Shown: one piece after another, positions 1-64,000 of the stretch
Layout of the letters: every line of letters begins with the position of its first letter
Position numbering within the stretch: position 1 is the first letter of the stretch
Source of the DNA: Methanomassiliicoccales archaeon UBA147
Lineage (GTDB): Archaea; Thermoplasmatota; Thermoplasmata; SG8-5
Reading direction: 5' to 3'
Length of the DNA stretch: 64,000 nt
Assembly (NCBI GenBank): GCA_002496385.1
Contig: DAJR01000027.1
Location: 1,155-65,154, forward strand
The notes under the pieces: generated by a model
Seen by the model: only the letters and a program-made list of their open reading frames with translations
Database searches by the model: none
What the model was told of the DNA's origin: nothing
Position numbers and translations under genes: made by a program

Positions 1-2
1 TC

Positions 3-1034
3 ATGCGCTCCGGGATATGCCATGCGTTCGCACCGGACGGAAGGTGCGTCAGCCTGTTCAAGACGCTGTACACGAATGCCTGCCAGCATAATTGCGCTTA
101 CTGCCCGAACTCCACGGCCTGCTCGGGCTCGAAGATAGTGAGCTACACCCCGGAGGAACTTGCAAGGATAACGCTCCAGCTCTACCGGGCGAATACCGTT
201 GAAGGCCTGTTCCTGAGCTCCGGCGTGGCAGGGGACGAGACGAAGATGATGGAGCAGATGATAGAGGCCATCGATATGTTGCGCAACAAGTATCATTTCA
301 TGGGCTACATACATCTGAAGATATTGCCAGGCACCTCACGTGAACACATCAAGCAGGCGATGGAATTGGTCGACAGGGTGAGCCTGAACGTCGAGTGCCC
401 TTCGAAGAGCCACTTGCAGGAACTGAGCACCACGAAGGATTACGAGGTTGACATCCTCAGGAGGCAGAAATACATCCGCGACCTCGTGTCCGGCGAACGG
501 CTTCCCGCAGGCCAGACGACCCAGTTCGTCGTCGGTGCTGCCGGGGAGACAGACCGGGAGATCTTTACCAGGATGCTCTACGAGTACAATGTCCTTGACG
601 TGAAACGCCAGTACTTCTCCAGATTCATTGCCGTGGACGGCACGCCCCTGGCCCGTCAGGCAACCCAGCCGAGGTGGAGGGAGAACAGGCTTTACCAGGT
701 GGACTGGCTCCACAGGGTTTACGGATACCGCAGGAAGGAGATGGAGCATGCGTTCGGTGAATCTGGACTGCTTGGGAACAGGGATCCGAAATGGACCATC
801 GCCGTCAACACGATCGATGGCCCCATCGACCCGAACGATGCCTCGGAGGAGGAGCTCCTTAGAATACCGGGGATAGGACCGAAGAGCGCCAACCGGATAG
901 TGAACCTCCGGAACACGCGGAAGATAACGCGCAATGCCGAACTGAAGGCGCTGGGCGTGCGGGTCGGCCATGCAAGGACCTTCCTCACGCTCAACGGCTG
1001 GCATGACTCGACTCTCAAGAGGTGGATGGGATGA
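3..1034 (+). CDS. Radical SAM protein, putative DNA modification/repair family (TIGR03916-like). Probably 5'-truncated by the window edge.
   Basis: CQHNCAYC is a CxxxCxxC radical-SAM cluster motif lying close to the ORF start. C-terminal helix-hairpin-helix LLRIPGIGPKSANRI. The gene overlaps its usual partner gene by 13 nt. Confidence 0.8.
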   Translation: MRSGICHAFAPDGRCVSLFKTLYTNACQHNCAYCPNSTACSGSKIVSYTPEELARITLQLYRANTVEGLFLSSGVAGDETKMMEQMIEAIDMLRNKYHFMGYIHLKILPGTSREHIKQAMELVDRVSLNVECPSKSHLQELSTTKDYEVDILRRQKYIRDLVSGERLPAGQTTQFVVGAAGETDREIFTRMLYEYNVLDVKRQYFSRFIAVDGTPLARQATQPRWRENRLYQVDWLHRVYGYRRKEMEHAFGESGLLGNRDPKWTIAVNTIDGPIDPNDASEEELLRIPGIGPKSANRIVNLRNTRKITRNAELKALGVRVGHARTFLTLNGWHDSTLKRWMG

Positions 1035-1621
1035 ACCCGACACCCCGGAATTACCTGGAAATCCTGAAGCGGCATTCAAAATGCACCCCGGCCATTGCAA
1101 GAAAAGCCGGGGCCATCGACCCGGACACCCTCGATTGTTCCACGGACAGCGAGACAATACATGTAAGGAAGATGGTTAATTCCGTCCTCTCTGAAAACCA
1201 CATGATGAAGGCTTTCGTCCGGCTGAAGCCGCTCGGGGAAAGGGTGCTCTTTGCATACATGAAGCCGGAGCACGACATCTGGACCATGGTGGGGCCGTTC
1301 TTCGCCAGGCGCTTCCCCGGGACTGTGATTGTCCTGGGGAACGCATCCCGGTCGTGGGCCTTCCTTTTGGACGGCAGGGAAGTAAGGCAATCCAAAGGCG
1401 AATCGCTGGCCAAAACCCTGAAAGAGCTGGAGGGTGCCATGGGAACCGGCGGTGCGGAGAATCCGGAGGGGCTGTGGGACACATATTACTGGAGCCAGTA
1501 CAGGCCCGAGGCCAAGAACACCCCATATTTCAGGCACAACATGCCCGAGAAGTACGCCCAGAGGGCAGGCATACGATGTGAGACTGATTCGGGTGGCACC
1601 AAGTTGGAGGATTTCGGCTAA
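1022..1621 (+). CDS. DUF4130 / TIGR03915-like probable DNA metabolism protein (partner of the radical SAM gene)
   Basis: The start overlaps the upstream radical SAM stop (atggatgggatga). The segment HMMKAFVRLKPLGERVLFAYMKPEHDIWTMVGPFFARRFP matches my recollection of the DUF4130 core. Confidence 0.65.
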   Translation: MDGMNPTPRNYLEILKRHSKCTPAIARKAGAIDPDTLDCSTDSETIHVRKMVNSVLSENHMMKAFVRLKPLGERVLFAYMKPEHDIWTMVGPFFARRFPGTVIVLGNASRSWAFLLDGREVRQSKGESLAKTLKELEGAMGTGGAENPEGLWDTYYWSQYRPEAKNTPYFRHNMPEKYAQRAGIRCETDSGGTKLEDFG

Positions 1622-2463
1622 CCGTCCACTTTGACGGCCTTGAATATTATGGACTCTGGAACCCTGAGGTGCTTTTCCGAACTCGGATCCCTGGCCAGGG
1701 CCTCCTTGCTTGGCTTCGGTTCCACAAGGTCCGAGACGTACAGGCCGTGCCTGCCTAGGACGCCGACATAATCTGTGAGGGTCCTCTTGAAGGATATCGT
1801 CCTGAAATGCGTCTTCAGCCTGGGCATGTTCCAGTTGATTTCGTACCTGCCGGTCCTGAAGTAGTCAGACTGCTTGACATACAGCGGCCTTCCGCGGTTC
1901 AGCGGGTCCCCCTCGTTCTCGAAAACCCATCCTGCAACCTTCTTCCCGTTTTGCCAGCTCATCTCGAAGCAGGGGTGGGGCATGGAAATTATCGCGAAGC
2001 CGCGGGGCTTCAGGACCCTGGCGACCTCGCGGGTGACGCCTTCGATGTCCTCGAAGTCCATGTACACCATCAGGCAGGTGACTATGTCGAACGTTGAGTC
2101 GCCGATCCCTTTCAGATTGGAGGCATCCAGGTTGTGATATTCGATGCCCAGGGGCTCAATCGATTCCTCCTCTTTTGCGAGGCCTATCATCCTGGCGGAA
2201 AAGTCTATGCCAGTGACCTTTGCCCCCCTCTTGGCGAGAAGCCTAGAGTTATAGCCCTCGCCGCAGGCCACGTCCAGGAGCGTTTTCCCATGGATGTCGC
2301 CAAGCATCGCGAAGGTTGACGGGTTGTTGAAACACTCCCGGCTCAGGTCCTTGCCAGTCCTCACGAATTCAGCCCAGGCTTCCGCGGAGTCCTCCCAGCA
2401 CGCTTTCACTTCGTCTGCCATACTCTCCCTTAGAATACAATCAAATATAGATTTATCCATCAA
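1618..2463 (-). CDS. Class I SAM-dependent methyltransferase
   Basis: Motif I LLDVACGEGYNS, followed by KVTGIDFS and the acidic loop of a Rossmann methyltransferase. Confidence 0.8.
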   Translation of the reverse strand: MMDKSIFDCILRESMADEVKACWEDSAEAWAEFVRTGKDLSRECFNNPSTFAMLGDIHGKTLLDVACGEGYNSRLLAKRGAKVTGIDFSARMIGLAKEEESIEPLGIEYHNLDASNLKGIGDSTFDIVTCLMVYMDFEDIEGVTREVARVLKPRGFAIISMPHPCFEMSWQNGKKVAGWVFENEGDPLNRGRPLYVKQSDYFRTGRYEINWNMPRLKTHFRTISFKRTLTDYVGVLGRHGLYVSDLVEPKPSKEALARDPSSEKHLRVPESIIFKAVKVDG

Positions 2464-2476
2464 CTCCGGTGTTGAA

Positions 2477-3064
2477 ATGGACGTGACCGAGACGCTCTAT
2501 GTGAAAAACCGTAAGGAATGGCGTTCCTGGCTGGTAAAAAACCACGGTTCGAAGAAGGAGATATGGCTCATCTATTTCAAGAAACATTCAGGGAAACCCC
2601 GCATCCCTTACGACGATGCGGTCGAGGAAGCCATCTGTTTCGGCTGGATAGACAGCACGGTCAAGAAAATGGATGAGGAAAGATATTGCCAGCGCTACAC
2701 CCCAAGGAATCCCGGGAGCATCTGGTCGGACACCAACATCATGAGACTGAAGAAGATGCTGGATGCCGGGCTCATGACAGAATCGGGGCTGGGCAAGGTC
2801 CCGCCGGAGGCGATGGACGCCGCGAGGTCGGGCATCATCGAGAGGAAGGGCAGTGCGGTTCCGAAGTCACTACCCATGCCTGAAGACCTTGAAACGGCGC
2901 TGGCCAAGGATGAAACGGCTCAAAGGAACTGGGCCAAATTCGCCCCGTCCCACAGGAAGATGTACATCTACTGGGTGTTGGACGCCAAGAAGCCCGAAAC
3001 AAGGGAGCGGCGGATCGCGCGGGTACTGAACTATGCGAGGGAGAATAAAAGGGCGTTGATATGA
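2477..3064 (+). CDS. YdeI/OmpD-associated family protein (DUF1801-related)
   Basis: I chose the internal ATG at 2477 (MDVTETLYVKNRKEWRSWL...) because the longer ORF from 2294 runs antisense through the neighbouring methyltransferase. The WRSWL...IWLIYFKK...GWIDS pattern is typical of the family. Confidence 0.6.
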   Translation: MDVTETLYVKNRKEWRSWLVKNHGSKKEIWLIYFKKHSGKPRIPYDDAVEEAICFGWIDSTVKKMDEERYCQRYTPRNPGSIWSDTNIMRLKKMLDAGLMTESGLGKVPPEAMDAARSGIIERKGSAVPKSLPMPEDLETALAKDETAQRNWAKFAPSHRKMYIYWVLDAKKPETRERRIARVLNYARENKRALI

Positions 3065-3073
3065 GGTGTTGCC

Positions 3074-3667
3074 ATGAATGAAGCGGTTTTGAGCGTCCCC
3101 GAATTGCAAACGAAGAGGCTTGTGCTTCGCCAGCTGACAGAGAACGACCTTGATTTCATATTCCAGATTTTCAGTCGGGAGGAAACGAACCTGCATGTTG
3201 CCGACCCCCCTGTCAGGGACATGGGCGAGGCCAGGGAGCTCTATGAGATGTACATCAGGCCGAGAACCCACCTTTTCAGATTGGGCATATTTTTAAAAAC
3301 CACCGGCGAACCGATAGGGACCATCGGCCTCTATGGCATCAAGACGGAGGATTTCCGCGCTGTCCTCGGCTTCGACCTCCTGAAGGAATTCTGGGGACTG
3401 GGGTACATGACAGAGGCCGGGACCGTCCTTCTTGAGCATGCCTTCGATTCAATGGGCCTCAATCGCATCCAGGCCAGTGCGGATGCGGACAACGCACGTT
3501 CCCTTGCTACCATAGAACGGCTCGGGTTCACAAAGGAAGGAATAATGCGGCAGAAGGATTTTTACAAGGGAGCATTCCATGACGATGTCGTGTACTCCAT
3601 GCTCAGGGAAGATTGGCAGAAACGCGCCAGCCCGCCAGTCAAGGGTAGGCTGCCAAATCCAAAATAA
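3074..3667 (+). CDS. GNAT family N-acetyltransferase (RimJ/RimL-like)
   Basis: The RLVLRQLTENDLDFIFQIF N-terminus and the acetyl-CoA loop EFWGLGYMTEAG match this family. The NARSLATIERLGFTKEG segment also fits. Confidence 0.8.
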   Translation: MNEAVLSVPELQTKRLVLRQLTENDLDFIFQIFSREETNLHVADPPVRDMGEARELYEMYIRPRTHLFRLGIFLKTTGEPIGTIGLYGIKTEDFRAVLGFDLLKEFWGLGYMTEAGTVLLEHAFDSMGLNRIQASADADNARSLATIERLGFTKEGIMRQKDFYKGAFHDDVVYSMLREDWQKRASPPVKGRLPNPK

Positions 3668-3680
3668 TATATTCCTGTAA

Positions 3681-4349
3681 GTGCATTCCATCTTCATGGT
3701 GGAGGATGCGGGAGAGAAGATTATCGAGTCTGCATACACCGAGATTGTTGGGTCCAATCCAGTGTATTCTTTCGAGGGCACTGGGCCAAAGCGCCTGCTC
3801 ATAATGTCCGGGCTGCCGCTCTCAGGCAAGACCTTTTTCGTAAACAAGATGAACCGGTTCAGGCCTGGCAAGTTCCAGCAGATCAACAGCCATTCTGTCA
3901 GGCCAATCGTTGTCAAGCATATGGGGCGCAAGAACCCTGTTTACGATGTGCCCGAGCACCATGCAACTTTCGAGGTGTCTCACAGGCTCCTACTCACGAT
4001 ACTGAACAATGGGTGGCCGGTGATTGCGGACGCCACCAACCTAAAAGAGAAATACAGGGCCTGGGCGGTGGACGCGGGCAGGAAGGCGGGGGCCGAGATA
4101 CTCACCGTGTTCATGCATGTCACCGATGAGACTGCGCAAACCAGACTCAACGAGAGGGTCAGCGAATCCTCTGCGACATTCAACACCTACCAGCAACTGA
4201 AGTACGACCTTGAGCCGGTCAGCCAGTGCTCCACACCCTATGTGATAGTCAATTCGGAGGTCGACATCTCGCCGCACGTGAACGAGGTGTCAAGGTGGCT
4301 ATGCGGCGAATCGCCAGTCCTGCGAGGGGCTGTCCAGCCGAAGCACTGA
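3681..4349 (+). CDS. P-loop ATPase/kinase (AAA_33 / zeta-toxin-like fold)
   Basis: Walker A motif GLPLSGKT and a Walker-B-like VIADATN segment. The start codon is uncertain. Confidence 0.55.
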   Translation: MHSIFMVEDAGEKIIESAYTEIVGSNPVYSFEGTGPKRLLIMSGLPLSGKTFFVNKMNRFRPGKFQQINSHSVRPIVVKHMGRKNPVYDVPEHHATFEVSHRLLLTILNNGWPVIADATNLKEKYRAWAVDAGRKAGAEILTVFMHVTDETAQTRLNERVSESSATFNTYQQLKYDLEPVSQCSTPYVIVNSEVDISPHVNEVSRWLCGESPVLRGAVQPKH

Positions 4350-4362
4350 GGGGCTATGATAT

Positions 4363-5058
4363 ATGAATTTTGATGATATTATAAAAAACATTAAATTATT
4401 ATACGATCCTCACAATGTCGAAGGCATGGCAAGGTACGGCATCAACCCCCGCGACAATTATGGCGTATCAATCAAGGACCTGAGGTCGATGGCAAAGAAA
4501 ATAGGGAGGGACCATGGGCTCGCGGTGCGGCTTTGGGCTTCTGGCATCAGAGACGCAAGACTCCTGGCAACGCTTGTGGCGGAGTCCGGGGAACTCACCT
4601 CCGAGGAAGCCGAGGAGATGGTTAAGGGCATCGATTCATGGGACGTCTGCGATGGGTTCTGCATGAATCTCGTCAGGCACACGGATTTTGCATATTCAAA
4701 GGCAGTTGAGTGGAGTTCAAGGGGGCCCGAGTTCGAGAAACGCGCGGCATTCAGCCTGATGTCGACGCTCGCAGTATCCGACAAGGAAGCAAGCGACTCA
4801 AAGTTTGAGGAATTTCTGCAGTTAATCGAGATAGCATCCATGGATGAGCGCAACTATGTGAGGAAGGCAGTGAATTGGGCATTGCGCAGCATAGGGAAGC
4901 GCAATCCGCAATTGAACAAAAAGGCTTTGAAGATTGCCCGCAAGCTTGCGCGATCTGAGAATGCATCTGCAAGGTGGGTGGGCCGGGACGCGGTCAAAGA
5001 GCTCGAGAGCGGGCCTGTCCGTCTGAGGCTCGCAAGGAAACAGCAAAAGCGCATATGA
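4363..5058 (+). CDS. DNA alkylation repair protein (AlkD-like HEAT-repeat family)
   Basis: The N-terminal pattern NVEGMARYGINPRDNYGVSIKDLRSMAKKIGRDHGLAVRLW, together with VRKAVNWALRSIGKRN, is typical of the pfam08713-type family as I recall it. Confidence 0.65.
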   Translation: MNFDDIIKNIKLLYDPHNVEGMARYGINPRDNYGVSIKDLRSMAKKIGRDHGLAVRLWASGIRDARLLATLVAESGELTSEEAEEMVKGIDSWDVCDGFCMNLVRHTDFAYSKAVEWSSRGPEFEKRAAFSLMSTLAVSDKEASDSKFEEFLQLIEIASMDERNYVRKAVNWALRSIGKRNPQLNKKALKIARKLARSENASARWVGRDAVKELESGPVRLRLARKQQKRI

Positions 5059-5094
5059 ATCGGAAAGATTATATGGTCATCACCCTTTGAAACC

Positions 5095-5574
5095 ATGATG
5101 ATTGTCAAAGTCAGGCGAACGGGCGGCAACATAGTAGCAACCGAAAACGACAAAACCTTCATTGCCAAGCCGGAAGGTTGGGATCAGAAAGGCATAATCA
5201 ACAGCCTGAAAAGGGCCTTCACCCTGAAATATGAGGTCTTTGACGAGACGAATCTCCTTGTAAGCCAGGTTGAATACAACTCGCTAGAAAATCAGATAAT
5301 CATCAGAAAGAAATCCGGGAATGTCGCGATTGACCTTCCCACATTTTGCGTTAATTCCGCGGTATACCATATCCGGGAAAAAATGACCGGGCTTTCGGTC
5401 ACTCCGGTTCAGACAACGAGGGACCAATCATCCGATGCTGTCATGTCAATCGAAGCAACAAAATCGCTCACCGAATACTCAATGAAGTTTACCAGTTACG
5501 ATGAGAACATGCATCCGGTACTCAAGGAATTTGCAATCGGGTTCATGATCCGCTGGATGTCCTATTTGTATTGA
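5095..5574 (+). CDS. Hypothetical protein (possibly LURP-one/tubby-like beta-barrel, weak)
   Basis: A clean 159-aa ORF of lower GC than the surrounding genes. It carries no diagnostic motif. Confidence 0.45.
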   Translation: MMIVKVRRTGGNIVATENDKTFIAKPEGWDQKGIINSLKRAFTLKYEVFDETNLLVSQVEYNSLENQIIIRKKSGNVAIDLPTFCVNSAVYHIREKMTGLSVTPVQTTRDQSSDAVMSIEATKSLTEYSMKFTSYDENMHPVLKEFAIGFMIRWMSYLY

Positions 5575-5744
5575 TATATTAATATATTTTATTTCATATT
5601 TAAAAATGCAGTTCCTATATACTGATAAAAAAAGTGGAAAACACTAAGAAAAAAGTTGGAGTGCCCAACCTTGACATCAACCTGGGATGAAAGTCATACC
5701 GGGGCCAATGTTCTATAGGTTGTGACACTCGAACATTGGTCCGC

Positions 5745-5828
5745 TTATTTCTTCTTCTTTGCGGCCTTCTTTGCCGGCTTCTTCTTTGCCGGCGCTTTCT
5801 TTTTCGCTACTTTCTTTTTTGCTGCCAT
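5745..5828 (-). CDS. Lysine/alanine-rich micro-ORF, 27 aa: MAAKKKVAKKKAPAKKKPAKKAAKKKK
   Basis: Hand-translated; it falls below the ORF-track length cutoff. The frame runs ATG to TAA. An imperfect stem-loop (9 bp clean) at 5703-5742 lies just 3' of the stop. An AT-rich TATA-like stretch (5880-5893) lies upstream. Confidence 0.35.
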   Translation of the reverse strand: MAAKKKVAKKKAPAKKKPAKKAAKKKK

Positions 5829-6304
5829 TTTTTATTCCATCCCGTAGATTTTCATAATCTACAGACCCGATATACATCTAATATTATATAAAACATATGG
5901 ATAATTTAATTCATAATATTTATTATATATAATTATCAATATGAACAATCCAAGAAATCTGTTTTTACAGACTCAGTCATTGTTCATTTAAATATTTTAT
6001 CTTAAATAATATTTGGCCAGTCAAAATAAATATTTCCGAAAATAATAGGCTGTTAAAGTATTTCGGAAATTTATTTTCATTAAAAAAACAAAAAAAGTTA
6101 ATGCGCAGCGAAAAAAAGCCCCGCAAAGCATTCGGCGGTGATTCGGGGGCATTTCATTGCATCATCAAGCATCGCGCCGCCCGCTGCAACCGGTGAGCAC
6201 ACAGTTAAAAAATTCAATATGAGCATTCGCAACATATGAGTTAATTCGACAATATTGCACCAAAATATTATGACACCCGACTAGCGTTTTGCATTGTTTC
6301 CGGG

Positions 6305-6967
6305 TTACACCTTCCCCCAAATGAATTTCTCGGCTCCGCTGTCGGGAACAGTGGCGATGTAAGCATAGAGATTCATCCTGTGGATGTCGTCTATCTCCAG
6401 GATTACCTGGGTGAATTCCAAGGCCTCGTAGAACCTGGCGGTCAGCTCGTGAATGTGTCGCGGATCGGCTGTCTGGGAGCTGGTTATGATTGCGGCAAAG
6501 ATCTTTATCGGTTTTCTGCCTTCGAGCATCAGCAATTTGGTGAGGTCCTTGGCGACATCTCTTGAATTGTAAAGGTTCGGCCCTTTCCATTCAATGTGGA
6601 TTCGCGGCTCGTCCCTGATGACGAAATCAAATTTCGCAGGAATCCCCTCTTCGAGAGCAAGCTTCTGCGTCGTTTTTGGCCGGTTCAGGCCGAACTCCTT
6701 CCATGAGTACAGTGCTTTCGTCGGGTGGTCCGGGATTATTATCATCCTCCTCCAAGGGTCTATCTTCTGGTCGACATAATATTTGGTCAACAGGCTTGAG
6801 AACTGGTGATGGTAGAACTGTTCGTTGAGTACTCTGCCCCTGTTGCCGTCCTTGACTATTCTCTCGGTCCTTGACAGGATGTTATCAAATATTCTCTCCA
6901 GCACGGATATGTTCAATTGATCACCGAAGGCAAATACGCATAGAAATAGAAATAAGTGTCGAAACAT
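6305..6967 (-). CDS. Hypothetical protein with a possible PD-(D/E)xK nuclease-like motif
   Basis: FDFVIRDEPRIHIEWKGP gives a D...E-x-K arrangement, preceded by an acidic helix NEQFYHH. I recognise no family. Confidence 0.45.
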   Translation of the reverse strand: MFRHLFLFLCVFAFGDQLNISVLERIFDNILSRTERIVKDGNRGRVLNEQFYHHQFSSLLTKYYVDQKIDPWRRMIIIPDHPTKALYSWKEFGLNRPKTTQKLALEEGIPAKFDFVIRDEPRIHIEWKGPNLYNSRDVAKDLTKLLMLEGRKPIKIFAAIITSSQTADPRHIHELTARFYEALEFTQVILEIDDIHRMNLYAYIATVPDSGAEKFIWGKV

Positions 6968-6978
6968 TAGGGGGGTTT

Positions 6979-7590
6979 ATGAAAATCACACAAATTCGCA
7001 TAGGGATGGACAATTTCAGTTATCTTGTGCAATGCATAGCCACAGGAAAGGCTGCGCTTGTCGATCCCGGCACCAACGCTTCCGAGGCTATGTCATTGAT
7101 TGGCCACGGAAACCTGCAACTGATTTTCATAATCAATACGCACCGCCATCTGGATCATGTTGCAGAAAATTCCAGGGTGAGGGAAACATATGGCTGTGAC
7201 ATCATCGCATCCGAACCAGAATCCTATGGAATCTCTGATGTGACAAGGACGGTATCCGACGGCGAAATCCTTATGTTGGGCGATGTCCGCATCCGATTCC
7301 TGCTGACACCCGGCCACACGCCGGGCGGCCTGTGCATGCTTGTGGATGGTGAGGCACTCCTCACCGGCGATACATTATTCATCGGGGACTGCGGAAGGAC
7401 CGATATGGCCGGCGGAAGCGATAATGAGATGTTCCTCAGCCTCCAGAAGATAAAATCCCTGCCCGATGCTGTAATTATATATCCGGGGCATGATTATGGC
7501 CCTGTGCCCTTCGATACCCTGGGCAATCAGAAGAAGCAGAACAAGACGCTTCTTGCGAAATCTGCAAATGAGCTGTCCCTCATTGCTTAA
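6979..7590 (+). CDS. MBL-fold metallo-hydrolase (glyoxalase II-like)
   Basis: HRHLDH is the HxHxDH zinc motif, with a downstream TPGHTPGG segment and GDTLF...D...PGHDYG. The start is set at ATG 6979 (MKITQIRIG). Confidence 0.85.
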   Translation: MKITQIRIGMDNFSYLVQCIATGKAALVDPGTNASEAMSLIGHGNLQLIFIINTHRHLDHVAENSRVRETYGCDIIASEPESYGISDVTRTVSDGEILMLGDVRIRFLLTPGHTPGGLCMLVDGEALLTGDTLFIGDCGRTDMAGGSDNEMFLSLQKIKSLPDAVIIYPGHDYGPVPFDTLGNQKKQNKTLLAKSANELSLIA

Positions 7591-7907
7591 TGTGTATTTC
7601 GTAACACCCAATTAATAACAATTATTACGTTCCTCCCTTTTTTTATGCACAAATGCTCATAAATTCCTCAATTCGTTGATAATAGAATTTGAATTATCGC
7701 ATCTACTTTTTGGTAGCACGAATATTGCATATTTATTACCAGATTTCATTGAATAGTCCGACAACTTGCGGCGAAATGCTTATCTCTCATCCCCCAAGTG
7801 AATCGGAATTCAGTCCGTTTGGCTTCGATTTTTGACTCCCTCGAAAGGCTCTTCCTTCATGCTCATCTCTCATGCGGGCGATTGCATTTTGAATTCTTGT
7901 TGAGCCC

Positions 7908-9227
7908 TCAAAAGAACTTCTTCAGCACATCGGAGAGGTCGGGTTTCGAGATTTCTTCCAGACTGTAGAAGACCCGAACGATCGGCTTGTTGACATTCAG
8001 AACCCTGTTCAGATCGATGGGCGTGCCTGCCAGGACTATGTCGCAGGGTGTTTTGTCGATAGTGGCCTTGAGGTCTGCAATCTGCTTGTCGGAGTATCCC
8101 ATGGCAGGGAGAAATTTCTTGCCCTTCACATGGGGGTACTTCTCGAATGTCTTCTTTATCTCCCCGACAATGTAGGGCAGCGGGTCAACAGACTCGCCCG
8201 CGCCGAATTGCTTGGCTGCGACCATGCCTGCACCATAGGACATTTCCCCGTGTGTCAGGGTGGGCCCGTCCTCGATTATCAGGACCTTCTTTCCGCGGAT
8301 TGCATTCTCATTCTCAATTGTGACCGGCGATGCTGCCTTGATCACAATGGCCTCCGGGTTTGCGAACTGCGTGTTCTTCAGGACAATGTCAACCTTGTCC
8401 GGGTCCGCAGTGGTGATTTTGTTCACGATAACGACATCGGCCATTCTCAAATTTGTTTCGCCGGGGAAATATGCCAGCTCGTGGCCCGGCCTGTGCGGAT
8501 CGACGATGGTGATATGCAAATCCGGCTTGTAGAACGGCGTGTCATTGTTGCCGCCGTCCCAAATGATGATGTCCGCCTCCTTCTCGGCTTCTTTGAGGAT
8601 GGCGCCGTAATCCACTCCGGCATAGACGATGATGCCCTTGTCGATATGGGGCTCGTATTCTTCCCTCTCCTCGATAGTGCACTTGTGGAGGTCCAGGTCC
8701 TTGTAGGTCGCGAACCTTTGAACGGCCTGTTTGGCGAGATCTCCGTAGGGCATCGGGTGGCGGATTGCGACGACCCTCTTTCCCTTGGCCTTCAGCAAAT
8801 CGACGACCTTCCTGGTGGTCTGGCTCTTGCCGCAGCCTGTTCTCACGGCGCAGATTGCTATTACCGGGATCTTGGACTTTATCATTGTCCTCTCGGCATC
8901 CAGCAATTTGAAGTCTGCACCGTGTGCGGTCACGATGGCTGCTTTGTTCATGAGCACCGGATACGGAACGTCGCTGTAGGAGAACACGACCTCATCCACT
9001 TTGAATTTCTCTATGAGTTTCACAAGGTCGTCCTCCGAATAGATCGGGATGCCCTTCGGATAAAGCTTGCCAGCCAGAACCGGCGGGTACGTCCTTCCGT
9101 GGATATCCGGTATCTGGGCGGCCGTGAAGGCCACGACCTCGAAATCCTTGTTGTCCCTATACACAACGTTGAAGTTGTGGAAATCCCTGCCCGCTGCGCC
9201 CATTATCAGTATTTTTTTTACTGCCAT
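7908..9227 (-). CDS. COG2403-type P-loop protein (predicted GTPase / cyclic 2,3-diphosphoglycerate synthetase-related)
   Basis: N-terminal Rossmann-like ILIMGAAGRDFHNFN segment and an internal P-loop AVRTGCGKSQTT. Length is 439 aa. A GGTGA Shine-Dalgarno-like sequence precedes the start. Confidence 0.55.
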   Translation of the reverse strand: MAVKKILIMGAAGRDFHNFNVVYRDNKDFEVVAFTAAQIPDIHGRTYPPVLAGKLYPKGIPIYSEDDLVKLIEKFKVDEVVFSYSDVPYPVLMNKAAIVTAHGADFKLLDAERTMIKSKIPVIAICAVRTGCGKSQTTRKVVDLLKAKGKRVVAIRHPMPYGDLAKQAVQRFATYKDLDLHKCTIEEREEYEPHIDKGIIVYAGVDYGAILKEAEKEADIIIWDGGNNDTPFYKPDLHITIVDPHRPGHELAYFPGETNLRMADVVIVNKITTADPDKVDIVLKNTQFANPEAIVIKAASPVTIENENAIRGKKVLIIEDGPTLTHGEMSYGAGMVAAKQFGAGESVDPLPYIVGEIKKTFEKYPHVKGKKFLPAMGYSDKQIADLKATIDKTPCDIVLAGTPIDLNRVLNVNKPIVRVFYSLEEISKPDLSDVLKKFF

Positions 9228-9334
9228 ATGCTCACCTGTAACTAATTATGCCCATGGGATAACGCATGTTCCATATGTATTTTATCATTGGATTATGAAC
9301 CATTTGTAACTATACTATGTGACATTTATTGCAG

Positions 9335-9490
9335 GGGGCTAGGGGCTTTGCATACAATATGGAATAAAGGGTCTAGGGGCTTTGCATGGAAAATGGAATA
9401 AAGGGGCTAGGGTTTGCTGGCTGTCGTGAACAGCCAGCAAAAAACATATGTTAACAACCCTAGACCCCAGACCCCAGACCCTAGACCCCT
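9335..9490. repeat. Composite intergenic repeat element, copy 1. It has two 34-bp GGG(G/T)CTAGGGG units, a core hairpin, a palindrome and a (CCCYAGA)n arm.
   Basis: Read directly from the sequence. The units are ggggctaggggctttgcat...ggaataaa x2. The core is ggggctagggtt-TGCTGGCTG-tcgtgaa-CAGCCAGCA-aaaa-AACATATGTT-aac-aaccctagaccccagaccccagaccctagacccc. Confidence 0.9.
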
Positions 9491-9589
9491 GATTCACAAA
9501 GACAAACAAACCCTTTCAAGGGTCGGCAGTTTACTTTATCTAAAAATCTGTGCAGATTTTATTATCTCTTGCTTTCGCTGCAAGGCAAG

Positions 9590-9614
9590 AAAAAAAAAGG
9601 GGAGGATTAATCCT
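9590..9614 (-). terminator. Putative terminator of the FtsZ-like gene (palindrome plus T-run)
   Basis: On the minus strand, AGGATTAATCCT (9603-9614) is followed by CCCC and a run of 9 T (9590-9598). This lies 12 nt after the stop codon. Confidence 0.5.
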
Positions 9615-9625
9615 GATTAGTGATT

Positions 9626-10459
9626 CTAGAATCTCTGGAACACACCGCCCATCTCGACAAGGTTCTTGTCGGATGGCTGCGGATAGGCCAATGGCCCGAA
9701 TCCCTGGTCCGTGGCAATGCCGCACTCCGCAACCGTGAAACCCGGTTGCGAGCCTCCAAGGCTCGAAAGGTCTGTCTCGGACCTGAATGCCATTATCTCA
9801 TCGGCCATCACAGCCATGAAGGAACGGCTCATGGAATCGCTGACATCCCTGATTATCTTCACGACCATCGAGTCCATAATTGAATATGCCCTGGAGAGGG
9901 ATATGTCCCTGTCGAACTTGAGGAGCGCATCGTTGTCCAACGCTATTGTGCTGTCAGTGAGCAGCCTGAGTTTCTCGACATGCTCTTCGGCCATCTCTCT
10001 CCTCGAAGATTCCGCGCTGAATGGAAGGATGCAGACCGCGAAAGTGACCAACCCGAGGCCCTTCGCCATCTCGGCAACCATCGGGGCTACCCCGGTTCCG
10101 GTGCCGCCGCCGAATCCCGCGACAATGAACACGACATCCTTCGATATGAGGCATGAGCGGATGTCCTCCTGGGCAAGCTCCGCGCATCTCTGGGCCACCT
10201 CTATGTAACCTCCGGAATCATGGTTGAATGTGATGCTCTTTCCTATGCAGATCTTCCTGTCGGCGTCAACGAGCCTGAGGCCCGTCATGTCTGTGTTCAC
10301 GGCAATCCTGGGAACCCCCTTGAAATGCCCGCCCATCCGACCGACTGTCTGTATGCCAGCTCCACCGCAGCCGAGTATGACCATACGCGGCTCGCTCATA
10401 CAATCCGATATTATGTTGAGTATCTCGTTTTCCATCTTCACTTCCGACGCTAGGCTCAT
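9626..10459 (-). CDS. FtsZ/tubulin-superfamily GTPase, short form (N-terminal GTP-binding domain only)
   Basis: ILGCGGAG (T1), AVNTD and the tubulin signature GFGGGTGTG are present, along with LPFSAE and ALDNDALL. The protein ends about 60 aa after helix H7, so I see no T7 loop or C-terminal domain. An AGGAGGG Shine-Dalgarno-like sequence lies 8 nt upstream. Confidence 0.8.
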   Translation of the reverse strand: MSLASEVKMENEILNIISDCMSEPRMVILGCGGAGIQTVGRMGGHFKGVPRIAVNTDMTGLRLVDADRKICIGKSITFNHDSGGYIEVAQRCAELAQEDIRSCLISKDVVFIVAGFGGGTGTGVAPMVAEMAKGLGLVTFAVCILPFSAESSRREMAEEHVEKLRLLTDSTIALDNDALLKFDRDISLSRAYSIMDSMVVKIIRDVSDSMSRSFMAVMADEIMAFRSETDLSSLGGSQPGFTVAECGIATDQGFGPLAYPQPSDKNLVEMGGVFQRF

Positions 10460-10684
10460 CGTTATGCCCTCCTTTGATGAAATTGGAACGAAGGCCCGCC
10501 CTCAGGCATTTGCGGGGAATAATGCCGGACTTTCACCGATATGATTGAACCTGATGTTTCCCTTTCAGGCAGAGTGCATCCCATCCCTCTGACAGCCAAG
10601 GCCTTGCGCTTTACTCGAGCCGGATACTATTTCTGTTGATGTCTGACGACGGTTCTTCGTTCCCGATTGCGTTTGAATTGTCCT

Positions 10685-11071
10685 CTACGGTGTAATAATC
10701 TGTCTTGAGGTGCGGTTCTCGATTTCCACGTCCGCTTTCTTCCCTGCAGCGATCTCCATCCGCTTCATCGCCATGAATGCCTCCTTGACGCGCTCCTCGG
10801 TGAAAAAGCTGTCAATGGCGGCTTGCACTGCGTGTGCCTGCGACCTGTAGAATCCGCGGTTGACCATGGTCCCAATGAACTCTTTGACAAGCGGGGCCAC
10901 CTCGACCGTTATCGCGTTCTGCTGCTGCTGGGCGTCAAGCAAGGCACGGGCGGCGGCTCTTAAAAATTCGCTCCGGTTGGCATAGCCCTTGGTCCTGACC
11001 AAAGCGTCTATCTCTTCCATCATCGCCTTCTCGAAACGAGCCGAAATCCGTTCCTCAACCTGTTCCTGCAT
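10685..11071 (-). CDS. Ribbon-helix-helix (CopG/Arc/MetJ-type) DNA-binding protein, 128 aa
   Basis: RISARFEKAMMEEIDALVRTKGYANRSEFLRAAARALL is a canonical beta-alpha-alpha RHH segment. Confidence 0.75.
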   Translation of the reverse strand: MQEQVEERISARFEKAMMEEIDALVRTKGYANRSEFLRAAARALLDAQQQQNAITVEVAPLVKEFIGTMVNRGFYRSQAHAVQAAIDSFFTEERVKEAFMAMKRMEIAAGKKADVEIENRTSRQIITP

Positions 11072-11080
11072 TTTGCACCA

Positions 11081-11103
11081 ATTTGTCTGACAAATTTTTA
11101 TAT
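11081..11103 (-). promoter_or_regulatory. Candidate leaderless promoter plus operator of the 128-aa RHH gene
   Basis: On the minus strand, a TATAAAAA TATA-like box (11096-11103) lies about 25-30 nt upstream of the ATG (11071). A perfect palindrome ATTTGTC-T-GACAAAT (11081-11095) sits between the TATA box and the start. Confidence 0.4.
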
Positions 11104-11302
11104 CGTGTAAGACAAACGTAACCGATAATGTGTTTATGGTATAAATAGTTTTTGTTATTTGTCATTTTCACTCATAAATTTTGTCATACATTTGATTTTT
11201 TCTTGAGCACTGGCATGATTGAAAACCCATGCTTGAGGCAAAAATGAATGCCGAGCTTCTTGTTGTGGAAGGCTTCTGATTTGCATACCTGGCATATGTA
11301 CC

Positions 11303-11548
11303 TCATCGCATCGTCTCCTTCCATTCAACGATATCCGTTATGCTGTATTCCTCCCTTATCTGGACGAACGGGCAACCCACGCTTTTTCCCGTGTCGAAGC
11401 AATCGAATCCCTCCGAACGGATGCATCTTTCACATTCGGTTATGACCGCAAAAAGAAGCATTTTTTCCAACCTGGAGAATTCCCTGAGACCCATTTCCTC
11501 ATGTTCGCGGGTCACATCATCCGTCATTTCATGCGTGAGACTGGACAT
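11303..11548 (-). CDS. Small cysteine-rich hypothetical protein (81 aa)
   Basis: The start is set at MSSLTHEM, 4 nt after the upstream gene's stop. The cysteine pattern is C-x2-C...C...C (CERCIRSEGFDCFDTGKSVGC). The gene lies in an operon between the two RHH genes. Confidence 0.45.
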   Translation of the reverse strand: MSSLTHEMTDDVTREHEEMGLREFSRLEKMLLFAVITECERCIRSEGFDCFDTGKSVGCPFVQIREEYSITDIVEWKETMR

Positions 11549-11552
11549 AGTA

Positions 11553-11948
11553 TCAAAGCTCCTCCAGCTTCTTTGCTTTCTTTTTAAGTTCCTCAAGGGC
11601 GTCATCCGCGGCCATGTTCTCCCTGAGAATGGCTTCCATTCTGCCCCGGCGCCTCAGGTAGTAGATCTCCAGGTCCCTGAGCCAAAAATCCAACGCGAGA
11701 ACGACTGCCTCCTGGGAATCTCTGGCATCGCCGTTCATTATGTGTCTCTGAAGCCTTTCGGCAGTGCGATTCGGAATGTTCAGGGTGATTCCGGTGGTGT
11801 TCCATCCGTCCTTGTGTTCCATGACATAGCTGGCGATGGCCTCCCTGATGACCGAGCTTCGGCTCGTGAATCCCTCCCTCTGCCCTATGGCATCAAGTTC
11901 CTCGAGCAACTCGAGCTCCACCCTGACATCGACCCTTTCCTTATTCAT
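11553..11948 (-). CDS. Ribbon-helix-helix DNA-binding protein with a C-terminal coiled-coil extension (about 131 aa)
   Basis: VDVRVELELLEELDAIGQREGFTSRSSVIREAIASYV is an RHH segment. I prefer the start at MNKERV (11948) because the longer MCAQMCAQ extension is generated by a tandem DNA repeat. Confidence 0.7.
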   Translation of the reverse strand: MNKERVDVRVELELLEELDAIGQREGFTSRSSVIREAIASYVMEHKDGWNTTGITLNIPNRTAERLQRHIMNGDARDSQEAVVLALDFWLRDLEIYYLRRRGRMEAILRENMAADDALEELKKKAKKLEEL

Positions 11949-11958
11949 TCCATCCACC

Positions 11959-11981
11959 TGCGCACACATTTGCGCACACAT
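11959..11981. promoter_or_regulatory. Tandem direct repeat TGCGCACACAT x2 between a TATA-like box and the RHH gene start
   Basis: Copies at 11959-11969 and 11971-11981. A TATA-like tatttaata (minus strand) lies at about 11983-11993. Confidence 0.35.
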
Positions 11982-12094
11982 CTATTAAATACCTATCTGC
12001 TCCTATATCGAAAAGTCCGTATTTAAAAGTTTTGATTGTGAGTAACAGGTCAGGATTCTGATATTTTAAATTGTAGATTTTCGATTTTAGATTT

Positions 12095-12377
12095 TTGTTC
12101 ACAGCTTGCTGTTTTTTCATTTCTTTTTGGATAATGGGGTCTAGGGTCTTTGCTTACAAAATGGATTTAAGGGTCTAGGGTCTTTGCATGCAAAATGGGA
12201 ATAAGGGTCTAGGGTCTTTGGTTGTAAAATGGGATTAAGGGGCTAGGGATTGCTGGCTGTCATGAACAGCCAGCACAAAGCAAATGTTAGCAACTCTAGA
12301 CCCTAGACCCTAGACCCTAGTCCCTAGACCCAGACACATAAAATCGTTATTCAGATACTATTCCAGCGAACTCTTGC
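12095..12377. repeat. Composite intergenic repeat element, copy 2 (long form with conserved flanks)
   Basis: It has three 34-bp gggtctagggtctttg...aa units, then the core hairpin tgctggctgtcatgaacagccagca (12251-12275), then (ccctaga)n at 12301-12331. Its left and right flanks are near-identical to those of copy 3. Confidence 0.9.
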
Positions 12378-12422
12378 AAACCTGCGAAACAAGTAAATAC
12401 ATGATATCAAATATCTTTCATC

Positions 12423-12932
12423 ATGAGAGCTACGGTTGCGATAACTGTTCTGGCGATCTTCATGGTCATCGCCTCAATCGCATCGGCCAGCCCCGCCCTG
12501 AGCTCCCCCAAGGTCCTGCCAACCACAGGCACTTCGGGCGATGTTTTCACATTCACTGTTCATTACAAAGGGGATTCGCCGGTTTCCGTGACATTCTATG
12601 CCGACAATGCCCCTCTTGAGATGCAGGAAGTGGACCCCGGGGACCAGAATTACACCGATGGCAAGGACTATTTCATCCGTGTGAACCTGGAAGAAGGAAC
12701 AACCATTTATTATTTCAAGGCCACAACCGCCGCGGGCGAGGAAACGAGAACCGCCGCGACCACGATCAATGTCCAGCCTCCCGAAGGTTTGAGGGTCGAC
12801 CACATAGACGTCGTGCTGGCTGTCCTGATATTCCTCATTCCCACGGTGTGGGGTCTGGTCATGTTCCGGAGATTGTCAAAAGACCTTAGGGAGACAATGC
12901 AAATTCTGAAGGAGAGAAAAAAATCAGAATAG
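12423..12932 (+). CDS. Secreted, C-terminally membrane-anchored small protein (Ig-like ectodomain)
   Basis: Signal peptide MRATVAITVLAIFMVIASIASA. C-terminal TM VVLAVLIFLIPTVWGLVMF followed by a basic tail. Confidence 0.6.
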   Translation: MRATVAITVLAIFMVIASIASASPALSSPKVLPTTGTSGDVFTFTVHYKGDSPVSVTFYADNAPLEMQEVDPGDQNYTDGKDYFIRVNLEEGTTIYYFKATTAAGEETRTAATTINVQPPEGLRVDHIDVVLAVLIFLIPTVWGLVMFRRLSKDLRETMQILKERKKSE

Positions 12933-13757
12933 GTTGACAAGGTACAGGCGTTTGGTCCTGTTCATGCTGACCACATGCCCTGGTTTGAACCTCTCCTCAA
13001 TGCCCGCGAGTGCATTGACCAGTTCCACCATTTCTCTTTTCGTCGGGTTATCGAGGTCCAGCCCCACCTGCAGTATCTGGCGCTCTATCACCGGGCCGGC
13101 ATTGGCAGGCCCCCCGAACTGGTCGGTGAAGTCCGCGATGATGCGATCCAATGCATCTTTGAGATTGTTGATTTCTGTTTTGTCAATAATATATTGGGTA
13201 TAATTAAGTCGGGCGCTCTCCGTGTTCCTGAGGATAGCCTCGGCCAGTTCAGTGAAGACAGCCTCTACATTAAATCCGTCCTTGGAGCTGGTCAGGAATA
13301 CCTGCTTTCGCAGATTGCAAGGGTCATATTCTCTGGCAAGGTTATTCAATTCCCTTTCGCCGAACTCGGCCTGGGCCTGGAGGTCGCTTTTGTTCCCGAG
13401 AAAAACCATGGGCATCGCCCCGGATATGCTCAGCAGAGAAGGAATCCAGTAATCCTTGAGGCTCTGAAGTGTGTCTCCTCTGGTGACGTCGGAAACCAGA
13501 AGCGCTCCCTCGATGCCTCCGAAGGAGAGTGCCTGGGTATATTGGTATCCCCTCTGGCCGAGTATATCCCAGATCAGGAGAATGACATGCTTTTGGCCGG
13601 TGTCCGGTTTGAAGTACATGTCCTTCTTCGTCACCTTTGAACCAAGGGTGGTCATGTACTTGTCGCTGAACTGGTCCGTGACGAAACGGCGCACAAGACT
13701 CGTTTTTCCCGTGGCCCCGTCCCCGAGGAGTATGATGTTCTTTTTCAGGGTCTCCAT
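12924..13757 (-). CDS. Ras/Rab-like small GTPase with an approximately 100-aa C-terminal helical extension
   Basis: G1 GDGATGKT, G2 TTLG, G3 WDILGQ, G4 GNKSD and G5 TSSKDG are all present. Confidence 0.8.
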   Translation of the reverse strand: METLKKNIILLGDGATGKTSLVRRFVTDQFSDKYMTTLGSKVTKKDMYFKPDTGQKHVILLIWDILGQRGYQYTQALSFGGIEGALLVSDVTRGDTLQSLKDYWIPSLLSISGAMPMVFLGNKSDLQAQAEFGERELNNLAREYDPCNLRKQVFLTSSKDGFNVEAVFTELAEAILRNTESARLNYTQYIIDKTEINNLKDALDRIIADFTDQFGGPANAGPVIERQILQVGLDLDNPTKREMVELVNALAGIEERFKPGHVVSMNRTKRLYLVNLF

Positions 13758-13843
13758 GGGATGGACAATCAGCTGGAGGGTATTAATGTGTTTCCAATTA
13801 ATCTCTTGAATTTTGTATAATGCATAGGTGAAAAGATTAAAAC

Positions 13844-14998
13844 TCAGCTGATTTTTTCATCCTGGATTTCCAGCTTCATGTCCGCTCCGCAGGATGGGCA
13901 CTTCCCATCGTTCGCCGAGATGCAATCGGCATGCGCCACCCTTCCGCATTCGCACTTCACCGATGGCGAGGCCGGAGAAAGCGGTTTGCCGCAGTGCTGG
14001 CATAGTCCTTTCTTCCGTTGCGGGGATTCTTCCTTGACCGGTTCCCTGTCAAGCACTCCGAAGTACCTGAACATGACCAGCCAGAACACGGTTATCCAGG
14101 CCATGAATATCAATTCGCCGATGTTGTTGTGCGTCCACTGCATGGCCTCCGCGCCGTGATACCTGCCGACAATGATGATGATGGTCATCCTGAGGATGTT
14201 CGCGACCCAGGCAAGGAATATTCCGAGGGCCAGGAGGAGCGCTACCTTCCTGTCCGCCTTCTTATATTCCACGGCAACGAAGGCGATGAATGCCGACACG
14301 AATATCGCGACTGAGTAAAGACCGGTGCATGACAGCCCGATGCTCAGTGGGATCGGGAATCCATCGGGACCGGGGACCTCCATCATATTGTAAATCCGGA
14401 GGCCCGTCATCGGATCTGTGACCGGGGAGACCACGGCTATCCCGAGCAAGTTCGACAGGGCGGCGGTGGGCATGGCCAGTAAGTAGTAGATGAGCGGGGT
14501 GTTGGTGTCGGTCTCGCCTCCGCCCAGGCTCAGCAGGGTCGTCGGTATCACTAGGAAAACGAATAGAAGTATCACGAAAAGGAGGGCGAAGTCCCTCTCG
14601 ACGCGATATTTCGCGGGAATGTAATTGTAAGCGAGAAAGACCGCTGCCAGCACAAGTGCGACATAGTCATTGCTCCCGAGGTAGAATCCGTCCCTGAGGA
14701 ACAGGTTGAACGATGCCACCGCGACCAGCACCGCAATCCCCGCGGCCGGGATGAGCAATTTAAGGCGTCCTTCCAGCGTGACCAGGTTCACAAGGCGGGA
14801 GGCGATGTTGTCTTCCGCTGTTTTCTCTTTGGCAACGGCCTTTTCGCCTTTCGCAGCCCAGAGCAAAGCCCCGATGCCCGCGAGGATGAAAACAATCCCG
14901 ACCAGCCGGCTCATGTGGCTGAGCAATATCGCCAGGTTGAGCCCCCCGAAGAGAAGCACAAGACCGGCGACATACATTACCTTGTCAGCAGTTTTCAT
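13844..14998 (-). CDS. Archaeosortase-family transpeptidase (possibly ArtC-like) with an N-terminal TM extension and a C-terminal cytoplasmic zinc ribbon
   Basis: The protein is polytopic. It carries the conserved Cys/Arg/His triad contexts LSCTGLYS, ANILRMT and WTHNNIGE. The C-terminus is CQHCGKPL...CECGRVAHADC...CPSCG. Confidence 0.7.
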   Translation of the reverse strand: MKTADKVMYVAGLVLLFGGLNLAILLSHMSRLVGIVFILAGIGALLWAAKGEKAVAKEKTAEDNIASRLVNLVTLEGRLKLLIPAAGIAVLVAVASFNLFLRDGFYLGSNDYVALVLAAVFLAYNYIPAKYRVERDFALLFVILLFVFLVIPTTLLSLGGGETDTNTPLIYYLLAMPTAALSNLLGIAVVSPVTDPMTGLRIYNMMEVPGPDGFPIPLSIGLSCTGLYSVAIFVSAFIAFVAVEYKKADRKVALLLALGIFLAWVANILRMTIIIIVGRYHGAEAMQWTHNNIGELIFMAWITVFWLVMFRYFGVLDREPVKEESPQRKKGLCQHCGKPLSPASPSVKCECGRVAHADCISANDGKCPSCGADMKLEIQDEKIS

Positions 14999-15010
14999 TC
15001 AGCACCCCGA

Positions 15011-15901
15011 TCAAAAGAAGTCGGCAAGCCCCTTCCCGAGCTTCATGCCCGGTTTGAATCCCAGAATCTTCTTGGCCTTTGAGATGTCGGCGCTGCTGTG
15101 CAGTATATCGCCCTTGCGGGGTTCCGAATAGCTCACTTCCAGCTCCTTTCCCGAGAGCCTGATGACCTCGGCAGCAAGTTCATTGACTGTCGTGGCCTTT
15201 CCGGTGCCGCAGTTGAATGCCTGGCCCTTCGCATCCGGATTTCCGAGGCACAGCTTCACCATTCCCACGACATCGCTGACGTGGATGAAATCCCTGGTCT
15301 GGCTCCCGTCCCCGTAGATGGTCGGCGCCTCCCCGGCCTTCGCCCTCTCGACGAACCGCGAGATGACTCCGGAGTACGGGGAGTTCGGGTCCTGCCTCTT
15401 GCTGTAAATATTGAACGGGCGGATGCTGGTCACCCCCAATCCGTAGCTTTCCTGGAACGCGAATGCGTAATTCTCCCCAGCCAACTTGCTGACACCGTAG
15501 GGCGAGAGCGGCCTTGTCGGGTGCATCTCGCCGATGGGGACCCGCTCAGGATTGCCGAAAATCGCCGCCGAGGATATGTAAATGAACTGGCCGACCATGG
15601 ACTTGGCGGCCGTTTCCAGCAGGTTCACGGTCCCGAGTATGTTCTCCTTCGCATCGAAGACCGGGTCAGATACCGACCGGTCCACGCTGACCTGGGCGGC
15701 AGTGTGTATGACCGCGTCCCTCCCCCGGCAGAGGTTCATCGAGAGCCGATAATCCCCGATATCTCCGAGGATGTGCTTGGCGCCTTTCACTGGGTGTGCG
15801 GTGGGCTTGAGGTCCAGGCCAGTTATCTCGTGGTCCGCGGACAGTGCCTCGACAAGGTAGGAACCCAGCTGGCCCGATGCGCCGGTGACAAGTATTTTCA
15901 T
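15011..15901 (-). CDS. NAD-dependent epimerase/dehydratase (UDP-sugar 4-epimerase-like SDR)
   Basis: VTGASGQLGSYL is the GxxGxxG motif. The catalytic YxxxK lies in SPYGVSKLAGE. The gene ends 12 nt upstream of the archaeosortase gene start. Confidence 0.85.
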   Translation of the reverse strand: MKILVTGASGQLGSYLVEALSADHEITGLDLKPTAHPVKGAKHILGDIGDYRLSMNLCRGRDAVIHTAAQVSVDRSVSDPVFDAKENILGTVNLLETAAKSMVGQFIYISSAAIFGNPERVPIGEMHPTRPLSPYGVSKLAGENYAFAFQESYGLGVTSIRPFNIYSKRQDPNSPYSGVISRFVERAKAGEAPTIYGDGSQTRDFIHVSDVVGMVKLCLGNPDAKGQAFNCGTGKATTVNELAAEVIRLSGKELEVSYSEPRKGDILHSSADISKAKKILGFKPGMKLGKGLADFF

Positions 15902-15948
15902 AGATGGGAATCCCCTCAGGTATTATTTAAGGATTTTGACAAAAGTAA

Positions 15949-16216
15949 TTGTTCACAGTTTGCTGTTTTTTCATTTCTTTTTGTAACGGGGTCTAGGGTC
16001 TTTGTTCACAAGATGGTGTAAAGGGTCTAGGGTCTTTGCTTATAAAACGGAATAAAGGGGCTTTGTTTGCAAAATGGTATAAAGGGGCTAGGGTGTGCTG
16101 GCTGACTTGAACAGCCAGCAAAAAACAATTGTTACCAACCCTAGACCCTAGACCCTAGCCCCTAGACCCAGACACATAAAATCGTTATTTAGACACCTAT
16201 TCCAATGAACTCTTGC
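15949..16216. repeat. Composite intergenic repeat element, copy 3 (long form)
   Basis: It has the same flanks as copy 2 (ttgttcacag.ttgctgttttttcatttcttttt on the left; cagacacataaaatcgttatt.aga.ac.tattcca..gaactcttgc on the right). The core is tgctggctgacttgaacagccagca, with palindrome AACAATTGTT and (ccctaga)n. Confidence 0.9.
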
Positions 16217-16294
16217 GACAGAAAGCAGGTTTTCCGTGGCACAACTCAACGCCAAATTTTAAAATATAGACTGCTATACAGCGGCGGTGTTTCG

Positions 16295-17155
16295 ATGATA
16301 GTTGTAGGAGGTTCTGCCTCGGGGTCCCTGTCGCGCGAGCTCTCAAAACGGCTCGGCTGCAGGATGGCCGATGTCGAGATAAAGAGGTTCCCTGACGAGG
16401 AATGCTATGTCAAGGTGAAGGAGCCCCTGAAAGGCCAGGACGCTGTCATCGTCCAGACGACATACCCGGACCCGAACATCCTCGAACTCCTGCTCCTCCA
16501 GGACGCTGTGCGCAACTCGGGCGCGGAGAGCATCACCACGGTAATACCTTATTTCGGTTATGCCAGGCAGGACAAGAGCTTCACGGAGGGCGAAGCGGTG
16601 AGCGCGAGGCTCATGGCCAAGCACATCAGCCTTGGCACCGACAGAGCCTTCACGATAGACATTCACAATATCTCAGTCCTGGAAGCATTCACTGTCCCGG
16701 TCCGGAACCTCAGCGCTATGCCCGCCATCGGCAAGTTCCTCGCTGATAACTCTGTGGATTTGATAGTCTCGCCCGACGAGGGCTCGAAGGCCAGGGCCAG
16801 CCTGGCCGCGGAAGCCGCAGGGTGCCAGTGGGACTTCCTTCAGAAGAAGAGGATAGACGGCAGCACCGTCGAGATCAAACCGAAGAACCTGGACGCCAAT
16901 GGCAAATCCATCGCGATCGTGGACGACATCATCGCCACGGGCGGAACCATGATAAAGGCGGCCGAGCAGCTGAAAAAGCTCGGGGCAAGATCCGTCTTCG
17001 CGGCCTGCACGCACGGCCTCTTCACGGGCGGCTCCCTCCCGAAACTTCAGGCATCGTTCGACAGGGTCCTCTCCACGGACACCCTCGAGCGCCCGACCTC
17101 CGCAATCTCAGCCGCGGAATGCATCGCCCAAGCTCTGAAAAATACATCTGGCTGA
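16295..17155 (+). CDS. prs: Ribose-phosphate pyrophosphokinase
   Basis: MIVVGGSAS...RFPDEE...YFGYARQDK and the PRPP-binding loop VDDIIATGGTM. The start is moved to ATG 16295 because the 16205 extension lies inside repeat copy 3. Confidence 0.9.
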   Translation: MIVVGGSASGSLSRELSKRLGCRMADVEIKRFPDEECYVKVKEPLKGQDAVIVQTTYPDPNILELLLLQDAVRNSGAESITTVIPYFGYARQDKSFTEGEAVSARLMAKHISLGTDRAFTIDIHNISVLEAFTVPVRNLSAMPAIGKFLADNSVDLIVSPDEGSKARASLAAEAAGCQWDFLQKKRIDGSTVEIKPKNLDANGKSIAIVDDIIATGGTMIKAAEQLKKLGARSVFAACTHGLFTGGSLPKLQASFDRVLSTDTLERPTSAISAAECIAQALKNTSG

Positions 17156-17340
17156 TGATTTTCTTTTGTTCGAACGTTGTACCAAATGGTATTTAAATAC
17201 CTGTGTATATAGGGTAGGATAACAAGAGAAAAAACAGGCGAAACTCAGGTCCCTTGGGGGGTATTCATCTTCTAAAGGGTTTTCTGGGATTTGTGCTGTT
17301 TTTTCGAGAAAACAGAAAAATATGAGAGGAGGAACGAAAC

Positions 17341-20286
17341 ATGAAAACCCAATTAATCAAAGGAGCTAGTTTTATGACAGCCATGCTGTTCGTCAGCATG
17401 CTGATGGCACCTGTTCTCGCCGCTCCCCTGCTGCCTTTCGACAGGCTTGGGGACACGACCCAGAACAACGCCATTGTATGCAGCTGGATAGACGGCGTGG
17501 AATACGGAAGAGCGACGACAAGCGGAACAGGCTACCTGGACATAAGTACCGCAGGCGACGAGACCGACCAGACAACTGAGAAGACCGGCGGCAACGCAGG
17601 CGATATCATCCAGTACTCAGTCGGCGACCTGACCGGTGCAACCGGCGCGTTCTTTGCAGTAGCCGAGAACGACAACTTCGTCACTGGCAGCAGCTTCACA
17701 GGCGACCTGACCATCGACGCCGCAACGAACCTTCTGAAGATCGACGTCCTGGCATCCCAGTCCACCGTGACGGGACTGCCTGACTACATCTTGATTTACA
17801 ACCCGACAGGCGGCGCAGTCGACGCCTCAACCTATTCCCTGCAAGTCGCAGCTGGATCAGTCCTGGCAATAGCCACAGGCGACATACCGACCGGCCTGAC
17901 AGTGAACAACAACATCAACATTCCGGCAGGCGGCTCACTGGTCATCGACATGACCAGGTGGGGCGGACTCGGAAACGCAAACGCGGTCAAGCTTATCAGG
18001 ACAACAGGATCCCGCGTCGTTGACAGGGTCGAGTACGGCGCAATCGCAGCCGAGCCAGAGAACACGATCATGACCAACGCCGCAAACCCGGCATCCGGCC
18101 AGGAAATCTACAGGATAGGCACCCACCAGGACACGAACCAGTGCGCAGCCGACTTCCAAACAAGGGTGCAGACAGTCGTGAGGGACACAACCCAACCGAC
18201 AGTCCTGTCCACAGTGCCGACGAACACAGCAACCGGCGTCCTGATTACCCAAAGCGTTATCATAACCTTCAGCGAGTCAATGAACACCGGATCATTCACA
18301 TACACCTGCTCGCCGAATCCCGGCGGATGGAACCCTACCTGGAGCACCGTAACCTTTGCAAATGACCGTGTAACACTCACACACACGAATTTCGCCTACA
18401 ACACACTTTACACATTCACGATAACGGCAGCGACCGACCTCGTAGGCAACGCACTGAACCCGACCCCGTACGCATGGACATTCACGACCGAACTCGCACC
18501 CCCGGTGCTTACGACCATGACCATCACGACCGACCCGGTGACAATCACCGATATCTATGTCGGCACGATGCCGGTCAGCGTCCAGGGATACGACCAGTAC
18601 CTCGCACCGATAACCTGCACACCGGTTTGGAGCGATAACTCTGTCGGCACCACATTCATCAACGTAGTACCGGGCAGCCCGGCGACAGCCGACCTCAGCG
18701 CGGACGGCAGCCAAGTGTCCGGAACGTTCACCATCACCGCAACCGACGGAACAGTTTCCGACACCGCGGTCCTGCAGATCAACGCCTACACCCCGGTGCT
18801 TACGACCATGACCATCACGACCGACCCGGTGACAATCTCCGATGTCTATATCGGCACGATGCCGGTCAGCGTCCAGGGATACGACCAGATAGGCGCGACA
18901 ATGGCCTGCACACCGATCTGGAGCGATAACTCTGTCGGCACCACGTTCATCAACGTAGTACCGGGCAGCCCGGCGACAGCCGACCTCAACGCGGACGGCA
19001 GCCAGGCAGCCGGAACGTTCACCATCACCGCAACCGACGGAACAGTTTCCGACACCGCGGTCCTGCAGATCAACGCCTACTTCCCGGTTCTGACGACAAT
19101 CGTCATCACCCCGGACCCGATATCTGTCGCAGCGAGCGGCTCCATCGGAGTCTCGGCACAGGGATACGACCAGATGGTCGCACCCATGGCCTGCACCCCA
19201 GCATGGGCTGACGCATTCGGCGGCGGCTCGTTCTCCGGACAGGTCGCAGGCAGCCCCGCAACCGCAACCTACAACGCAGGCGCAACAGCAGGCGGACCCT
19301 GGATCGATGCAATAACCGCGACCGTTGGCTCGATAGTCGGAGCAGCCGACCTGACAATAACAGGCGGCGGAGCACCACCGGCAACCCAGGTCAACACAGT
19401 CGTTGCAACGCCCCACACGAACGGCGGAGCAGACATCCAGCTTGAGTGGACCGAGATCGGCGACGCGACCTTCTACAACGTGTACGAGAGTGCAGTTGTG
19501 ACTGGAACCGGCTTCAACTTCGGCACCCCGAGCTACGTCGTGCCGGCATCCGGAACTGGCAAGGTAATCTACCAGCTCACAGGTAAGTACGCGGACGCGA
19601 ACACCTACTCATGGGTAGTCAGGGCAGCCAACGGAAACGGCGAGAACACCGACGTTCCCGCAACAGGCGGCAACATGGCCTACAAGCAGATTCGCACATT
19701 CAAGACTGGAACAGGCTCAGTTACACCCGACTTAAACTACCTCGCTCTCCCACTGAAAATAAACATTTCCACCAACGACGCTTCAAGCCTAAGAAACGAC
19801 ATCAGGACTTGGGGCAGCCCGATAACTGGTGTAAATGCAATCGGAACATGGAATTCAGATGGTGGTGCATGGATAGTCAGAACTGGTGTTGGAACCAACT
19901 TCCCGTTACTGCCAGGCGTAGCTTACAGGATTGGCGCGATATTGCCTTCAGTAACCTACAAGATAGTTGGCGCACATGACCAATCTGTAAATGCGTTCAC
20001 CTTTAAAATTGGTACTGGGGCTGTTACGCCAGACTTAAATTATGTTGCGCTTCCATACCACACAACACTAGGCTTCGCAGCAGACCTTAGAACGGACATC
20101 AGAACCTTTGGTAACCCGATAACTGGTGTGAATGCAATCGGCACATGGAATTCAGACGGTGGTGCTTGGATTGTCAGAACCGGAGTTGGAACAAACTTCC
20201 CTCTGGTGCCAGGCGAAGGTTACAGGATTGGCGCAATACTGCCATCTGTAGCATGGACCTGCCCGTTAAGAGTTCCGGGAGCATAA
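17341..20286 (+). CDS. Secreted multi-domain surface protein, 981 aa. Domains: LTD-like, SbsA-type Ig-like, 3x Big-like repeats, FN3, and 2x C-terminal repeats.
   Basis: Signal peptide ...LFVSMLMAPVLAAP. A GGAGG Shine-Dalgarno-like sequence lies upstream. The SbsA-like segment is TQPTVLSTVPTNTATGVLITQSVIITFSESM. Internal repeats were read directly from the sequence. Confidence 0.85.
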   Translation: MKTQLIKGASFMTAMLFVSMLMAPVLAAPLLPFDRLGDTTQNNAIVCSWIDGVEYGRATTSGTGYLDISTAGDETDQTTEKTGGNAGDIIQYSVGDLTGATGAFFAVAENDNFVTGSSFTGDLTIDAATNLLKIDVLASQSTVTGLPDYILIYNPTGGAVDASTYSLQVAAGSVLAIATGDIPTGLTVNNNINIPAGGSLVIDMTRWGGLGNANAVKLIRTTGSRVVDRVEYGAIAAEPENTIMTNAANPASGQEIYRIGTHQDTNQCAADFQTRVQTVVRDTTQPTVLSTVPTNTATGVLITQSVIITFSESMNTGSFTYTCSPNPGGWNPTWSTVTFANDRVTLTHTNFAYNTLYTFTITAATDLVGNALNPTPYAWTFTTELAPPVLTTMTITTDPVTITDIYVGTMPVSVQGYDQYLAPITCTPVWSDNSVGTTFINVVPGSPATADLSADGSQVSGTFTITATDGTVSDTAVLQINAYTPVLTTMTITTDPVTISDVYIGTMPVSVQGYDQIGATMACTPIWSDNSVGTTFINVVPGSPATADLNADGSQAAGTFTITATDGTVSDTAVLQINAYFPVLTTIVITPDPISVAASGSIGVSAQGYDQMVAPMACTPAWADAFGGGSFSGQVAGSPATATYNAGATAGGPWIDAITATVGSIVGAADLTITGGGAPPATQVNTVVATPHTNGGADIQLEWTEIGDATFYNVYESAVVTGTGFNFGTPSYVVPASGTGKVIYQLTGKYADANTYSWVVRAANGNGENTDVPATGGNMAYKQIRTFKTGTGSVTPDLNYLALPLKINISTNDASSLRNDIRTWGSPITGVNAIGTWNSDGGAWIVRTGVGTNFPLLPGVAYRIGAILPSVTYKIVGAHDQSVNAFTFKIGTGAVTPDLNYVALPYHTTLGFAADLRTDIRTFGNPITGVNAIGTWNSDGGAWIVRTGVGTNFPLVPGEGYRIGAILPSVAWTCPLRVPGA
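18502..19374 (+). repeat. Intragenic tandem repeat, 3 x 291 bp (97-aa Ig-like units)
   Basis: Units start at 18502, 18793 and 19084. Units 1 and 2 differ at 13 of 97 aa by my manual alignment. Unit 3 is diverged. Confidence 0.9.
19699..20283 (+). repeat. Intragenic tandem duplication, 2 x about 303 bp (C-terminal domain pair)
   Basis: FK(T/I)GTG(S/A)VTPDLNY...ITGVNAIGTWNSDGGAWIVRTGVGTNFPL.PG..YRIGAILPSV is repeated at 19699 and 20002. Confidence 0.85.
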
Positions 20287-20300
20287 ACCAAAACTAAAAT

Positions 20301-20330
20301 GGGGCTCCTCCGGGAGCCCCCCTTTTAATC
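20301..20330 (+). terminator. Hairpin plus T-tract terminator after the 981-aa gene
   Basis: ggggctcc-tccg-ggagcccc (perfect 8-bp stem) followed by ccttttaatc. Confidence 0.6.
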
Positions 20331-20417
20331 ATTTAATATATTAGAGAATAGAAACAATATAGCAAGCTCAGAAAGAGAATGGGCATATCACGATCCACAG
20401 ATTCACAGTATGGGAGG

Positions 20418-20460
20418 GCCTGATTCAGGAAATCAGGCACGCCTTTTCCCTGAAAAGGCG
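20418..20460 (+). promoter_or_regulatory. Twin perfect 8-bp hairpins in the leader of the 985-aa gene
   Basis: gcctgatt-cagga-aatcaggc (20418-20438) and cgcctttt-ccctg-aaaaggcg (20440-20460). They lie 38-80 nt upstream of the ATG at 20498. Confidence 0.4.
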
Positions 20461-20497
20461 CTCACGAGCATTAAATGAGAAAAACCAAAGGGAGGAA

Positions 20498-23455
20498 ATG
20501 AACACCAACAGAGAAAAACGAGAAAATAAAATAGAGGAGATGAAAAATATGAAGACGAAAATGATAGCGACTATATTAGCGCTTGGAATGGTGGCAGGTG
20601 CCTTTGCCATGATGGCCACACCTGTGAATGCAGCTGCTTACCACGGTTTCTGGTTTGCCGAAATAGATAATGGCGAGGCCAGATGTCGCGATTCCAACGA
20701 TGGCGCAGTACCAAACGGCGGGGTTTCTCGCTTTTGGAAAGCCACAGAACCACAATATCATCAACAGGGCTTTAACGTTGCGCTTGGAACACCATGGGTA
20801 GGAATGAGCGATTGGATTGGAGCAAACGGCCAATCGAGTACCGATTATGTGGGAATGATGCAGACAACAGGCCTTGCAGGTCCTACAGATGTAGCAGCAG
20901 GGGATTCAATCTACTCAGTTATTGAGTTAGATGCTACTGTTGCAGCAGAACCAAGAACCTACTACTCAACAATCGATGGCCCCGCTGGATTCGGATGGAC
21001 TGTCAGAGGTACAGTACCAAACGGTTACCTCTGGGCAGGCAACCACAATGCAATAGCATTGTCCGATGAGGAAATATTCCCATCTGGATTCCCCGCAACA
21101 ACCTTCTTCGAACTGTACAAGATGCCGGCAGTGACCTTCACTGACGACACAACCAACAACTGGGCATTCCCGGCACACGAGGCAGACGTTCCCGGAAACA
21201 CCGCATCCTGCATCGAGTCCTGGGTACTGATGGAAGGCGCCGCAGCAGGCGACAACGACGGGCCCTGGACACAGGTTGGCGTTACACAGCCCTACGGAAC
21301 AGCCATAACCTACGACAGGACACCTGACTTCTACTACTGCGTCCGCATAATATGGGACGGAGCGGTAAACAGCGCAGTGCTGAGCCAGCCCCTCCAGAAC
21401 ATCGAGGGACCACCCACGACATTCGCACCAGAGGCATCTGCCCTGCTCTCGACACCCGCGACACACAACGGCAACACAGTGACCGAGTATGTGACCATAA
21501 CCGCGACAATAACCGAGTCAATCGCAGATACAACCCCCGACACGATCAACGGAGCACAGCTCCGCGTTGACGGCGGCGCACCTGTAGCAATGACTGCGGT
21601 AGATGGCGCATTCGATGGCGAGGCCTCAGAGGCAGTTACCGGACAGTTCGACTTCCCGAGCCCATTCACGGAGGGCGTGCACACCTTTGAAGTACACGGC
21701 TCCGACACGGGCGACGGCTACAACGCGACCTGGATGAGCGGCACATTCACCGTGACCGACACCACAGCACCGGTTGCAGCATGGGGCATGGTTCCCGGCG
21801 CAACAGCCTACATCGGTAACAACCTGGTCTTCACAGCAACCTACGAGGACTTCAGCAACTACCAGGCAGCAGGCTCATACCTGACCTGGTCACTGAACGG
21901 CGTGCCACAGGCTAACGTTCCCCTCGTCGGAGTACAAACCGGATGGGGAAGCTACCTGTACACAGCGACAGCGACAATCCCGACCGGCGGCTTCGTCGCA
22001 GGCGATGTAATCACCTACAATGGACAGGTAACCGCAGCATCCGTAGGACCCCAGACGACAGTCCTCGGCGCAGGCGGACCGATCACGATGGACGACCCAC
22101 CGACATTCCTGGACCCGTTCCCGGTGTACGGATATGTATATCTGTATGACGGAACCTTCGCAGGCGGATACGCCCCGACCGCACAGGTCGGAGCAGCCGT
22201 GTCAGTTAGCTGGTACGATGTGTCCATCGGAGCAGTCAACACAGCCAACGGCGTTACGAACGCCCTCGGTCAGTTCAGCATCGACATACACAACGGAATG
22301 GTAGCCGACCCGCTGGCATACGGCATCGAGATAACCTCGACCGCAACAACCGGCAACATCGGATACAACTGGACGGCAATAGCTGACTGGATGGCGCCGG
22401 GCGGCGTCTGGATGAACGTACTGTGCGGTGTACCGTACGATGTCATAATCACATCCCCGCTCGCACTACCAGTGCCCAACGTGTACGCATCCATAGGGTT
22501 CCCGGTAACCTACCAGATAGTGGATATCAACGGCGTGCTTGCACCCGGATACTTCACCTTCAATGACGGACCGATGCACTGGCACAGCAACGACACACTG
22601 TTCGTACCTCCGGCAGCAGTCCAGTTCGATGGAACTGCATCCGCAACACCCGGCACATACACAGACAACCTCGTCCTATGGACACCCGGATTCATCTACG
22701 TCAACGTCACAGAGAACGATGTGTCAGACTTCTACCTGACACCGTTCGATGCGATAGCCTACCAGATTGGCGGCGTTGCAGTACCCGGATATCTGAAGGA
22801 CTGGGCCAACCTGACAGTTTTCGTACTGGCAGGCGGCTTTGACTGGAACTGCGTAGCATTCGGATGGAACATCGTTTCCGCACCGCAGGACCCGCTATCC
22901 AAGGGAACTGACGCTATCTTCGATGCAGGCGACGCACTACAGGTCTGCTGGAACCACAACGGCACCAACGACAACGCTCTGCAGATTGCAGAGAGGCAGG
23001 TCGACGGCAGCTACATCACTTGGACCATACCCGACGGCGAGGGTGGATTCCCCATCGACGGAGTGCACTCGTACTGGGTATACGCGGAAGTGGCACAGAT
23101 CGTGACCTTCCTTGCTCTGGACTACGTCGCAGCAGGCTCCAATGTCCTCGCTGCAGCGGCAGGCTGGAACATGGTCGGGTTCACACACAACTACGCTACC
23201 TGGTTAGTAATCCCGACATCGGCCATGTTCATGGACGCGACGATTGACGCGGACCTTGCGGGCGTGGACAAGATAATCGCAACCGAGTGGGACTACAGCA
23301 CACAGATGTACGTGAGCTACGTAGAACAAGCTGGCTTCCCGGGAATGCCCGAGAAACTCTGGAGCTGGGACTTCACCTACTCCAACCAGCCCGGTAACGG
23401 ATTGTTCCTCTGGCTCGAAGCCGGTGTAACAATAGAGTTCAACGTCCTGTTCTAA
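20498..23455 (+). CDS. Secreted surface protein, 985 aa. It shares a 234-aa module with the giant protein and ends with a duplicated C-terminal domain.
   Basis: GGAGG lies 4 nt upstream of ATG 20498, with alternative starts at 20540 and 20549. Signal peptide MIATILALGMVAGAFAMMATPVNA. The shared module is at 22115-22816. Confidence 0.85.
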   Translation: MNTNREKRENKIEEMKNMKTKMIATILALGMVAGAFAMMATPVNAAAYHGFWFAEIDNGEARCRDSNDGAVPNGGVSRFWKATEPQYHQQGFNVALGTPWVGMSDWIGANGQSSTDYVGMMQTTGLAGPTDVAAGDSIYSVIELDATVAAEPRTYYSTIDGPAGFGWTVRGTVPNGYLWAGNHNAIALSDEEIFPSGFPATTFFELYKMPAVTFTDDTTNNWAFPAHEADVPGNTASCIESWVLMEGAAAGDNDGPWTQVGVTQPYGTAITYDRTPDFYYCVRIIWDGAVNSAVLSQPLQNIEGPPTTFAPEASALLSTPATHNGNTVTEYVTITATITESIADTTPDTINGAQLRVDGGAPVAMTAVDGAFDGEASEAVTGQFDFPSPFTEGVHTFEVHGSDTGDGYNATWMSGTFTVTDTTAPVAAWGMVPGATAYIGNNLVFTATYEDFSNYQAAGSYLTWSLNGVPQANVPLVGVQTGWGSYLYTATATIPTGGFVAGDVITYNGQVTAASVGPQTTVLGAGGPITMDDPPTFLDPFPVYGYVYLYDGTFAGGYAPTAQVGAAVSVSWYDVSIGAVNTANGVTNALGQFSIDIHNGMVADPLAYGIEITSTATTGNIGYNWTAIADWMAPGGVWMNVLCGVPYDVIITSPLALPVPNVYASIGFPVTYQIVDINGVLAPGYFTFNDGPMHWHSNDTLFVPPAAVQFDGTASATPGTYTDNLVLWTPGFIYVNVTENDVSDFYLTPFDAIAYQIGGVAVPGYLKDWANLTVFVLAGGFDWNCVAFGWNIVSAPQDPLSKGTDAIFDAGDALQVCWNHNGTNDNALQIAERQVDGSYITWTIPDGEGGFPIDGVHSYWVYAEVAQIVTFLALDYVAAGSNVLAAAAGWNMVGFTHNYATWLVIPTSAMFMDATIDADLAGVDKIIATEWDYSTQMYVSYVEQAGFPGMPEKLWSWDFTYSNQPGNGLFLWLEAGVTIEFNVLF

Positions 23456-23476
23456 ACAGGAGCCAAGAAACGGAAT

Positions 23477-23520
23477 GCCTGCGCCGGAAGGCGCAGGCCC
23501 TCTTTCCTTTATTTAATTTT
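23477..23520 (+). terminator. Hairpin plus T-rich terminator after the 985-aa gene
   Basis: gcctgcgcc-ggaa-ggcgcaggc (perfect 9-bp stem) followed by cctctttcctttatttaatttt. Confidence 0.65.
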
Positions 23521-23550
23521 AACAAATTTTAAATACTAACTTTAGAAAAT

Positions 23551-23558
23551 TTTATATA
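23551..23558 (+). promoter_or_regulatory. TATA-like box upstream of the giant gene
   Basis: gaaaattttatatac in an AT-rich spacer, about 115 nt upstream of ATG 23671. Confidence 0.3.
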
Positions 23559-23670
23559 CATCTTAGAGATATACGTTAGTCATCTATAAACAGTCAACAA
23601 AGCATCAATCGTATCGCCGGGCAGCATACAGTCTCTGGGCTAGTTGGCTGAGAGTGCAAAGGTGACAGAC

Positions 23671-24570
23671 ATGTCAAAGAAGGACCTTGAACGACAAGGC
23701 GATGGAGGAGGCGGGACAAAGCAGTGTCCGATATGCGGAGCCGAGAACGCTCCCGATGCATCAGAGTGCACGGGCTGCAGTTTCACGTTCGAAGCGGACG
23801 ATATCGTTGAGACGACCTCAGCGGCACCCGGTTCCGGCTCGACCGTTTGCAATGACTGCGGAGCGGAACTGCCCGCGGGAACAACCTCATGCTTCATTTG
23901 CGGGGCGGAAATAGGAACCCCTTCAACCGAAACAATCCCCGAGCCACCGGCCGAGGAAACGCCCCCGGAAGAAGAATGGGATGCGGGCGTTGTCGGCGGG
24001 GACGCTGAGCCGGCTCCGGAGGAAGTCACCGAAGAACCGGAAGAGATTCCCGAGCAACCGACGCCCGAATTGCCAGAGCTCGGAGAGAATGAGTTTCACT
24101 GTCCCTCATGCGGCAAGCCGATCGCCATGGGGACGTCCAAATGCCCGGAATGCTGGGCAGAGATACCCGAGATGATACGCTGCCCCAAATGCGACCATAC
24201 CATACCATTGAGTTCTGAGGTTTGCGCCGAGTGCTTCGCGAAGCTGAAGAACGGGGTTCTGATCGAAGAGCCGCCAGAGGAAATGCCCGAACCGGCAGAA
24301 TTGCCTGCGGAAGACCTGAACGGCGGCGAGCTGGAAGAGCACATCGACGAGGTTACCGAGATATATGGCGTTGAATGTCCGTTCTGCCATGAGATTGCCA
24401 ATCCAGGCGACGACATCTGCCCTGAGTGCGGAATGCCTCTCATCGAGCGCGAGGAACCGGCGGAAGAGGAACTCGCCCCCCGGAAGAAGCCGGAGAGGGA
24501 CTGGTACCGCATAATCGCCATCGGCGTGGTTGCAGTTCTGCTCGTTTCCGGTATACTGCCGTTCGCGATA
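23671..24570 (+). other. Predicted cytoplasmic head of the giant protein: five CxxC...CxxC zinc ribbons in acidic/proline-rich linkers, then a TM helix (24502-24570)
   Basis: The five ribbons are CPICGAEN..CTGC, CNDCGAEL..CFIC, CPSCGKPI..CPEC, CPKCDHTI..CAEC and CPFCHEIA..CPEC. The TM helix is WYRIIAIGVVAVLLVSGILPFAI. Confidence 0.75.
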
Positions 24571-27500
24571 CCGCTTCCCCATGTCGACAGGCTCCAGATT
24601 CGCATCGACGGCGCCTTCGGCGACTGGGACCAGGTATCAGGCCAGAACGATTCGGTACTCAGCACGCTCCCGGCCAATGTGGACATCGTGCAGAGCAAAA
24701 TGCTCTCTGACGCGTTCAATATCTATTTCTTTATGCAGGTGAGAGGCCAGGTTTTCGGAGACCAGGAAGGCGATACTGCCAGGATATTCATCGATACCGA
24801 CCAGGACCCCGCGACAGGCTACAGCATAATGGGCTTGGGAGCGGATTACCAGATACGCGTTTTCGGCCACGGCGGCGACGTCGAGAGCTCCTCATGCCTT
24901 GCATTTGACGATTCAAAGGCGCAGAATGATTTCAACGGCTTTGTTTCAGCATCGCCATCGGTACCTCATGCGCCCGAAGCGGTCCAGGATGCGGCCAAGT
25001 TCGAAGTGCGGGCTACGCTTGGGGACATCGGCATAACGCAAACCACCCCTGTGACCGCGGTGTTCTACATGGCGGATTCTCACGGCAACCGGGATTACTC
25101 GGACCTTCCGATTTCCAGCCTTGGCAGCGTCCTGTTTGTGAGGCAATCCAGCATCGCGCCCGCAAACGGCCTGATGACCGGCTCGGCCTCGCCGGCGATT
25201 TCGCTTGAGATTCATGCCATCGGGCAATCGGTTGACATAAACGGCATCACTGTGCCGAACTGCGCTCCGGGAACCTTTGTCAGGACGATGGCGAACGGCA
25301 CATCCCAGACCTTATCTCTGACAACCAGCGTCACCAGCCTGAGCGCCGGCTCACTGGTCGTGAGGGAAGCCGCCCCGGATGATTTCGATGTATCAGGTGC
25401 GCATGTGGTGGTCACCGGACAGGGCTCGTACTCGTATGCCGTGATGGCACCCGCTCTGATAGGCATTGACGGTGCATTCGCCGACTGGAACGGGAAAGGC
25501 ACGACCAACAGTGACAGGATTGACGACCAGCTTTCCAAGAACGGCATCGACTCGATTGACGATGCGGGACTGGACATGGTCAGCCAGACCACAGCGCGCG
25601 AGAACAATCAGCTAAACATCCTCGTGCAGACGAACGGCACGATGCTTGCTGGCATGTGGGTACCCGAGATAGAGGAAGCATATGTTGACACGGGCGCGAA
25701 CACAAGGTCGGAAGCGACCAAACCCGATTACACTTACACCGAGCCAGAGGTCTCCAAGACAAGGGCTCCGAACATCCAGAGGCCGACCGTGAAATCGGCC
25801 AAGACAGGCGAAGGCGCGGTGAACGTTTACCTGGACACGGACAACGACACCTCAACCGGATACTCTATCGAAGGAAGGGGCGCAGACTACCTGGTCAAGA
25901 TAAAGGGCCAGAATGGAAGGGTCACCGCCACAAGCATTTCCATATTCTCGGGCTCGGACCGGAATATGCCGAGCTGGACCCTCCAGGCCGGCCTTCCCCT
26001 GGGCGCGTCATCGGGCTCCGGTGTTGAGATCGGAATTCCCCTCGGGCTCTTCACGGGCATCACCCCGAACACAAGCGCGGTGATCCAGCTTGTCGACTGG
26101 AACCTCAACGGAGACGTCTCGGATATCTCAATGTGGGATGTTTTCGAGACCGGTACCAGGGCGGGAACCAGGGCGGACCCGGGTCTCCCCGGCTACGGCC
26201 ACCTTATGGGAACTCTCCTGACCTCCGGAAATGAATTCGTGCCAGGGGCAACCTTGGTACTTAAGGATTTAACTGGACGTGCCACCACCCGAATAACTGT
26301 CGAGAACACAATCGATAGCTATTCTATTGCCCAGGAAGTCTCGAAGGGGCTTCAGGTGAACATGTATGCAGTCAACAATACGCTCTACGGTGCAAACTCA
26401 ACGACATTGACCAACGACAAGACTTTGGCCAAATGTAATATCATGATGGGCAACCCCATACCGGCCGCAGCACCGACCGGGTTGGAGGCGAAGGTCTTTG
26501 GCGCTATTGGTGTGCGTCTCACATGGACGACAGGGGCCACTCCCACTTCTTTTAATATCTTCAAGACAACCAACACCACGACCTCTGCCGGCGATGTGAT
26601 GGGCAGGTATTACGGCATAAGCAGGTTGACCGGCATCTCCGGAACTGCCACGGAGTTCATAGACACCAACGTGGCCAATAACACGGTTTACTATTATTTC
26701 ATAGAATCGGTCACAGGCGCTCAGGTGCATTATTCCCAGGAGGTCAGCGTCACAGTAAATTACTCCGCCGTTCCAGTCATCACTCATCAACCGATCGCCG
26801 ATTGCACCGCATCCGTGGTGACTGTCAAAGCGACCGTCACGGATGATTCAGGTATTAAATTTGCCTCCGTGTTCTACAGGAAGGGCTCTTCCGGCGCCTG
26901 GACATCCGCGCCGATGACCCTGAGTTCGGGCTCTCCCTCAAACGGGAATTGGGTGGCAGGCATCCCCGTCGAGATGACGGACATCAACCAGCTCTATCAG
27001 TATTACCTGACGGCCGATGACGGCTCGAACCTCGGCATGTTCGGCGGGTCCGGCGCACCCGGATACCCGACGCCTTTCGGTTACAATGCCTCGTATGCAC
27101 CCAGCAACCCATTCCCAGTGTACGGTTATGTTTACCTGTATGACGGTACCTTTGCGGGCGGATTCGCACCTGTCCCGCAGCCCGGAGCGACCGTGACAGT
27201 GAGCTGGTACGACTTCTCAATGGCGGCGGTGAACACGACCTCGGATGTCACGAACGCCCTCGGGCAGTTCAGCATCGACCTCCACAACGGCGGGGTCGGC
27301 GACCCTCTGGGATACGGGATCGAGATAAGCTCGACCGCATCGACCGGCAATACAGGATACAACTGGACCGCCATAACCGACTGGAACATGACGGGCGGCA
27401 TCTGGATGAACGTGCTCTGCGGTGTCCCATACGATGTGATAATTACGAATCCTCTGGCTCTGCCAGTGCCCGCAGTCTCTGCCAACGTGCCATTCCCTGT

Positions 27501-30500
27501 GACCTACCGGATAGTTGACATCAATGGCGTGCTAGCGCCCGGATACTTCACCTTCGCTGACGGTCCGATGAACTGGCACAGCGGCGACCCGCTCTTCGTT
27601 TCCCCGCCCGATGTGTATTTCGACGGAACATCATCCACAACCCCGGGCACCTGGACAGGCAACCTGTTGTTGCAGACCCTGGGCGCTACCTACATCAACG
27701 TCACCGAGAACCACCTGTCCGATTTCTACCTGACGCCCTTCGACGCGATAGCCTACCAGATAGGCGGCGTTGCGACGCCCGGATACCTGAAGGACTGGGC
27801 CAATCTGACGCTAACGGTAGTGGGTCAATCGGTGTTCAATCTCACGAAGTGGGCACCGGCATTCGCGAACCCCGGAGAAATATTCTCGTACTGGCTGAAC
27901 TACTCCAACGAAGGCACCCAGTGGATGTATAACGTGAGCATCTCCGAATCATATCCCCCGGGCGTGACATTCATCAGTTCCATCCCGCCGCCGACAATAG
28001 GCACGGATTACTGGTTCATCGGGACCATAGCCCCGGGCGGCTCCAACTCCATACAGATATTCGTGTCAGTGAACATGAATGCGACCGGGACACTTACAAA
28101 CACAGCCAGCATAACCGCTCCATCAATAACAACTGTATGGGCTTTCGCAAATACGACTGTTATTAATCCGTTGATGACTGTGAAGAAATCCGCGCCTGCC
28201 ACCGCAAATGCTGGCGAGACGATGATGTACACTATCCGATACTGGAACAACGGCACCGACTGGGCGCAGAATGTCTGGATATACGAGGATTACCCGATGA
28301 ATGTCAATGTCCTGAACGCGACACCCATGCCGACGGCCTGGCCGGGGACATGGTACATAGGCGACCTAGCCCCAGGAGCAACCGGAACTATATTCGTCAA
28401 TGTCACGGTGAATGCCGGATTCAGCGGAACGCTGTACAACGAGGTTCTCCTGACATATGAGAACGATGTGGTTTCCATGCCCGATGCCCGCGCCTGGGCC
28501 AACACAACGGTGAACAATCCCCTGTTAAATGTCGATAAAACCGCCCCGGCGACCGCCAACTCCGGCGCCCAGATTGTCTATGCGATTCACATATGGAACT
28601 CCGGGACCGCCACAGCATTTGATGTTGTTGTGACCGACACGCTGCCGGCCGGGACAACATATGTCCCTGTCGCAACGCCTCCACCCTCCTCCGTGGTCGG
28701 CCAGACCCTTACATGGACCCTCCCTCCCATCGCGCCCGGGGCATCTGTGTGGATATACGTCACAGTCCAGGTCAGCGAAACCGCGACCGGAACAATCTCG
28801 AACACAGTCAGCGTGGTTTACGAGGACGCCGCAGGCCAGGAACTCGGCCCGGTAACTGACACTGCAACATTCGCAATAGCTGACCCGTTGCTCACGATTC
28901 AGAAGGTCGGACCGGCCTACGCCAACTCCGGCCAGACCATAACATACACGATATGGGTGAACAACACTGGCAGCGCACCCGCATACAACATTACAGTTAC
29001 GGAAACATACCCCGCGGACGCGACGTTCGTCAGTTCCAACCCGCCGCCCAGCTTCGGCAACAATGTCTGGAACATCTCGTTCCTGGCTGCGCACGGCGGC
29101 ACCCAGATCTCTGTCACCGTGCTGATAAGCGCCACCCCGGGCACCGTATGGCAAAACAACACTGTCATCGCCGATTACGAGGACGGCAGCAACGAGGACC
29201 AGGCGGACGTTACGGATGTCGTCACGACCATCCTGAACAATCCGCAGCTCACTCTTGCCAAGACCGCTCCGGAATTCGCCAACCCGGACCAGGACATCAC
29301 ATACACCGTCACGGTCACAAATATCGGAAGCGAGCCGGCTTACAATGTCATTGTCACCGAGAGTTATCCGGCAGGCGTGTCTTTCGTCAGCGCCAACCCG
29401 GCCCCGACCACCCCGATCAATGTTTGGAACCTCGGAAGCATCCCTGTGGGCGGAAGCATAACGATCGTCATAACCGTACACATCAACGCGGGAACCACTG
29501 GCCTGCTGACCAACACCGTGGCAGCTGATTACGAGAGCAGCAGCGGTCAGGATTACCATGTTACCGCCTACGACACCACGATGGTGACATGGCCCGTGAT
29601 GAACATCTGGAAAGATGGACCGGCAAATTCCACTGCCGGCAGCACGATAATGTACACGATTCACTACCAGAACCTTGGCTCCGACACAGCTTACAATGTG
29701 ACGATAACAGAAACCTATCCGGCCGATACCACATTCCTCAATGCCAACCCGACGCCCACAGTCGGTAACAACGTATGGGTCATCCCGTCTGTCGCCCCCG
29801 GCACTGGCGGAGTGATATTCGTCAATGTGACCATCAGCTCCACGGCCACAGGAATGCTCGTGAACAGCATCAGCGCCATCTACAAAAACACGGACAACCA
29901 GACAATGCCGGAAATCACCAATGAGACCTACACGTTCCTCACCGGCCCCTGGATGAACCTTGAAAAGACAGGGCCGGCGACCGCGAATACCGGCGAGACA
30001 GTAATCTATACTTTGCATTACTGGAACTCGGGCGATGATACAGCATACAACGTGAACATCACAGAAATTTACCCGATAGAGGTTACCTTCGTGAGCGCGA
30101 ACCCGCCTCCGACATACGGCAACAACATATGGCTCATCCCGACCGTGGCACCGGGCGTCCATGGTTGGATAAACATCACGGTGACGATCAATGACGGCGT
30201 GACCGGCACAGTAACCAACTATGTGAACCTGAACTACCGGAACGACGCAGATGTTCAGCTCCCGGTCGAAACGGGGAACTGGACCATAATCATTCTCGAC
30301 CCGCTGATGATTATTGAGAAAGTGGGTCCGAGCGAGGCGAACCCCGGACAGGTAATAATGTATACTATTACTTATCAAAACATAGGCCTCGGAGCCGCGT
30401 ACAACGTCGTCATCACAGATACGCTGGATCCGGGCGTTTCCTATGTTTCATCATCCCCGGCCGGAGCATTGGCCGGTCAGGTCTTGACCTGGAACATCGG

Positions 30501-33500
30501 GACACTCGTTTCGGGTCAGGGCGGAACCATATTCATCAACGTCACTGTGACCGCCACCAATGGCACTATAATAAACACTGTCTCGGTAGATTATGACGAT
30601 GCGGCGGACGAGGACCAGGACGATGTCGAGGACACCGTGGTAACGACCCTCATCAACCCGTTCCTTATCGTGGAAAAGGAAGGCCCGGCCACCGCTGTCC
30701 CCGGCCAGACCATCACATACTGGATTAACGGAACGAACATCGGAAATGACTGGGCGTATGACATCTGGGTGAACGACACTCTGCCTGCCGGCCTGACATT
30801 CCTGGGGTCCATCCCTGCGTTCAACACATCTTTTGGGTCAACATACTCGTGGTTCATCGGATATCTGGCCCCCGGAGGAAAATTCTCAATTCAGATAACC
30901 GCGCAGGTGACCGCAACATCCGGCGAGATAGTCAACTTCGCCAACATAACCTTCAAGAATGATGCGGACATTGTCCAGCCAGTCATTGAAATTCAGACCT
31001 CTCCCATGGCCATTGTCGACTGCCTTATATTGATAACAAAGACCGCTCCGGAAACTGCCAACACCGGCGAGTTCATCACATACACGATCGCCTACATCAA
31101 TGTGGGCCTGAGCACCGCCTACAACGTGGTCATCACGGACACTCTTCCGATAGACGTTACATATTATTCATCTATACCTTCGGGCACGGTCATCGGCCAG
31201 GTCATAGCATGGAACATCGGGACGCTTGCGCCATATGCCAGCGGTTCCATACAAGTGACAGTCCAAGTGAATGAAGGTCTTCCCATAGATACCGAACTCA
31301 TCAACAATGTGGTAGTGACCTACGAGAACGGCGGGAACATAGTCAACCAAACATCCGATTTTAACATAACAACGGTCATCGACCCCCTTGTTGAGATTAC
31401 CAAATGGGCTCCGCCGACCGGGGCACCCGGCGGGATATTGACCTACCTGGTCAACTACACAAACAGCGGAAACGACACAGCCTACAATGTGGTTATCACC
31501 GAAACATATCCGACAGGGGTCACATTCCTCGACGCCAACCCGATGCCGAACAATCCTCCGACAAACACAGTTTGGAACCTCGGGAACCTGGCTCCGGGAG
31601 CATCAGGCACGATATTCATTAATGTTACCATATCCACCACGGCCGGCGGCACCCTTGTGAACACTGTTCAGATCATTTGCGAGAACGATGCAGATGTTGA
31701 ATTCACTGACCAGGACACTGTCAACACCCCTATCGTGGGTCCCTATGTCCAGATTGTGAAGACCGGTCCGGCCAATGCCGCGCCCGGAGACACGATTTCC
31801 TACACGATAACTTATTCCAACACCGGCCCCGGGATAGCCTATAATGTCCGGGTGTACGATACTTTACCTGCCGGCGTCGCCTTTGTCAATGCCATTGCAT
31901 CCGGTATATTGCAAACCGCGGGACCGCCGACATGGGTCTGGTGGTTCGGGAACCTTGCCCCGGGCGCTTCCGGAACGATCGTGATAACCGTGACCGTGAA
32001 CGCCGATGCGACCCTGCTTATCAACAACGCATCCGTCGAATACTACACAGACCCGGGATTCGTCAATAAAATCATCAACAATTGCACATTCACCACGGTG
32101 GTAAACTCCCCGCTGCTCACGATTGAGAAGACAGCCAATGCGACAGCCTGCACAGGCCAGATAATCACTTATGAGATTACAGTCACAAACACGGGCAGCA
32201 ATGTCGCCAACAATGTCATAGTCACCGAAAACTATCCTGACGGCGTCACCTATCTGATTGCAGTGCCGTTGCCCACCTCCGGCAACAATGTCTGGAACCT
32301 CTCACAAATAAAAGGCATTTCGATGCCGGTCGGAGCTGTTTGGACCATCACTGTCACCCTGCGTGTCAATGCGACCGCCATAGGCGTCCTGCACAATGCT
32401 GTAAATGTGCGTTACTGGAACCAGGCCAACGCTGTCATGCCCGTAGTCTGGGCATACGCTGACACTACCATAGTGAACCCGCTTCTGACTATTGATAAGA
32501 CAGCGCCTGCCGAAGCCAATACCGGTGAGCTGATCACATACACGCTGACTGTGACCAACGTCGGAACCGCTCCGGCATTCAACATCTGGGTGAATGAGTC
32601 CTACCCGCCGGGTGTCACATACGTCAGTTCCAACATACTGCCCATCAACTTCGGCGGGGACAACGACTCATGGTACATCCCGTCCCTGGCGGTTGGTGCC
32701 CCGTTCACCATCACAATCACCGTTCGGGTCGATGCCCTCACCGGCACCCTCACGAACTGGGCATTCGTCAATTACACCAATTTCGCAGATATGCCCTTGA
32801 CCGAGGTGGACGATTTCGCCATCACCACAATAGTCAATCCTATAATGGGGATAACCAAATGGGCGCCCGCGACGGCCAACCCGGGCCAGACATTCACATA
32901 TTGGATCAACTACACAAATACAGGCGATGGCTGGGCTTACAATGTGGTCATCACCGAGACATACCCGGCCGGAGTATCGTTCGTATCGTCAACACCGGAT
33001 CCGTCATCCGGGAACAATGTTTGGAACTTCGGGCCGCTCGCTTCGGGCGCAACCGGCTCCATCCAAATTACCGTTCAGGTGCTCGCCGGAACCGTGGGGT
33101 GGGTACTCAATAACTCGGCCAGGCTCGACTTCCAGAACCAGGCGGGAATCCCCCAACTGACTATCAGCGCATGGGCCGTCACGAATGTGGTCCAGCCCGC
33201 CATGACAGTCATCAAGACCGGCCCGGCCACCGCCACACAGGGCCAGACCATCCTGTACACCATATTCTACCAGAATACTGGGAACGACATAGCTTACAAT
33301 GTCATTATCACAGATGCAGTCCCGCTGGGCGTCTCCTTTGTCAATTCCACACCCAACCCGACCTCGCCCGGTGTATGGGTAATCGGCAACCTGGCACCCG
33401 GTGCTTCAGGTTACATCTACATCACCGCCACTATCGGCGCCGCGACCACCGGAATTATCACGAACTGGGCGTATGTGAATTATAAGAACCGCATCATTCC

Positions 33501-36500
33501 TCTTGACCAGGTGGGAGATTCAGCCCTGACAACCATCATCGTCCCGCGGATGACGATCACCAAGACCGCACCGGATTATGCCAACACCGGCGAAACCATC
33601 ACTTACACGATATCCTACCAGAACCTCGCGGCTGTCGCTGCTTACAATGTGGTGATAACCGACACGCTGCCGGTCGGCGTGACCTATGTGTCTTCGACCC
33701 CGCCCGGTTCGGCAGCCGGCCAAACCGTCACCTGGAACGTCGGGATTCTCGGGCCGGGAGCGTCCGGGACAATCACGGTCAATGTCATAGTTACAGCAAC
33801 CGACGGGACCCTGACAAACACTGTCCGGGCAAGTTACAGAAATCAATATAGCGTCGTTTATCCCGTTGTCTGGGACACCGACTCCACCATCATCATCAAC
33901 CCGATAATCACAGTCGAGAAATCCGCCCCGGCAACTGCCAATACCGGCCAGAACATCGAGTACGTTATCTGGGTGAACAACACCGGAACTGACATAGCTT
34001 ACAATGTCACAATCACGGAAACGTATCCTGTTGGGGTCATATTCGTGTTCGCCTTCCCTGTGCCAACTTCCAGCAACAATGTTTGGAACCTTGGCAACCT
34101 GGCCCCGGGCACGGCCACCCCAATATTCATCACTGTGACTGTCAATGCGACCGGCCTGCTGGTGAACTCTGCAGAGGCCAGATTCAACAATTATGTGGGA
34201 ATCCCCCAGACACCGGTCACAGACACAGCCAGCACGCTTGTCGGAGACCCGCTGATGTTCATTCAGAAGACCGCTCCGCTCAACGCGAATCCCGGCCAGA
34301 CCATCATGTACACGATACGCTACTGGAACAACGGTACTGCGCCGGCCTACAATGTGATAATCACTGAAACGTACCCTGCAGGAGTCACATTCCTGAACGC
34401 CAACCCGATGCCCGGTAACCCGCCGACAAACACTGTCTGGACCATCCCGACGGTTCCCTCACATGGCAGCGGTGTTATTTTCATAAACGTCACGATCAGC
34501 GCGACTGCAACCGGGTTCATTGAAAACAATGTGCTGCTGGCATACACGGACGCGGCGAACAACCCGAAGCCGTCAGTGACAGACCAGGCTATAACTGTCC
34601 TTACCGGCCCGTATGTGCTGCTCACCAAGACCGGCCCGGGTTACGCGAATCCCGGCCAGATCATAATGTACACGGTTACATACCGGAACATCGGAACCGA
34701 TACAGCCTATAATGTCTGGATAAACGAAACCTACCCGGCATTCGTTACCTTCCTGAATGCCACCCCCGCACCGACAACAGGCAACAATGCCTGGAACCTC
34801 GGGAACCTTGCCCCGGGCGCATTCGGCACAATATTCATCAACGTGACTGTGGCAGCCACAGCTACCGGAACGATTCACAACAATGTCACAGCAGTCTTCC
34901 GGAACTCTGTCGGCGAGCAGTTCAGCAGCGATGCCACCTGGCCCACGATCATTCTTGAGCCTGTAATGCAAATCGTGAAGACAGGGCCCGCGGGAGCCAA
35001 CCCCGGAGCGACCATTACATATTGGATAAACTACACGAATACCGGCTCTGACTGGGCATATGACGTGACAATCACCGAAACCTACCCGACAGGCGTCACC
35101 TATTACACAGCCATTCCCCTGCCCACGACCGGCAACAATGTCTGGAACGTCGGAAGTCTCGCCCCCGGAGCCAGCGGCTCGATCCAGATAACCGTGACCA
35201 TAGGTTTGGCTGTGACAGGAAGTATAACCAACACCGTCAGAGTCGATTACGATAACCAGGCCGGAAGAGCCATGGTCCCTGTGACTGCCACATTCGTCAC
35301 TCTCATAGTCAACCCCCTGTTGTCTCTTGAAAAGACAGCATGGACGGTGCTGCCGGGCACAGTCTTCCCCAACGAGATTTTCACCTACCAGATAATCTAC
35401 ACGAACATCGGCGGCGGATGGGCCTACGATGTGAGGATAACGGAATCATTCCCAACAGGCGTGACATTCCTTGACGCAACCCCGCCGCCCACCTTCGGCA
35501 ACCAATGGCTGGTCGGTCCCCTGGCTCCGGGAGCCAGCGGCTCAATTTTGATCACGGTAAGGGTCAACTCCGGAGCTACCGGAACGCTACTGAACAACAT
35601 CACCGCGAATTACGAGAACTCTCTCGGAGAGATGCCGCCGGTGTATGCCGAACTCGCCCTGCAGGTAATTGCTCCCAGACTCCAGATAACAAAGACCGCG
35701 CCGGCGACGGCAAATACCGGCCAGGATATCGTCTACCGGATATGGGTCAACAATACCGGCAATGCATGGGCGACGGACATAATCCTCACCGAGACATACC
35801 CGGCATCCGTCACATTCATCGAAGCAGTGCCCGTGCCTACCGTGCAAAACACGGTATGGTACGTTCCTGACCTTGGGCCTGGCGGTTCCTGGTTCGTCGA
35901 AATCACCGTCCGGGTGAATCTGGACGCTTACGGTACTTTGCTGAACAGTGTCGCCGTGACGTTCCGGGATATGGCCGACCAATCCTATGGGCCGGTCCTT
36001 GCGCAGGCGATGACCCTCATCCAGGACCCCATGGTCACAATCTCCAAGACTGGACCGGCCACTGCCAACCCCGGCCAGGTGATCATGTACACGATAACCT
36101 ATGAGAACATCGGTACCGCGCCCGCCAATGTCATTATCACTGAAACCTACCCGGCAAGCGTAACATTCCTGAATGCCACCCCGATGCCCGGCAACCCTGA
36201 AAACACAATCTGGAACATCGGCAGCGTAGCCCCGAGCACCGGAGGAACCATTTTCATAAATGTAACGGTGAGTGTGACTGCTTCCGGGACACTGACCAAC
36301 ATCGTTGTGCTCGATTATTCGAGCGCAACCAGGGACTTCAAGTCGAAACAGGCAGTGTGGAACACGACCATTGTCGAGCCGGACATGACCCTGTCGAAGA
36401 CCGCGCCGGCGCAGGCCAACTCGGGTCAGACAATAACCTACTGGCTCAATTATTTCAATGAGGGCACCGATTGGGCTTACAATGTGACAGTCACCGAGAC

Positions 36501-39500
36501 ATACCCAGACGGGGTGACATTCCTGTCCGCGACTCCCGCACCCACGACAATTCCGAACTTCTGGTCAATCGGCAACGTGGCTCCTAACACAGGCGGCTCG
36601 ATCCAGATAACCGTTAGGGTGAACGCCACCGCTTTCGGAACACTGACGAATTATGCCATTCTCAATTACAGGAGCGGAGGAAGGATCATGCCATACGTCG
36701 AGGCCACCGCCCAAACTAAGGTCATGGACCCGATTCTCATCATAACAAAGGATGCCCCGACCGATGCAAACCAGGGCGAGACCATCACCTACACGATTAC
36801 CGTCCGGAACATCGGCTCGGACTTCGCCTACAATGTATGGGTGTTCGAGAACTACCCGGGCACGATATTCGAATCATCTATTCCGGCTCCAGCGTTCCCG
36901 TCCAACGATGTCTGGTACTTCGATTCCATAGCCAATGGTTCATTCGTTGTGATAACCATTACTGTAACTGTCCCGTTATCTGCTTCGGGCTATCTGGACA
37001 ATGCCGCTTACGTGGATTACTTCGACCTTGCCGGAGAGTCCCAGGACAGGGAATGGGCATACGCGTCCACCTATGTCACGGGACCGTCCCTGACAGTGGA
37101 CAAATGGGCCACGCCCTATGCCAATGCAGGGGATTATCTCACATACTGGATCAACATCACCAACACCGGGACCGGCTGGGCATACAATGTGATTGTCACG
37201 GAAACATACCCCGCTGGAATCACTTTCGTCTCCGCGATACCCGCGCCCAACCCGGGGAACACGACCTGGAACTTAGGCTCGATAGCACCGAACCACACGG
37301 TGAAGATTCAGATCACTGTGCAGGTGAATATCGGCACGGTCGGGATACTGGTGAACCGCGCGGATGTCGATTACGAGAACCAGATCGGCGTGGATTATAC
37401 CCCGGTATGGGACATTGCCGTCACCACTCTGGGTGAAATTCCGAACGTCATCATCCAGAAGACCGCACCGCAGTATGCGAATGCTGGCCAGACGATTAAT
37501 TACACCATATTTTACCATAACGCAGCCACGATTTGGGCAAACAATACATGGATAAACGAGACATATCCGTTCGGCGTCACCTATGTCCCGGTCGCCAACC
37601 CTGCCCCGTCAGTCGGCAACAACTGCTGGTTCATCGATGACCTGGCGCCCGGCCAATCCGGCTACATATTCATCAGTGTGACAGTGACCGGGGCTGTGTA
37701 TGGCACTCTCACGAACATGGCCAATATCGTATATTGGAACGGGAACCTCACAAGAAAATTCGAGAATTACGCCAGCGCCAACACCATTGTGAGGGACGCG
37801 CTCATGCAGGTTGACAAATCCGCGCCGGATACAGTGGCAATCAACCAGCAGTTCTTATACACGATCACATACACAAACATCGGAAACGATACCGCCTATG
37901 ATGTGTGGGTTGTGGATACCCTGCCGGGCGGCGTGAGCTTTGTCACATCTTCGATACCGCCGGATGCCAGCAGCGTTCCGCCGGTGTACCGCTGGCACTT
38001 TGCCTCAATCGCGCCCGGTGCTTCCGCCGGCATCACCATCACCGTCCAGGCCAATGTCGCCGGGGTGCAGGTGAACACAGTCACAATTGACTATGACAAC
38101 ACCCAGGGCGTTGCGCGTCCGCAGGTATCTGATTCCGCGACCACCGTCATCACAGGCCTAGCCACACCCTATGTCACAATTCAAAAATTCGCACCGGCCC
38201 AGGCTGTCACAGGCCAGGTAATCACCTATCTGATTACTTATCAAAACGTCGGGGACGGGATTGCCAACAATGTGGTGGTAACCGATACCCTGCCCCTTGG
38301 CGTGACATTCCTCAATGCCACACCGGCAGAAGATTCCATTGCAGGGCAACTGGTGACCTGGAACAACCTCGCTCCGATTGGCCCGGGCGTTTCCGGGACC
38401 ATCTTCGTGAATGTGACTGTCAACGCCCTCTCCGGCACATTGGCCAACCAGGCTAATGTAGTTTGGACCGGCGGCTCGAACGTCGCCTACGCCTACACAA
38501 CAATAGTCTCGCCTCTTATGCAAGTCACCAAAACAGTGAACGAGACAATGGCACAGAATGGCGAAACCCTCCACTACACGATAACCTACACCAATGTGGG
38601 AAGCGCCCCTGCCTACGACGTGACAATCGTGGACACGCTTCCGCCGGGTTCCTCCTACCTGGGCGCAACACCGCCATGGGACACCAGCGCCCCCCCGATG
38701 TACACATGGGTAATCCCGATCGTGCCGGCCGGGAGCAGCGGAACAATATTCCTCGATGCCCAGGTCAATGTTGTTTCTGGCACACTCACAAACAACGTCT
38801 CGCTGAACTATGACAATGCCATCGGGACTGCACAGCAGCCGGTTTACGCCGAGGCTACAACAGAGGTCACAGCGGTGGAACTGATATTGACCAAAACCAC
38901 GAGTTCCCTGGTTGCGGAACCTGGAACAGATATAACCTACTTCATCACTATTTTCAATGCCGGGCCGACTCCATTTACCTTTGCCAACGATGTCACCCTA
39001 AACGATTTCTACCCTGCCGGCACAATGTTTGTGACAGCTCAGTTAAAAATAAACAACGGCGGGTGGAATCCCGCACCGGCAAATGTATCCGTGGCAGGCC
39101 TTGACACATGGTACCTTTCCTCATGGCTCGGACCCATGCCGGCCTTCGACACTTGGACATTGCAGCTGATCGTGCACATTGACTGGATGGCCCCGGATGT
39201 GCTCGAGAACCGCGCGATGGTGAATTACACAGAATCCGGATTCGTGCACTTCCTCAATGCCACCGCCGTGACCACGATCAGCGGCCCCCTGATGGACATA
39301 ACCAAGACCTCCTCGATGAAATACGTCTCTCCGGGCCAGGAATTCATCTACACGATAAATTATGTGAACAACGGGCCTGGCCCGGCGCTGAACGTCACCA
39401 TAAGGGAATTCTACCCTGCCGGCCTGACCTTCCTGTCATCAATACCCGCCCCGAGCGAGGGGAACAATGTATGGCACCTCGGAACGATTGGCGGATTGAA

Positions 39501-42500
39501 CAATCCGCCCAACTCCGGCCAGATTATCATTCGGGTGAGGGTCAATGCCATGGCGGGAGGCGTCCTCACGAACCGCGCCACGCTGAACTACCAGAACATA
39601 TCCGGAGGCTGGATGCCCGAGGAGTCCGCCTTCAACACGACCACCGTGCTTACCGGCAACACCAGGATGTACATTGACAAGTCGGGACCGGCCACTGCCA
39701 CGACCGGCCAGTATGTAGAGTACACGATTTACTATCAGAACATCGGCACCGGGATGGCCCTGAATGTAGTCCTTGAGGACACTTTCCTCGCCTCTGACCT
39801 GTCATTCCTGAGCGCATCGCGGACACCGTCATACGGGGGCCCCGGCGACACGACGATAGGCTGGAACCTCGGAAACCTGGCCCCGCACGATAGCGGCACG
39901 ATAATCGTCAGATGCACCATAGGCCTTGCCCCGGGTCCTTCGGCTCAGAACTTTGCGACCATCTATTTCACAGATACCGTGGGCAACCCTGGCAGTATAT
40001 CGGACATGGCTTCTACTTGGATACACATCCCGGTACTGAATATAACAAAAGAAGGACCTGCCTTCGCAAACAGCGGCCAGTACATCACATATTGGATAAA
40101 TTACACGAACACAAATCCCATTGCGGCAGCATACAATGTGACGATTACGGAAACCTACTCCCTGAATGTCACCTATCTCATTGCCAATCCCCTTCCGACA
40201 ACAGGGACAAATGTCTGGTTCATCGGCACCGTGAGCCCCGGAGGAAGCGGGTCCATAATTATAACAGTCCGGGTGCTTGGGACTGTCGCCAACGGAGGCG
40301 CTGTTTTCAACTATGTCAATCTCGCCTATGAGAACATGGGCTACATCGCCCAGCCTGTTGAAAGTGCCTTTGTCACAACAACCATTTACAACCCCATATT
40401 GCAGGTCGGGAAGACCGGTCCGGCATCAGCCAACACGGGCCAGCTCATCAATTACACGATTACGCTCAACAACATCGGCGGAGCACCCGCTTACAATATC
40501 GAGATAGCCGATTTATATCCGTCCCAGGTGACTTACGTCGGCGCTTCGCTGACACCCAGCATAGGAAACAACAGGTGGCTCATACCTTTCCTGATAAACG
40601 GCGGGTCAATCCAGTTCAACATCACCGTCCGCATCGGATACTCTGTTACCCCGGGAATCACCATCCATAATGACGTGTTCGTCGACTACGAGGACGGGAA
40701 CGGAGGGGCAAAACCCCAGGAATGGGCCCGTGCCAGCACCCTGATAGTTGATCCTCTGCTCAGAGTGACAAAGACAGGGCCTGCCATCGCCAGTACAAAC
40801 CAGACAATCACCTATCTGATAACCGTCGAGAACTTTGGAAATGCAGATGCGTACAATATCCTGCTTAACGAATTGTACCCGTCCAACCAGACAGCCCGGT
40901 GGATCACCTTTGTCAATTCATCGCAATTCCCAACCGGAGCAGGTAACGACACTTGGACGATATTCTCGCTTGCCCCAGGCGCGACCTGGGTGCTGTGGAT
41001 AAATGTCACGGTCCTTGTGCAATGCGATATCAATAACACCGTGACAGTGGCCTACCGGGATTATCCGGGAGAAATCCAGGAACCCGTATCAGATTACTGG
41101 GTCACGACCATCGAGAATCCCTGCATGATAATTCGGAAGACTGCCAATGCTACGGCCGTTGCTGGGGGCTACATCCTCTACAACATCACCGCCGAGAACA
41201 TAGGAACAGGCAATGCCACAAATGTGATAGTGACCGAATATTACCCGGTCGGAACCGCCTTCGTATGGGCAAGCATCACGCCCACATCTGGAAACAACGA
41301 ATGGACATTCGCGAGCCTGCCTGTCGGGTTCATTGGATGGCTCAACATCCTCGTCAGGGTCAACGGGAACGCCGTTCCGGCTTCATTGCTGAACAACACG
41401 GTGCATTTCGCCTACCAGAACCAGGGCGGCATGCCGATGCCTCAATTGAACGTGTCAGCATCAACCAGGATCATCGGACCCTCAATACAAATACTGAAGT
41501 CCGCCCCGGGATATGTGGAAATAGGCCAGATATTCAACTACACCATCCAGTATTGGAACAACGGCACGGATTGGGCATACAATGTGGTGATCCGGGATAT
41601 CTATCCTTCAGCCCTTACAATACTCGGAACAGAACCGGCCCCGGCCACCATCCAGCTCGGCTACTATGAATGGACCGTATCGGCGATTGCTCCCGGTACC
41701 ACCGGAATAATCCGCATGACCGTGCTTGCAGACCGCGCCACCACACTCATTAACAATGCCTCGCTCTCGTACCGGAATGCGGCGAATCTGCTCTACCCCA
41801 CAATATTCTCCCTGGCCACAACCCAGGTGAGTTTGTTGCCCTACATCCTTCCCCCGGAGATAACCACCACGCCGCCCGAATTCGTATGGGCCGGGCAGAA
41901 TTTCACGCTTTACGCCGATGCATTGGGCATGGGTGCTGACATTGACACTGTCATCCTCTACTTCACCGACATCTCCGGAACAACCTGGTACAGCATCATG
42001 GTGCCCCTTCTGATAACCCTGAACGGCAGCGGCGTCTACAGCATTGTGATGCCGGCCCAGTCATTCAAGGGTTTCATCTCGTACTTTGTCTGGGTCAACG
42101 ATACCAATGGCAACGAGAACCGAACCGGCATTTACGATGTCGCGGTCAGATTGCCCCCCTATTTCGTATGGGGCAATATCTACTCCAACCGGGGCAACAT
42201 GGTTGCCAACGCCATCGTCCAAATCACTGACACGGTTACCAATGAGACGGTGATGGCCATAACAGATTCGGGCGGGCGGTACACGGTTGATTTGGCCACA
42301 TTGTATTCGGGATACATGAACGGCGAGAACCTTGTGGTGTACGCAACCGACGGCTCATTCTACGGAAGGAACGAATCCTTCATTGACCTTGATGGCTACG
42401 ACGATCTGACAATGGCTTTCCCCAACAGAAGGGTGAACGTCGTCCTTTCGGAAATCCCAGAATTCGCAACTATACTGGTGCCCTTGATCGGTTTGATGGT

Positions 42501-42558
42501 ATTGGTGGCGTTCCTCGAAAGAAGGAGGAGGAAGAGAGAGGATGCTGCCGTCATCTAG
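23671..42558 (+). CDS. Giant surface protein of about 6,295 aa. Order of parts: 5 N-terminal zinc ribbons, a TM anchor, mixed beta-domains, 39 DUF11-type repeats, an Ig-like plus CarboxypepD_reg-like module, and a PEF-CTERM.
   Basis: A single uninterrupted ORF. ATG 23671 (MSKKDL) is preferred over the TTG at 23644 used by the ORF track. The repeat consensus is K(T/S)(A/G)PxxANxGxxIxYT(I/L)xYxNxGxxxAYNVxIxETYPxGVTF...NxWx(I/L)GxLAPGxSGxIxIxVxV. Confidence 0.9.
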   Translation: MSKKDLERQGDGGGGTKQCPICGAENAPDASECTGCSFTFEADDIVETTSAAPGSGSTVCNDCGAELPAGTTSCFICGAEIGTPSTETIPEPPAEETPPEEEWDAGVVGGDAEPAPEEVTEEPEEIPEQPTPELPELGENEFHCPSCGKPIAMGTSKCPECWAEIPEMIRCPKCDHTIPLSSEVCAECFAKLKNGVLIEEPPEEMPEPAELPAEDLNGGELEEHIDEVTEIYGVECPFCHEIANPGDDICPECGMPLIEREEPAEEELAPRKKPERDWYRIIAIGVVAVLLVSGILPFAIPLPHVDRLQIRIDGAFGDWDQVSGQNDSVLSTLPANVDIVQSKMLSDAFNIYFFMQVRGQVFGDQEGDTARIFIDTDQDPATGYSIMGLGADYQIRVFGHGGDVESSSCLAFDDSKAQNDFNGFVSASPSVPHAPEAVQDAAKFEVRATLGDIGITQTTPVTAVFYMADSHGNRDYSDLPISSLGSVLFVRQSSIAPANGLMTGSASPAISLEIHAIGQSVDINGITVPNCAPGTFVRTMANGTSQTLSLTTSVTSLSAGSLVVREAAPDDFDVSGAHVVVTGQGSYSYAVMAPALIGIDGAFADWNGKGTTNSDRIDDQLSKNGIDSIDDAGLDMVSQTTARENNQLNILVQTNGTMLAGMWVPEIEEAYVDTGANTRSEATKPDYTYTEPEVSKTRAPNIQRPTVKSAKTGEGAVNVYLDTDNDTSTGYSIEGRGADYLVKIKGQNGRVTATSISIFSGSDRNMPSWTLQAGLPLGASSGSGVEIGIPLGLFTGITPNTSAVIQLVDWNLNGDVSDISMWDVFETGTRAGTRADPGLPGYGHLMGTLLTSGNEFVPGATLVLKDLTGRATTRITVENTIDSYSIAQEVSKGLQVNMYAVNNTLYGANSTTLTNDKTLAKCNIMMGNPIPAAAPTGLEAKVFGAIGVRLTWTTGATPTSFNIFKTTNTTTSAGDVMGRYYGISRLTGISGTATEFIDTNVANNTVYYYFIESVTGAQVHYSQEVSVTVNYSAVPVITHQPIADCTASVVTVKATVTDDSGIKFASVFYRKGSSGAWTSAPMTLSSGSPSNGNWVAGIPVEMTDINQLYQYYLTADDGSNLGMFGGSGAPGYPTPFGYNASYAPSNPFPVYGYVYLYDGTFAGGFAPVPQPGATVTVSWYDFSMAAVNTTSDVTNALGQFSIDLHNGGVGDPLGYGIEISSTASTGNTGYNWTAITDWNMTGGIWMNVLCGVPYDVIITNPLALPVPAVSANVPFPVTYRIVDINGVLAPGYFTFADGPMNWHSGDPLFVSPPDVYFDGTSSTTPGTWTGNLLLQTLGATYINVTENHLSDFYLTPFDAIAYQIGGVATPGYLKDWANLTLTVVGQSVFNLTKWAPAFANPGEIFSYWLNYSNEGTQWMYNVSISESYPPGVTFISSIPPPTIGTDYWFIGTIAPGGSNSIQIFVSVNMNATGTLTNTASITAPSITTVWAFANTTVINPLMTVKKSAPATANAGETMMYTIRYWNNGTDWAQNVWIYEDYPMNVNVLNATPMPTAWPGTWYIGDLAPGATGTIFVNVTVNAGFSGTLYNEVLLTYENDVVSMPDARAWANTTVNNPLLNVDKTAPATANSGAQIVYAIHIWNSGTATAFDVVVTDTLPAGTTYVPVATPPPSSVVGQTLTWTLPPIAPGASVWIYVTVQVSETATGTISNTVSVVYEDAAGQELGPVTDTATFAIADPLLTIQKVGPAYANSGQTITYTIWVNNTGSAPAYNITVTETYPADATFVSSNPPPSFGNNVWNISFLAAHGGTQISVTVLISATPGTVWQNNTVIADYEDGSNEDQADVTDVVTTILNNPQLTLAKTAPEFANPDQDITYTVTVTNIGSEPAYNVIVTESYPAGVSFVSANPAPTTPINVWNLGSIPVGGSITIVITVHINAGTTGLLTNTVAADYESSSGQDYHVTAYDTTMVTWPVMNIWKDGPANSTAGSTIMYTIHYQNLGSDTAYNVTITETYPADTTFLNANPTPTVGNNVWVIPSVAPGTGGVIFVNVTISSTATGMLVNSISAIYKNTDNQTMPEITNETYTFLTGPWMNLEKTGPATANTGETVIYTLHYWNSGDDTAYNVNITEIYPIEVTFVSANPPPTYGNNIWLIPTVAPGVHGWINITVTINDGVTGTVTNYVNLNYRNDADVQLPVETGNWTIIILDPLMIIEKVGPSEANPGQVIMYTITYQNIGLGAAYNVVITDTLDPGVSYVSSSPAGALAGQVLTWNIGTLVSGQGGTIFINVTVTATNGTIINTVSVDYDDAADEDQDDVEDTVVTTLINPFLIVEKEGPATAVPGQTITYWINGTNIGNDWAYDIWVNDTLPAGLTFLGSIPAFNTSFGSTYSWFIGYLAPGGKFSIQITAQVTATSGEIVNFANITFKNDADIVQPVIEIQTSPMAIVDCLILITKTAPETANTGEFITYTIAYINVGLSTAYNVVITDTLPIDVTYYSSIPSGTVIGQVIAWNIGTLAPYASGSIQVTVQVNEGLPIDTELINNVVVTYENGGNIVNQTSDFNITTVIDPLVEITKWAPPTGAPGGILTYLVNYTNSGNDTAYNVVITETYPTGVTFLDANPMPNNPPTNTVWNLGNLAPGASGTIFINVTISTTAGGTLVNTVQIICENDADVEFTDQDTVNTPIVGPYVQIVKTGPANAAPGDTISYTITYSNTGPGIAYNVRVYDTLPAGVAFVNAIASGILQTAGPPTWVWWFGNLAPGASGTIVITVTVNADATLLINNASVEYYTDPGFVNKIINNCTFTTVVNSPLLTIEKTANATACTGQIITYEITVTNTGSNVANNVIVTENYPDGVTYLIAVPLPTSGNNVWNLSQIKGISMPVGAVWTITVTLRVNATAIGVLHNAVNVRYWNQANAVMPVVWAYADTTIVNPLLTIDKTAPAEANTGELITYTLTVTNVGTAPAFNIWVNESYPPGVTYVSSNILPINFGGDNDSWYIPSLAVGAPFTITITVRVDALTGTLTNWAFVNYTNFADMPLTEVDDFAITTIVNPIMGITKWAPATANPGQTFTYWINYTNTGDGWAYNVVITETYPAGVSFVSSTPDPSSGNNVWNFGPLASGATGSIQITVQVLAGTVGWVLNNSARLDFQNQAGIPQLTISAWAVTNVVQPAMTVIKTGPATATQGQTILYTIFYQNTGNDIAYNVIITDAVPLGVSFVNSTPNPTSPGVWVIGNLAPGASGYIYITATIGAATTGIITNWAYVNYKNRIIPLDQVGDSALTTIIVPRMTITKTAPDYANTGETITYTISYQNLAAVAAYNVVITDTLPVGVTYVSSTPPGSAAGQTVTWNVGILGPGASGTITVNVIVTATDGTLTNTVRASYRNQYSVVYPVVWDTDSTIIINPIITVEKSAPATANTGQNIEYVIWVNNTGTDIAYNVTITETYPVGVIFVFAFPVPTSSNNVWNLGNLAPGTATPIFITVTVNATGLLVNSAEARFNNYVGIPQTPVTDTASTLVGDPLMFIQKTAPLNANPGQTIMYTIRYWNNGTAPAYNVIITETYPAGVTFLNANPMPGNPPTNTVWTIPTVPSHGSGVIFINVTISATATGFIENNVLLAYTDAANNPKPSVTDQAITVLTGPYVLLTKTGPGYANPGQIIMYTVTYRNIGTDTAYNVWINETYPAFVTFLNATPAPTTGNNAWNLGNLAPGAFGTIFINVTVAATATGTIHNNVTAVFRNSVGEQFSSDATWPTIILEPVMQIVKTGPAGANPGATITYWINYTNTGSDWAYDVTITETYPTGVTYYTAIPLPTTGNNVWNVGSLAPGASGSIQITVTIGLAVTGSITNTVRVDYDNQAGRAMVPVTATFVTLIVNPLLSLEKTAWTVLPGTVFPNEIFTYQIIYTNIGGGWAYDVRITESFPTGVTFLDATPPPTFGNQWLVGPLAPGASGSILITVRVNSGATGTLLNNITANYENSLGEMPPVYAELALQVIAPRLQITKTAPATANTGQDIVYRIWVNNTGNAWATDIILTETYPASVTFIEAVPVPTVQNTVWYVPDLGPGGSWFVEITVRVNLDAYGTLLNSVAVTFRDMADQSYGPVLAQAMTLIQDPMVTISKTGPATANPGQVIMYTITYENIGTAPANVIITETYPASVTFLNATPMPGNPENTIWNIGSVAPSTGGTIFINVTVSVTASGTLTNIVVLDYSSATRDFKSKQAVWNTTIVEPDMTLSKTAPAQANSGQTITYWLNYFNEGTDWAYNVTVTETYPDGVTFLSATPAPTTIPNFWSIGNVAPNTGGSIQITVRVNATAFGTLTNYAILNYRSGGRIMPYVEATAQTKVMDPILIITKDAPTDANQGETITYTITVRNIGSDFAYNVWVFENYPGTIFESSIPAPAFPSNDVWYFDSIANGSFVVITITVTVPLSASGYLDNAAYVDYFDLAGESQDREWAYASTYVTGPSLTVDKWATPYANAGDYLTYWINITNTGTGWAYNVIVTETYPAGITFVSAIPAPNPGNTTWNLGSIAPNHTVKIQITVQVNIGTVGILVNRADVDYENQIGVDYTPVWDIAVTTLGEIPNVIIQKTAPQYANAGQTINYTIFYHNAATIWANNTWINETYPFGVTYVPVANPAPSVGNNCWFIDDLAPGQSGYIFISVTVTGAVYGTLTNMANIVYWNGNLTRKFENYASANTIVRDALMQVDKSAPDTVAINQQFLYTITYTNIGNDTAYDVWVVDTLPGGVSFVTSSIPPDASSVPPVYRWHFASIAPGASAGITITVQANVAGVQVNTVTIDYDNTQGVARPQVSDSATTVITGLATPYVTIQKFAPAQAVTGQVITYLITYQNVGDGIANNVVVTDTLPLGVTFLNATPAEDSIAGQLVTWNNLAPIGPGVSGTIFVNVTVNALSGTLANQANVVWTGGSNVAYAYTTIVSPLMQVTKTVNETMAQNGETLHYTITYTNVGSAPAYDVTIVDTLPPGSSYLGATPPWDTSAPPMYTWVIPIVPAGSSGTIFLDAQVNVVSGTLTNNVSLNYDNAIGTAQQPVYAEATTEVTAVELILTKTTSSLVAEPGTDITYFITIFNAGPTPFTFANDVTLNDFYPAGTMFVTAQLKINNGGWNPAPANVSVAGLDTWYLSSWLGPMPAFDTWTLQLIVHIDWMAPDVLENRAMVNYTESGFVHFLNATAVTTISGPLMDITKTSSMKYVSPGQEFIYTINYVNNGPGPALNVTIREFYPAGLTFLSSIPAPSEGNNVWHLGTIGGLNNPPNSGQIIIRVRVNAMAGGVLTNRATLNYQNISGGWMPEESAFNTTTVLTGNTRMYIDKSGPATATTGQYVEYTIYYQNIGTGMALNVVLEDTFLASDLSFLSASRTPSYGGPGDTTIGWNLGNLAPHDSGTIIVRCTIGLAPGPSAQNFATIYFTDTVGNPGSISDMASTWIHIPVLNITKEGPAFANSGQYITYWINYTNTNPIAAAYNVTITETYSLNVTYLIANPLPTTGTNVWFIGTVSPGGSGSIIITVRVLGTVANGGAVFNYVNLAYENMGYIAQPVESAFVTTTIYNPILQVGKTGPASANTGQLINYTITLNNIGGAPAYNIEIADLYPSQVTYVGASLTPSIGNNRWLIPFLINGGSIQFNITVRIGYSVTPGITIHNDVFVDYEDGNGGAKPQEWARASTLIVDPLLRVTKTGPAIASTNQTITYLITVENFGNADAYNILLNELYPSNQTARWITFVNSSQFPTGAGNDTWTIFSLAPGATWVLWINVTVLVQCDINNTVTVAYRDYPGEIQEPVSDYWVTTIENPCMIIRKTANATAVAGGYILYNITAENIGTGNATNVIVTEYYPVGTAFVWASITPTSGNNEWTFASLPVGFIGWLNILVRVNGNAVPASLLNNTVHFAYQNQGGMPMPQLNVSASTRIIGPSIQILKSAPGYVEIGQIFNYTIQYWNNGTDWAYNVVIRDIYPSALTILGTEPAPATIQLGYYEWTVSAIAPGTTGIIRMTVLADRATTLINNASLSYRNAANLLYPTIFSLATTQVSLLPYILPPEITTTPPEFVWAGQNFTLYADALGMGADIDTVILYFTDISGTTWYSIMVPLLITLNGSGVYSIVMPAQSFKGFISYFVWVNDTNGNENRTGIYDVAVRLPPYFVWGNIYSNRGNMVANAIVQITDTVTNETVMAITDSGGRYTVDLATLYSGYMNGENLVVYATDGSFYGRNESFIDLDGYDDLTMAFPNRRVNVVLSEIPEFATILVPLIGLMVLVAFLERRRRKREDAAVI
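27838..41850 (+). repeat. 39 tandem DUF11-type ('conserved repeat domain') units of about 120 aa each
   Basis: I segmented the translation by hand into 39 consecutive units (14,013 nt / 39 = about 120 aa). The units are diverged from one another at the amino-acid level. Confidence 0.85.
42454..42558 (+). other. PEF-CTERM archaeosortase sorting signal
   Basis: ...SEIPEF-ATILVPLIGLMVLVAFL-ERRRRKRED. This is a PEF tripeptide, a hydrophobic helix and a basic cluster at the extreme C-terminus. Confidence 0.7.
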
Positions 42559-43090
42559 AATCGCCATTGCATCATTTGTCGTATGCATCCTAATGATATC
42601 CGCCGTTCCGGGGGAATCCGTGGCAATTCCTTACAAGATAGAGGGGTACCTTAACGACGGTGAAGGCCTTCCAATCACTCTTGCCAATATATCCATCACC
42701 GGCGAAGTGTACGATATCGGGGTACAGGACATGGTCAGCCAGACCTGGTACCGCACGACCGACGCATACGGCAAATACGTGATATACCTGGCAGCGAATG
42801 AGCCGGGCGGCCTGTTCATGAATTCCACAGTCACGGTTTCGTATCGTTCCGGAGACGACATTGTCAGCAGGGATGTGACCATCTCAGGCCTTTCGGTTTG
42901 GGCTAATTTGACTTACAAAGAGAGTCTTGGCCTGGGGGATTACCTGATGTCTCCCATAGGCATACTGATTATCGTGATTCTGATAGTGGCTGTGATGATA
43001 GGGTTCTATATTTCCAAATCTGAATCGCCTGAAGAAGTAAAAGACTCCGAACAGTCAAAACGAGTCGAGAAGCGAAGGCGAAGGAATTGA
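42542..43090 (+). CDS. Small secreted, C-terminally anchored protein with a CarboxypepD_reg-like beta-sandwich
   Basis: The ATG lies 17 nt inside the end of the giant gene. Signal peptide IAIASFVVCILMISAVPGESVA. The segment YKIEGYLNDGEGLPITLANISI...DAYGKYVIYL is present, and there is a C-terminal TM plus KRRRR. Confidence 0.7.
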   Translation: MLPSSRIAIASFVVCILMISAVPGESVAIPYKIEGYLNDGEGLPITLANISITGEVYDIGVQDMVSQTWYRTTDAYGKYVIYLAANEPGGLFMNSTVTVSYRSGDDIVSRDVTISGLSVWANLTYKESLGLGDYLMSPIGILIIVILIVAVMIGFYISKSESPEEVKDSEQSKRVEKRRRRN

Positions 43091-43099
43091 GAGGTTCAG

Positions 43100-46000
43100 A
43101 TGAGAAACAAACAATATCAGTTCATGTCAATCCTGACCGCATTCATTGTAGTTTCGCTTCTGGTCCCTTCGATTCAATTAGGCGCTTCTGATTCTCCCCC
43201 GCCGCATGTGATATATGGCTATGTGTATGATGCCTATTCCACTCCCCTTAAAGACGCTGAAGTATATGTCAACAATACCAGGACTGGAGGTTCCCAGGAT
43301 TGCATTGCCGATGCATATGGGAGATATACTGTGGGTATCGACGCGAATACGACCCACCCGTATCAAATCGGTGATTTGCTCTCCATAACGGCTGTTTACC
43401 ATAATCATTCCCAGAATGGCATTATTTTTGTTGATGGCTCTCCAGCACAACTGTTCAATATCTCCTTGAATTTCAGGGCATACATCATTCAGGGCAACGT
43501 TGTTAAGCCGGATGGAACGCCAGCCAGGTATTTCAATGTCCAGGTGACCAATGAATTCTATCATGAAACCAGGAATTGCGTCACGGATTCCCAGGGCCAT
43601 TACAGGACCGACCTCAGTACCTTTCAAAACGGGTTCGGGCAGAACGACGGGATACTTGCATCCGTGAGCCAATCCGGTTTTCACGGTCAGAAATACACCG
43701 TGGTCCAAACCGGCCCAGGTGCAACTTTGGATATCACCCTCGTTGATATAGAGGATCCAACCCCCCTTCTCCAGGAAACACCGGCCTCAGTCAACCTGTC
43801 ACAGAATTTCCGAATCCTTGTTTGGGTCACTGACAACCATGTGCTCGGCAGCGTCAGGCTGCTCATCAAGAAAAGCGGCCAATCCGCATACTCCGAAATT
43901 CCGATGATCAAAGACGACGGTTCAATTAATGACTGGAACGGGAACGGGATGCCCAACACTCAATTGTACGGCCAATCGACACAGCTCGGTCTCCCGGTTC
44001 AGACCGACATCCGCGATTTGCTCTTTTACATCAATGCGACCGACACTGGAGGGAATTCAGGCACCGCCCCCGCCCTCAATCCATCTGCCAGCCCGTTTAT
44101 CATTAAGGTGAATGACCAATTCTCTCCGACTCTCGCGCATACGCCAGTTACATGGGCAGAGGCGGGAGTGCCCAAAGAAATAATTGCGACCGCCGATGAC
44201 AACATAATGGTTGACCAGGTCAATCTCTTTTGCAAGGGCGTTGGCATGGTTTCGTTCTCTAAAATCCGGATGATGCCAACAGGCGACCCCCTAAAGTACA
44301 ATGCCAGCATCCCCGCCCAATATGCCCTGGGAACTCTGAATTACTACCTGGTATGCAATGACACCAGCAATAATTCTGTAAGATTGCCAGTGTCCGGTGA
44401 GTGGAGTGTCAACGTGGCGGACACCCGAGCCCCCGTAATCACCCACACCAAAATCAATTCAGCCAATAAGGATGGAACTGTAAATTTCACATGCATCGTG
44501 AATGAAGTCAATGAAGACTTGTTGGACTCTGTATGGCTCAATTATTCCTATGGTGCGCTATCGGGAAACGAGACCATGAACTACAGCTCCCTGACAGGAG
44601 CTTGGCATTATGAGTTCAGTCCTCTGTCAACCAAGGACATTTTCTGCTATACCATCTGGGCAAATGACACCAGCGGGAACATCGCCCATGTATCAAATGC
44701 GTTCCCGGTGCTTGATGTGGGCACCCCATTGATAACCCATCAGCCTCCGGAGTTTCTGGAATTCAACCGGACCGTGGCTATTTTTGCGTATGTCGAGGAT
44801 GATGTTGAGATTGCAGGAGTTGCTTTGGCATACCTTCCCTCGGGAGCCCTGGAATACAACACTGTCGGCATGGCCGACGCGGACACCCACTCTGATGTCA
44901 GGCATGGCAATTATACAGCCAATATTTCCGCGCAAACTGTTCTCGGGATAGGTAAACTTAGATACATAATGAATGCCAGTGACGGCACAAACAACATTTC
45001 CTGGCCTTCCCTCCAGCCTTATTATCTGATAGACATCCTGGACACGCTTCCCCCATCGATTTCTAATCTGGCTTTCAATGCGACCCCACCCGGAAATGCC
45101 GGTGCGAGGGTTCGAGTGAATGTCACGGACTGGCATTCTGTGGATTCCGTGACAATTCATTATCTTAATTCCACCTCTTTGCAGTGGACTCCAGTCCAAA
45201 TGAATCTCATCGACAGCCTGACATACGAAGGAACAATCCCCCCCCATTCCCCGGGCATGGTGAAGTTTTATATTGCGTCAAACGACTCAAGCGGGAACGC
45301 TGCCACGCTCCCCCTGACCACGCCCAAACTCAATCCGTTCTTCATTAATTTCACGGACGGCATTCCCCCCGGGATTGAACTGGTCGTTCCGGAATCCATG
45401 GGTGTGAACCAAACCGTGGATATCATCGTCAACGCAACCGACGATTTCTCAAATGCCTCGGCTGAACTGTTTTGCATGGGCGTGAAGGACACCGTGTTCC
45501 GCCGGATAGAGCTATCCATGATTGATGACGCTTCATACAAAGGCACCCTTCCCCCGCAATTGTCCAGCGGTTTCGTTAAACTGTACGCAATTGCTTCGGA
45601 CGGCCTTAACAGGAATCAAACATCCACAATAGAAATCCCGGTGATCAACAATCCTCCGATGATAAGGCATACATCGCCCAACAACCTCTCGTTTGGCGTG
45701 GCATTCTCGATTGTCGCCGAGGTCACGGACGACCTGCGAGTTGAGAACGTGAGCCTTGATTGGAAGTTGCAGGGAGGGGTCAGCACTCTGAAAGCATTGG
45801 GCCGGGTGAATTCAAATTTTTATCGCGCAAACCTCTCCTTTGATAGCCCTGTGACGGTTCTTTATCGAATCATTGCCTTCGACACAGAGAATCATTCAAT
45901 CTGGCCGGATGATGGCTATTACGAAATTGAGATATCTGACTTGGAGATGCCGAGAATCATCCATGAGCCATTGCAGAACCTCACCACGGCCGAGATGCCC

Positions 46001-46384
46001 ATCATCATTGCCACGGTCACCGACAATCTGAAGGTTGCCTCGGTCGAGATCTGGTACAGAAATGCCGAGTCCGAGGCATTTGCCAGTGCGGAGTTGATGC
46101 AGGCATCCGGCACAGACGATTATGCCGTGATATTGGACCGCCAGCCTGAAGGCAATTTCACATATTACATAGTGGCCAGCGACGGAGTCAATGATGCCCG
46201 ATTCCCGATACATGGCTCATGCACGGTGGAGGTAACCCGCTGCGGTGAATCCTCTTGGTTACCCGTTTTGATACTGACAATTGTGATAGTCCTAATGATA
46301 TTCGCAGCCTTTCTGGTATATCTGCATCATCGTCGGAAGCCTATTAAAGAAGAACCTGTTTCACCGGATAATAAGGTAGATTGA
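43100..46384 (+). CDS. Membrane-anchored surface protein, 1,094 aa: 2 CarboxypepD_reg-like domains, 8 tandem approximately 105-aa Ig-like repeats, and a C-terminal TM
   Basis: Signal peptide MSILTAFIVVSLLVPSIQLGA. The VIYGYVYDAYSTPLKDAEVYV...YGRYTV segment is present. The repeats begin P.I.H(T/Q/E)P.... The C-terminal TM is LPVLILTIVIVLMIFAAFLVYL followed by HHRRK. Confidence 0.85.
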   Translation: MRNKQYQFMSILTAFIVVSLLVPSIQLGASDSPPPHVIYGYVYDAYSTPLKDAEVYVNNTRTGGSQDCIADAYGRYTVGIDANTTHPYQIGDLLSITAVYHNHSQNGIIFVDGSPAQLFNISLNFRAYIIQGNVVKPDGTPARYFNVQVTNEFYHETRNCVTDSQGHYRTDLSTFQNGFGQNDGILASVSQSGFHGQKYTVVQTGPGATLDITLVDIEDPTPLLQETPASVNLSQNFRILVWVTDNHVLGSVRLLIKKSGQSAYSEIPMIKDDGSINDWNGNGMPNTQLYGQSTQLGLPVQTDIRDLLFYINATDTGGNSGTAPALNPSASPFIIKVNDQFSPTLAHTPVTWAEAGVPKEIIATADDNIMVDQVNLFCKGVGMVSFSKIRMMPTGDPLKYNASIPAQYALGTLNYYLVCNDTSNNSVRLPVSGEWSVNVADTRAPVITHTKINSANKDGTVNFTCIVNEVNEDLLDSVWLNYSYGALSGNETMNYSSLTGAWHYEFSPLSTKDIFCYTIWANDTSGNIAHVSNAFPVLDVGTPLITHQPPEFLEFNRTVAIFAYVEDDVEIAGVALAYLPSGALEYNTVGMADADTHSDVRHGNYTANISAQTVLGIGKLRYIMNASDGTNNISWPSLQPYYLIDILDTLPPSISNLAFNATPPGNAGARVRVNVTDWHSVDSVTIHYLNSTSLQWTPVQMNLIDSLTYEGTIPPHSPGMVKFYIASNDSSGNAATLPLTTPKLNPFFINFTDGIPPGIELVVPESMGVNQTVDIIVNATDDFSNASAELFCMGVKDTVFRRIELSMIDDASYKGTLPPQLSSGFVKLYAIASDGLNRNQTSTIEIPVINNPPMIRHTSPNNLSFGVAFSIVAEVTDDLRVENVSLDWKLQGGVSTLKALGRVNSNFYRANLSFDSPVTVLYRIIAFDTENHSIWPDDGYYEIEISDLEMPRIIHEPLQNLTTAEMPIIIATVTDNLKVASVEIWYRNAESEAFASAELMQASGTDDYAVILDRQPEGNFTYYIVASDGVNDARFPIHGSCTVEVTRCGESSWLPVLILTIVIVLMIFAAFLVYLHHRRKPIKEEPVSPDNKVD

Positions 46385-46385
46385 A

Positions 46386-47783
46386 ATGAGGTCCCCCGAG
46401 GAGTTCAGCGATTGGTACCAGGACATAGTCGAAAAGGCCGGTCTGGCCGACAAGAGATATCCGATTAAAGGCATGAATGTCTGGACCGGGTATGGCTGGA
46501 AGGCCATGCGGCTGATTGACAATTTCATTCGGGATGAGTTTGACAACACAGGCCATGACGAGGTTTGCTTTCCATTGCTAATCCCGCAGAATGAATTCCA
46601 GAAGGAAGCCGACCATATCAAAGGATTTGGCGCGGAAGTTTATTGGGTGACTCATGCCGGAGAGAACAAGCTCGACATACCTCTCTTATTGAGACCCACA
46701 AGCGAGACTGCGATGTACCCGATTTTCTCGCTCTGGGTTAGGTCCCACGCCGACCTTCCCCTGAAGACCTACCAGATAGTCAATGTATTCAGATATGAAA
46801 CCAAGCAGACCAGGGCGTTCATCAGGATGAGGGAGATACATTTCTTCGAGGCCCATACATGTCACACCGATTTTGAGGATGCAGAAGCCCAGATACGGGA
46901 AGACCTTGAGATAATGTCCCGACTCGCGAAGCGCCTTTGCCTCCCGTATGTCCTGTGCAAACGCCCGGATTGGGATAAATTTGCAGGTGCATATTACACG
47001 ATCGGAATCGATTCGCTGATGCCAACCGGCCGCACACTCCAGATGGGCAGCATCCATCAGTACCGGGACAATTTCTCGAAGCCTTACAATATCACCTACG
47101 AGGACGAGAACGGCGCACATGTCAATGTCCATCAGACAACATACGGCATGAGCGAACGGATACTCGGAGCCCTGATATCCATCCACAACGATGAAAAAGG
47201 CATAATACTGCCTCCTGACGTCGCACCCATCCAGATAGTGATTGTTCCGATTCTCTCAAAGGTCGAGCCAGAGAAGGTGACGGCCCGCTGCGAGGAATTG
47301 AGTGAAACACTGAAGAAATCAGGATACAGGGTTCACTTGGACAAAAGGGATCTCAGACCCGGCAACAAGTTCTATGACTGGGAATTGAGGGGCGTGCCAA
47401 TCAGGATAGAGCTTGGCGCCAGGGACATGCAGAATGGCATAGTCACGGTTGCAAGGAGAGACACCGGCGAGCGCGTTCAGCTTAAAAATGAGGACTTGTT
47501 GAATGGCATATCTGCCAACATGGCCGACGTTCAAGGCAACCTTTTCGCGAAAGCGAACTCCTCGCTTCAGGATTCAATACATCCGATAGAGGAACTCACG
47601 AATGTCCAGCCAGGCATAAATGTCATGGGCTGGTGCGGAACCGAGGATTGCGGCCACGTCATAGAGGAGAAAACCGAGATGGCTGTCCTGGGCGAACCTG
47701 TCGGGGCCGAGCTTTCGGAGAAAAAATGCATAGTATGCGGTATACCGACCATGAAAACGATATACGTTGCCCGAACCTACTGA
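46386..47783 (+). CDS. proS: Prolyl-tRNA synthetase, archaeal/eukaryotic type
   Basis: FSDWYQDIVEKAGL...RPTSET...FRYE...class II motifs are present, along with a C-terminal zinc-binding-like segment CIVCG. The gene starts 1 nt after the upstream stop. Confidence 0.9.
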   Translation: MRSPEEFSDWYQDIVEKAGLADKRYPIKGMNVWTGYGWKAMRLIDNFIRDEFDNTGHDEVCFPLLIPQNEFQKEADHIKGFGAEVYWVTHAGENKLDIPLLLRPTSETAMYPIFSLWVRSHADLPLKTYQIVNVFRYETKQTRAFIRMREIHFFEAHTCHTDFEDAEAQIREDLEIMSRLAKRLCLPYVLCKRPDWDKFAGAYYTIGIDSLMPTGRTLQMGSIHQYRDNFSKPYNITYEDENGAHVNVHQTTYGMSERILGALISIHNDEKGIILPPDVAPIQIVIVPILSKVEPEKVTARCEELSETLKKSGYRVHLDKRDLRPGNKFYDWELRGVPIRIELGARDMQNGIVTVARRDTGERVQLKNEDLLNGISANMADVQGNLFAKANSSLQDSIHPIEELTNVQPGINVMGWCGTEDCGHVIEEKTEMAVLGEPVGAELSEKKCIVCGIPTMKTIYVARTY

Positions 47784-47790
47784 ATGCCAT

Positions 47791-48033
47791 TTACAATTTT
47801 TTGGGGGTTTTAAGTGAATAGAGCAGTATCCCGACCGCGCCGAATCCGCACAGAACAACAGTCACGGAATAAATTCCCAGGTTGGACCTGTCAAAGATGT
47901 TCCAGGAGTTGTACATCAGGCCCCATGAAATGTATATGATGATTCCTAAAGCTAGGAATGCGGCATAGACAGCCATCATAACTCTTTTGGGAATCTCGAA
48001 TTCTGCATTCTCTTCTGGCATCCTGCGGTGCAT
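47791..48033 (-). CDS. Small 2-TM membrane protein, hypothetical
   Basis: Two hydrophobic helices (VMMAVYAAFLALGIIIYISWGL and IYSVTVVLCGFGAVGILLY). The start is uncertain; the ORF extends to 48108. Confidence 0.4.
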   Translation of the reverse strand: MHRRMPEENAEFEIPKRVMMAVYAAFLALGIIIYISWGLMYNSWNIFDRSNLGIYSVTVVLCGFGAVGILLYSLKTPKKL

Positions 48034-48139
48034 CAAGCATATGATATAAAACGTTTGCCTAGGGGATTTTCTCGAGAAACGATACCAAAAAGGATTTATT
48101 AAGGTCATTATTACCTACCAGAGGAGAGTTAGATATCAA

Positions 48140-49708
48140 ATGTCAGTTAGCGAATCATTTACCAAACTTAAAGCACCAGAAATAAAGCTGCTTGCAAAGG
48201 ACATCGGGTTAAAGCTGATGGGCAGGGAGAAGAAGAGCGATCTTCTGGGCATGATAAATGCCGCACTGGATGCAAAGCTGAATTCCATGACCTTGGACGA
48301 TTTAAAATACTTTGCCGATTCGATTGGCCTGGACATCCCTGCTGCCATCCAGCCTGCAGATTGCGCGGCTCTGTTGAAACCCGCGCTGACTGATGCTGCC
48401 GTGAGACAACTGTTTAATGTTTCCTCCCAGCAGCAATCCCAGCTTGAAGAAATAGGGGGCGAATTGAAGAACCTCGAAAAGGACATGGAGAGCGTCCTCG
48501 ACAAACTTGAGCACTTGCCTCCTCCCGATATGACCGATATTTACGTAATCGATCAGAAACTAACTGACGTGGTGAAGACCAACATCGATTACTCGAATGT
48601 AGCCAGTCTGTTGGATGTCGGCAGGATAAAATTCCTGGACAGAAAATATGTCGAAAGCATGACAATCCTGGATGAAGCCATCAAGGCATCGGAAGATATG
48701 ATTCAGAAGTACTGTGACATCACCCAGGCCTTCATCATTCTATCGGCCGAAAAGGTGCTGGAAGAATGCAGAGACTCGAAGTCCAACAATGAGAAGGCTG
48801 CAGACATGCTGATTCATGCCAAGAGGACTTTCTCGTCACGCGGCGCGAACCGCCTTGAAGCCATTCAGGCTCTCAGCGAGCTGGCAAAAAAGGTGCACAG
48901 AGAGGAGGTAATCATCCTCGAGCAGCGGCTGGCCCAGGTGGAACCTCTCATCAATGCCATGAGGGTGCAGGGCGTTGACATCTTCAATGCCGAGCGCTAT
49001 ATCCACAGAGCAAGAGAATCCTTTTTGATAGGGGACCTTGCATCTGTGACTGCTTATCTGGACAAGTCGGTCAACATGGCCAATGAATCCAAAAATCAAT
49101 GGATAAATGAAATCAGGAATGACATCCCCAGGGTGGAGTCGATAATTCATCAGGCCTCCGAACTGGGCGCAGACACTGCGGAAGCAGAGAAACACCTGTT
49201 ACAGGCCAAAAGTGCATTTGACAACAAGGACTATTCCCTTTGCTCCGAGCTGAAGAAACAGGCCGAGAGGAAGGCCATGGAGAGCCAGCATTCACAAATT
49301 CAGAAAGCGGCTAAACTTGAGAGGGAGAAACTCGGTGATGCCGAGAAGATACTTTCCTCCCTTGTGCCGATCATGCGGGAGGCCGAAGCTTACGGAATCA
49401 ATGTGATGGAGATGTCTGGCTCCATGCACTCCGCCCGAAACGCTCTCATGAACAATGATTATGTGAATGCCCTCACTTATGCAAGAGACGCAGAATCCCG
49501 TTCCAAATCTGTCTTGACACAGGTAAAGTCATTCAGGGAGCATGTTATCGCTTCGCGCGAGCCTCTCCAGCTTTGCCAGACATGCAATGTGGTGGGAGTT
49601 AAACTGTTCCCCCAAGGAAAAGCAGTATGCGTCAACTGCGGCATGGTGTATGATGTCCAGGTGAGGGAACCGGAACAGAAGAAATCATCATGGTTCAAGA
49701 AAAAATAA
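48140..49708 (+). CDS. Coiled-coil / helical-repeat protein with a duplicated SAP-like N-terminal motif and a C-terminal zinc ribbon
   Basis: The N-terminal motifs are LKAPEIKLLAKDIGL and LTLDDLKYFADSIGL. The C-terminus is CQTC...CVNCG. I recognise no family. Confidence 0.65.
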   Translation: MSVSESFTKLKAPEIKLLAKDIGLKLMGREKKSDLLGMINAALDAKLNSMTLDDLKYFADSIGLDIPAAIQPADCAALLKPALTDAAVRQLFNVSSQQQSQLEEIGGELKNLEKDMESVLDKLEHLPPPDMTDIYVIDQKLTDVVKTNIDYSNVASLLDVGRIKFLDRKYVESMTILDEAIKASEDMIQKYCDITQAFIILSAEKVLEECRDSKSNNEKAADMLIHAKRTFSSRGANRLEAIQALSELAKKVHREEVIILEQRLAQVEPLINAMRVQGVDIFNAERYIHRARESFLIGDLASVTAYLDKSVNMANESKNQWINEIRNDIPRVESIIHQASELGADTAEAEKHLLQAKSAFDNKDYSLCSELKKQAERKAMESQHSQIQKAAKLEREKLGDAEKILSSLVPIMREAEAYGINVMEMSGSMHSARNALMNNDYVNALTYARDAESRSKSVLTQVKSFREHVIASREPLQLCQTCNVVGVKLFPQGKAVCVNCGMVYDVQVREPEQKKSSWFKKK

Positions 49709-49739
49709 TCTCCGCTTGGGGTTCCTACAACGAAAATGA

Positions 49740-49760
49740 GAGCCTGGCCGAACCAGGCTC
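49740..49760. terminator. Bidirectional hairpin between convergent genes
   Basis: gagcctgg-ccgaa-ccaggctc (perfect 8-bp stem), located between stop 49708 (+) and stop 49778 (-). Confidence 0.5.
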
Positions 49761-49777
49761 ATTTCTTACTCATGAAT

Positions 49778-53347
<3,570 letters not shown>

Positions 53348-53479
53348 CTAAGACCTAGTGAGGAACCCCAATAAATACCTAATATTAATGTTTCCGAACA
53401 TTGATGCATAATTAATATTGTTTCAGTTTGCCGCAAAAATATATATAGCAATCGGTTTGTAAGGCCATAAGGTGACCCG

Positions 53480-54679
53480 ATGAAAGCTGTCATACTAGCC
53501 GCAGGGGAAGGCACGCGACTCAGGCCGTTCACGAACTCTGAGCCAAAGCCAATGATACACATTGCCAACAGGCCCATCCTTGAATATGCCCTGGAGGCCC
53601 TGGCCAAGAACGGAATCACGGACATCATCATGGTGGTCGGTTACAAGAAGGAACGCATCATGAGCCATTTCGAGGACGGTTCCGACCTGAAGGTCAACAT
53701 CGAATATGTTGAGCAGAAGAAGCGCGTCGCACAGGCAGGCACCGCATATGCCCTTTCGATGGCAAAAGCCCATGTGAATGGTGATTTCCTGGTTCTGCCG
53801 GGGGACAACATTATCAGCCCAAGCCTGATTGGCGATCTCATCCGTAGCAAGGGAAAATACAGACTTGTGGTGACCGAGAGCGAAACACCGTCCAAGTATG
53901 GGGTTGTGGAGCTGTCGGGGGATTCGGTGAGGAACATTGTCGAGAAACCGACTGCGGACATTGGCAATCTCATCAGCACAGGCATATACAAGTTCAGCGA
54001 CGAGATATTCTCGGAAATCGACCGCGTGATGAAGAAAGGCCGCTACGACCTCACCAGTGTTATACAGACAATAATTCCGACGACAAAGGTCACTGCAGTG
54101 AAGACATCCAAGGTCTGGAGCGACGTTGTATATCCCTGGGACATACTGGCCATGAATGCGGTGGCCCTGAGGAAATGCGCGCCGAAGACATCCGGCAAGA
54201 TAGACAAGGGCGTCACGATGAAAGGCGCTGTCTCGATAGGGAAAGGCACGGTCATCCGAACTGGGACGCACATAATGGGCCCGGTCGTAATCGGCGAAGG
54301 CTGCGAGATAGGCCCCTCAGTATGCATATATCCGTCCACCAGCATCGGGAACAATGTCAGGATCGGCCCGTTCACGATAGTCGAGAACAGCGTCCTGATG
54401 AATGATGTCCAGCTCAGCTCTGGCTCATACATCTCACATTCCGTCATCGGCGAAGGCGTCGAGATTAATCCGCAATTCTGCGCAGTCGAGGCAGAAGCGC
54501 ATGTGAAGCTCGAAAATGAGTGCAAGAAAGTGGAAAGGCTCGGCGCATTGGTGGGTGCCAAAACAGTGATAGGCAGCCAGGTCTCGGTCGAGTCCGGATG
54601 CATCATAGGCTCGGATTGCACAATCTCCAGCCATGCCTGCGTCAGGGGCAATCTTGAGGACAATACCAAAGTGATATAG
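53480..54679 (+). CDS. Sugar-1-phosphate nucleotidylyltransferase with a C-terminal left-handed beta-helix (archaeal GlmU-like, bifunctional)
   Basis: MKAVILAAGEGTRLRP is the GxGTRxxP motif. The C-terminal half consists of hexapeptide repeats. Confidence 0.8.
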   Translation: MKAVILAAGEGTRLRPFTNSEPKPMIHIANRPILEYALEALAKNGITDIIMVVGYKKERIMSHFEDGSDLKVNIEYVEQKKRVAQAGTAYALSMAKAHVNGDFLVLPGDNIISPSLIGDLIRSKGKYRLVVTESETPSKYGVVELSGDSVRNIVEKPTADIGNLISTGIYKFSDEIFSEIDRVMKKGRYDLTSVIQTIIPTTKVTAVKTSKVWSDVVYPWDILAMNAVALRKCAPKTSGKIDKGVTMKGAVSIGKGTVIRTGTHIMGPVVIGEGCEIGPSVCIYPSTSIGNNVRIGPFTIVENSVLMNDVQLSSGSYISHSVIGEGVEINPQFCAVEAEAHVKLENECKKVERLGALVGAKTVIGSQVSVESGCIIGSDCTISSHACVRGNLEDNTKVI

Positions 54680-54689
54680 AGGCTCGTTC

Positions 54690-56480
54690 ATGTGCGGTAT
54701 CATCGGTTACACGGGAAACAGGCAGGCCAGGGATGTCATCATTGCCGGTCTTAAACGCCTTGAGTACAGGGGCTATGATTCGGCCGGGATAGTCATCGGC
54801 AACGGCTCGCTGAACCTCTTCAAGGACAAAGGGGACCTGGACCATCTCATCGGAATTCTTCCCGCCATGAGGGGTAAATATGGCATAGGCCACACCCGAT
54901 GGGCAACCCATGGCCGCCCTATGAAGAACAACTCCCATCCCATATTCGACTGCAAGGGTGATATCGCCCTTGTCCACAACGGCATCATAGAGAACAATGT
55001 GGCGCTCAGGGAGGAACTCATGAAGAAGGGCCATGTTTTCCGGTCAGAAACCGACACCGAGGTCGCCGTCCACTTGATTGAAGAATATTACAGCGGCAAC
55101 CTTGAGACGGCCATGCGAAAAACAGTTGCGAGGCTTCAGGGCAGTTACGCCCTGGCTGCGGTTCATGTCAAGGAGAACGGAAAGGTGGTCGGCGCCCGGA
55201 ACATCAGCCCCCTGGTCGTTGGCATCGGAAAGAGGGAGAACTTCCTCGCCTCCGATGTGCCGGCACTTCTCGATTATACGGACAGGATGATTTATCTCCT
55301 TGACGGGGAGATTGTCACCCTGACGAAAGAATCAGTGAGGATTACCGATTTCAAGGGAAAGGAAATCAAGAGAAGCTGGCAAAGGGTCGACATGACCCTG
55401 GAAGGCGCGGAGAAGGGCGGTTATGACCATTTCATGCTGAAGGAGATCTTCGAACAGCCGACCGCGATTCAGAACACGATAATCGGTGCAAACTTAAATT
55501 CAGAGAGCGGGTATTCTATCGACCTGCTGCCTGACACGGTGAAAATCATTGCCTGCGGAACATCCTACCATGCCGGATACATAGGGAAATACATGATCGA
55601 GGAGCTTGCCCGGATACCCACCACGGTCGAGCTGGCCTCCGAATACCGATTTTCCTCCGGAACCTCGGGAAGACCGCTCGTCCTGGGCATCAGCCAGAGC
55701 GGCGAAACCACTGACACATTGTCTGCCATCAGGACAGCCCAGAAGCGGGGATTCGACACGCTGGGCATCGTCAACATTGTCGGCAGCACAATGACCAGGG
55801 AGGCCAATTCCGTTTTCTACACCAGGGCCGGTCTGGAAGTCGGGGTCGCAGCGACGAAAACATACCTCACCCAACTCATCGCCCTGTTATCCATCGCCAT
55901 AAAGCTGGGTGTGGCGAACGAAAGCCTGGGAATAGACGAAGCACGGCATCTGACCAATGAGATGAAGAAGCTTCCGAAGCATGTCCGCACGGTTCTGGAC
56001 CAGTCCGACCGGATTTTTGACCTTGCGCAGGGGATCACCGGCGCACGGAGCATGTTCTTCCTCGGAAGGAACCTCAACCACCCAGTGGCTCTCGAAGGTG
56101 CCCTCAAGATGAAGGAGATATCTTACATCCATGCCGAGGGCTATCCGGGCGGGGAGCTGAAACACGGACCCCTGGCCCTGGTGACGGAGGAGACCCCGGT
56201 CGTTGCCATAGCCGTGAAGGACCAGACATACGAGAAGATGCTGGGAAACATCGGCGAGGTAAGTGCCAGGGGTGCGACCGTTATCGCGGTCGGGACCGAG
56301 GGGGACAGGGAACTGGACAAATATGCCGACCATGTGATATACATACCCGAAGTTCCGCGTTTGTTCACACCCATCCTGACTTCTGTCGTCCTCCAACTGC
56401 TGGCGTACCACACAGCCAACATTCTCGGATGCGAGATCGACAAACCGAGGCACCTGGCCAAGAGTGTCACGGTCGAATAG
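54690..56480 (+). CDS. glmS: Glutamine--fructose-6-phosphate aminotransferase (isomerizing)
   Basis: N-terminal nucleophile MCGIIGY, tandem SIS domains and a C-terminal KSVTVE. Confidence 0.95.
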   Translation: MCGIIGYTGNRQARDVIIAGLKRLEYRGYDSAGIVIGNGSLNLFKDKGDLDHLIGILPAMRGKYGIGHTRWATHGRPMKNNSHPIFDCKGDIALVHNGIIENNVALREELMKKGHVFRSETDTEVAVHLIEEYYSGNLETAMRKTVARLQGSYALAAVHVKENGKVVGARNISPLVVGIGKRENFLASDVPALLDYTDRMIYLLDGEIVTLTKESVRITDFKGKEIKRSWQRVDMTLEGAEKGGYDHFMLKEIFEQPTAIQNTIIGANLNSESGYSIDLLPDTVKIIACGTSYHAGYIGKYMIEELARIPTTVELASEYRFSSGTSGRPLVLGISQSGETTDTLSAIRTAQKRGFDTLGIVNIVGSTMTREANSVFYTRAGLEVGVAATKTYLTQLIALLSIAIKLGVANESLGIDEARHLTNEMKKLPKHVRTVLDQSDRIFDLAQGITGARSMFFLGRNLNHPVALEGALKMKEISYIHAEGYPGGELKHGPLALVTEETPVVAIAVKDQTYEKMLGNIGEVSARGATVIAVGTEGDRELDKYADHVIYIPEVPRLFTPILTSVVLQLLAYHTANILGCEIDKPRHLAKSVTVE

Positions 56481-56553
56481 ATTTTCCCCCCGACACCCAG
56501 ATTTCCCAAAACTGCGAACTGGCACCGGCCATCCCGACCTGGGAATGTTCCAT

Positions 56554-57222
56554 TCACAAAGGTTTTTTCAAAACAGCGTAATGGTTATCGCAGGAGAACC
56601 ATCTCTCGGCGACATCGAACCCTGAGCCGGCCAGCAACCTGTCGAACTCCTTTTCAGTGAACAGATGGTAATAGCGCTTGAAGACGCGCCCATCCGGCAT
56701 CTTCCAGTCGAGGAGCATATCCCCCGGTTCCCAGTCATGCTGGAACTCGAACTTTCCCTGGACAAGGTCATCTTTGAATTTCGCCTGTTCAGCAGCCCAA
56801 ACTCCGGCCAGGCAGAGGCCGCCCGGCTTCAGGCATCGCAGGGCCTCGTTCAGGGCCATAGTCCTCTCCCCTGCGGCCGGGATGTGATGAAGGACCGCTC
56901 CCAGCAACGCCCCGTCGGCCATGCTCCCTTTGAAAGGAAGTTGGACGACATCCCCGAGCACGAGAGAAGGTTGGCTGTCGGGCTTTCGCCTGGCGGTGGA
57001 AAGCTGGCCGAGCGAAAAATCCAATCCGGCGACTTTGATGCCTCTTCCCTCGAAATAGCGGAGGTCCCGGCCGTTCCCGCACCCCAGGTCCAGGACGAGC
57101 TGTCCGGGCGAAAAATGCTCCGCGAATCTCTTCGTGTCAGGCCAGGGCAGGTACCTGGTTGCGTCAAAATTCTCCGCGATCGCATCATAGGTTCTGATGA
57201 TGCTATCCTTCGACTTTTTCAT
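56554..57222 (-). CDS. Class I SAM-dependent methyltransferase (type 11)
   Basis: VLDLGCGNGRD followed by KVAGLDFS. The start is taken at MKKSKDSI; the ORF extends to 57279. The 5' end overlaps the 3' end of cbf5. Confidence 0.7.
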   Translation of the reverse strand: MKKSKDSIIRTYDAIAENFDATRYLPWPDTKRFAEHFSPGQLVLDLGCGNGRDLRYFEGRGIKVAGLDFSLGQLSTARRKPDSQPSLVLGDVVQLPFKGSMADGALLGAVLHHIPAAGERTMALNEALRCLKPGGLCLAGVWAAEQAKFKDDLVQGKFEFQHDWEPGDMLLDWKMPDGRVFKRYYHLFTEKEFDRLLAGSGFDVAERWFSCDNHYAVLKKPL

Positions 57223-58171
57223 CCTTCCCTCTCTTCCACAGCTGCGGGTAGGTGCGGGGAGCCATGAAAACCCTTTCAAGGTTCACCGCGCTGCCTTTCT
57301 CCATCCCCCGCAGCGCCGCGGAGTCGAGCTTGGCCTTGCCGACGGCAACGCCCTCCCCTTTCTGGGTGAGGACTGCAACCATCTGACCCACAGCGAAGTC
57401 CCCCTCCGTCTTGGTGATGCCGGGAACCGCAACATCCGCGCCGTGGCATATGGCATCGACAGCCGAATCTTTGACATATATTTTGGGAAGATGGTCCAGC
57501 AGCCTTTCATACGGGAGGATGATTTTCCTCAGTGGCTTCTCGTCCCCCTCCTCGTAGGCCACGAAGGCGTCCTTCAGCTGATGAAGCGTGATGAGTTGGC
57601 TCTCGCCGAACCCCGCGGTCCTGGTTCTTCGGAGCTCGAACATGTGCCCGCCGACGCCCAGCGCATCGCCCATGTCCACGCAAAGCGTCCGAATATATGT
57701 GCCGGATTCGCAGACAACCCTGAAAAGCACGCTCTTATCCTTGATGTCCAGTATTTCCATCTCATGGATTTTCCTGGAGCGCCTCTCTCTTTTGACGGCC
57801 GCCCTCACCGGCGGGGTCTGGTAAATCTCAGCCGTGAATTGTGTGAAAACCGCATCCAGTTCCTCTCTGCCCACCTGGCCGTGGAGTTTCATGGTGGCGA
57901 TATACTCCTTGGAATCGAGAAGAAGGACCTGCAGGGCTTTGAGGGCGTCGTCCAGAGCGATGACCAGCACTCCGCTGACATTCGGATCGAGCGTGCCTCC
58001 ATGACCCGCTTTCTCCGCCCCGACCAATTTTCTCACCCATGCCGAGACCTGATGGCTTGTCGGGCCCCGGGGCTTGTCTATGACGATTATCCCTTTCTTG
58101 AGGTGCTCTCTGATGCCTCTTTCCCCCGGAGGAGTTCCGTGCCGGCTTCTGGCTGATGAGGCTTCAGCCAT
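57203..58171 (-). CDS. cbf5: H/ACA RNP pseudouridine synthase Cbf5 (TruB family with PUA domain)
   Basis: VIDKPRGPTSHQV...GHGGTLDPNVSGVL catalytic-Asp context, plus a C-terminal PUA-like region. Confidence 0.9.
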   Translation of the reverse strand: MAEASSARSRHGTPPGERGIREHLKKGIIVIDKPRGPTSHQVSAWVRKLVGAEKAGHGGTLDPNVSGVLVIALDDALKALQVLLLDSKEYIATMKLHGQVGREELDAVFTQFTAEIYQTPPVRAAVKRERRSRKIHEMEILDIKDKSVLFRVVCESGTYIRTLCVDMGDALGVGGHMFELRRTRTAGFGESQLITLHQLKDAFVAYEEGDEKPLRKIILPYERLLDHLPKIYVKDSAVDAICHGADVAVPGITKTEGDFAVGQMVAVLTQKGEGVAVGKAKLDSAALRGMEKGSAVNLERVFMAPRTYPQLWKRGKDEKVEG

Positions 58172-58703
58172 CTGTCCTGGCCTCCATCGTCCCGATTATC
58201 TCCGTCACTATCTCTTCAGGGGTAGGTTTGTCCGAATGAACGACATGATTGTAAACCGCCAGGGAGTCCATGTCTATGCCGTAGATGCCGAGATATCTTT
58301 CCTTCTCGCATTTCTCCCTCATGCGTATTTCCTCGATGACCTGGCTTTCCGTTTTCGCTTCCCTGCCTGCGATGCGCTCCGCCCTCTTCTCGATGGTCGC
58401 CTCTATCCAGACCTTGAAGGCCTTGATGCCGTTCAGATGAAGCATGTGCCCTGCCAGCCTGCCTTCGAGAACCATGTTTTTCTTCTCTCTTGCCAGAGCG
58501 AGGATCCTTCTGTCCAGTTCCTTGTCGATATCAGGATTGTGAAGGGCTCTCTCACCGTATTCCGCCAGTGTGAGTTTCTGCTCCTCGGCCATTTCCCTGA
58601 ATATCATCCCGGTCGAGATGAATTCAATGCCCAGTTTCTCCGCGAGGAGTCTGCCTACAGTGGTCTTGCCGCTGCCGGGCGGCCCGCTGATGGTGATTAT
58701 CAT
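58164..58703 (-). CDS. cmk: Cytidylate kinase, archaeal type
   Basis: MIITISGPPGSGKTT P-loop, 179 aa. It sits in the conserved archaeal DUF106-cmk-cbf5 context. Confidence 0.8.
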   Translation of the reverse strand: MIITISGPPGSGKTTVGRLLAEKLGIEFISTGMIFREMAEEQKLTLAEYGERALHNPDIDKELDRRILALAREKKNMVLEGRLAGHMLHLNGIKAFKVWIEATIEKRAERIAGREAKTESQVIEEIRMREKCEKERYLGIYGIDMDSLAVYNHVVHSDKPTPEEIVTEIIGTMEARTDG

Positions 58704-59497
58704 TTCTCTTCCCCTTCGGCGCTGGCTGAAGAATCTTCATCCTCGATTATGAGATATTCGTCGGACTCCTTCTCGGTCTCATCCTCCACCGCCAATTCTT
58801 CATCGGGTTCCGCCACCCAGTTCTTTGAAGTCAGCGAATCTGGGTCTTTCAGGAACTTGTTGAAACTGTAGAGCTTGAAGACTCGCTGGATGACCTGCGC
58901 GACAGACATGGAAATCAGCATGTAGAGGAGCATCCAGTTCGAGAATGCGCAGCATGTGCTGGAGCTCAAAGCGGCATTCATGTCCACGTTGCTCGACCAG
59001 GGAACCGAGAGCGTGGCTCCGGAGATGTTGCCGATGAACGTGCCGATGAACGCAAAGGTGGCAACCAGGAATATCATCGTGAACATCATGGGCTTCATCT
59101 GGTCTATCATGGAGGTCATCTGGTCCTTCGACATGTCCAGCTGCTTCTGTGTGAGCCTCTTCACCTCCGCATCGTTCCCGGCCATCCTGGCGTCTCTCAG
59201 CTTCTTGTTGAAGTCTTTCATTTTAAATTGTTTTTCTGCTGAATCTATCCAGTCAATGAAATAATGCCGCACGGCGCTCGAGAAGGTGACGAGCAGGATG
59301 CCGGCCACCAGAACTGTCAGAACCGGAAAATTTCTGTCGAAGCCAATGAGGGGCTCGAGAATGATGCCAGCAATCCTCCCTACACCGTCCCTCAATTCGG
59401 GGATGAACATGATGAACATCGTTCCGAATATCATCATCATCATCATCATCTGGGAACTGACATTTCCCGGAGGCTGGGGTGCGGGGTTTCCTGCCAT
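58700..59497 (-). CDS. DUF106 family membrane protein (archaeal YidC/Oxa1/EMC3-like insertase) with an acidic C-terminal tail
   Basis: Three TM segments with a coiled-coil hairpin (KMKDFNKKLRDARMAGNDAEVKRLTQKQLDM). The start is uncertain: MAGNP at 59497, or the M6 run at 59449. The ORF extends to 59605 but would then overlap the DHH gene. Confidence 0.65.
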   Translation of the reverse strand: MAGNPAPQPPGNVSSQMMMMMMIFGTMFIMFIPELRDGVGRIAGIILEPLIGFDRNFPVLTVLVAGILLVTFSSAVRHYFIDWIDSAEKQFKMKDFNKKLRDARMAGNDAEVKRLTQKQLDMSKDQMTSMIDQMKPMMFTMIFLVATFAFIGTFIGNISGATLSVPWSSNVDMNAALSSSTCCAFSNWMLLYMLISMSVAQVIQRVFKLYSFNKFLKDPDSLTSKNWVAEPDEELAVEDETEKESDEYLIIEDEDSSASAEGEEK

Positions 59498-59529
59498 TCC
59501 TGTTCTCCTTGCTGGCTGATTGCTTTTCA

Positions 59530-60519
59530 CTATAATAGGCTTTCCTTGGCCGTGCGTCCCTGTCTCTCCTTGCCCTTCAGCAGTAATATGGTTCTTGAAG
59601 AGCATATCCCAAGCATGGCCTCGACATCCCCCTTCCCCGAGAGACCCGCAGCGCCGTCATGTCCGCCGCCCTGTCCTCCGCATTCCGCAGCAATCGAGTT
59701 GAACATATCTCCAAGGTGAACTCCTGCTGTTACCGCGGCATTGTTGGCTCTCCCCGTGATTCTGAAGCCATCTTCTTTCTGAGAGCCGGAAAAAGCGACA
59801 TCCGCCCCGACGGATAGCAGGGCCTGGCACGCAGCGGACTCAAAAGCCCCTATCTCGGTGACCGCCACGACCCACTCACCTATCCGGTCGAACTTCAACC
59901 GCTGGGCGGCTTTGAGCCTGGATATCCTCCTCGCGCTATCCTGGTCGTCCGCGCTATCGAATACAATCTGCACATCATCAAGCCTCAAATCCGAAGCCCT
60001 CAAGATTTCAGATGCATTGGCCAATGTTCTGGACGTCCCTCTTTTCAAATGTCCAGTATCTGAAATGATCCCAGCCAAAAGGCAAATGCCGACCCTCCTG
60101 TCTATCTTTTTCGGTCTGCCCATCGTTTCCCAGACAAGTTCGCAGGCAGATGTCGATGCTTCATCGATCAAATAGCGCGGTGCAAGCTCTGCGGTATTAT
60201 CCCTGTGATGATCAATGATGGTGGCATTCTTCCAATCCACTCCGACATAGCCCAACGAAGAATCTCCCTGGGCGTCGACAACGACAATGTTGTGATTATC
60301 GAATTGCCGGATCGTTTCGGAAACATTCATTTCTAATTGCGCCAACAATCTTTTGCCAAGATGGCTCACTCCGGCCGGTGCGCAGAGAACGGAATTTCCG
60401 AAATGCACTGCGATTGCGACCGCACTCCCTGTGCAGTCCAGGTCGGCATTGGAGTGGAGAAAAATAAGATTAGGGCCTTTTTTTAACAGCGCAAGAATCT
60501 CTTTTGGGTCACTCTTCAT
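59530..60519 (-). CDS. DHH/DHHA1 family phosphoesterase (NrnA-like)
   Basis: The motifs HSNADLDCTGS, VVVDAQ, IIDHH, GIISDTGHL and GGGHDGAAG are present. Confidence 0.8.
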   Translation of the reverse strand: MKSDPKEILALLKKGPNLIFLHSNADLDCTGSAVAIAVHFGNSVLCAPAGVSHLGKRLLAQLEMNVSETIRQFDNHNIVVVDAQGDSSLGYVGVDWKNATIIDHHRDNTAELAPRYLIDEASTSACELVWETMGRPKKIDRRVGICLLAGIISDTGHLKRGTSRTLANASEILRASDLRLDDVQIVFDSADDQDSARRISRLKAAQRLKFDRIGEWVVAVTEIGAFESAACQALLSVGADVAFSGSQKEDGFRITGRANNAAVTAGVHLGDMFNSIAAECGGQGGGHDGAAGLSGKGDVEAMLGICSSRTILLLKGKERQGRTAKESLL

Positions 60520-60869
60520 GCCTTTTCCTTCTGGAGAGCCTCGGTGAGCTCCTTTTGCAGGTTCATGTGCATCTCTCGAAGCGTCTTATCCTGGTTTCCG
60601 AGAGTCTTGATTCGTATTTCCAGGGTCTCCTTTTTGTCCTCAAGTTCCTTCTTCAGGCTCTCTTTGTCGTCTGTCCGGACCAGGATAGCGCCCACGCTCT
60701 TGTAGATTTCAGCTCCCTTTTTAAGCTTGCCCAATTCCTCGATCGTCTTGTCCAACTCCGTAACCTGCATCTCTATCTGGTATTTTTGCTGGGCAATGAC
60801 CTGTATCTGCTGTTGAAGCTGCTGAAACTGCATTATCTTTCCCTGCATCTCTTGGCTGATGTCGTTCAT
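60516..60869 (-). CDS. pfdB: Prefoldin subunit beta
   Basis: A 117-aa coiled-coil protein with QFQQLQQQIQVIAQQKYQIEMQVTELDKTIEEL and a central beta-hairpin VGAILV. Confidence 0.85.
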   Translation of the reverse strand: MNDISQEMQGKIMQFQQLQQQIQVIAQQKYQIEMQVTELDKTIEELGKLKKGAEIYKSVGAILVRTDDKESLKKELEDKKETLEIRIKTLGNQDKTLREMHMNLQKELTEALQKEKA

Positions 60870-61108
60870 GGTATAGCTCCTATGACTTCATTGGTGTCGA
60901 TTGCAAGCTTCGTCCATCTGAGGTGCGAGTTCAAAGCCGCCCTCAGTGCCACCGCGTCTTCCGCTTCGATGTTTATGATGAGCGAGTCGTTCTCCCTGGT
61001 GATGTTTACAGACCCCCGGGAAATTTCATCGCGGGTTTCAGGCATCAGTGCCCGGGCATATGTTTCTTTGTTATTATTGGTGGCTATGCGGATGCTCGCT
61101 CTCATCAT
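60866..61108 (-). CDS. KEOPS subunit Pcc1-like protein
   Basis: The segment AEDAVALRAALNSHLRWTKLA matches the Pcc1 pattern. It is adjacent to pfdB, a common archaeal arrangement. The start is taken at MMRASIRI. Confidence 0.6.
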   Translation of the reverse strand: MMRASIRIATNNNKETYARALMPETRDEISRGSVNITRENDSLIINIEAEDAVALRAALNSHLRWTKLAIDTNEVIGAIP

Positions 61109-61460
61109 CGGGGAGGGTGAAGAGTTGTCCGTATTAACATTTTGGTCTAATTCTAATTCGGACTTCAATCGCTTTTCCCGCAACCTGTGGCAACCCCAGT
61201 TGCCTCATGGTCGCAACTGGAACTGAGATATATTTACTGCATAGATGCCGGGAACGCTCAGCCTTTCAGGGCTGGGATGAATCGATGAATTAAGACAGAA
61301 TCAATGTCCAACCATATTTCATCGAGAGAACTGCTCCGACCACATCAACTCGGATTCGAAGGAGCAGTGCGAATCGGCATGACCAGTAACATGAGATATG
61401 CCGTTGCATGCCGTACTCATGCAATCCAAGCAAATCGAATGATTTGTCATCTTCTGCAGA

Positions 61461-61541
61461 GGGGCTAGGGTTTGCTGGCTATCGTGAACAGCCAGCATAA
61501 AACATATGTTACCAACCCTAGACCCTAGTCCCTAGACCCCC
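61461..61541. repeat. Composite intergenic repeat element, copy 4 (core only)
   Basis: ggggctagggtt-TGCTGGCTA-tcgtgaa-CAGCCAGCA-taa-AACATATGTT-acc-aaccctagaccctagtccctagaccccc. Confidence 0.9.
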
Positions 61542-61871
61542 AGATTCCAAATAATTCAGACTGGCTTCGATGAATCAGTCATTCAACCGCCCCATGCTAA
61601 ACTTCCAGTCCGGTGCAAATGCCATCCCCTTCAAGGGCGGATAGTTTGCCAAAAATGAAGAACCGTGATTCCTTGGAATTCTCTCCTACATGCTGTCTCC
61701 ATTGCCAAGTTCTAGCTAAAGGTTGCTGTTGACGAATTATATCAATTATGGAGTTTCTCAATCACGGTATCAACCTTGGCATTGGATTCCCCTACTGACG
61801 AAGATTTTATAAACCTTCACGCGCTACAAGTTCAGGAAATATCTACAGGCTGACTATTGGAGAAACCTGAT

Positions 61872-63590
61872 ATGCCGATTTTTGGTGGTAAGAAGGAGAA
61901 AAAGAACAAGGCTGTTGCAGCTATTGAGGAACTCTTGAACGATGCCGACAAAAGCCTGAAAGCCGGCGATCTTGACAAAGCAGCATCGGAATACAGAAGG
62001 GCACACCGTTATCTCTATCGCGAAGAAAACATTGCTGAGAACCCTGACGATTTCTCAGTTTTGTTCACCAGAACCGGACATGGCCTGTTCGAGACCGGCG
62101 AGCCGGACAGGGCGGTCGAATGTTTTGATAAAGCCACCCAGCTTAATCCGAACAACACCGATGCCTGGATGAGCCGTGGAATTGTGCATATGAAGACCGG
62201 AGCGATGCTCAACTATGCCATCATGTGCTTCGATGAGGTTCTGAAACATCAGGAAAACAACCTGGAAGCAATGGAAAACAAAGTCGAAGCCCTGCTGCAG
62301 AGTAAAAAACAGGATGATGCAGCTAGCATCCTTGAGAGGATGATCCAGATTGCACCAGCAAACGAGGCGTACAAGAAAAAATTGGCAGAGTTGTCACCAG
62401 ACAACCTGGAGAACATCACAGCCAAATTGAAGAAATCCCCGAAAGATCCAAAGCTCTGGCGGAGAAGGGCAGAACTCCTTGAAGCCGAGGGAAGCATTTC
62501 GGAAGCGATAGAAGCCTATCTTCGGCTTGCTTATATTGCCAAAGAACCAGCTTTGTATGAGAAGGTTCTGGAATTGAATCCGAACAATATGACCGCAGTT
62601 GACAAGCTTCTTGAAGTCACTCCGGACAATGTCGGCCTGCTGATCAAGAAAGGCCAATTCCTTGTCAATGAGACAAAAACCGACGAAGCTGCGGCAATAT
62701 ATGAAAGGATACTGAGTATCGCTCCGGAAAACGAGACGGCCAAGAAAAACCTGAAAATCCTTCGCCCGCCACCGCCTGAATCTGTACCTGCCGTCGAGAC
62801 TTTGCCTCCTAAACCCACTCCTGAACCTGAATCGATTCCCGAGCCAGTTCCGCAGCCAATGCCTGTCCAACAGGAACCTGTCCCAGAACCGATTCCCGAA
62901 CCCATCAAGCTTGAGGTTTCGGAGCCAGAACCCGAACCGGCCCCTGAACCGGAAACGTCTCAACCTGTTGCTACGGAAGAACCGCAGGCGATACTGGAGG
63001 TGCAACCCGAAATCCAGAAACCCGAACCAGCCCCACAAACCACACCGATCCCTCCTACCCCAATGGATCCTTACCAGGCCAAGATTGCCAAGTACCCGAA
63101 CAATCCAGATGTCTATGTTGAGGCTGGCGACCATTATTTTGAAAATGAAGAGCTCGAGAAAGCTTTCGAGTGCTTCAGCAAGGCTGTCGAGCTGTCGCCG
63201 ACAGACACGGTAGCCCTGCACAACCTTGGTTCGGTACTGTTTGTAATGCAGAAGTACGACGATGTGGTTAAAACATTTGACAGATTGATTGCCATTGACA
63301 GCAATGACACTGCAGCCTACCTGACAAAAGGTGCGGCCCTGTTCAAGGCGGGGAAATATGATGAGTCCATTCAGGCACTTAATAACGTCGTCAAGAGAGA
63401 CATGAATGATGCCGCCGCCTGGTATTACAAGGCCTCGGCAGAGGCAATGAAAGGCAACCTGAAGCTTGTGGTCCCGTTCCTCACGAGGTCAGCTGAAGTC
63501 GAGGATGAATTCCGTGAGAGGGCCAAAACTGACCCATCATTTGACAAGGTAAGGGACACGCCCGAGTTCAAAGCTGTCGTGTTCAAATAG
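61872..63590 (+). CDS. TPR-repeat protein with a central Pro/Glu-rich low-complexity linker
   Basis: It contains multiple 34-aa TPR-like units (W...G.....A...F..A..L.P.N). The linker is [31 protein letters not shown].... ATG 61872 is preferred over the TTG at 61857. Confidence 0.8.
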
Positions 63591-63598
63591 GGGGGACA

Positions 63599-64000
63599 AT
63601 GAAGGATCTCTGGATTGAGAAGTATCGCCCAAAGGTGCTGGACGAGGTCGTTGGGCACCGCGATATCATAGAACGCCTGAAAGCCTATGTGGGAAGCAAC
63701 AATATGCCACATCTGATGTTTGCGGGACCCGCAGGGACAGGAAAAACCACCTGTGCTATCGCGCTTTCCAGGCAGATGTTTGGGGATGATTGGAGCAACA
63801 ATTTTCAGGAACTGAACGCATCTGATCAGAGAGGCATTGACGTCGTGAGAAAAACCATCAAGGATTTTGCCAGGACCTCGCCTCTCGGGGGGACGCAGTT
63901 TAAAATCATATTCCTGGATGAAGCGGATGCTCTCACATCGGACGCACAGGCCGCCCTTAGGCGCACCATGGAGAAATACTCAGGAACATGCCGTTTCATC
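63599..64000 (+). CDS. rfcS: Replication factor C small subunit (3'-truncated by window edge)
   Basis: This ORF is not in the track because the frame stays open to the window end. The motifs [24 protein letters not shown] and [14 protein letters not shown] are present. Confidence 0.9.

What the first reader, a model, noticed from the sequence alone, without database searches (positions are those of the whole stretch)
9626..10459. A 277-aa FtsZ-family protein lacking the T7 loop and C-terminal domain
The N-terminal GTP-binding domain is clearly present, with GCGGAG, NTD, the tubulin signature GGGTGTG, and the LPF and NDAL motifs. The sequence ends about 60 residues after helix H7. I find no counterpart of the NxDxxD T7 'synergy' loop or of the C-terminal beta-domain that completes the GTPase site of the next subunit in FtsZ/CetZ polymers.

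Such a protein could bind GTP and dock on a filament end, but could not activate hydrolysis in a neighbouring subunit. It would then act as a capper or regulator rather than a polymer former. This is inference.

The C-terminal tail (PSDKNLVEMGGVFQRF) might be a partner-binding peptide. Short FtsZ-like families lacking the C-terminal domain have been proposed computationally but remain uncharacterised.
Basis: partly seen in the sequence, partly recalled or inferred. Interest (0 to 1): 0.6.

Follow-up and report, generated by a model that had tools for sequence, protein, structure and literature searches.

The report
Half-size FtsZ2 paralog in Thermoplasmata
This is an intact, selected gene for an archaeal cell-division FtsZ that keeps only its GTP-binding half; it belongs to an old, apparently undescribed family that probably caps or tunes FtsZ filaments rather than building them.

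Summary
Window 9626-10459 (-) encodes a 277-aa protein with a complete FtsZ nucleotide-binding domain and helix H7. It has no FtsZ_C (GTPase-activating) domain and no intact NxDxxD T7 motif.

It is not a pseudogene. Relatives of 245-295 aa occur in at least 29 of 41 related genomes (14 of 19 families of the class), and dN/dS is 0.03-0.31. All 51 sampled members form one clade (99/98). That clade lies on the FtsZ2 side of the archaeal FtsZ tree (100/100), next to full-length FtsZ2-like genes.

Like FtsZ2, it sits directly behind a CdrS-like ribbon-helix-helix gene, in 14 of 15 loci. So it is an ancient duplicate of the cdrS-ftsZ2 unit that lost its bottom half once.

After H7 come three parts: a degenerate T7/H8 remnant (N and first D lost; last acidic residue kept in 48 of 51), an acidic disordered linker, and a subfamily-specific C-terminal peptide without the archaeal SepF-binding GID motif.

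Best mechanism (inferred, about 0.45): it binds GTP, docks by its intact top face onto the T7-exposing growing end of FtsZ filaments, and blocks further addition.

I found no description of this family. Novelty: new variant of a known kind.

The parts
9626..10459 (-). Short FtsZ gene, 277 aa plus stop
   Evidence: ORF; PF00091 is the only family hit; family of 245-295-aa relatives; dN/dS 0.03-0.31
9824..10384 (-). Residues 26-212: nucleotide-binding domain (T1-T6 loops) and core helix H7
   Evidence: Pfam and PDB alignments; pLDDT above 90. T1, T2, T4, T5, T6 and the H7 Asp are kept in 43-51 of 51 members; T3 is changed from GxGAG to GxDSG
9758..9823 (-). Residues 213-234: degenerate T7/H8 remnant (SRSFMAVMADEIMAFRSETDLS), modelled as a continuation of H7
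   Evidence: Column comparison with 45 full-length FtsZ: N and the first D are lost, the last acidic residue is kept in 48/51; pLDDT about 66-68
9680..9757 (-). Residues 235-260: variable, acidic, disordered linker
   Evidence: pLDDT below 50; poorly conserved and variable in length
9629..9679 (-). Residues 261-277: conserved C-terminal peptide (PSDKNLVEMGGVFQRF)
   Evidence: Conserved in the near subfamily; replaced by GFGPSMFG or SPMFA in others. Short helix 262-269; no GID motif; unique in the genome
10467..10472 (-). Shine-Dalgarno-like GGAGGG, 7 nt before the ATG
   Evidence: Read from the sequence; no terminator-like site between the RHH gene and ftsZ on this strand
10685..11071 (-). 128-aa tandem ribbon-helix-helix protein (CdrS-like), directly upstream on the same strand
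   Evidence: PF01402/PF17723 and NCBIfam CdrS at 1.5e-9; an ortholog lies directly upstream of the short ftsZ in 14 of 15 loci across the class
11303..11548 (-). 81-aa Cys-rich ORF between the two RHH genes
   Evidence: Conserved only in order-level relatives; no family hit
11553..11981 (-). 142-aa second tandem RHH protein
   Evidence: PF01402 and aCcr1-like hit at 2.4e-7; conserved only in order-level relatives
9509..9524 (-). Terminator-like hairpin followed by a T-run, about 100 nt after the stop codon
   Evidence: Consensus scan only; weak evidence

Best explanation
The gene encodes a functional, vertically inherited 'half FtsZ'. It is a member of a Thermoplasmata-wide family that arose once, by duplication of the cdrS-ftsZ2 unit and loss of the GTPase-activating (C-terminal) domain. 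These points are shown here: intact GTP-binding loops; loss of two of the three T7 catalytic residues and of the whole C-domain; a disordered linker followed by a conserved terminal peptide; purifying selection; a single origin inside the FtsZ2 lineage; and a conserved CdrS-like RHH gene upstream. The following is inferred. The protein binds GTP and docks by its intact top (nucleotide) face onto the T7-exposing bottom end of FtsZ2 (and possibly FtsZ1) filaments, which is the growing end. The filament subunit's T7 loop could then complete the active site over the short protein's GTP. The short protein offers no bottom face for the next subunit, so it would cap the end, shorten filaments or change their turnover. 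Its terminal peptide may recruit another partner. Its dose would be set by the adjacent RHH regulator.
For: Architecture. T7 residues lost while GTP loops are kept, including the equivalents of S. aureus D46 and R143 that organise the interface. Not a pseudogene: about 45 clusters of 252-281 aa, at least 29 of 41 related genomes, at least 25 clusters at 50% identity, dN/dS 0.06-0.14 for the N-domain and 0.03-0.31 for the tail. Single origin: 100/98 and 99/98. FtsZ2 descent: the split {short + RHH-linked full-length clade + Halomarina FtsZ2 from a cdrL-cdrS-ftsZ2 locus} against FtsZ1-type proteins has 100/100 support. A CdrS-like RHH lies upstream of both the short and the full-length FtsZ2-like genes. 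Potential partners exist in the same genome: three full-length FtsZ with FtsZ_C and SepF. No separate gene for an FtsZ_C domain is present. Literature: incoming subunits add by their GTP-bound top face to the T7-exposing growing end, and bottom-interface mutants are toxic cappers (PMC8936486). Truncated bacterial FtsZ1 blocks division when overexpressed (PMC13732431). [quoted passage not shown]
Against: There is no interaction, localisation or activity data, and no complex model could be run with these tools. Loops that touch the upper subunit are altered in a family-specific way: T3 G to D in 41/51, the T5 Gly deleted in 41/51, and the last T1 Asn variable. The canonical interface may therefore be changed or lost. 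The conserved hydrophobic T7/H8 remnant and its retained acidic residue hint at some other packing or a residual bottom-face role. The only invariant gene neighbour is a DNA-binding protein, which fits a regulatory role as well as a filament-capping one. Kinetic polarity was established for bacterial FtsZ, not for archaeal FtsZ.
Confidence: 0.45

Rival explanations
1. It is a non-polymerising GTP switch that works with the adjacent CdrS-like tandem RHH protein. The short FtsZ would bind or release the regulator according to its nucleotide state, or according to its titration by FtsZ filaments. That would feed the state of the division machinery back to transcription of division genes.
For: The RHH gene is the only neighbour conserved across the class, in 14 of 15 loci. 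CdrS-type RHH proteins regulate ftsZ2 and division genes in haloarchaea (PMC7439475). The family-specific T3, T5 and T1 changes suggest release from filament-interface constraints. The conserved tail peptide has no known partner.
Against: The cdrS-ftsZ2 pairing is inherited from the ancestral operon, so adjacency needs no protein-protein contact. No tubulin-family protein is known to act this way. Retention of the full GTP site and of T5 Arg and T2 Asp fits a filament-type active site.
Confidence: 0.2
2. It is a self-assembling polymer of a new kind. The extended H7 and hydrophobic T7/H8 remnant, with its conserved acidic residue, would replace the missing domain as a minimal bottom face. Homopolymers, or mixed polymers in which it is an internal subunit, could then form.
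For: The remnant motif SRSYxAxLA[DE]EI is conserved, and the Asp equivalent to E. coli D212 is kept as E or D in 48/51. All characterised tubulin-family proteins polymerise (PMC2875224, authors' response).
Against: Two of the three catalytic T7 residues, invariant in 45/45 full-length proteins, are lost. The whole C-domain that forms most of the bottom interface is absent. The remnant is modelled only at pLDDT about 66.
Confidence: 0.12
3. It is an adaptor or competitor rather than a cap. The protein would use its terminal peptide and N-domain to bridge FtsZ filaments to another, unknown membrane or division protein, or to compete with FtsZ for such a partner.
For: A disordered linker followed by a conserved C-terminal short motif is the layout of FtsZ tails that bind anchors (PMC8178401). 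The tail is under purifying selection.
Against: The tail lacks the archaeal GID motif (0/51) and differs between subfamilies. No candidate partner gene is co-conserved apart from the RHH gene.
Confidence: 0.15
4. It is a decaying or recently truncated ftsZ pseudogene, or half of a split gene whose C-domain is encoded elsewhere.
For: It has only about 75% of normal FtsZ length, and NCBI annotates relatives as hypothetical proteins.
Against: Length and motifs are conserved from 100% down to about 35% identity in dozens of genomes. dN/dS is well below 1 in both parts. The truncation has a single ancient origin. There is no stand-alone FtsZ_C hit in the genome, and the downstream genes differ between loci.
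Confidence: 0.01

Closest known systems
Archaeal FtsZ2 (cdrS-ftsZ2 operon; Haloferax and Halobacterium)
   Same: The N-terminal domain is 40-45% identical. It falls on the FtsZ2 side of the tree with 100/100 support. It sits directly behind a CdrS-like RHH gene (PMC7439475).
   Different: It has no FtsZ_C domain. The T7 motif is reduced from N/D/D to one acidic residue. It has no GID tail. T3, T5 and T1 carry family-specific changes. The genome also keeps a full-length FtsZ2-like gene.
Engineered bottom-face FtsZ mutants and the MciZ and SulA type of end-cappers in bacteria
   Same: The predicted activity is the same: an intact top face adds to the growing, T7-exposing end and blocks further growth (PMC8936486).
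   Different: Those are point mutants or unrelated small inhibitors that bind FtsZ. This would be a natural, genome-encoded FtsZ paralog lacking the entire bottom half. Its activity has not been tested.
Truncated FtsZ paralogs of Hyphomicrobiales (A. tumefaciens FtsZ1 and FtsZ3; PMC13732431)
   Same: They are old, retained, shortened FtsZ duplicates proposed to tune division; FtsZ1 overexpression blocks division.
   Different: The bacterial paralogs keep the whole GTPase domain (both subdomains) and lose only the linker and C-terminal peptide. The archaeal family loses the activating subdomain itself and arose independently.
ARC3 of chloroplasts
   Same: [quoted passage not shown]
   Different: ARC3 is a eukaryotic multidomain protein (FtsZ-like, middle and MORN domains). 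There is no sequence-level relationship beyond the FtsZ fold, and none was tested here.
FtsZl1 / FtsZl2 (Pfam Tubulin_2, PF13809; PMC2875224)
   Same: They are tubulin-superfamily proteins without an FtsZ_C or Tubulin_C domain, and they are uncharacterised.
   Different: FtsZl1 lacks recognisable T6-H7, carries coiled-coil or other long C-terminal regions, and sits in vWA operons. The present protein has clear T6 and H7, hits PF00091 and not PF13809, and nests inside FtsZ2.

Membership tests
Canonical FtsZ (TIGR00065 equivalog) | N-terminal nucleotide-binding domain with the GGGTGTG signature and T1-T6 loops | tested here: met
   PF00091 at E 5.8e-30; M. jannaschii FtsZ at E 9e-35; motif columns conserved
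Canonical FtsZ (TIGR00065 equivalog) | T7 synergy loop NxDxxD | tested here: not met
   The query reads V-M-A-(gap)-D-E at the NLDFAD columns. In the family, N is kept in 1/51, the first D in 1/51 and the last position as E or D in 48/51, against 45/45 for each residue in full-length FtsZ
Canonical FtsZ (TIGR00065 equivalog) | C-terminal GTPase-activating domain (FtsZ_C, PF12327) | tested here: not met
   No PF12327 hit. The genome-wide PF12327 scan finds only the three full-length genes. The model has no second domain. phmmer with a C-domain query finds none in 51 short proteins
Canonical FtsZ (TIGR00065 equivalog) | Score above the curated equivalog cut-off | tested here: not met
   159.2 bits against a cut-off of 295.2, with profile positions 16-205 of 353 matched
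Canonical FtsZ (TIGR00065 equivalog) | Archaeal C-terminal GID peptide that binds SepF | tested here: not met
   G[IVL]D or a looser pattern in the last 14 residues: 0/51 short against 17/45 full-length. The motif is taken from PMC8178401. The test has low power
Canonical FtsZ (TIGR00065 equivalog) | GTP-dependent head-to-tail polymerisation | not testable with these tools
   Needs biochemistry or multimer modelling
FtsZ2 lineage (by descent) | Groups with FtsZ2 rather than FtsZ1 in a tree of the N-domain | tested here: met
   The split separating short proteins, RHH-linked full-length proteins and Halomarina FtsZ2 from FtsZ1-type proteins has 100/100 support
FtsZ2 lineage (by descent) | A cdrS-type RHH gene immediately upstream | tested here: met
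   The window RHH hits the CdrS model at 1.5e-9, below its cut-off. It is present in 14 of 15 short loci. Full-length sisters have a CdrS-like RHH at 1e-15 to 3e-22. The reference cdrL-cdrS-ftsZ2 locus was read in Halomarina
FtsZl1 / FtsZl2 (Tubulin_2) | PF13809 match; T6-H7 not recognisable (FtsZl1); vWA-gene neighbourhood | tested here: not met
   Only PF00091 is hit. T6 and H7 align residue by residue. No vWA genes lie nearby
CetZ | Closer to CetZ than to FtsZ; tubulin-like C-domain | tested here: not met
   CetZ structures 4b45, 4b46 and 3zid score E 5e-9 to 2e-4, against 1e-34 for FtsZ
TubZ-type (type III) DNA segregation | Two-domain polymerising TubZ with an adaptor and centromere, on a plasmid or phage | tested here: not met
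   There is no second domain. The context is chromosomal, syntenic and vertically inherited. A DNA-binding RHH neighbour is present, but it is explained by cdrS ancestry
FtsZ filament end-capper (functional class) | Binds a filament end through one face and blocks subunit addition | not testable with these tools
   Inferred only, from the intact top face, the missing bottom face and the published polarity (PMC8936486)

The most novel reading that the evidence does not exclude
A tubulin-superfamily protein has stopped being a polymer subunit and become a GTP-dependent sensor. The half-FtsZ would be titrated by free FtsZ2 filament ends. Through its tail or its exposed H7 face, it would control the adjacent CdrS-like tandem RHH regulator. 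Transcription of division genes would then track the assembly state of the ring, giving an archaeal analogue of cytoskeleton-to-transcription feedback.
Probability: 0.1. Interest if true: 0.85.

Novelty: new variant of a known kind. Interest (0 to 1): 0.62.

Why it matters
Archaeal FtsZ-based division has very few known regulators: SepF, CdrS, MinD-like proteins and CdpA. No filament end-capper is known in archaea. A natural, class-wide FtsZ paralog that retains only the nucleotide-binding half would be a ready-made probe of several open questions:

- the polarity of archaeal FtsZ filaments;
- whether hetero-interfaces between FtsZ paralogs exist;
- how the cdrS module controls division.

It would also show that the two FtsZ subdomains can be separated in evolution and the half kept for a very long time. 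The protein is small and soluble-looking, so it can be tested in vitro with its cognate FtsZ2 and FtsZ1 and in Haloferax. The organisms themselves are uncultured, which limits in-host tests.

Tried and rejected
- **Pseudogene or recent truncation:** rejected on family conservation, single origin and dN/dS.
- **Split gene with the C-domain encoded elsewhere:** rejected. PF12327 is found only in the three full-length genes, and downstream genes vary between loci.
- **FtsZl1/FtsZl2, CetZ or TubZ membership:** rejected (PMC2875224).
- **SepF-binding GID tail:** absent in 0/51 short proteins.
- **Tail motif shared with other proteins of the genome:** none found.
- **Shared operator upstream of both the RHH gene and the short ftsZ:** the palindrome ATTTGTCTGACAAAT is exact only at 11081-11095. 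Near-matches are no more frequent than chance.
- **Known RNA families in 9200-12400:** none.
- **Promoter and terminator scans:** at chance level.
- **Tree errors, corrected:** one reference tree carried a mis-cut fragment of the Halomarina FtsZ2 reference, which broke the short clade; this was fixed. In one search the long-branched outgroup and a name-matching slip made the output unusable, and it was discarded.
- **Downstream 439-aa gene:** a P-loop protein weakly similar to cyclic 2,3-diphosphoglycerate synthetase. It is a neighbour only in three families, so I treated it as unrelated.
- **Methanogen host:** no mcrA was found in the 86%-complete genome.

Full report
**1. Observation**

The minus-strand ORF 9626-10459 starts with ATG and encodes 277 aa. 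A GGAGGG Shine-Dalgarno-like element lies 7 nt upstream.

- The NCBIfam ftsZ equivalog scores 159 bits against a cut-off of 295 and matches only profile positions 16-205 of 353.
- Against PDB sequences the best match is M. jannaschii FtsZ (E 9e-35). It aligns query residues 13-213 to FtsZ 29-229, which ends at the end of helix H7.
- An AlphaFold2 model built on 27 family members has mean pLDDT 78. The N-domain is confident (blocks of 85-96). One helix runs through residues 188-234, at about 66-68 beyond residue 211. Residues 235-260 are disordered, and a short helix spans 262-269. There is no second globular domain.
- Foldseek returns FtsZ structures at E about 1e-19 to 1e-20, but only about 187-206 columns align.

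**2. The T7 region**

I aligned 51 short proteins with 45 full-length FtsZ from the same class.

| T7 position | Full-length FtsZ | Short family |
|---|---|---|
| N | 45/45 | 1/51 |
| First D | 45/45 | 1/51 |
| Last D | 45/45 | E or D in 48/51 |

Residues about 213-231 (SRSFMAVMADEIMAF) are therefore a recognisable but degenerate remnant of T7/H8. They keep a hydrophobic pattern and one acidic residue.

The nucleotide-binding loops are retained: T1, T2 (NTD), T4 (GGGTGTG), T5 (PF..E..R), the T6 Asn and the H7 Asp are kept in 43-51 of 51 members. Some family-specific changes sit in loops that face the upper subunit in a filament:

- T3 changes from GxGAG to GxDSG (Asp in 41/51).
- The T5 Gly is deleted in 41/51.
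- The last T1 Asn is variable.

**3. Not a pseudogene, but a family**

- The 5.8-billion-protein search returned about 45 clusters of 252-281 aa carrying PF00091 only, from 100% down to about 38% identity. Where named, they come from Thermoplasmata or Thermoplasmatota MAGs.
- In 41 related genomes the family is present in at least 29, covering 14 of 19 families of the class.
- A profile search of 1.84 billion representatives shows at least about 25 further short clusters at the 50% identity level.
- Nei-Gojobori dN/dS between close relatives is 0.06-0.14 for the N-domain and 0.03-0.31 for the last 65 residues.
- The genome (2.0 Mb, 86% complete, no mcrA) also has three full-length FtsZ with FtsZ_C, a fifth very divergent tubulin-like gene, and SepF.
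- No stand-alone FtsZ_C gene exists, so this is not a split gene.

**4. Origin**

The closest paralog in the genome is the 351-aa FtsZ on contig C1, at 44% identity over the N-domain. The other two are at 37%.

Maximum-likelihood trees of the N-domain alone give three results:

- All 51 short proteins form one clade, with support 100/98 and 99/98.
- That clade nests among full-length proteins of the C1 type.
- With Halomarina halobia references, the split {short family + C1-type clade + Halomarina FtsZ2 + its Methanocalculus ortholog} against {the other two clades + Halomarina FtsZ1} has 100/100 support.

I identified the Halomarina FtsZ2 reference by reading its cdrL-cdrS-ftsZ2 locus directly, as described for haloarchaea in PMC7439475.

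Gene context agrees with the tree:

- Every full-length C1-type gene examined is preceded by a tandem RHH gene of about 105 aa whose best NCBIfam hit is CdrS (E 1e-15 to 3e-22).
- The short gene is preceded by a tandem RHH gene of 124-151 aa in 14 of 15 loci across the class.
- The window's copy (10685-11071) also hits CdrS best, at 1.5e-9.
- The second RHH gene (11553-11981) and the 81-aa Cys-rich ORF between them occur only in order-level relatives.
- Flanking genes otherwise differ between loci, and all contexts are chromosomal.

The simplest history is one ancient duplication of a cdrS-ftsZ2 unit, followed by one loss of the activating domain and then vertical inheritance.

**5. The tail**

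After the remnant helix comes a variable, acidic, proline-containing linker and then a short terminal motif.

- In the window's subfamily the motif is P-x-A-[YF]-P-x-P-S-D-x-N-L-V-x-x-G-G-x-F-[QE]-R.
- Other subfamilies end in GFGPSMFG or SPMFA. The most divergent members end in other aromatic and acidic motifs.
- None has the archaeal GID motif that binds SepF (0/51 against 17/45 full-length proteins; motif from PMC8178401).
- The motif occurs nowhere else in this genome.

The layout is that of an FtsZ C-terminal peptide, but the partner is unknown.

**6. Mechanism**

The structural logic is shown. The protein keeps the whole nucleotide-bearing top face. It lacks the domain and two of the three residues that a subunit must insert into the next subunit's GTP site.

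Published work on bacterial FtsZ concludes the following (PMC8936486, citing Du et al. 2018 and Redick et al. 2005):

- Monomers add through their pre-organised, GTP-bound top face to the T7-exposing bottom end of the filament.
- That end is the growing end.
- Bottom-interface mutants are toxic, whereas top-interface mutants are not.

By inference, a half-FtsZ of this kind would add to the growing end of FtsZ2, and perhaps FtsZ1, filaments. It would have its GTP site completed by the filament's T7 loop and would block further growth until it leaves. I rate this at about 0.45.

Precedents for FtsZ-derived negative regulators exist. Truncated FtsZ1 of A. tumefaciens blocks division when overexpressed (PMC13732431). 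[quoted passage not shown]

Several points count against the capper model:

- The T3, T5 and T1 changes may have altered the canonical interface.
- The conserved hydrophobic remnant helix and its retained acidic residue are unexplained.
- The only invariant neighbour is a DNA-binding protein.
- Polarity has not been measured for archaeal FtsZ.

The rivals are a GTP switch acting with the RHH regulator (0.2), an adaptor or competitor acting through the tail (0.15), and a new self-assembly mode (0.12).

**7. Comparison with what is known**

By descent this is an FtsZ2-lineage protein. It fails four defining features of a canonical FtsZ: the T7 motif, the FtsZ_C domain, the equivalog score and the GID tail.

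It is not FtsZl1 or FtsZl2. It has no PF13809 hit, T6-H7 are present, and there is no vWA context (PMC2875224). It is also not CetZ or TubZ.

The bacterial 'truncated paralogs' keep the entire GTPase domain and lose only the linker and tail (PMC13732431), so the truncation here is of a different kind.

Full-text searches of the library found no description of this family. These included the surveys of the archaeal FtsZ/tubulin family (PMC9871819, PMC8178401 and bioRxiv 10.1101/2020.06.04.133736). Sources label its members 'hypothetical protein' or simply 'FtsZ'. Absence from this library does not prove that the family is unpublished.

**8. Limits**

- No multimer modelling was available.
- The remnant helix and the tail are modelled at low confidence.
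- Counts of genomes carrying the family are lower bounds, because the match list was truncated.

Noticed in passing
G000 contig C34:8687-9670 (+), outside the window: A fifth, very divergent 327-aa tubulin-like protein. PF00091 matches at E 1e-9 and phmmer finds no FtsZ_C similarity. It sits on a very long branch in the tree.
   Followed up: no
Relatives, e.g. G024 C123:20641/21870, G034 C28:16970/18236, G013 C6:27926/29157: Many genomes of the class carry tandem pairs of full-length ftsZ genes. Both members fall in the FtsZ1-like clade, and genomes hold 5-8 FtsZ-type genes in total.
   Followed up: partly
L044:620-940, L048:2182-2505, L033:1664-2008, L060:1901-2218: In this class the CdrS homolog upstream of full-length FtsZ2-like genes is a protein of about 105 aa with two CdrS-like RHH repeats in one chain. 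The haloarchaeal CdrS is about 60 aa with a single RHH (compare).
   Followed up: partly
window 11303-11548 (-): An 81-aa Cys-rich ORF (CERC...C...C) lies between the two RHH genes and overlaps the end of the upstream one. It is conserved in order-level relatives only and has no family hit.
   Followed up: partly
window 11081-11095: A perfect palindrome, ATTTGTCTGACAAAT, lies just upstream of the 128-aa RHH gene. It is the only exact copy in the window and is a candidate operator.
   Followed up: partly
window 7908-9227 (-): A 439-aa P-loop protein with no Pfam or NCBIfam hit, weakly similar to cyclic 2,3-diphosphoglycerate synthetase (9sxb, E 3e-6). It lies downstream of the short ftsZ only in three families of the order.
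   Followed up: partly
window 12924-13757 (-) and 12423-12932 (+): A Ras/Roc-like small GTPase with a C-terminal extension of about 100 aa, and a 169-aa membrane protein. They lie next to the RHH-ftsZ cluster here and in one relative (L011), and the GTPase also in another (L043); elsewhere they are further away or absent.
   Followed up: no
P0121: A 5647-aa database protein matches the family profile in 57 separate stretches, all to profile positions 58-85. This is probably a repeat or compositional artefact.
   Followed up: no
P0122, P0123, P0125: Proteins of 744-840 aa each have two FtsZ N-domain matches, suggesting fused or tandem FtsZ-like architectures among the top hits to the short-family profile.
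   Followed up: no

What the first reader, a model, noticed from the sequence alone, without database searches (positions are those of the whole stretch)
12095..12377. A four-copy composite intergenic repeat family with inverted GGGTCTA/CCCTAGA arms, a conserved hairpin and a covarying palindrome
The copies are at 9335-9490, 12095-12377, 15949-16216 and 61461-61541, all in the same orientation.

The common core, in order, is:
- a left arm GGGGCTAGGGT;
- a hairpin TGCTGGCTG-N7-CAGCCAGCA;
- a 10-bp palindrome AACAWWTGTT;
- a right arm AACCCTAGACCC followed by further (TAGACCC) heptads, which are the reverse complement of the left arm.

The hairpin stem is invariant except for one base in copy 4, while its loop varies (tcgtgaa, tcatgaa, acttgaa). 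The palindrome is AACATATGTT in copies 1 and 4 and AACAATTGTT in copy 3, so the change preserves self-complementarity. It is degraded in copy 2.

Copies 1-3 carry 2-3 extra tandem 34-bp units that repeat the left arm (gggtctagggtctttgc.t.caaaatgg.ataa). Copies 2 and 3 also share about 40-bp left and right flanks.

All four copies lie upstream of a minus-strand gene start, and three of them lie in divergent promoter regions. No transposase is present.

Inference: this is a MITE-like or regulatory/structural element family, or a small structured RNA.
Basis: seen in the sequence. Interest (0 to 1): 0.65.

Follow-up and report, generated by a model that had tools for sequence, protein, structure and literature searches.

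The report
Mosaic hairpin repeat family in an archaeon
The four-copy intergenic repeat is real and is most likely a small non-coding mobile (MITE-like) element of a Thermoplasmata archaeon, built from inverted 7-base repeats around a hairpin; it is a new archaeal variant of known repeat types, not a new kind of system.

Summary
Four same-orientation copies share an 80-nt core that is 89-93% identical: GGGGCTAGGG arm, 9-bp hairpin, 10-bp palindrome, then (TAGACCC)n. Copies 1-3 also carry 34-nt tandem units. No Rfam family matches.

The "covarying palindrome" is not supported statistically. The gene-orientation remark is trivial for the three divergent sites.

The evidence points to a MITE-like mosaic repeat.
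- Another species (UBA280) is about 74% identical in syntenic genes. It carries a 93%-identical copy at an unrelated site (upstream of mcm) and a diverged copy upstream of Pcc1.
- The same intergenic sites in relatives are either empty or hold elements of the same architecture with different heptads. Two of these have ~22-nt terminal inverted repeats. One has a perfect 9-bp target-site duplication.
- The shared flanks of copies 2 and 3 correspond to these inverted-repeat ends.
- Conspecific strains differ in 34-nt unit number. One has a replaced interior between identical flanks.

The arms resemble the G-rich heptamer repeats known in Xanthomonas and Nostoc. More than 120 metagenome contigs carry similar inverted (GGGNCTA)n arrays.

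No transposase, transcript or binding protein was identified. Function beyond selfish spread is unproven.

The parts
9335..9412 (+). Copy 1: tandem 34-nt units (2.3 copies), each beginning GGG(G/T)CTAGGG(G/T)C
   Evidence: TRF period 34; the repeat finder family D18. Conspecific strains L148 and L149 carry 4 units here.
9402..9490 (+). Copy 1 core: left arm 9403-9414, hairpin 9415-9439, palindrome AACATATGTT 9443-9452, right arm and heptads 9456-9490
   Evidence: (D20). The right arm is a canonical G4 motif on the minus strand, 9458-9489.
9491..9535 (+). Copy 1 right flank 'B' (GATTCACAAAGACAAACAAACCCTTTCAAGGGTCGGCAGTTTAC). It is shared with the UBA280 copy at an unrelated locus. On the minus strand it reads as a small hairpin followed by a T-rich tail.
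   Evidence: Pairwise alignment of copy 1 with the L011 copy runs through this flank. It is a terminator-like hit on the minus strand at 9524-9509.
12041..12095 (+). Older element end at site 2: TIR-like GTAACAGGTCAGGATTCTGA (12041-12060), then AT-rich heptads (ATTTTAG x4.7, 12063-12095)
   Evidence: Match to the TIR consensus of relatives, score 14, p<0.0005 by shuffling. Aligns to the L144 site-2 element. TRF.
12095..12377 (+). Copy 2 (the finding): left flank A 12095-12136; three 34-nt units 12137-12238 (TRF array to 12248, overlapping the core arm); core 12238-12335 (hairpin 12251-12275, degraded palindrome 12279-12288, heptads 12292-12335); right flank A 12336-12377
   Evidence: Identical in conspecific strains L148 and L150. 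Alignable sequence in UBA280 resumes right after 12377.
15945..16216 (+). Copy 3: TIR-like left end GTAATTGTTCACAGTTTGCTG (15945-15965); units 15989-16089; core 16083-16173 (hairpin 16096-16120, palindrome AACAATTGTT 16124-16133); right flank ending ...GAACTCTTGC (16216). Flanking near-repeat GACAAAAG (15938-15945) / GACAGAAAG (16217-16225).
   Evidence: TIR tests: left p=0.002, right p=0.0175. In strain L148 the interior is replaced while the flanks are 100% identical.
61460..61541 (+). Copy 4: bare core without units or TIR-like ends (left arm 61461-61472, hairpin 61473-61497 with one stem mismatch, palindrome 61501-61510, heptads 61514-61541)
   Evidence: Identical in all conspecific contigs that span or reach it. 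Lies where relatives encode a 172-175-aa zinc-finger-like gene; a weak remnant is at 61168-61263 on the minus strand.

Best explanation
The four copies belong to a family of small, non-coding, hairpin-forming mosaic repeats of MITE type in a Thermoplasmata (Methanomassiliicoccales-labelled) lineage.

The ancestral form has ~22-nt terminal inverted repeats (consensus RTAAGNRTTCAGTNWWWTGAAG). These enclose a left heptad array, a central hairpin (TGGCT..AGCCA) and a right heptad array complementary to the left. It inserts with an 8-9-bp target duplication.

The 'G-type' interior seen in the window is (GGGKCTA)n, hairpin, AACATATGTT, (TAGMCCC)n. It is the subfamily recently active in this species and in UBA280.

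Inferred steps:
- Copies spread in trans through an unidentified transposase. They often land in or beside older copies.
- Copies are afterwards homogenised by gene conversion.
- Their 7-nt and 34-nt arrays grow and shrink by slippage.
- Effects on neighbouring genes are side effects, not the reason the element exists. Such effects could include stops in all six frames, a long hairpin or cruciform, and a G-quadruplex motif upstream of promoters.
For: Shown:
1. An 80-nt non-repetitive core is 89-93% identical at four unlinked sites.
2. UBA280 is about 74% identical to the window in syntenic genes. It carries a copy 93% identical over 102 nt at a non-orthologous site upstream of mcm.
3. Site occupancy in relatives is patchy. 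L140 and L152 are empty at the window sites their sequence covers (L140: sites 1-3; L152: site 3). L214 is empty at site 4. UBA280 is filled at sites 1 and 4 only. The L144 lineage is filled at sites 2, 3 and 4.
4. The UBA280 site-1 element has TIRs (17/22 identical) flanked by the perfect direct repeat CCCTTGACC. The L144 site-2 element has the same TIRs and an 8/10 direct repeat.
5. Copy 3's ends and an outer end at copy 2 match this TIR consensus (p=0.002, 0.0175, <0.0005).
6. Heptad type differs between elements but the arms stay complementary. Own-type scores are 11-22; cross-type scores are <=9.
7. The hairpin is kept, with compensatory differences, in three subfamilies.
8. Conspecific strains have 2 versus 4 units at copy 1. 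At copy 3 one strain has a replaced interior between identical flanks.
9. Short-read contigs end at the elements.
10. Flanking genes share no function: mcm, Pcc1, an epimerase, an RHH gene and an unknown gene.
11. There are stops in all six frames, so the element has no coding capacity.
Against: - No transposase, and no full-length IS with these TIRs, was found in the window or in any fetched locus.
- Copies 1 and 4 and the UBA280 mcm copy have no TIRs and no target duplication. The G-type core therefore also moves, or is copied, by some other route that I did not establish.
- Only one perfect target duplication supports transposition.
- Recurrent occupancy of the same intergenic sites could reflect ancient residence plus concerted evolution, which would also fit a retained function.
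- The genome-wide copy number is unknown.
Confidence: 0.6

Rival explanations
1. An architectural or cis-regulatory DNA element kept for a host function. In this reading the arrays of heptads and the two palindromes bind a protein, or extrude as a cruciform or G-quadruplex, upstream of archaeal promoters. They would tune or insulate the flanking genes, which are often divergent.
For: - All copies lie 90-350 nt upstream of gene starts, and three lie between divergent genes.
- At copy 3 the element's TIR-like left end (15945) lies within ~10 nt of the likely TATA box of the epimerase gene, read directly.
- Every copy carries a canonical G4 motif on the minus strand. These are 4 of the 7 such motifs in 64 kb.
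- The same intergenic sites are occupied in several lineages.
- Arm complementarity and the hairpin are preserved across subfamilies.
- From my own knowledge: RHH proteins such as omega of pSM19035 are known to bind heptad arrays.
Against: - Heptad sequence differs completely between elements at orthologous sites, so no single binding protein fits.
- The RHH genes and the whole gene block are conserved in relatives with empty sites.
- Unit number and interior vary between strains of one species.
- The neighbouring genes share no functional theme.
- There is no covariation among G-type copies.
Confidence: 0.2
2. A purely local product of slippage. In this reading these are G-rich heptameric simple-sequence repeats arising in place, like the GGGNATC repeats of Xanthomonas and Nostoc, with no mobility.
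For: - Many different heptad arrays occur in intergenic DNA of this clade.
- More than 120 metagenome contigs carry (GGGNCTA)n inverted arrays with unrelated spacers.
- Unit numbers vary between strains.
- Rehm et al. 2015 describe the same behaviour in bacteria (PMC4692102).
Against: - Slippage cannot create the same 45-nt non-repetitive centre (hairpin plus palindrome) and the same 20-nt unit spacers at five unlinked sites in two species.
- It does not explain the TIRs with a target duplication.
Confidence: 0.1
3. A small structured non-coding RNA gene, or an RNA cis-element, whose arms, hairpin and palindrome are RNA helices.
For: Predicted folds are much more stable than shuffled sequence on both strands (z -4.3 to -7.6).
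Against: - No Rfam match at gathering or permissive thresholds.
- No covariation among six distinct cores.
- Both strands fold equally well, as expected of DNA palindromes.
- Unit numbers vary between strains.
- No archaeal TATA-like promoter is evident within the element when read directly.
Confidence: 0.05

Closest known systems
MITEs (miniature inverted-repeat transposable elements), including archaeal ones such as the Sulfolobus SM elements and the Haloquadratum PATEs (from my own knowledge)
   Same: Small (80-340 nt), non-coding, multi-copy and intergenic. Family members have ~22-nt terminal inverted repeats and an 8-9-bp target duplication. Presence or absence differs between relatives. 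Insertions can be nested.
   Different: The interior is made of co-varying inverted heptad arrays around a hairpin. The currently successful G-type interior also occurs without TIRs or duplications. No parent IS is known.
G-rich heptameric repeats GGGNATC / GGGGA(C/T)T of Xanthomonas and Nostoc (Rehm et al. 2015, PMC4692102)
   Same: 7-nt units with a G3-4 tract, four or more units (a G-quadruplex motif), intergenic location, frequent convergent (inverted) pairs able to form stem-loops, and variable unit number between close relatives.
   Different: The heptad here is GGGKCTA and contains CTAG. The host is an archaeon. The arrays flank a conserved non-repetitive centre and 34-nt units. The window copies favour divergent promoter regions, which the bacterial repeats avoid.
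Small dispersed repeats (SDR) of Nostoc punctiforme (Elhai et al. 2008, Genome Res 18:1484; cited from my own knowledge, paper not held in the library)
   Same: A short hairpin-forming unit (about 25 nt) embedded in tandem heptamer arrays or inside mini-transposons, with nested copies and compensatory stem changes between subfamilies.
   Different: The SDRs are cyanobacterial and unrelated in sequence. Independent insertion of the hairpin itself is not shown here.
REP / BIME / REPIN elements of proteobacteria
   Same: Mosaic intergenic palindromic repeats assembled from modules. They form hairpins and are homogenised within a genome.
   Different: There is no GTAG/CGTC tag next to the palindrome, no RAYT gene was seen, and the arms are tandem heptads instead of one imperfect palindrome.

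Membership tests
MITE | Small size, no coding capacity, several dispersed copies | tested here: met
   Copies are 81-283 nt. Stops occur in all six frames. There are 4 copies in the window plus copies in UBA280.
MITE | Terminal inverted repeats | tested here: inconclusive
   Clear in related elements (UBA280 site 1, L144 site 2). Significant but degenerate at copy 3 and at the outer end of copy 2. Absent at copies 1 and 4.
MITE | Target-site duplication | tested here: inconclusive
   Perfect 9-bp CCCTTGACC at UBA280 site 1. 8/10 at L144 site 2. An imperfect repeat at copy 3, GACAAAAG / GACAGAAAG. None at copies 1, 2 or 4.
MITE | Autonomous IS with the same ends in the same or a related genome | not testable with these tools
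   No transposase in the window. A viral-contig scan gave only single, unpaired hits, none matching the TIR profile at E<=1e-3.
G-rich heptameric SSR (Rehm et al. 2015 type) | Tandem 7-nt units with a G3+ tract, at least 4 units, intergenic, often in convergent pairs | tested here: met
   TRF period-7 arrays of 4.7-5.9 copies. A G4 motif in every copy. The left arm is complementary to the right.
G-rich heptameric SSR (Rehm et al. 2015 type) | G-quadruplex formation in vitro | not testable with these tools
   Only the sequence motif was checked.
Any Rfam RNA family | Covariance-model match | tested here: not met
   0 hits at gathering score in the window and in 20 loci. Only chance-level hits at E up to 10.
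REP / REPIN | 20-40-nt palindrome with a GTAG or CGTC tag; associated RAYT gene | tested here: not met
   The sequence beside the hairpin is CTAGGGTT / AAAAAC, with no tag. No Y1-transposase domain was found among the ORFs scanned.
Archaeal replication origin (ORB repeats) | Inverted ORB boxes around an AT-rich unwinding region next to orc1/cdc6, conserved in position | tested here: not met
   No orc1/cdc6 nearby. There are four copies in 52 kb. Relatives have empty sites.
CRISPR array | Identical repeats separated by unique spacers | tested here: not met
   The 20-nt 'spacers' of the 34-nt units are themselves conserved between units and between copies.

The most novel reading that the evidence does not exclude
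The G-type core may be a self-targeting micro-element, an archaeal counterpart of the cyanobacterial SDRs. In this reading it inserts into pre-existing heptad arrays or MITE hairpins without TIRs or duplications. A hairpin-templated process would then keep the two arms complementary while the heptad 'flavour' turns over genome-wide. The resulting CTAG-rich, G4-capable cruciform may have been co-opted as a bidirectional insulator upstream of promoters.
Probability: 0.15. Interest if true: 0.6.

Novelty: new variant of a known kind. Interest (0 to 1): 0.4.

Why it matters
**Possible archaeal first.** I know of no description of heptamer-array hairpin repeats in Archaea. This family links two things so far studied separately in bacteria: MITEs, and G-rich heptameric repeats whose function is still open.

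**A tractable example of repeat turnover.** The family shows how dispersed repeats change over time. The same intergenic sites carry different heptad types in different lineages, and the two arms always change together.

**Practical consequences.**
- The element breaks short-read assemblies of this uncultured lineage.
- It marks strain-level variation in unit number.
- It concentrates CTAG in a genome that otherwise avoids it. Annotators should therefore not mistake it for a regulatory RNA or an operator.

Tried and rejected
- **Rfam:** searched at gathering and permissive thresholds on the window and on 20 loci. Nothing was found. No tRNA or tmRNA genes.
- **Genome-collection scan** with arm plus hairpin: one true hit (UBA280) and 10 apparently unrelated hits, all in bacterial genomes (not inspected).
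- **First metagenome scan** with the same motif: zero hits. That collection evidently lacks the JGI samples that do contain the element, so this zero is weak evidence.
- **Viral-contig scans** for the core, the arms, the TIR and the 34-nt unit: the core, TIR and unit scans found nothing related; the arm pattern hit three contigs with the widespread inverted heptad arrays.
- **Literal sequence search in papers:** zero hits.
- **Elhai 2008:** could not be read.
- **Exact-protein look-up of the 105-aa Pcc1 ORF:** failed because the start codon was wrong. Prefoldin was used instead.
- **Covariation test on six cores:** no signal.
- **Replication origin:** considered and rejected. There is no orc1/cdc6, there are several copies, and relatives have empty sites.
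- **CRISPR:** rejected because the spacers are conserved.
- **C/D-box sRNA:** rejected because there are no box motifs.
- **Operator for the adjacent RHH proteins:** rejected because the RHH genes are conserved where the element is absent.
- **A mobile island bounded by copies 1 and 3:** rejected because the enclosed gene block is syntenic in relatives that lack the copies.
- **Searching for element copies through spurious ORFs:** not possible, because CTAG in every heptad closes all six frames.

Full report

Yes. Direct reading and the repeat finder show an 80-nt core at 9402-9481, 12238-12317, 16083-16162 and 61460-61539. All four are on the + strand and are 89-93% identical.

- The hairpin TGCTGGCTG-N7-CAGCCAGCA occurs four times, against 0.06 expected. 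Heptad matches number 18, against 0.08 expected.
- TRF finds 34-nt arrays (2.3, 3.3 and 2.1 copies) and 7-nt arrays (4.7-5.9 copies) in copies 1-3.
- Copies 2 and 3 align end to end over about 285 nt, including about 40-nt flanks.

**2. What does not hold?**

- A formal pair count on six distinct cores gives one double change, the central TA->AT of the palindrome. It shows no covariation beyond shuffles (391/500).
- Three of the four sites lie between divergent genes. For these, 'upstream of a minus-strand gene' is automatic.
- The predicted folds are very stable on both strands (z -4.3 to -7.6). That is what a DNA palindrome gives.
- Rfam has no match.

**3. Host and setting**

The window is archaeal. 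It encodes prefoldin, Pcc1, archaeosortase C, a tubulin/FtsZ-family protein, an EMC3/YidC-like protein and a 6304-aa CLIPPER-repeat surface protein. Its closest public relatives are labelled Thermoplasmata or Methanomassiliicoccales.

The neighbours of the four copies are:
- an unknown 439-aa gene and the tubulin-like gene;
- an RHH gene and a 169-aa gene;
- an epimerase and PRPP synthase;
- Pcc1 and a TPR gene.

No transposase domain was found.

**4. Copies elsewhere**

It has:
- one 34-nt unit;
- the same hairpin and the AACATATGTT palindrome;
- the heptads;
- the same about 45-nt right flank as copy 1.

It is 93% identical to copy 3 over 102 nt. It lies between the 3' end of a surface-protein gene and the start of mcm, a locus unrelated to any window site.

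UBA280 is only about 74% identical to the window in syntenic genes. The element is therefore far better conserved than its surroundings.

**5. Orthologous sites**

The gene block around copies 1-3 is syntenic in five related lineages, and the block around copy 4 in three lineages.

The G-type core is absent from all the syntenic loci for sites 1-3. The sites are not all empty, however.

| Lineage | Site 1 (tubulin / 438-aa gene) | Site 2 (RHH gene) | Site 3 (epimerase / PRPP synthase) | Site 4 (upstream of Pcc1) |
|---|---|---|---|---|
| Window | G-type (copy 1) | G-type (copy 2) | G-type (copy 3) | G-type (copy 4) |
| UBA280 | about 200-nt element, CGGGAAG heptads | empty | element absent; an extra 273-aa ORF lies here | diverged G-type |
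| L144 lineage | not resolved | TAGATTT and GTGAAWA heptads | TAGATTT heptads | about 300-nt AT-type element |
| L140 | empty | empty | empty | not sampled |
| L152 | not sampled | not sampled | empty | not sampled |
| L214 | not sampled | not sampled | not sampled | empty (45-nt spacer) |

Details of the filled sites:
- **UBA280 site 1.** The ends are GTAAGAGTTCAGTGTTTTGAAG ... CTTCATTTCACTGAATGCTTAC, which are 17/22 inverted. They are flanked by the perfect direct repeat CCCTTGACC. Inside are left heptads (TTCGGGA CTCGGGA AAAGGGA), a hairpin containing TGGCTG..CAGCCA, and right heptads (CGCTTCC x3).
- **L144 lineage, sites 2 and 3.** These have the same ends but TAGATTT and GTGAAWA heptads. 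Site 2 is flanked by an 8/10 direct repeat.
- **Empty sites.** L140 and L152 are empty at the sites their sequence covers: L140 at sites 1-3, L152 at site 3. The spacers are 94-164 nt at sites 2 and 3, and no element signature was found at L140 site 1.
- **Site 4.** The L214 site is empty. UBA280 has a diverged G-type element (26.6 bits, E 2e-7) with two 34-nt units, the hairpin ggcTGGCTTgtccggacaAAGCCAgt and no palindrome. The L144 lineage has an AT-type element of about 300 nt.

**6. Link to the window copies**

- The left end of copy 3 (GTAATTGTTCACAGTTTGCTG) and its right end (rc GCAAGAGTTCATTGG) match the TIR consensus (p=0.002 and 0.0175).
- A further end at 12041-12060 matches better still (p<0.0005). 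It is followed by AT-rich heptads that align to the L144 site-2 element.
- Copy 2 is therefore a G-type element nested in, or abutting, an older element.
- Copies 1 and 4 show no such ends.

**7. Arms change together**

Across subfamilies the heptad sequence differs completely, but each left arm pairs best with its own type of right arm. Scores are 11-22, against <=9 across types.

The central hairpin keeps TGGCT..AGCCA. It shows paired differences between the three subfamilies: G-C versus T-A at the sixth pair, and GC/GC versus AA/TT outside it. These were read directly. The sample is small. DNA-level palindrome maintenance could explain this as well as selection could.

**8. Behaviour within the species**

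Three JGI contigs are 98-99.5% identical to the window and carry copies 1-3 at the same sites.
- Copy 2 is identical.
- Copy 1 has four units instead of two.
- Copy 3 has 100% identical flanks but a different interior. The units are reshuffled, the loop is TCGTGAA not ACTTGAA, the palindrome is AACATATGTT not AACAATTGTT, and there is one heptad fewer. This interior matches no window copy exactly, so further copies exist elsewhere in the genome.
- Copy 4 is identical in the six conspecific contigs that span or reach it.
- Short-read contigs end at the elements.

**9. Copy 4 and a lost gene**

Relatives encode a 172-175-aa zinc-finger-like protein between the TPR gene and Pcc1. The window has a 764-nt gap there. 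Only a weak C-terminal remnant with two stops remains, at 61168-61263 on the minus strand (E 0.0095 in a six-frame search). Copy 4 lies inside the former gene. This is suggestive, not proven.

**10. The wider class**

These are inverted (GGGNCTA)n ... (TAGNCCC)n arrays with unrelated spacers, mostly in high-GC contigs.
- They abut gene 3' ends: 93 of 107 adjacent ends lie within 30 nt.
- They are least common between divergent genes: 11, against 42 tandem and 23 convergent.
- The array's own TAGs inflate the first figure.

This matches the published behaviour of GGGNATC repeats in Xanthomonas and Nostoc, which are intergenic, often in convergent pairs, G4-forming in vitro and variable in number (PMC4692102). 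The window arms are of this kind by sequence type. Homology is not implied.

**11. Other properties**

- Every copy carries a canonical G4 motif on the minus strand. These are 4 of the 7 such motifs in the window.
- CTAG is the most depleted 4-bp palindrome in the window (46 observed, 247 expected). Twenty-five of the 46 lie in the 788 nt of the elements.
- Every copy has stops in all six frames.

**12. Verdict**

The best reading is a MITE-like mosaic repeat family with internal, co-varying heptad arrays. Its G-type subfamily has been recently active in this species and in UBA280 (confidence about 0.6).

- **Shown:** the anatomy; the conservation against background; patchy site occupancy; TIRs and one clean target duplication in family members; strain-level turnover.
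- **Inferred:** transposition in trans; preference for older copies; gene conversion; slippage.
- **Not resolved:** how the TIR-less copies arose; the transposase; any host function.

It is a new archaeal variant of known kinds, and of moderate interest.

Noticed in passing
whole window; elements at 9335-9490, 12095-12377, 15949-16216, 61461-61541: CTAG is the most depleted 4-bp palindrome in the window (46 observed, 247 expected; O/E 0.14-0.23 in relatives). Despite that, 25 of the 46 sites sit in the 788 nt of the four elements.
   Followed up: partly
L012-L134 (metagenome and viral contigs): More than 120 contigs, mostly high-GC, carry inverted (GGGNCTA)n-spacer-(TAGNCCC)n arrays hard against gene 3' ends. 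Some share a GGGAAGAGCGCTCTTCCC centre. I found no description of this CTAG-type heptamer array in the literature searched.
   Followed up: partly
window 61109-61871: A 764-nt gap where three relatives encode a 172-175-aa zinc-finger-like protein. A weak, stop-containing C-terminal remnant lies at 61168-61263 on the minus strand. This suggests gene loss around copy 4.
   Followed up: partly
window 23644-42558 (+): A single ORF of 6304 aa with about 350-nt internal repeats, conserved as a 5255-6275-aa protein with CLIPPER (PF01345) hits in relatives. It sits downstream of two ~980-aa genes, one with a Big_5 Ig-like domain, and near the archaeosortase C gene.
   Followed up: no
window 18500-19097: A 291-nt tandem repeat (2.1 copies, 92% identical) inside the 981-aa Big_5 gene. 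Related genes in L141 and L144 also hold long tandem repeats (315 and 288 nt).
   Followed up: no
window 22113-22798 and 27107-27792: Two about 690-nt segments are 77-78% identical. One lies in the 985-aa gene and the other near the start of the giant gene, which indicates a shared paralogous domain.
   Followed up: no
L141 about 15375-15420 and 14995-15050: UBA280 carries a direct duplication of about 45 nt (ggggatgccgggYactttccctggctcacgctgaccagg). This sequence is the conserved hairpin downstream of the tubulin-like gene. The two copies bracket the segment that holds the site-1 element.
   Followed up: no
L141 8178-8999: UBA280 has an extra 273-aa ORF with no Pfam hit between PRPP synthase and the epimerase. 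This is exactly where the window has copy 3.
   Followed up: no
window 9560-9625 and orthologous positions in L140, L141, L144: The sequence AAAAAAAAGGGGAGGATTAATCCTGATT...CTAGAATCTCTGGAA around the 3' end of the tubulin-like gene is almost invariant across lineages that are otherwise 70-75% identical.
   Followed up: no
L154 and L142 (JGI sample 3300001580): One metagenome holds both the window species (99.4% identical) and the UBA280 species. The two hosts of the G-type element therefore co-occur.
   Followed up: no

What the first reader, a model, noticed from the sequence alone, without database searches (positions are those of the whole stretch)
12924..46384. Candidate undescribed surface-fibre system: an archaeosortase / Ras-like GTPase operon and a single giant PEF-CTERM substrate with module-sharing neighbours
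Seen in the sequence:
- A minus-strand operon encodes an epimerase (15901-15011), an archaeosortase (14998-13844) and a Ras-like GTPase (13757-12924). The epimerase and archaeosortase genes are only 12 nt apart.
- 8.7 kb away, a 6,295-aa protein ends in IPEF + hydrophobic helix + RRRRKR.
- That protein is flanked by four other secreted or anchored proteins. They share its CarboxypepD_reg-like module, a 234-aa module and an Ig-like module, but none of them carries the PEF tail.

Established knowledge: archaeosortases process C-terminal tripartite signals. PEF-CTERM is the signal class assigned to the ArtC subfamily, and archaeosortase genes are often near their substrates.

Inference: this is a dedicated sortase-substrate pair. 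The Ras-like GTPase and the zinc-ribbon modules on both enzyme and substrate could add a cytoplasmic control layer. I know of no described precedent for that arrangement.
Basis: partly seen in the sequence, partly recalled or inferred. Interest (0 to 1): 0.85.

Follow-up and report, generated by a model that had tools for sequence, protein, structure and literature searches.

The report
Archaeosortase with its giant surface-protein substrate
An uncultured Thermoplasmata archaeon encodes a membrane sorting enzyme close to a 6,295-residue surface fibre protein carrying the matching C-terminal sorting tail, which is a new variant of a known system, while the neighbouring Ras-like GTPase looks like a chance neighbour rather than a control layer.

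Summary
The enzyme passes the exosortase/archaeosortase signature model. ArtC is its best subfamily, but at 56 bits against a cutoff of 100. The giant's EIPEF + helix + RRRRKR tail hits PEF-CTERM best, at 14-19 bits against a cutoff of 23. So this is an unnamed, Thermoplasmata-wide ArtC-related lineage.

Comparative data support the enzyme-tail pairing. EIPEF is invariant in the six C-terminal homologues recovered. The gene order is kept in related species. More distant relatives of the enzyme sit directly beside small proteins ending in PEFGPG tails.

The giant is a fibrillar-adhesin type protein. It has five cytoplasmic zinc ribbons, a membrane helix and 39 CLIPPER (DUF11) repeats.

The GTPase follows the enzyme only in six close relatives. 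In two genomes that hold both genes, they lie on different contigs. None of 80 metagenomic GTPase loci has an archaeosortase. 46 of them instead carry a membrane protein with a conserved ~130-residue domain, usually just upstream.

The new feature is a cytoplasmic RING-like finger at the enzyme's C-terminus, present in 38 of 67 loci.

Whether the giant is the only substrate could not be tested.

The parts
13844..14998 (-). Archaeosortase, 384 aa. It belongs to an ArtC-related, unnamed subfamily found across Thermoplasmata. Predicted layout: two extra N-terminal helices, then the catalytic core with C224, R270 and H290 on the outer face, then a cytoplasmic C-terminal tail.
   Evidence: TIGR04178 scores 59.9 bits (cutoff 23) and PF09721 scores 33 bits (cutoff 25.7). 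TIGR03762 (ArtC) scores 56.4 bits against a cutoff of 100. C224, R270 and H290 are invariant in 25 homologues. The topology follows the positive-inside rule.
13889..14002 (-). RING-like binuclear zinc finger at the archaeosortase C-terminus (aa 333-370). The ligand pattern is C-x2-C-x13-C-x-C-x4-H-x2-C-x7-C-x2-C. It is predicted to be cytoplasmic.
   Evidence: All eight ligands are invariant. The finger is present in 38 of 67 related loci. A profile of the tail hits the AMFR, Arkadia and RNF165 RING domains at E 7e-5 to 1e-3. The AlphaFold2 model has pLDDT 82. Foldseek matches RNF165, RNF38 and RNF4 RING domains at probability about 1 and rmsd 2.4-3 A. Relatives found with the profile hit Pfam Prok-RING_1 and zf-RING_2 above their cutoffs.
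15011..15901 (-). NAD-dependent sugar epimerase/dehydratase, 296 aa. It lies 12 nt upstream of the archaeosortase and is probably co-transcribed with it.
   Evidence: PF01370 scores 196 bits. The same gene lies directly upstream of the enzyme in 11 of 51 loci with enough flank, down to 44% enzyme identity. A partial copy at the contig edge of L002 would make 12.
12924..13757 (-). Rab-like small GTPase, 277 aa: a G domain followed by a C-terminal four-helix bundle. It is adjacent to the archaeosortase but is probably not part of the system.
   Evidence: Pfam Ras scores 102 bits. The AlphaFold2 model has pLDDT 79. The top Foldseek hits are Rab11, Rab1 and Rab8. The adjacency is restricted to 6 close relatives. 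The family's conserved partner lies elsewhere.
15902..16204 (.). Divergent intergenic region between the epimerase-archaeosortase operon and the PRPP synthase and surface-protein genes. It contains one copy of a genome-specific repeated element.
16205..17155 (+). Ribose-phosphate diphosphokinase (PRPP synthase). It is a housekeeping gene and a widely conserved divergent neighbour of the archaeosortase.
   Evidence: NF002095 scores 325 bits against a cutoff of 296. BLAST finds a PRPP synthase homologue in 37 of the 67 loci. It is divergent and within about 2 kb of the enzyme in 19 of 46 loci with enough flank.
17341..20286 (+). Secreted 981-aa protein with a signal peptide, a conserved ~280-aa N-terminal domain, a Big_5 domain and a conserved ~280-aa C-terminal domain. 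It has no anchor and no detectable similarity to the giant.
   Evidence: The N-terminal domain recurs next to the enzyme in 12 loci, including the halophile clade. The C-terminal domain recurs in 18 ORFs around the enzyme.
20498..23455 (+). Secreted 985-aa protein with a signal peptide and no anchor. Its residues 539-777 match giant residues 1146-1384.
   Evidence: 76.6% amino-acid identity over 239 aa and 77% DNA identity over 705 nt. Orthologues occupy the same position in L001 and L006.
23671..42558 (+). Giant surface protein, 6,295 aa. Layout: cytoplasmic head with five zinc ribbons (aa 1-277); membrane helix (278-305); ectodomain (306-1385); 39 tandem CLIPPER/DUF11 repeats (1386-6039); a C-terminal region with a CarboxypepD_reg-like domain; and the sorting tail.
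   Evidence: PF01345 matches 7 + 19 + 15 stretches in three overlapping pieces of the protein. DZR scores 48 bits. The repeat map comes and the zinc ribbons and helices. A 6,275-aa orthologue with the same domains lies in the same position in a related species.
42451..42558 (+). PEF-type tripartite sorting signal: EIPEF (aa 6261-6265), an 18-residue hydrophobic helix, RRRRKR, then EDAAVI and the stop codon.
   Evidence: TIGR03024 is the best sorting-domain hit at 14 to 18.6 bits, below its cutoff of 23. EIPEF is invariant in six homologues at 57-77% identity, while the helix residues vary.
42542..43090 (+). 182-aa type I membrane protein. Its start overlaps the end of the giant gene by 17 nt. 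It has a plain C-terminal helix followed by a roughly 30-aa tail, with no PEF motif.
   Evidence: The match to the CarboxypepD_reg-like module is marginal. The same overlap and gene order are seen in L076.
43100..46384 (+). 1,094-aa type I membrane protein with CarboxypepD_reg and Ig-like domains. It is only distantly similar to parts of the giant and has no PEF motif.
   Evidence: A 953-aa homologue follows in L076.

Best explanation
This is an archaeosortase and its cognate substrate, set in a conserved cell-envelope gene island of an uncultured Thermoplasmata archaeon.

Proposed mechanism:
1. The giant protein inserts with its zinc-ribbon head in the cytoplasm and its N-terminal helix acting as a signal-anchor.
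2. About 5,950 residues are exported. They include a stalk of 39 CLIPPER repeats and 121 N-glycosylation sequons.
3. The C-terminal helix and the RRRRKR cluster stop the transfer.
4. The archaeosortase has its Cys-Arg-His site on the outer face of the membrane. It recognises EIPEF, removes the helix, and transfers the new C-terminus to an acceptor. By analogy with ArtA, the acceptor would be a membrane lipid.
5. The co-transcribed epimerase probably supplies a nucleotide sugar for glycosylation linked to this step.

The enzyme belongs to an unnamed, ArtC-related subfamily. Most of its members carry a cytoplasmic RING-like zinc finger of unknown role. The neighbouring Rab-like GTPase is most likely a gene that moved into this position in one narrow clade and works with a different partner.

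Shown here: the gene content, domain identities, conserved catalytic residues, conservation of the motif, and the synteny. Inferred: cleavage, the nature of the acceptor, the role of the epimerase, and the topology.
For: Enzyme identity:
- It passes the signature model, ArtC is the best subfamily, and the catalytic residues are invariant.

Tail:
- It has the tripartite architecture, and PEF-CTERM is the best-scoring sorting model.
- EIPEF is invariant in six homologues while the helix varies.

Pairing:
- In the halophile clade (L022, L023, L029, L034, L035), 320-370 aa ORFs ending in PEFGPG-type or SEFG-type tails, followed by a helix and a basic cluster, lie 75-370 nt upstream of the enzyme ORF. 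L031 carries the same kind of tail on a contig-edge fragment in the same position.
- L059 has three tandem upstream proteins with IPGF, LPGF and IPELPF tails.
- L011 has a protein of at least 3,293 aa next to the enzyme, ending in AEPF + helix + FRKK.

Synteny:
- The order PRPP synthase, 17341-like, 20498-like, giant is kept in L001/L075 (6,275-aa orthologue) and L006.
- The order giant C-terminus, 178-aa protein, 953-aa protein, 458-aa protein is kept in L076.

Other points:
- The epimerase lies directly upstream of the enzyme in 11 loci, plus a partial copy in L002.
- CLIPPER/DUF11 repeats are the stalk domains of fibrillar adhesins (PMC12617251).
- The ArtA mechanism is described in PMC6098224.

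GTPase as a bystander.
Against: - Both curated models are below their cutoffs, so assignment to ArtC/PEF-CTERM is by best hit only.
- No experimental data exist for any ArtC-type enzyme, so cleavage and lipid attachment are extrapolated from ArtA.
- In about 30 more distant loci whose enzyme carries the finger, no tripartite tail was found within 10 kb. Proximity of enzyme and substrate is therefore not a rule for this family.
- If the N-terminal helix stays in the membrane and the C-terminus becomes lipid-anchored, the fibre would be tethered at both ends. That is an odd geometry which this model does not explain.
- The GTPase gene is only 21 nt from the enzyme gene in L075. The two genes may therefore be co-transcribed in that close relative.
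Confidence: 0.7

Rival explanations
1. The archaeosortase, the Rab-like GTPase and the zinc-binding modules on enzyme and substrate form a dedicated, cytoplasmically controlled machine that assembles one giant fibre.
For: - The GTPase lies directly downstream of the enzyme in L001, L003, L005, L006 and L007, and 1.9 kb downstream in L002.
- The gap between the two genes is only 21 nt in L075.
- By the positive-inside rule, both the enzyme's RING-like tail and the giant's zinc-ribbon head are cytoplasmic.
- The giant orthologue in L001 keeps five zinc ribbons.
Against: - The adjacency is limited to loci whose enzyme is at least 59% identical to the window's. The other loci with enough downstream flank (about 50) have no orthologous GTPase downstream of the enzyme. 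L009 and L010 carry only a shorter 176-aa paralogue, about 40% identical, 4 kb away on the opposite strand.
- In two genomes the orthologous GTPase (61% and 55% identity) is on a different contig from the enzyme.
- 0 of 80 metagenomic GTPase loci has an archaeosortase. 46 of them have a conserved membrane protein carrying a ~130-aa domain, usually just upstream and co-directional.
- In L002 an opposite-strand gene and a regulator gene separate the enzyme from the GTPase.
- The RING-like finger is present in 38 loci irrespective of the GTPase.
- No paper in the searched library links archaeosortases with small GTPases. That also means there is no independent support for the idea.
Confidence: 0.08
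2. The giant's C-terminal helix is an ordinary permanent membrane anchor. The resemblance to PEF-CTERM is coincidental or vestigial, and the archaeosortase acts on other proteins encoded elsewhere in the genome.
For: - TIGR03024 scores 14 to 18.6 bits, below its cutoff of 23.
- The two downstream neighbours have plain helix anchors.
- Many loci whose enzyme carries the finger show no nearby tail.
Against: - EIPEF is invariant in all six C-terminal homologues recovered, while the helix residues change.
- Unrelated small proteins with PEF/SEF tails sit immediately next to relatives of the enzyme in another clade.
- PEF-CTERM is the top sorting model for most of these tails.
- The giant and the enzyme stay in one locus across species.
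Confidence: 0.15
3. The giant is only one of several substrates. The enzyme serves a set of PEF-tailed proteins scattered through the genome, as ArtA and ArtC do in other archaea.
For: - ArtA genomes encode 1 to 52 predicted substrates (PMC6098224).
- Genomes with ArtC were tabulated with 1 to 19 PEF-CTERM proteins (PMC5244752).
- L059 has three tandem tailed proteins.
Against: Only one tailed ORF lies in this 64-kb window. The rest of the genome could not be examined.
Confidence: 0.5

Closest known systems
Archaeosortase C / PEF-CTERM system (TIGR03762 / TIGR03024; Haft, Payne and Selengut 2012; known in Methanosarcinales and ANME-2)
   Same: ArtC is the best-scoring named subfamily for the enzyme and for all ten homologues tested. 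The tail has P-E-F, a hydrophobic helix and a basic cluster, and PEF-CTERM is its best-scoring sorting model.
   Different: - All scores fall below the curated cutoffs: 50-69 bits against 100 for the enzymes, and 13-22 bits against 23 for the tails.
- The lineage is Thermoplasmata.
- The enzyme has two extra N-terminal helices and a C-terminal RING-like finger that the ArtC model does not cover.
- The tail continues for six more residues after the basic cluster.
ArtA / PGF-CTERM system of Haloferax volcanii (the only archaeosortase studied experimentally)
   Same: It belongs to the same superfamily and has the same conserved catalytic residues. [quoted passage not shown]
   Different: The motif differs (PGF against PEF). 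ArtA was not among the NCBIfam hits. ArtA has no zinc finger (from my own knowledge, not tested here). Its main substrate is the S-layer glycoprotein rather than a repeat fibre.
CLIPPER (DUF11) fibrillar adhesins (PMC12617251)
   Same: A long tandem array of CLIPPER, CLIPPER_2 and DUF7619 domains forms a stalk in a giant surface protein.
   Different: The anchoring differs. This protein has an N-terminal signal-anchor with five cytoplasmic zinc ribbons and a C-terminal archaeosortase-type tail. Whether its repeats form isopeptide bonds was not tested.
Prokaryotic RING finger family 1 (Pfam PF14446; Burroughs, Iyer and Aravind 2011)
   Same: The same eight-ligand pattern, consistent with a cross-brace finger. 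Proteins found with the enzyme-tail profile hit Prok-RING_1 and zf-RING_2 above their cutoffs. The predicted fold matches RING domains.
   Different: The window protein itself does not reach any Pfam RING cutoff. The finger is fused to a membrane transpeptidase. No ubiquitin-like, E1, E2 or JAB genes were seen among the window ORFs scanned. I could not find this fusion described in the papers available to me. The 2011 paper itself was not held.
MglA/MglB-type and other prokaryotic Ras-superfamily modules (a small GTPase with an adjacent partner protein)
   Same: It is a small Ras/Rab-like GTPase. In most lineages it is encoded next to one conserved partner protein.
   Different: The partner is a bitopic membrane protein whose ~130-aa cytoplasmic domain has no Pfam or PDB sequence match. 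Its resemblance to roadblock/LC7 is my impression from the sequence only. In this window the partner is absent and the GTPase lies beside the archaeosortase.

Membership tests
Exosortase/archaeosortase superfamily | Match to the signature model TIGR04178 and to Pfam PF09721 above the curated cutoffs | tested here: met
   TIGR04178 scores 59.9 bits against 23. PF09721 scores 33 bits against 25.7.
Exosortase/archaeosortase superfamily | Conserved Cys, Arg and His catalytic residues in a multi-pass membrane protein | tested here: met
   C224, R270 and H290 are invariant in 25 homologues. About nine hydrophobic segments are present.
Archaeosortase C (ArtC, TIGR03762) | Score at or above the curated cutoff of 100 bits | tested here: not met
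   The window protein scores 56.4 bits. Ten family members score 50-69 bits. ArtC is nevertheless the best named subfamily for all of them.
Archaeosortase C (ArtC, TIGR03762) | Co-occurrence with PEF-CTERM proteins | tested here: inconclusive
   PEF-type tails occur next to the enzyme here and in several related loci, but all score below the TIGR03024 cutoff. A genome-wide count was not possible.
PEF-CTERM sorting domain (TIGR03024) | Tripartite C-terminus: signature motif, hydrophobic helix, basic cluster at the very end of the protein | tested here: met
   EIPEF, an 18-residue helix, RRRRKR, then six more residues.
PEF-CTERM sorting domain (TIGR03024) | Score at or above the curated cutoff of 23 bits | tested here: not met
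   14.0 bits within the last 318 aa and 18.6 bits for the isolated tail. Related tails score 13-22 bits.
Ras superfamily small GTPase | Pfam Ras above cutoff, and G1 (GxxxxGKT), G3 (DxxGQ) and G4 (NKxD) motifs | tested here: met
   PF00071 scores 102 bits against 21.6. GDGATGKT, WDILGQ and NKSD are present in the sequence. The fold matches Rab structures.
Eukaryote-type Rab | C-terminal Cys prenylation motif | tested here: not met
   The protein ends ...RLYLVNLF with no C-terminal Cys. It has a roughly 100-aa helical domain there instead.
RING finger (Prok-RING_1 PF14446 / zf-RING_2 PF13639) | Eight zinc ligands in cross-brace order with a RING fold | tested here: met
   The C4HC3 pattern is invariant. 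The predicted fold matches RING domains. The cross-brace arrangement is inferred from that pattern and the predicted fold. The profile hits solved RING domains at E 7e-5.
RING finger (Prok-RING_1 PF14446 / zf-RING_2 PF13639) | Pfam score above the gathering cutoff for the window protein | tested here: not met
   The only hit is C1_1 at 17.3 bits against 26.5. Relatives found with the profile do pass.
RING finger as E3 ligase | Association with ubiquitin-like, E1, E2 or JAB genes | not tested
   None was seen among the window ORFs scanned. No systematic search was made.
CLIPPER (DUF11) fibrillar adhesin | Tandem PF01345 domains in a long surface protein | tested here: met
   7 + 19 + 15 matched stretches in three overlapping pieces. 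39 repeats mapped at aa 1386-6039.
CLIPPER (DUF11) fibrillar adhesin | Intramolecular isopeptide-bond residues (Lys, Asn and a catalytic Asp) | not tested
   The repeats were not aligned to the solved CLIPPER structure 9IFR.

The most novel reading that the evidence does not exclude
The cytoplasmic RING-like finger fused to most members of this archaeosortase family is a docking or gating module. It would couple substrate processing on the outer face of the membrane to a cytoplasmic partner. That partner could be the substrate's own cytoplasmic parts (the basic-acidic tail or the zinc-ribbon head) or a shared factor that also binds the RING-like tails found on many other large archaeal surface proteins. 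In the window's narrow clade, the Rab-like GTPase could have been recruited to this layer.
Probability: 0.12. Interest if true: 0.75.

Novelty: new variant of a known kind. Interest (0 to 1): 0.4.

Why it matters
Only ArtA has been studied experimentally among archaeosortases, and ArtC-type enzymes are known only from genome annotation. This locus defines a Thermoplasmata-wide ArtC-related subfamily that no curated model captures. It comes with a clear candidate substrate, an invariant EIPEF motif and a conserved operon partner, so the pairing can be tested directly.

The fusion of a RING-like finger to a membrane transpeptidase is unusual. The same finger type also sits on the cytoplasmic tails of many large surface proteins. 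Together these suggest an unexplored cytoplasmic interaction network for archaeal envelope proteins.

Removing the GTPase from the model prevents a misleading annotation. It also points to a separate, widespread pairing of a membrane protein with a GTPase.

Tried and rejected
- GTPase as part of the system: rejected on synteny.
- Module sharing by all four neighbours: only 20498-23455 shares a clearly homologous block with the giant.
- The two downstream helix-anchored proteins as further substrates: rejected. They have no motif before the helix and have long cytoplasmic tails.
- Homology between the small halophile PEF proteins and the giant: none found at BLAST level, so only the tail is shared.
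- Identity of the GTPase partner domain: Pfam and PDB sequence searches gave nothing.
- A link between the presence of the finger and a longer acidic extension on the substrate tail: dropped. L011 has the finger, but its neighbouring protein of at least 3,293 aa ends right after the basic cluster.
- A solved structure of any exosortase or archaeosortase: a profile search of PDB sequences matched only RING and FYVE-type zinc-finger domains, through the C-terminal finger.
- Rfam and tRNA scans of the window found nothing.
- The key papers Haft et al. 2012 and Burroughs et al. 2011 were not held in the library.


Full report
**Observation**

The ORFs are as described:
- 12924-13757 (-): a 277-aa protein that hits Pfam Ras at 102 bits.
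- 13844-14998 (-): a 384-aa multi-pass membrane protein.
- 15011-15901 (-): a 296-aa NAD-dependent epimerase/dehydratase, 12 nt upstream of the membrane protein.

The long plus-strand ORF runs from ATG 23671 to 42558, giving 6,295 aa. It starts 8.67 kb from the archaeosortase start. It ends SEIPEF-ATILVPLIGLMVLVAFLE-RRRRKR-EDAAVI. It is the only ORF in the 64-kb window with such a tail.

A housekeeping PRPP synthase gene (16205-17155, 325 bits) separates the enzyme operon from the surface-protein genes. The GTPase gene is separated from the enzyme gene by 86 nt that hold an AT-rich TATA-like box about 30 nt before its ATG.

The claim of shared modules is only partly right:
- 20498-23455 shares a 239-aa block with the giant at 76.6% identity, 77% at DNA level.
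- 43100-46384 shares only 25-26% identity over a CarboxypepD_reg-like stretch and an Ig-like stretch.
- 42542-43090 is marginal.
- 17341-20286 shares nothing detectable.

**The enzyme**

It passes the exosortase/archaeosortase signature model (TIGR04178, 59.9 bits against 23) and PF09721. ArtC (TIGR03762) is the best named subfamily, but at 56.4 bits against a cutoff of 100. Ten homologues score 50-69 bits, so the whole family lies outside the curated ArtC model.

The 74 homologues found come from uncultured Thermoplasmata and Methanomassiliicoccales-type genomes. C224, R270 and H290 are invariant.

By the positive-inside rule these residues face outward. The last 68 residues, with 11 Lys/Arg, are cytoplasmic.

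**The finger on the enzyme**

The cytoplasmic tail holds the pattern C-x2-C-x13-C-x-C-x4-H-x2-C-x7-C-x2-C, with every ligand invariant. The finger occurs in 38 of 67 related loci, down to about 29% enzyme identity.

Evidence that it is RING-like:
- A profile of the tail hits solved RING domains (AMFR, Arkadia, RNF165, NOT4) at E 7e-5 to 1e-3.
- An AlphaFold2 model (pLDDT 82) superposes on the RNF165, RNF38 and RNF4 RING domains at 2.4-3 A with probability near 1.
- A library-wide profile search found 681 representatives. They include soluble proteins with up to ten copies and the C-terminal tails of large surface proteins with Laminin_G_3, Big_13 or CBM96 domains.
- Those proteins hit Pfam Prok-RING_1 and zf-RING_2 above their cutoffs.

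The enzyme therefore carries a relative of a known prokaryotic RING family. I found no description of this fusion in the papers I could search.

**The giant**

Its parts, in order:
- Residues 1-277 hold five CxxC...CxxC zinc ribbons (Pfam DZR, 48 bits) joined by acidic Pro/Glu linkers.
- RKKPERDW precedes a helix at 278-305, which suggests an N-in signal-anchor.
- Residues 306-1385 form the ectodomain next to the N-terminal membrane helix. This region includes the block shared with 20498-23455.
- Residues 1386-6039 are 39 tandem repeats of about 118 aa. They match DUF11/CLIPPER, CLIPPER_2 and DUF7619.
- A CarboxypepD_reg-like domain (6151-6240) precedes the tail.

CLIPPER repeats are the stalk domains of fibrillar adhesins, some of them stabilised by isopeptide bonds (PMC12617251). 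The protein has 121 N-x-S/T sequons.

**Is the tail a real sorting signal for this enzyme?**

TIGR03024 is the best sorting-domain model for the tail, but at 14 to 18.6 bits against a cutoff of 23. The comparative evidence is stronger:
1. Six homologues of the giant's C-terminus (57-77% identity) all keep EIPEF exactly, while the helix varies.
2. In L001/L075 and L006 the order PRPP synthase, 17341-like, 20498-like, giant is kept. The L075 orthologue is 6,275 aa with DZR and CLIPPER domains. L076 keeps the order giant C-terminus, 178-aa protein with overlapping start, 953-aa protein, 458-aa protein.
3. In a halophile clade whose enzymes lack the finger (L022, L023, L029, L034, L035), an unrelated 320-370 aa secreted protein lies immediately upstream of the enzyme. 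It ends in PEFGPG-type or SEFG-type tails, followed by a helix and a basic cluster. L031 carries the same kind of tail on a contig-edge fragment in the same position.
4. L059 has three tandem proteins with IPGF, LPGF and IPELPF tails. L011 has a protein of at least 3,293 aa ending AEPF + helix + FRKK.

PEF-CTERM is the top model for most of these tails, at 13-22 bits. The pairing of this enzyme family with PEF-like tails is therefore well supported. Exclusivity for the giant is not. ArtA and ArtC genomes usually hold several substrates, and I could not scan the rest of this genome.

**The wider locus**

- The epimerase lies directly upstream of the enzyme in 11 of 51 loci with enough flank, down to 44% enzyme identity. 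A partial copy at the contig edge of L002 would make 12.
- A PRPP synthase homologue occurs in 37 of the 67 loci. It is divergent and within about 2 kb of the enzyme in 19 of 46 loci with enough flank.
- The N-terminal domain of 17341-20286 recurs next to the enzyme in 12 loci. Its C-terminal ~280-aa domain recurs in 18 ORFs around the enzyme, including between the enzyme and ProRS in the halophiles.

The enzyme therefore sits in an old envelope gene island, in which the tailed protein differs between clades.

**The GTPase**

The protein is a Rab-like G domain with intact G1, G3 and G4 motifs, followed by a four-helix C-terminal bundle. Full-length relatives are common in Thermoplasmata (454 hits).

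Evidence against a link with the enzyme:
- The orthologue follows the enzyme only in L001, L003, L005, L006 and L007, and at 1.9 kb in L002. In L002 an opposite-strand gene and a regulator gene intervene.
- All six loci have enzymes at least 59% identical to the window's.
- None of the other loci with enough flank (about 50) has the orthologue downstream of the enzyme. L009 and L010 carry only a shorter 176-aa paralogue, about 40% identical, 4 kb away on the opposite strand.
- In genomes SF.bin11 and MEGAHIT-group-0.714 the GTPase orthologues (61% and 55% identity) lie on different contigs from the enzyme.
- In L009, L010 and L013 the small membrane protein homologous to window 12423-12932 lies directly after the enzyme. 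The GTPase gene therefore appears to have been inserted between them in the window's clade.

Evidence for a different partner:
- The GTPase neighbours in L068, L070, L072 and L074 share a ~130-aa domain at 33-56% identity.
- Among 80 metagenomic loci with relatives of the GTPase (38-71% identity), none has an archaeosortase.
- 46 of the 80 carry this domain (32 of the 48 loci of at least 6 kb). It is usually in a ~345-aa bitopic membrane protein immediately upstream on the same strand.
- The domain is absent from the window and from L001-L007. It has no Pfam or PDB sequence match.

**Mechanism proposed**

Shown: gene content, domains, conserved residues, conserved motif, synteny. Inferred from ArtA (PMC6098224):
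1. The giant is exported by the Sec system and held by its C-terminal helix and basic cluster.
2. The enzyme cleaves at or near EIPEF and transfers the new C-terminus to an acceptor, probably a lipid.
3. The epimerase feeds a linked glycosylation step.

Open questions are the role of the RING-like finger and the geometry of the fibre. If the N-terminal helix also stays in the membrane, the fibre would be tethered at both ends. A V-S-G sequence within that helix could be a signal-peptidase site, but this is speculation.

**Novelty and score**

The kind of system is known: an archaeosortase with its cognate C-terminal signal on a giant adhesin. The new elements are the Thermoplasmata-wide subfamily outside all curated models, its RING-like cytoplasmic tail, and the pairing with a protein anchored by a zinc-ribbon head. 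I rate it a new variant of a known kind, with interest 0.4.

The most novel reading not excluded is that the RING tail couples processing to a cytoplasmic partner. I give that about 0.12 probability.

Noticed in passing
window 9369-9488, 12137-12331, 15989-16169, 61473-61539: A repeated intergenic element of about 230 nt occurs four times, all in the same orientation. Most copies have two to four forward GGGTCTAGGGTC-type units about 34 nt apart; the fourth copy (61473-61539) lacks these forward units. Every copy has a perfect hairpin (TGCTGGCT-nnnn-TGAACAGCCAGCA) followed by three or four tandem ACCCTAG heptamers. The 12-mer gives 21 hits against 0.35 expected. The element is absent from all 74 loci from other genomes held at that point, and it has no Rfam match. 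One copy lies in the divergent promoter region between the epimerase-archaeosortase operon and the surface-protein genes. It could be a MITE-like element or an array of regulator-binding sites.
   Followed up: partly
L125 5874-6911 with the GTPase at 7001-7780; also L068 8927-12406, L070 8832-11999, L072 8931-13595 and L079 7925-11041: The Rab-like GTPase family has a conserved partner. It is a bitopic membrane protein with an ectodomain of variable size (150 to more than 1,000 aa), one helix, and a ~130-aa cytoplasmic domain with no Pfam or PDB sequence match. The domain looks roadblock/LC7-like to me from the sequence only. The partner is present in 46 of 80 metagenomic loci, usually as an upstream co-directional gene. 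This may be a widespread receptor-plus-small-GTPase module in Thermoplasmata.
   Followed up: yes
window 10685-11071 (-) and 9626-10459 (-): A ribbon-helix-helix protein lies next to a short (277-aa) FtsZ/tubulin-family protein, 2 kb from the GTPase. The pair resembles the cdrS-ftsZ2 pair of haloarchaea (the title of PMC7439475 appears). It is syntenic in L001, L003, L006 and L007.
   Followed up: no
window 22113-22815 and 27107-27809: A 705-nt block is 77% identical between the 985-aa secreted protein gene and the giant gene. The same block is only about 40% identical at protein level between the giant and the orthologous neighbour in L001 and L006. This suggests gene conversion or a recent exchange of the module within the genome.
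   Followed up: partly
proteins P0201-P0245: The same RING-like finger type occurs in soluble proteins with 4-10 tandem copies. It also occurs at the extreme C-terminus of many large proteins (1,000-4,900 aa) that carry extracellular-type domains such as Laminin_G_3, Big_13, Big_7 and CBM96. This suggests a common cytoplasmic tail module on envelope proteins, probably archaeal.
   Followed up: partly
window 17341-20286; L023 6854-8878, L029 6819-8624, L034 4953-6782, L035 6262-8589; L021 2871-5717 and others: A family of secreted proteins clusters around the archaeosortase across Thermoplasmata clades. They share a ~280-aa N-terminal domain (12 loci) and/or a ~280-aa C-terminal domain (18 ORFs). 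In the halophiles one lies directly before the PEF-tailed protein. Their function is unknown. They may be partners of the tailed proteins.
   Followed up: partly
window 12423-12932 (+); L009 6636-7190, L010 11291-11875, L013 11064-11903: A 169-aa protein with a signal peptide and a C-terminal helix is convergent with the archaeosortase in more distant relatives. In the window's clade the GTPase gene lies between the two genes. The protein has no Pfam match.
   Followed up: partly
window 42542-42558; L076 9049-9065: The start of the 182-aa membrane protein gene overlaps the end of the giant gene by 17 nt. The overlap is conserved in a related contig. This suggests translational coupling of the two genes.
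   Followed up: no
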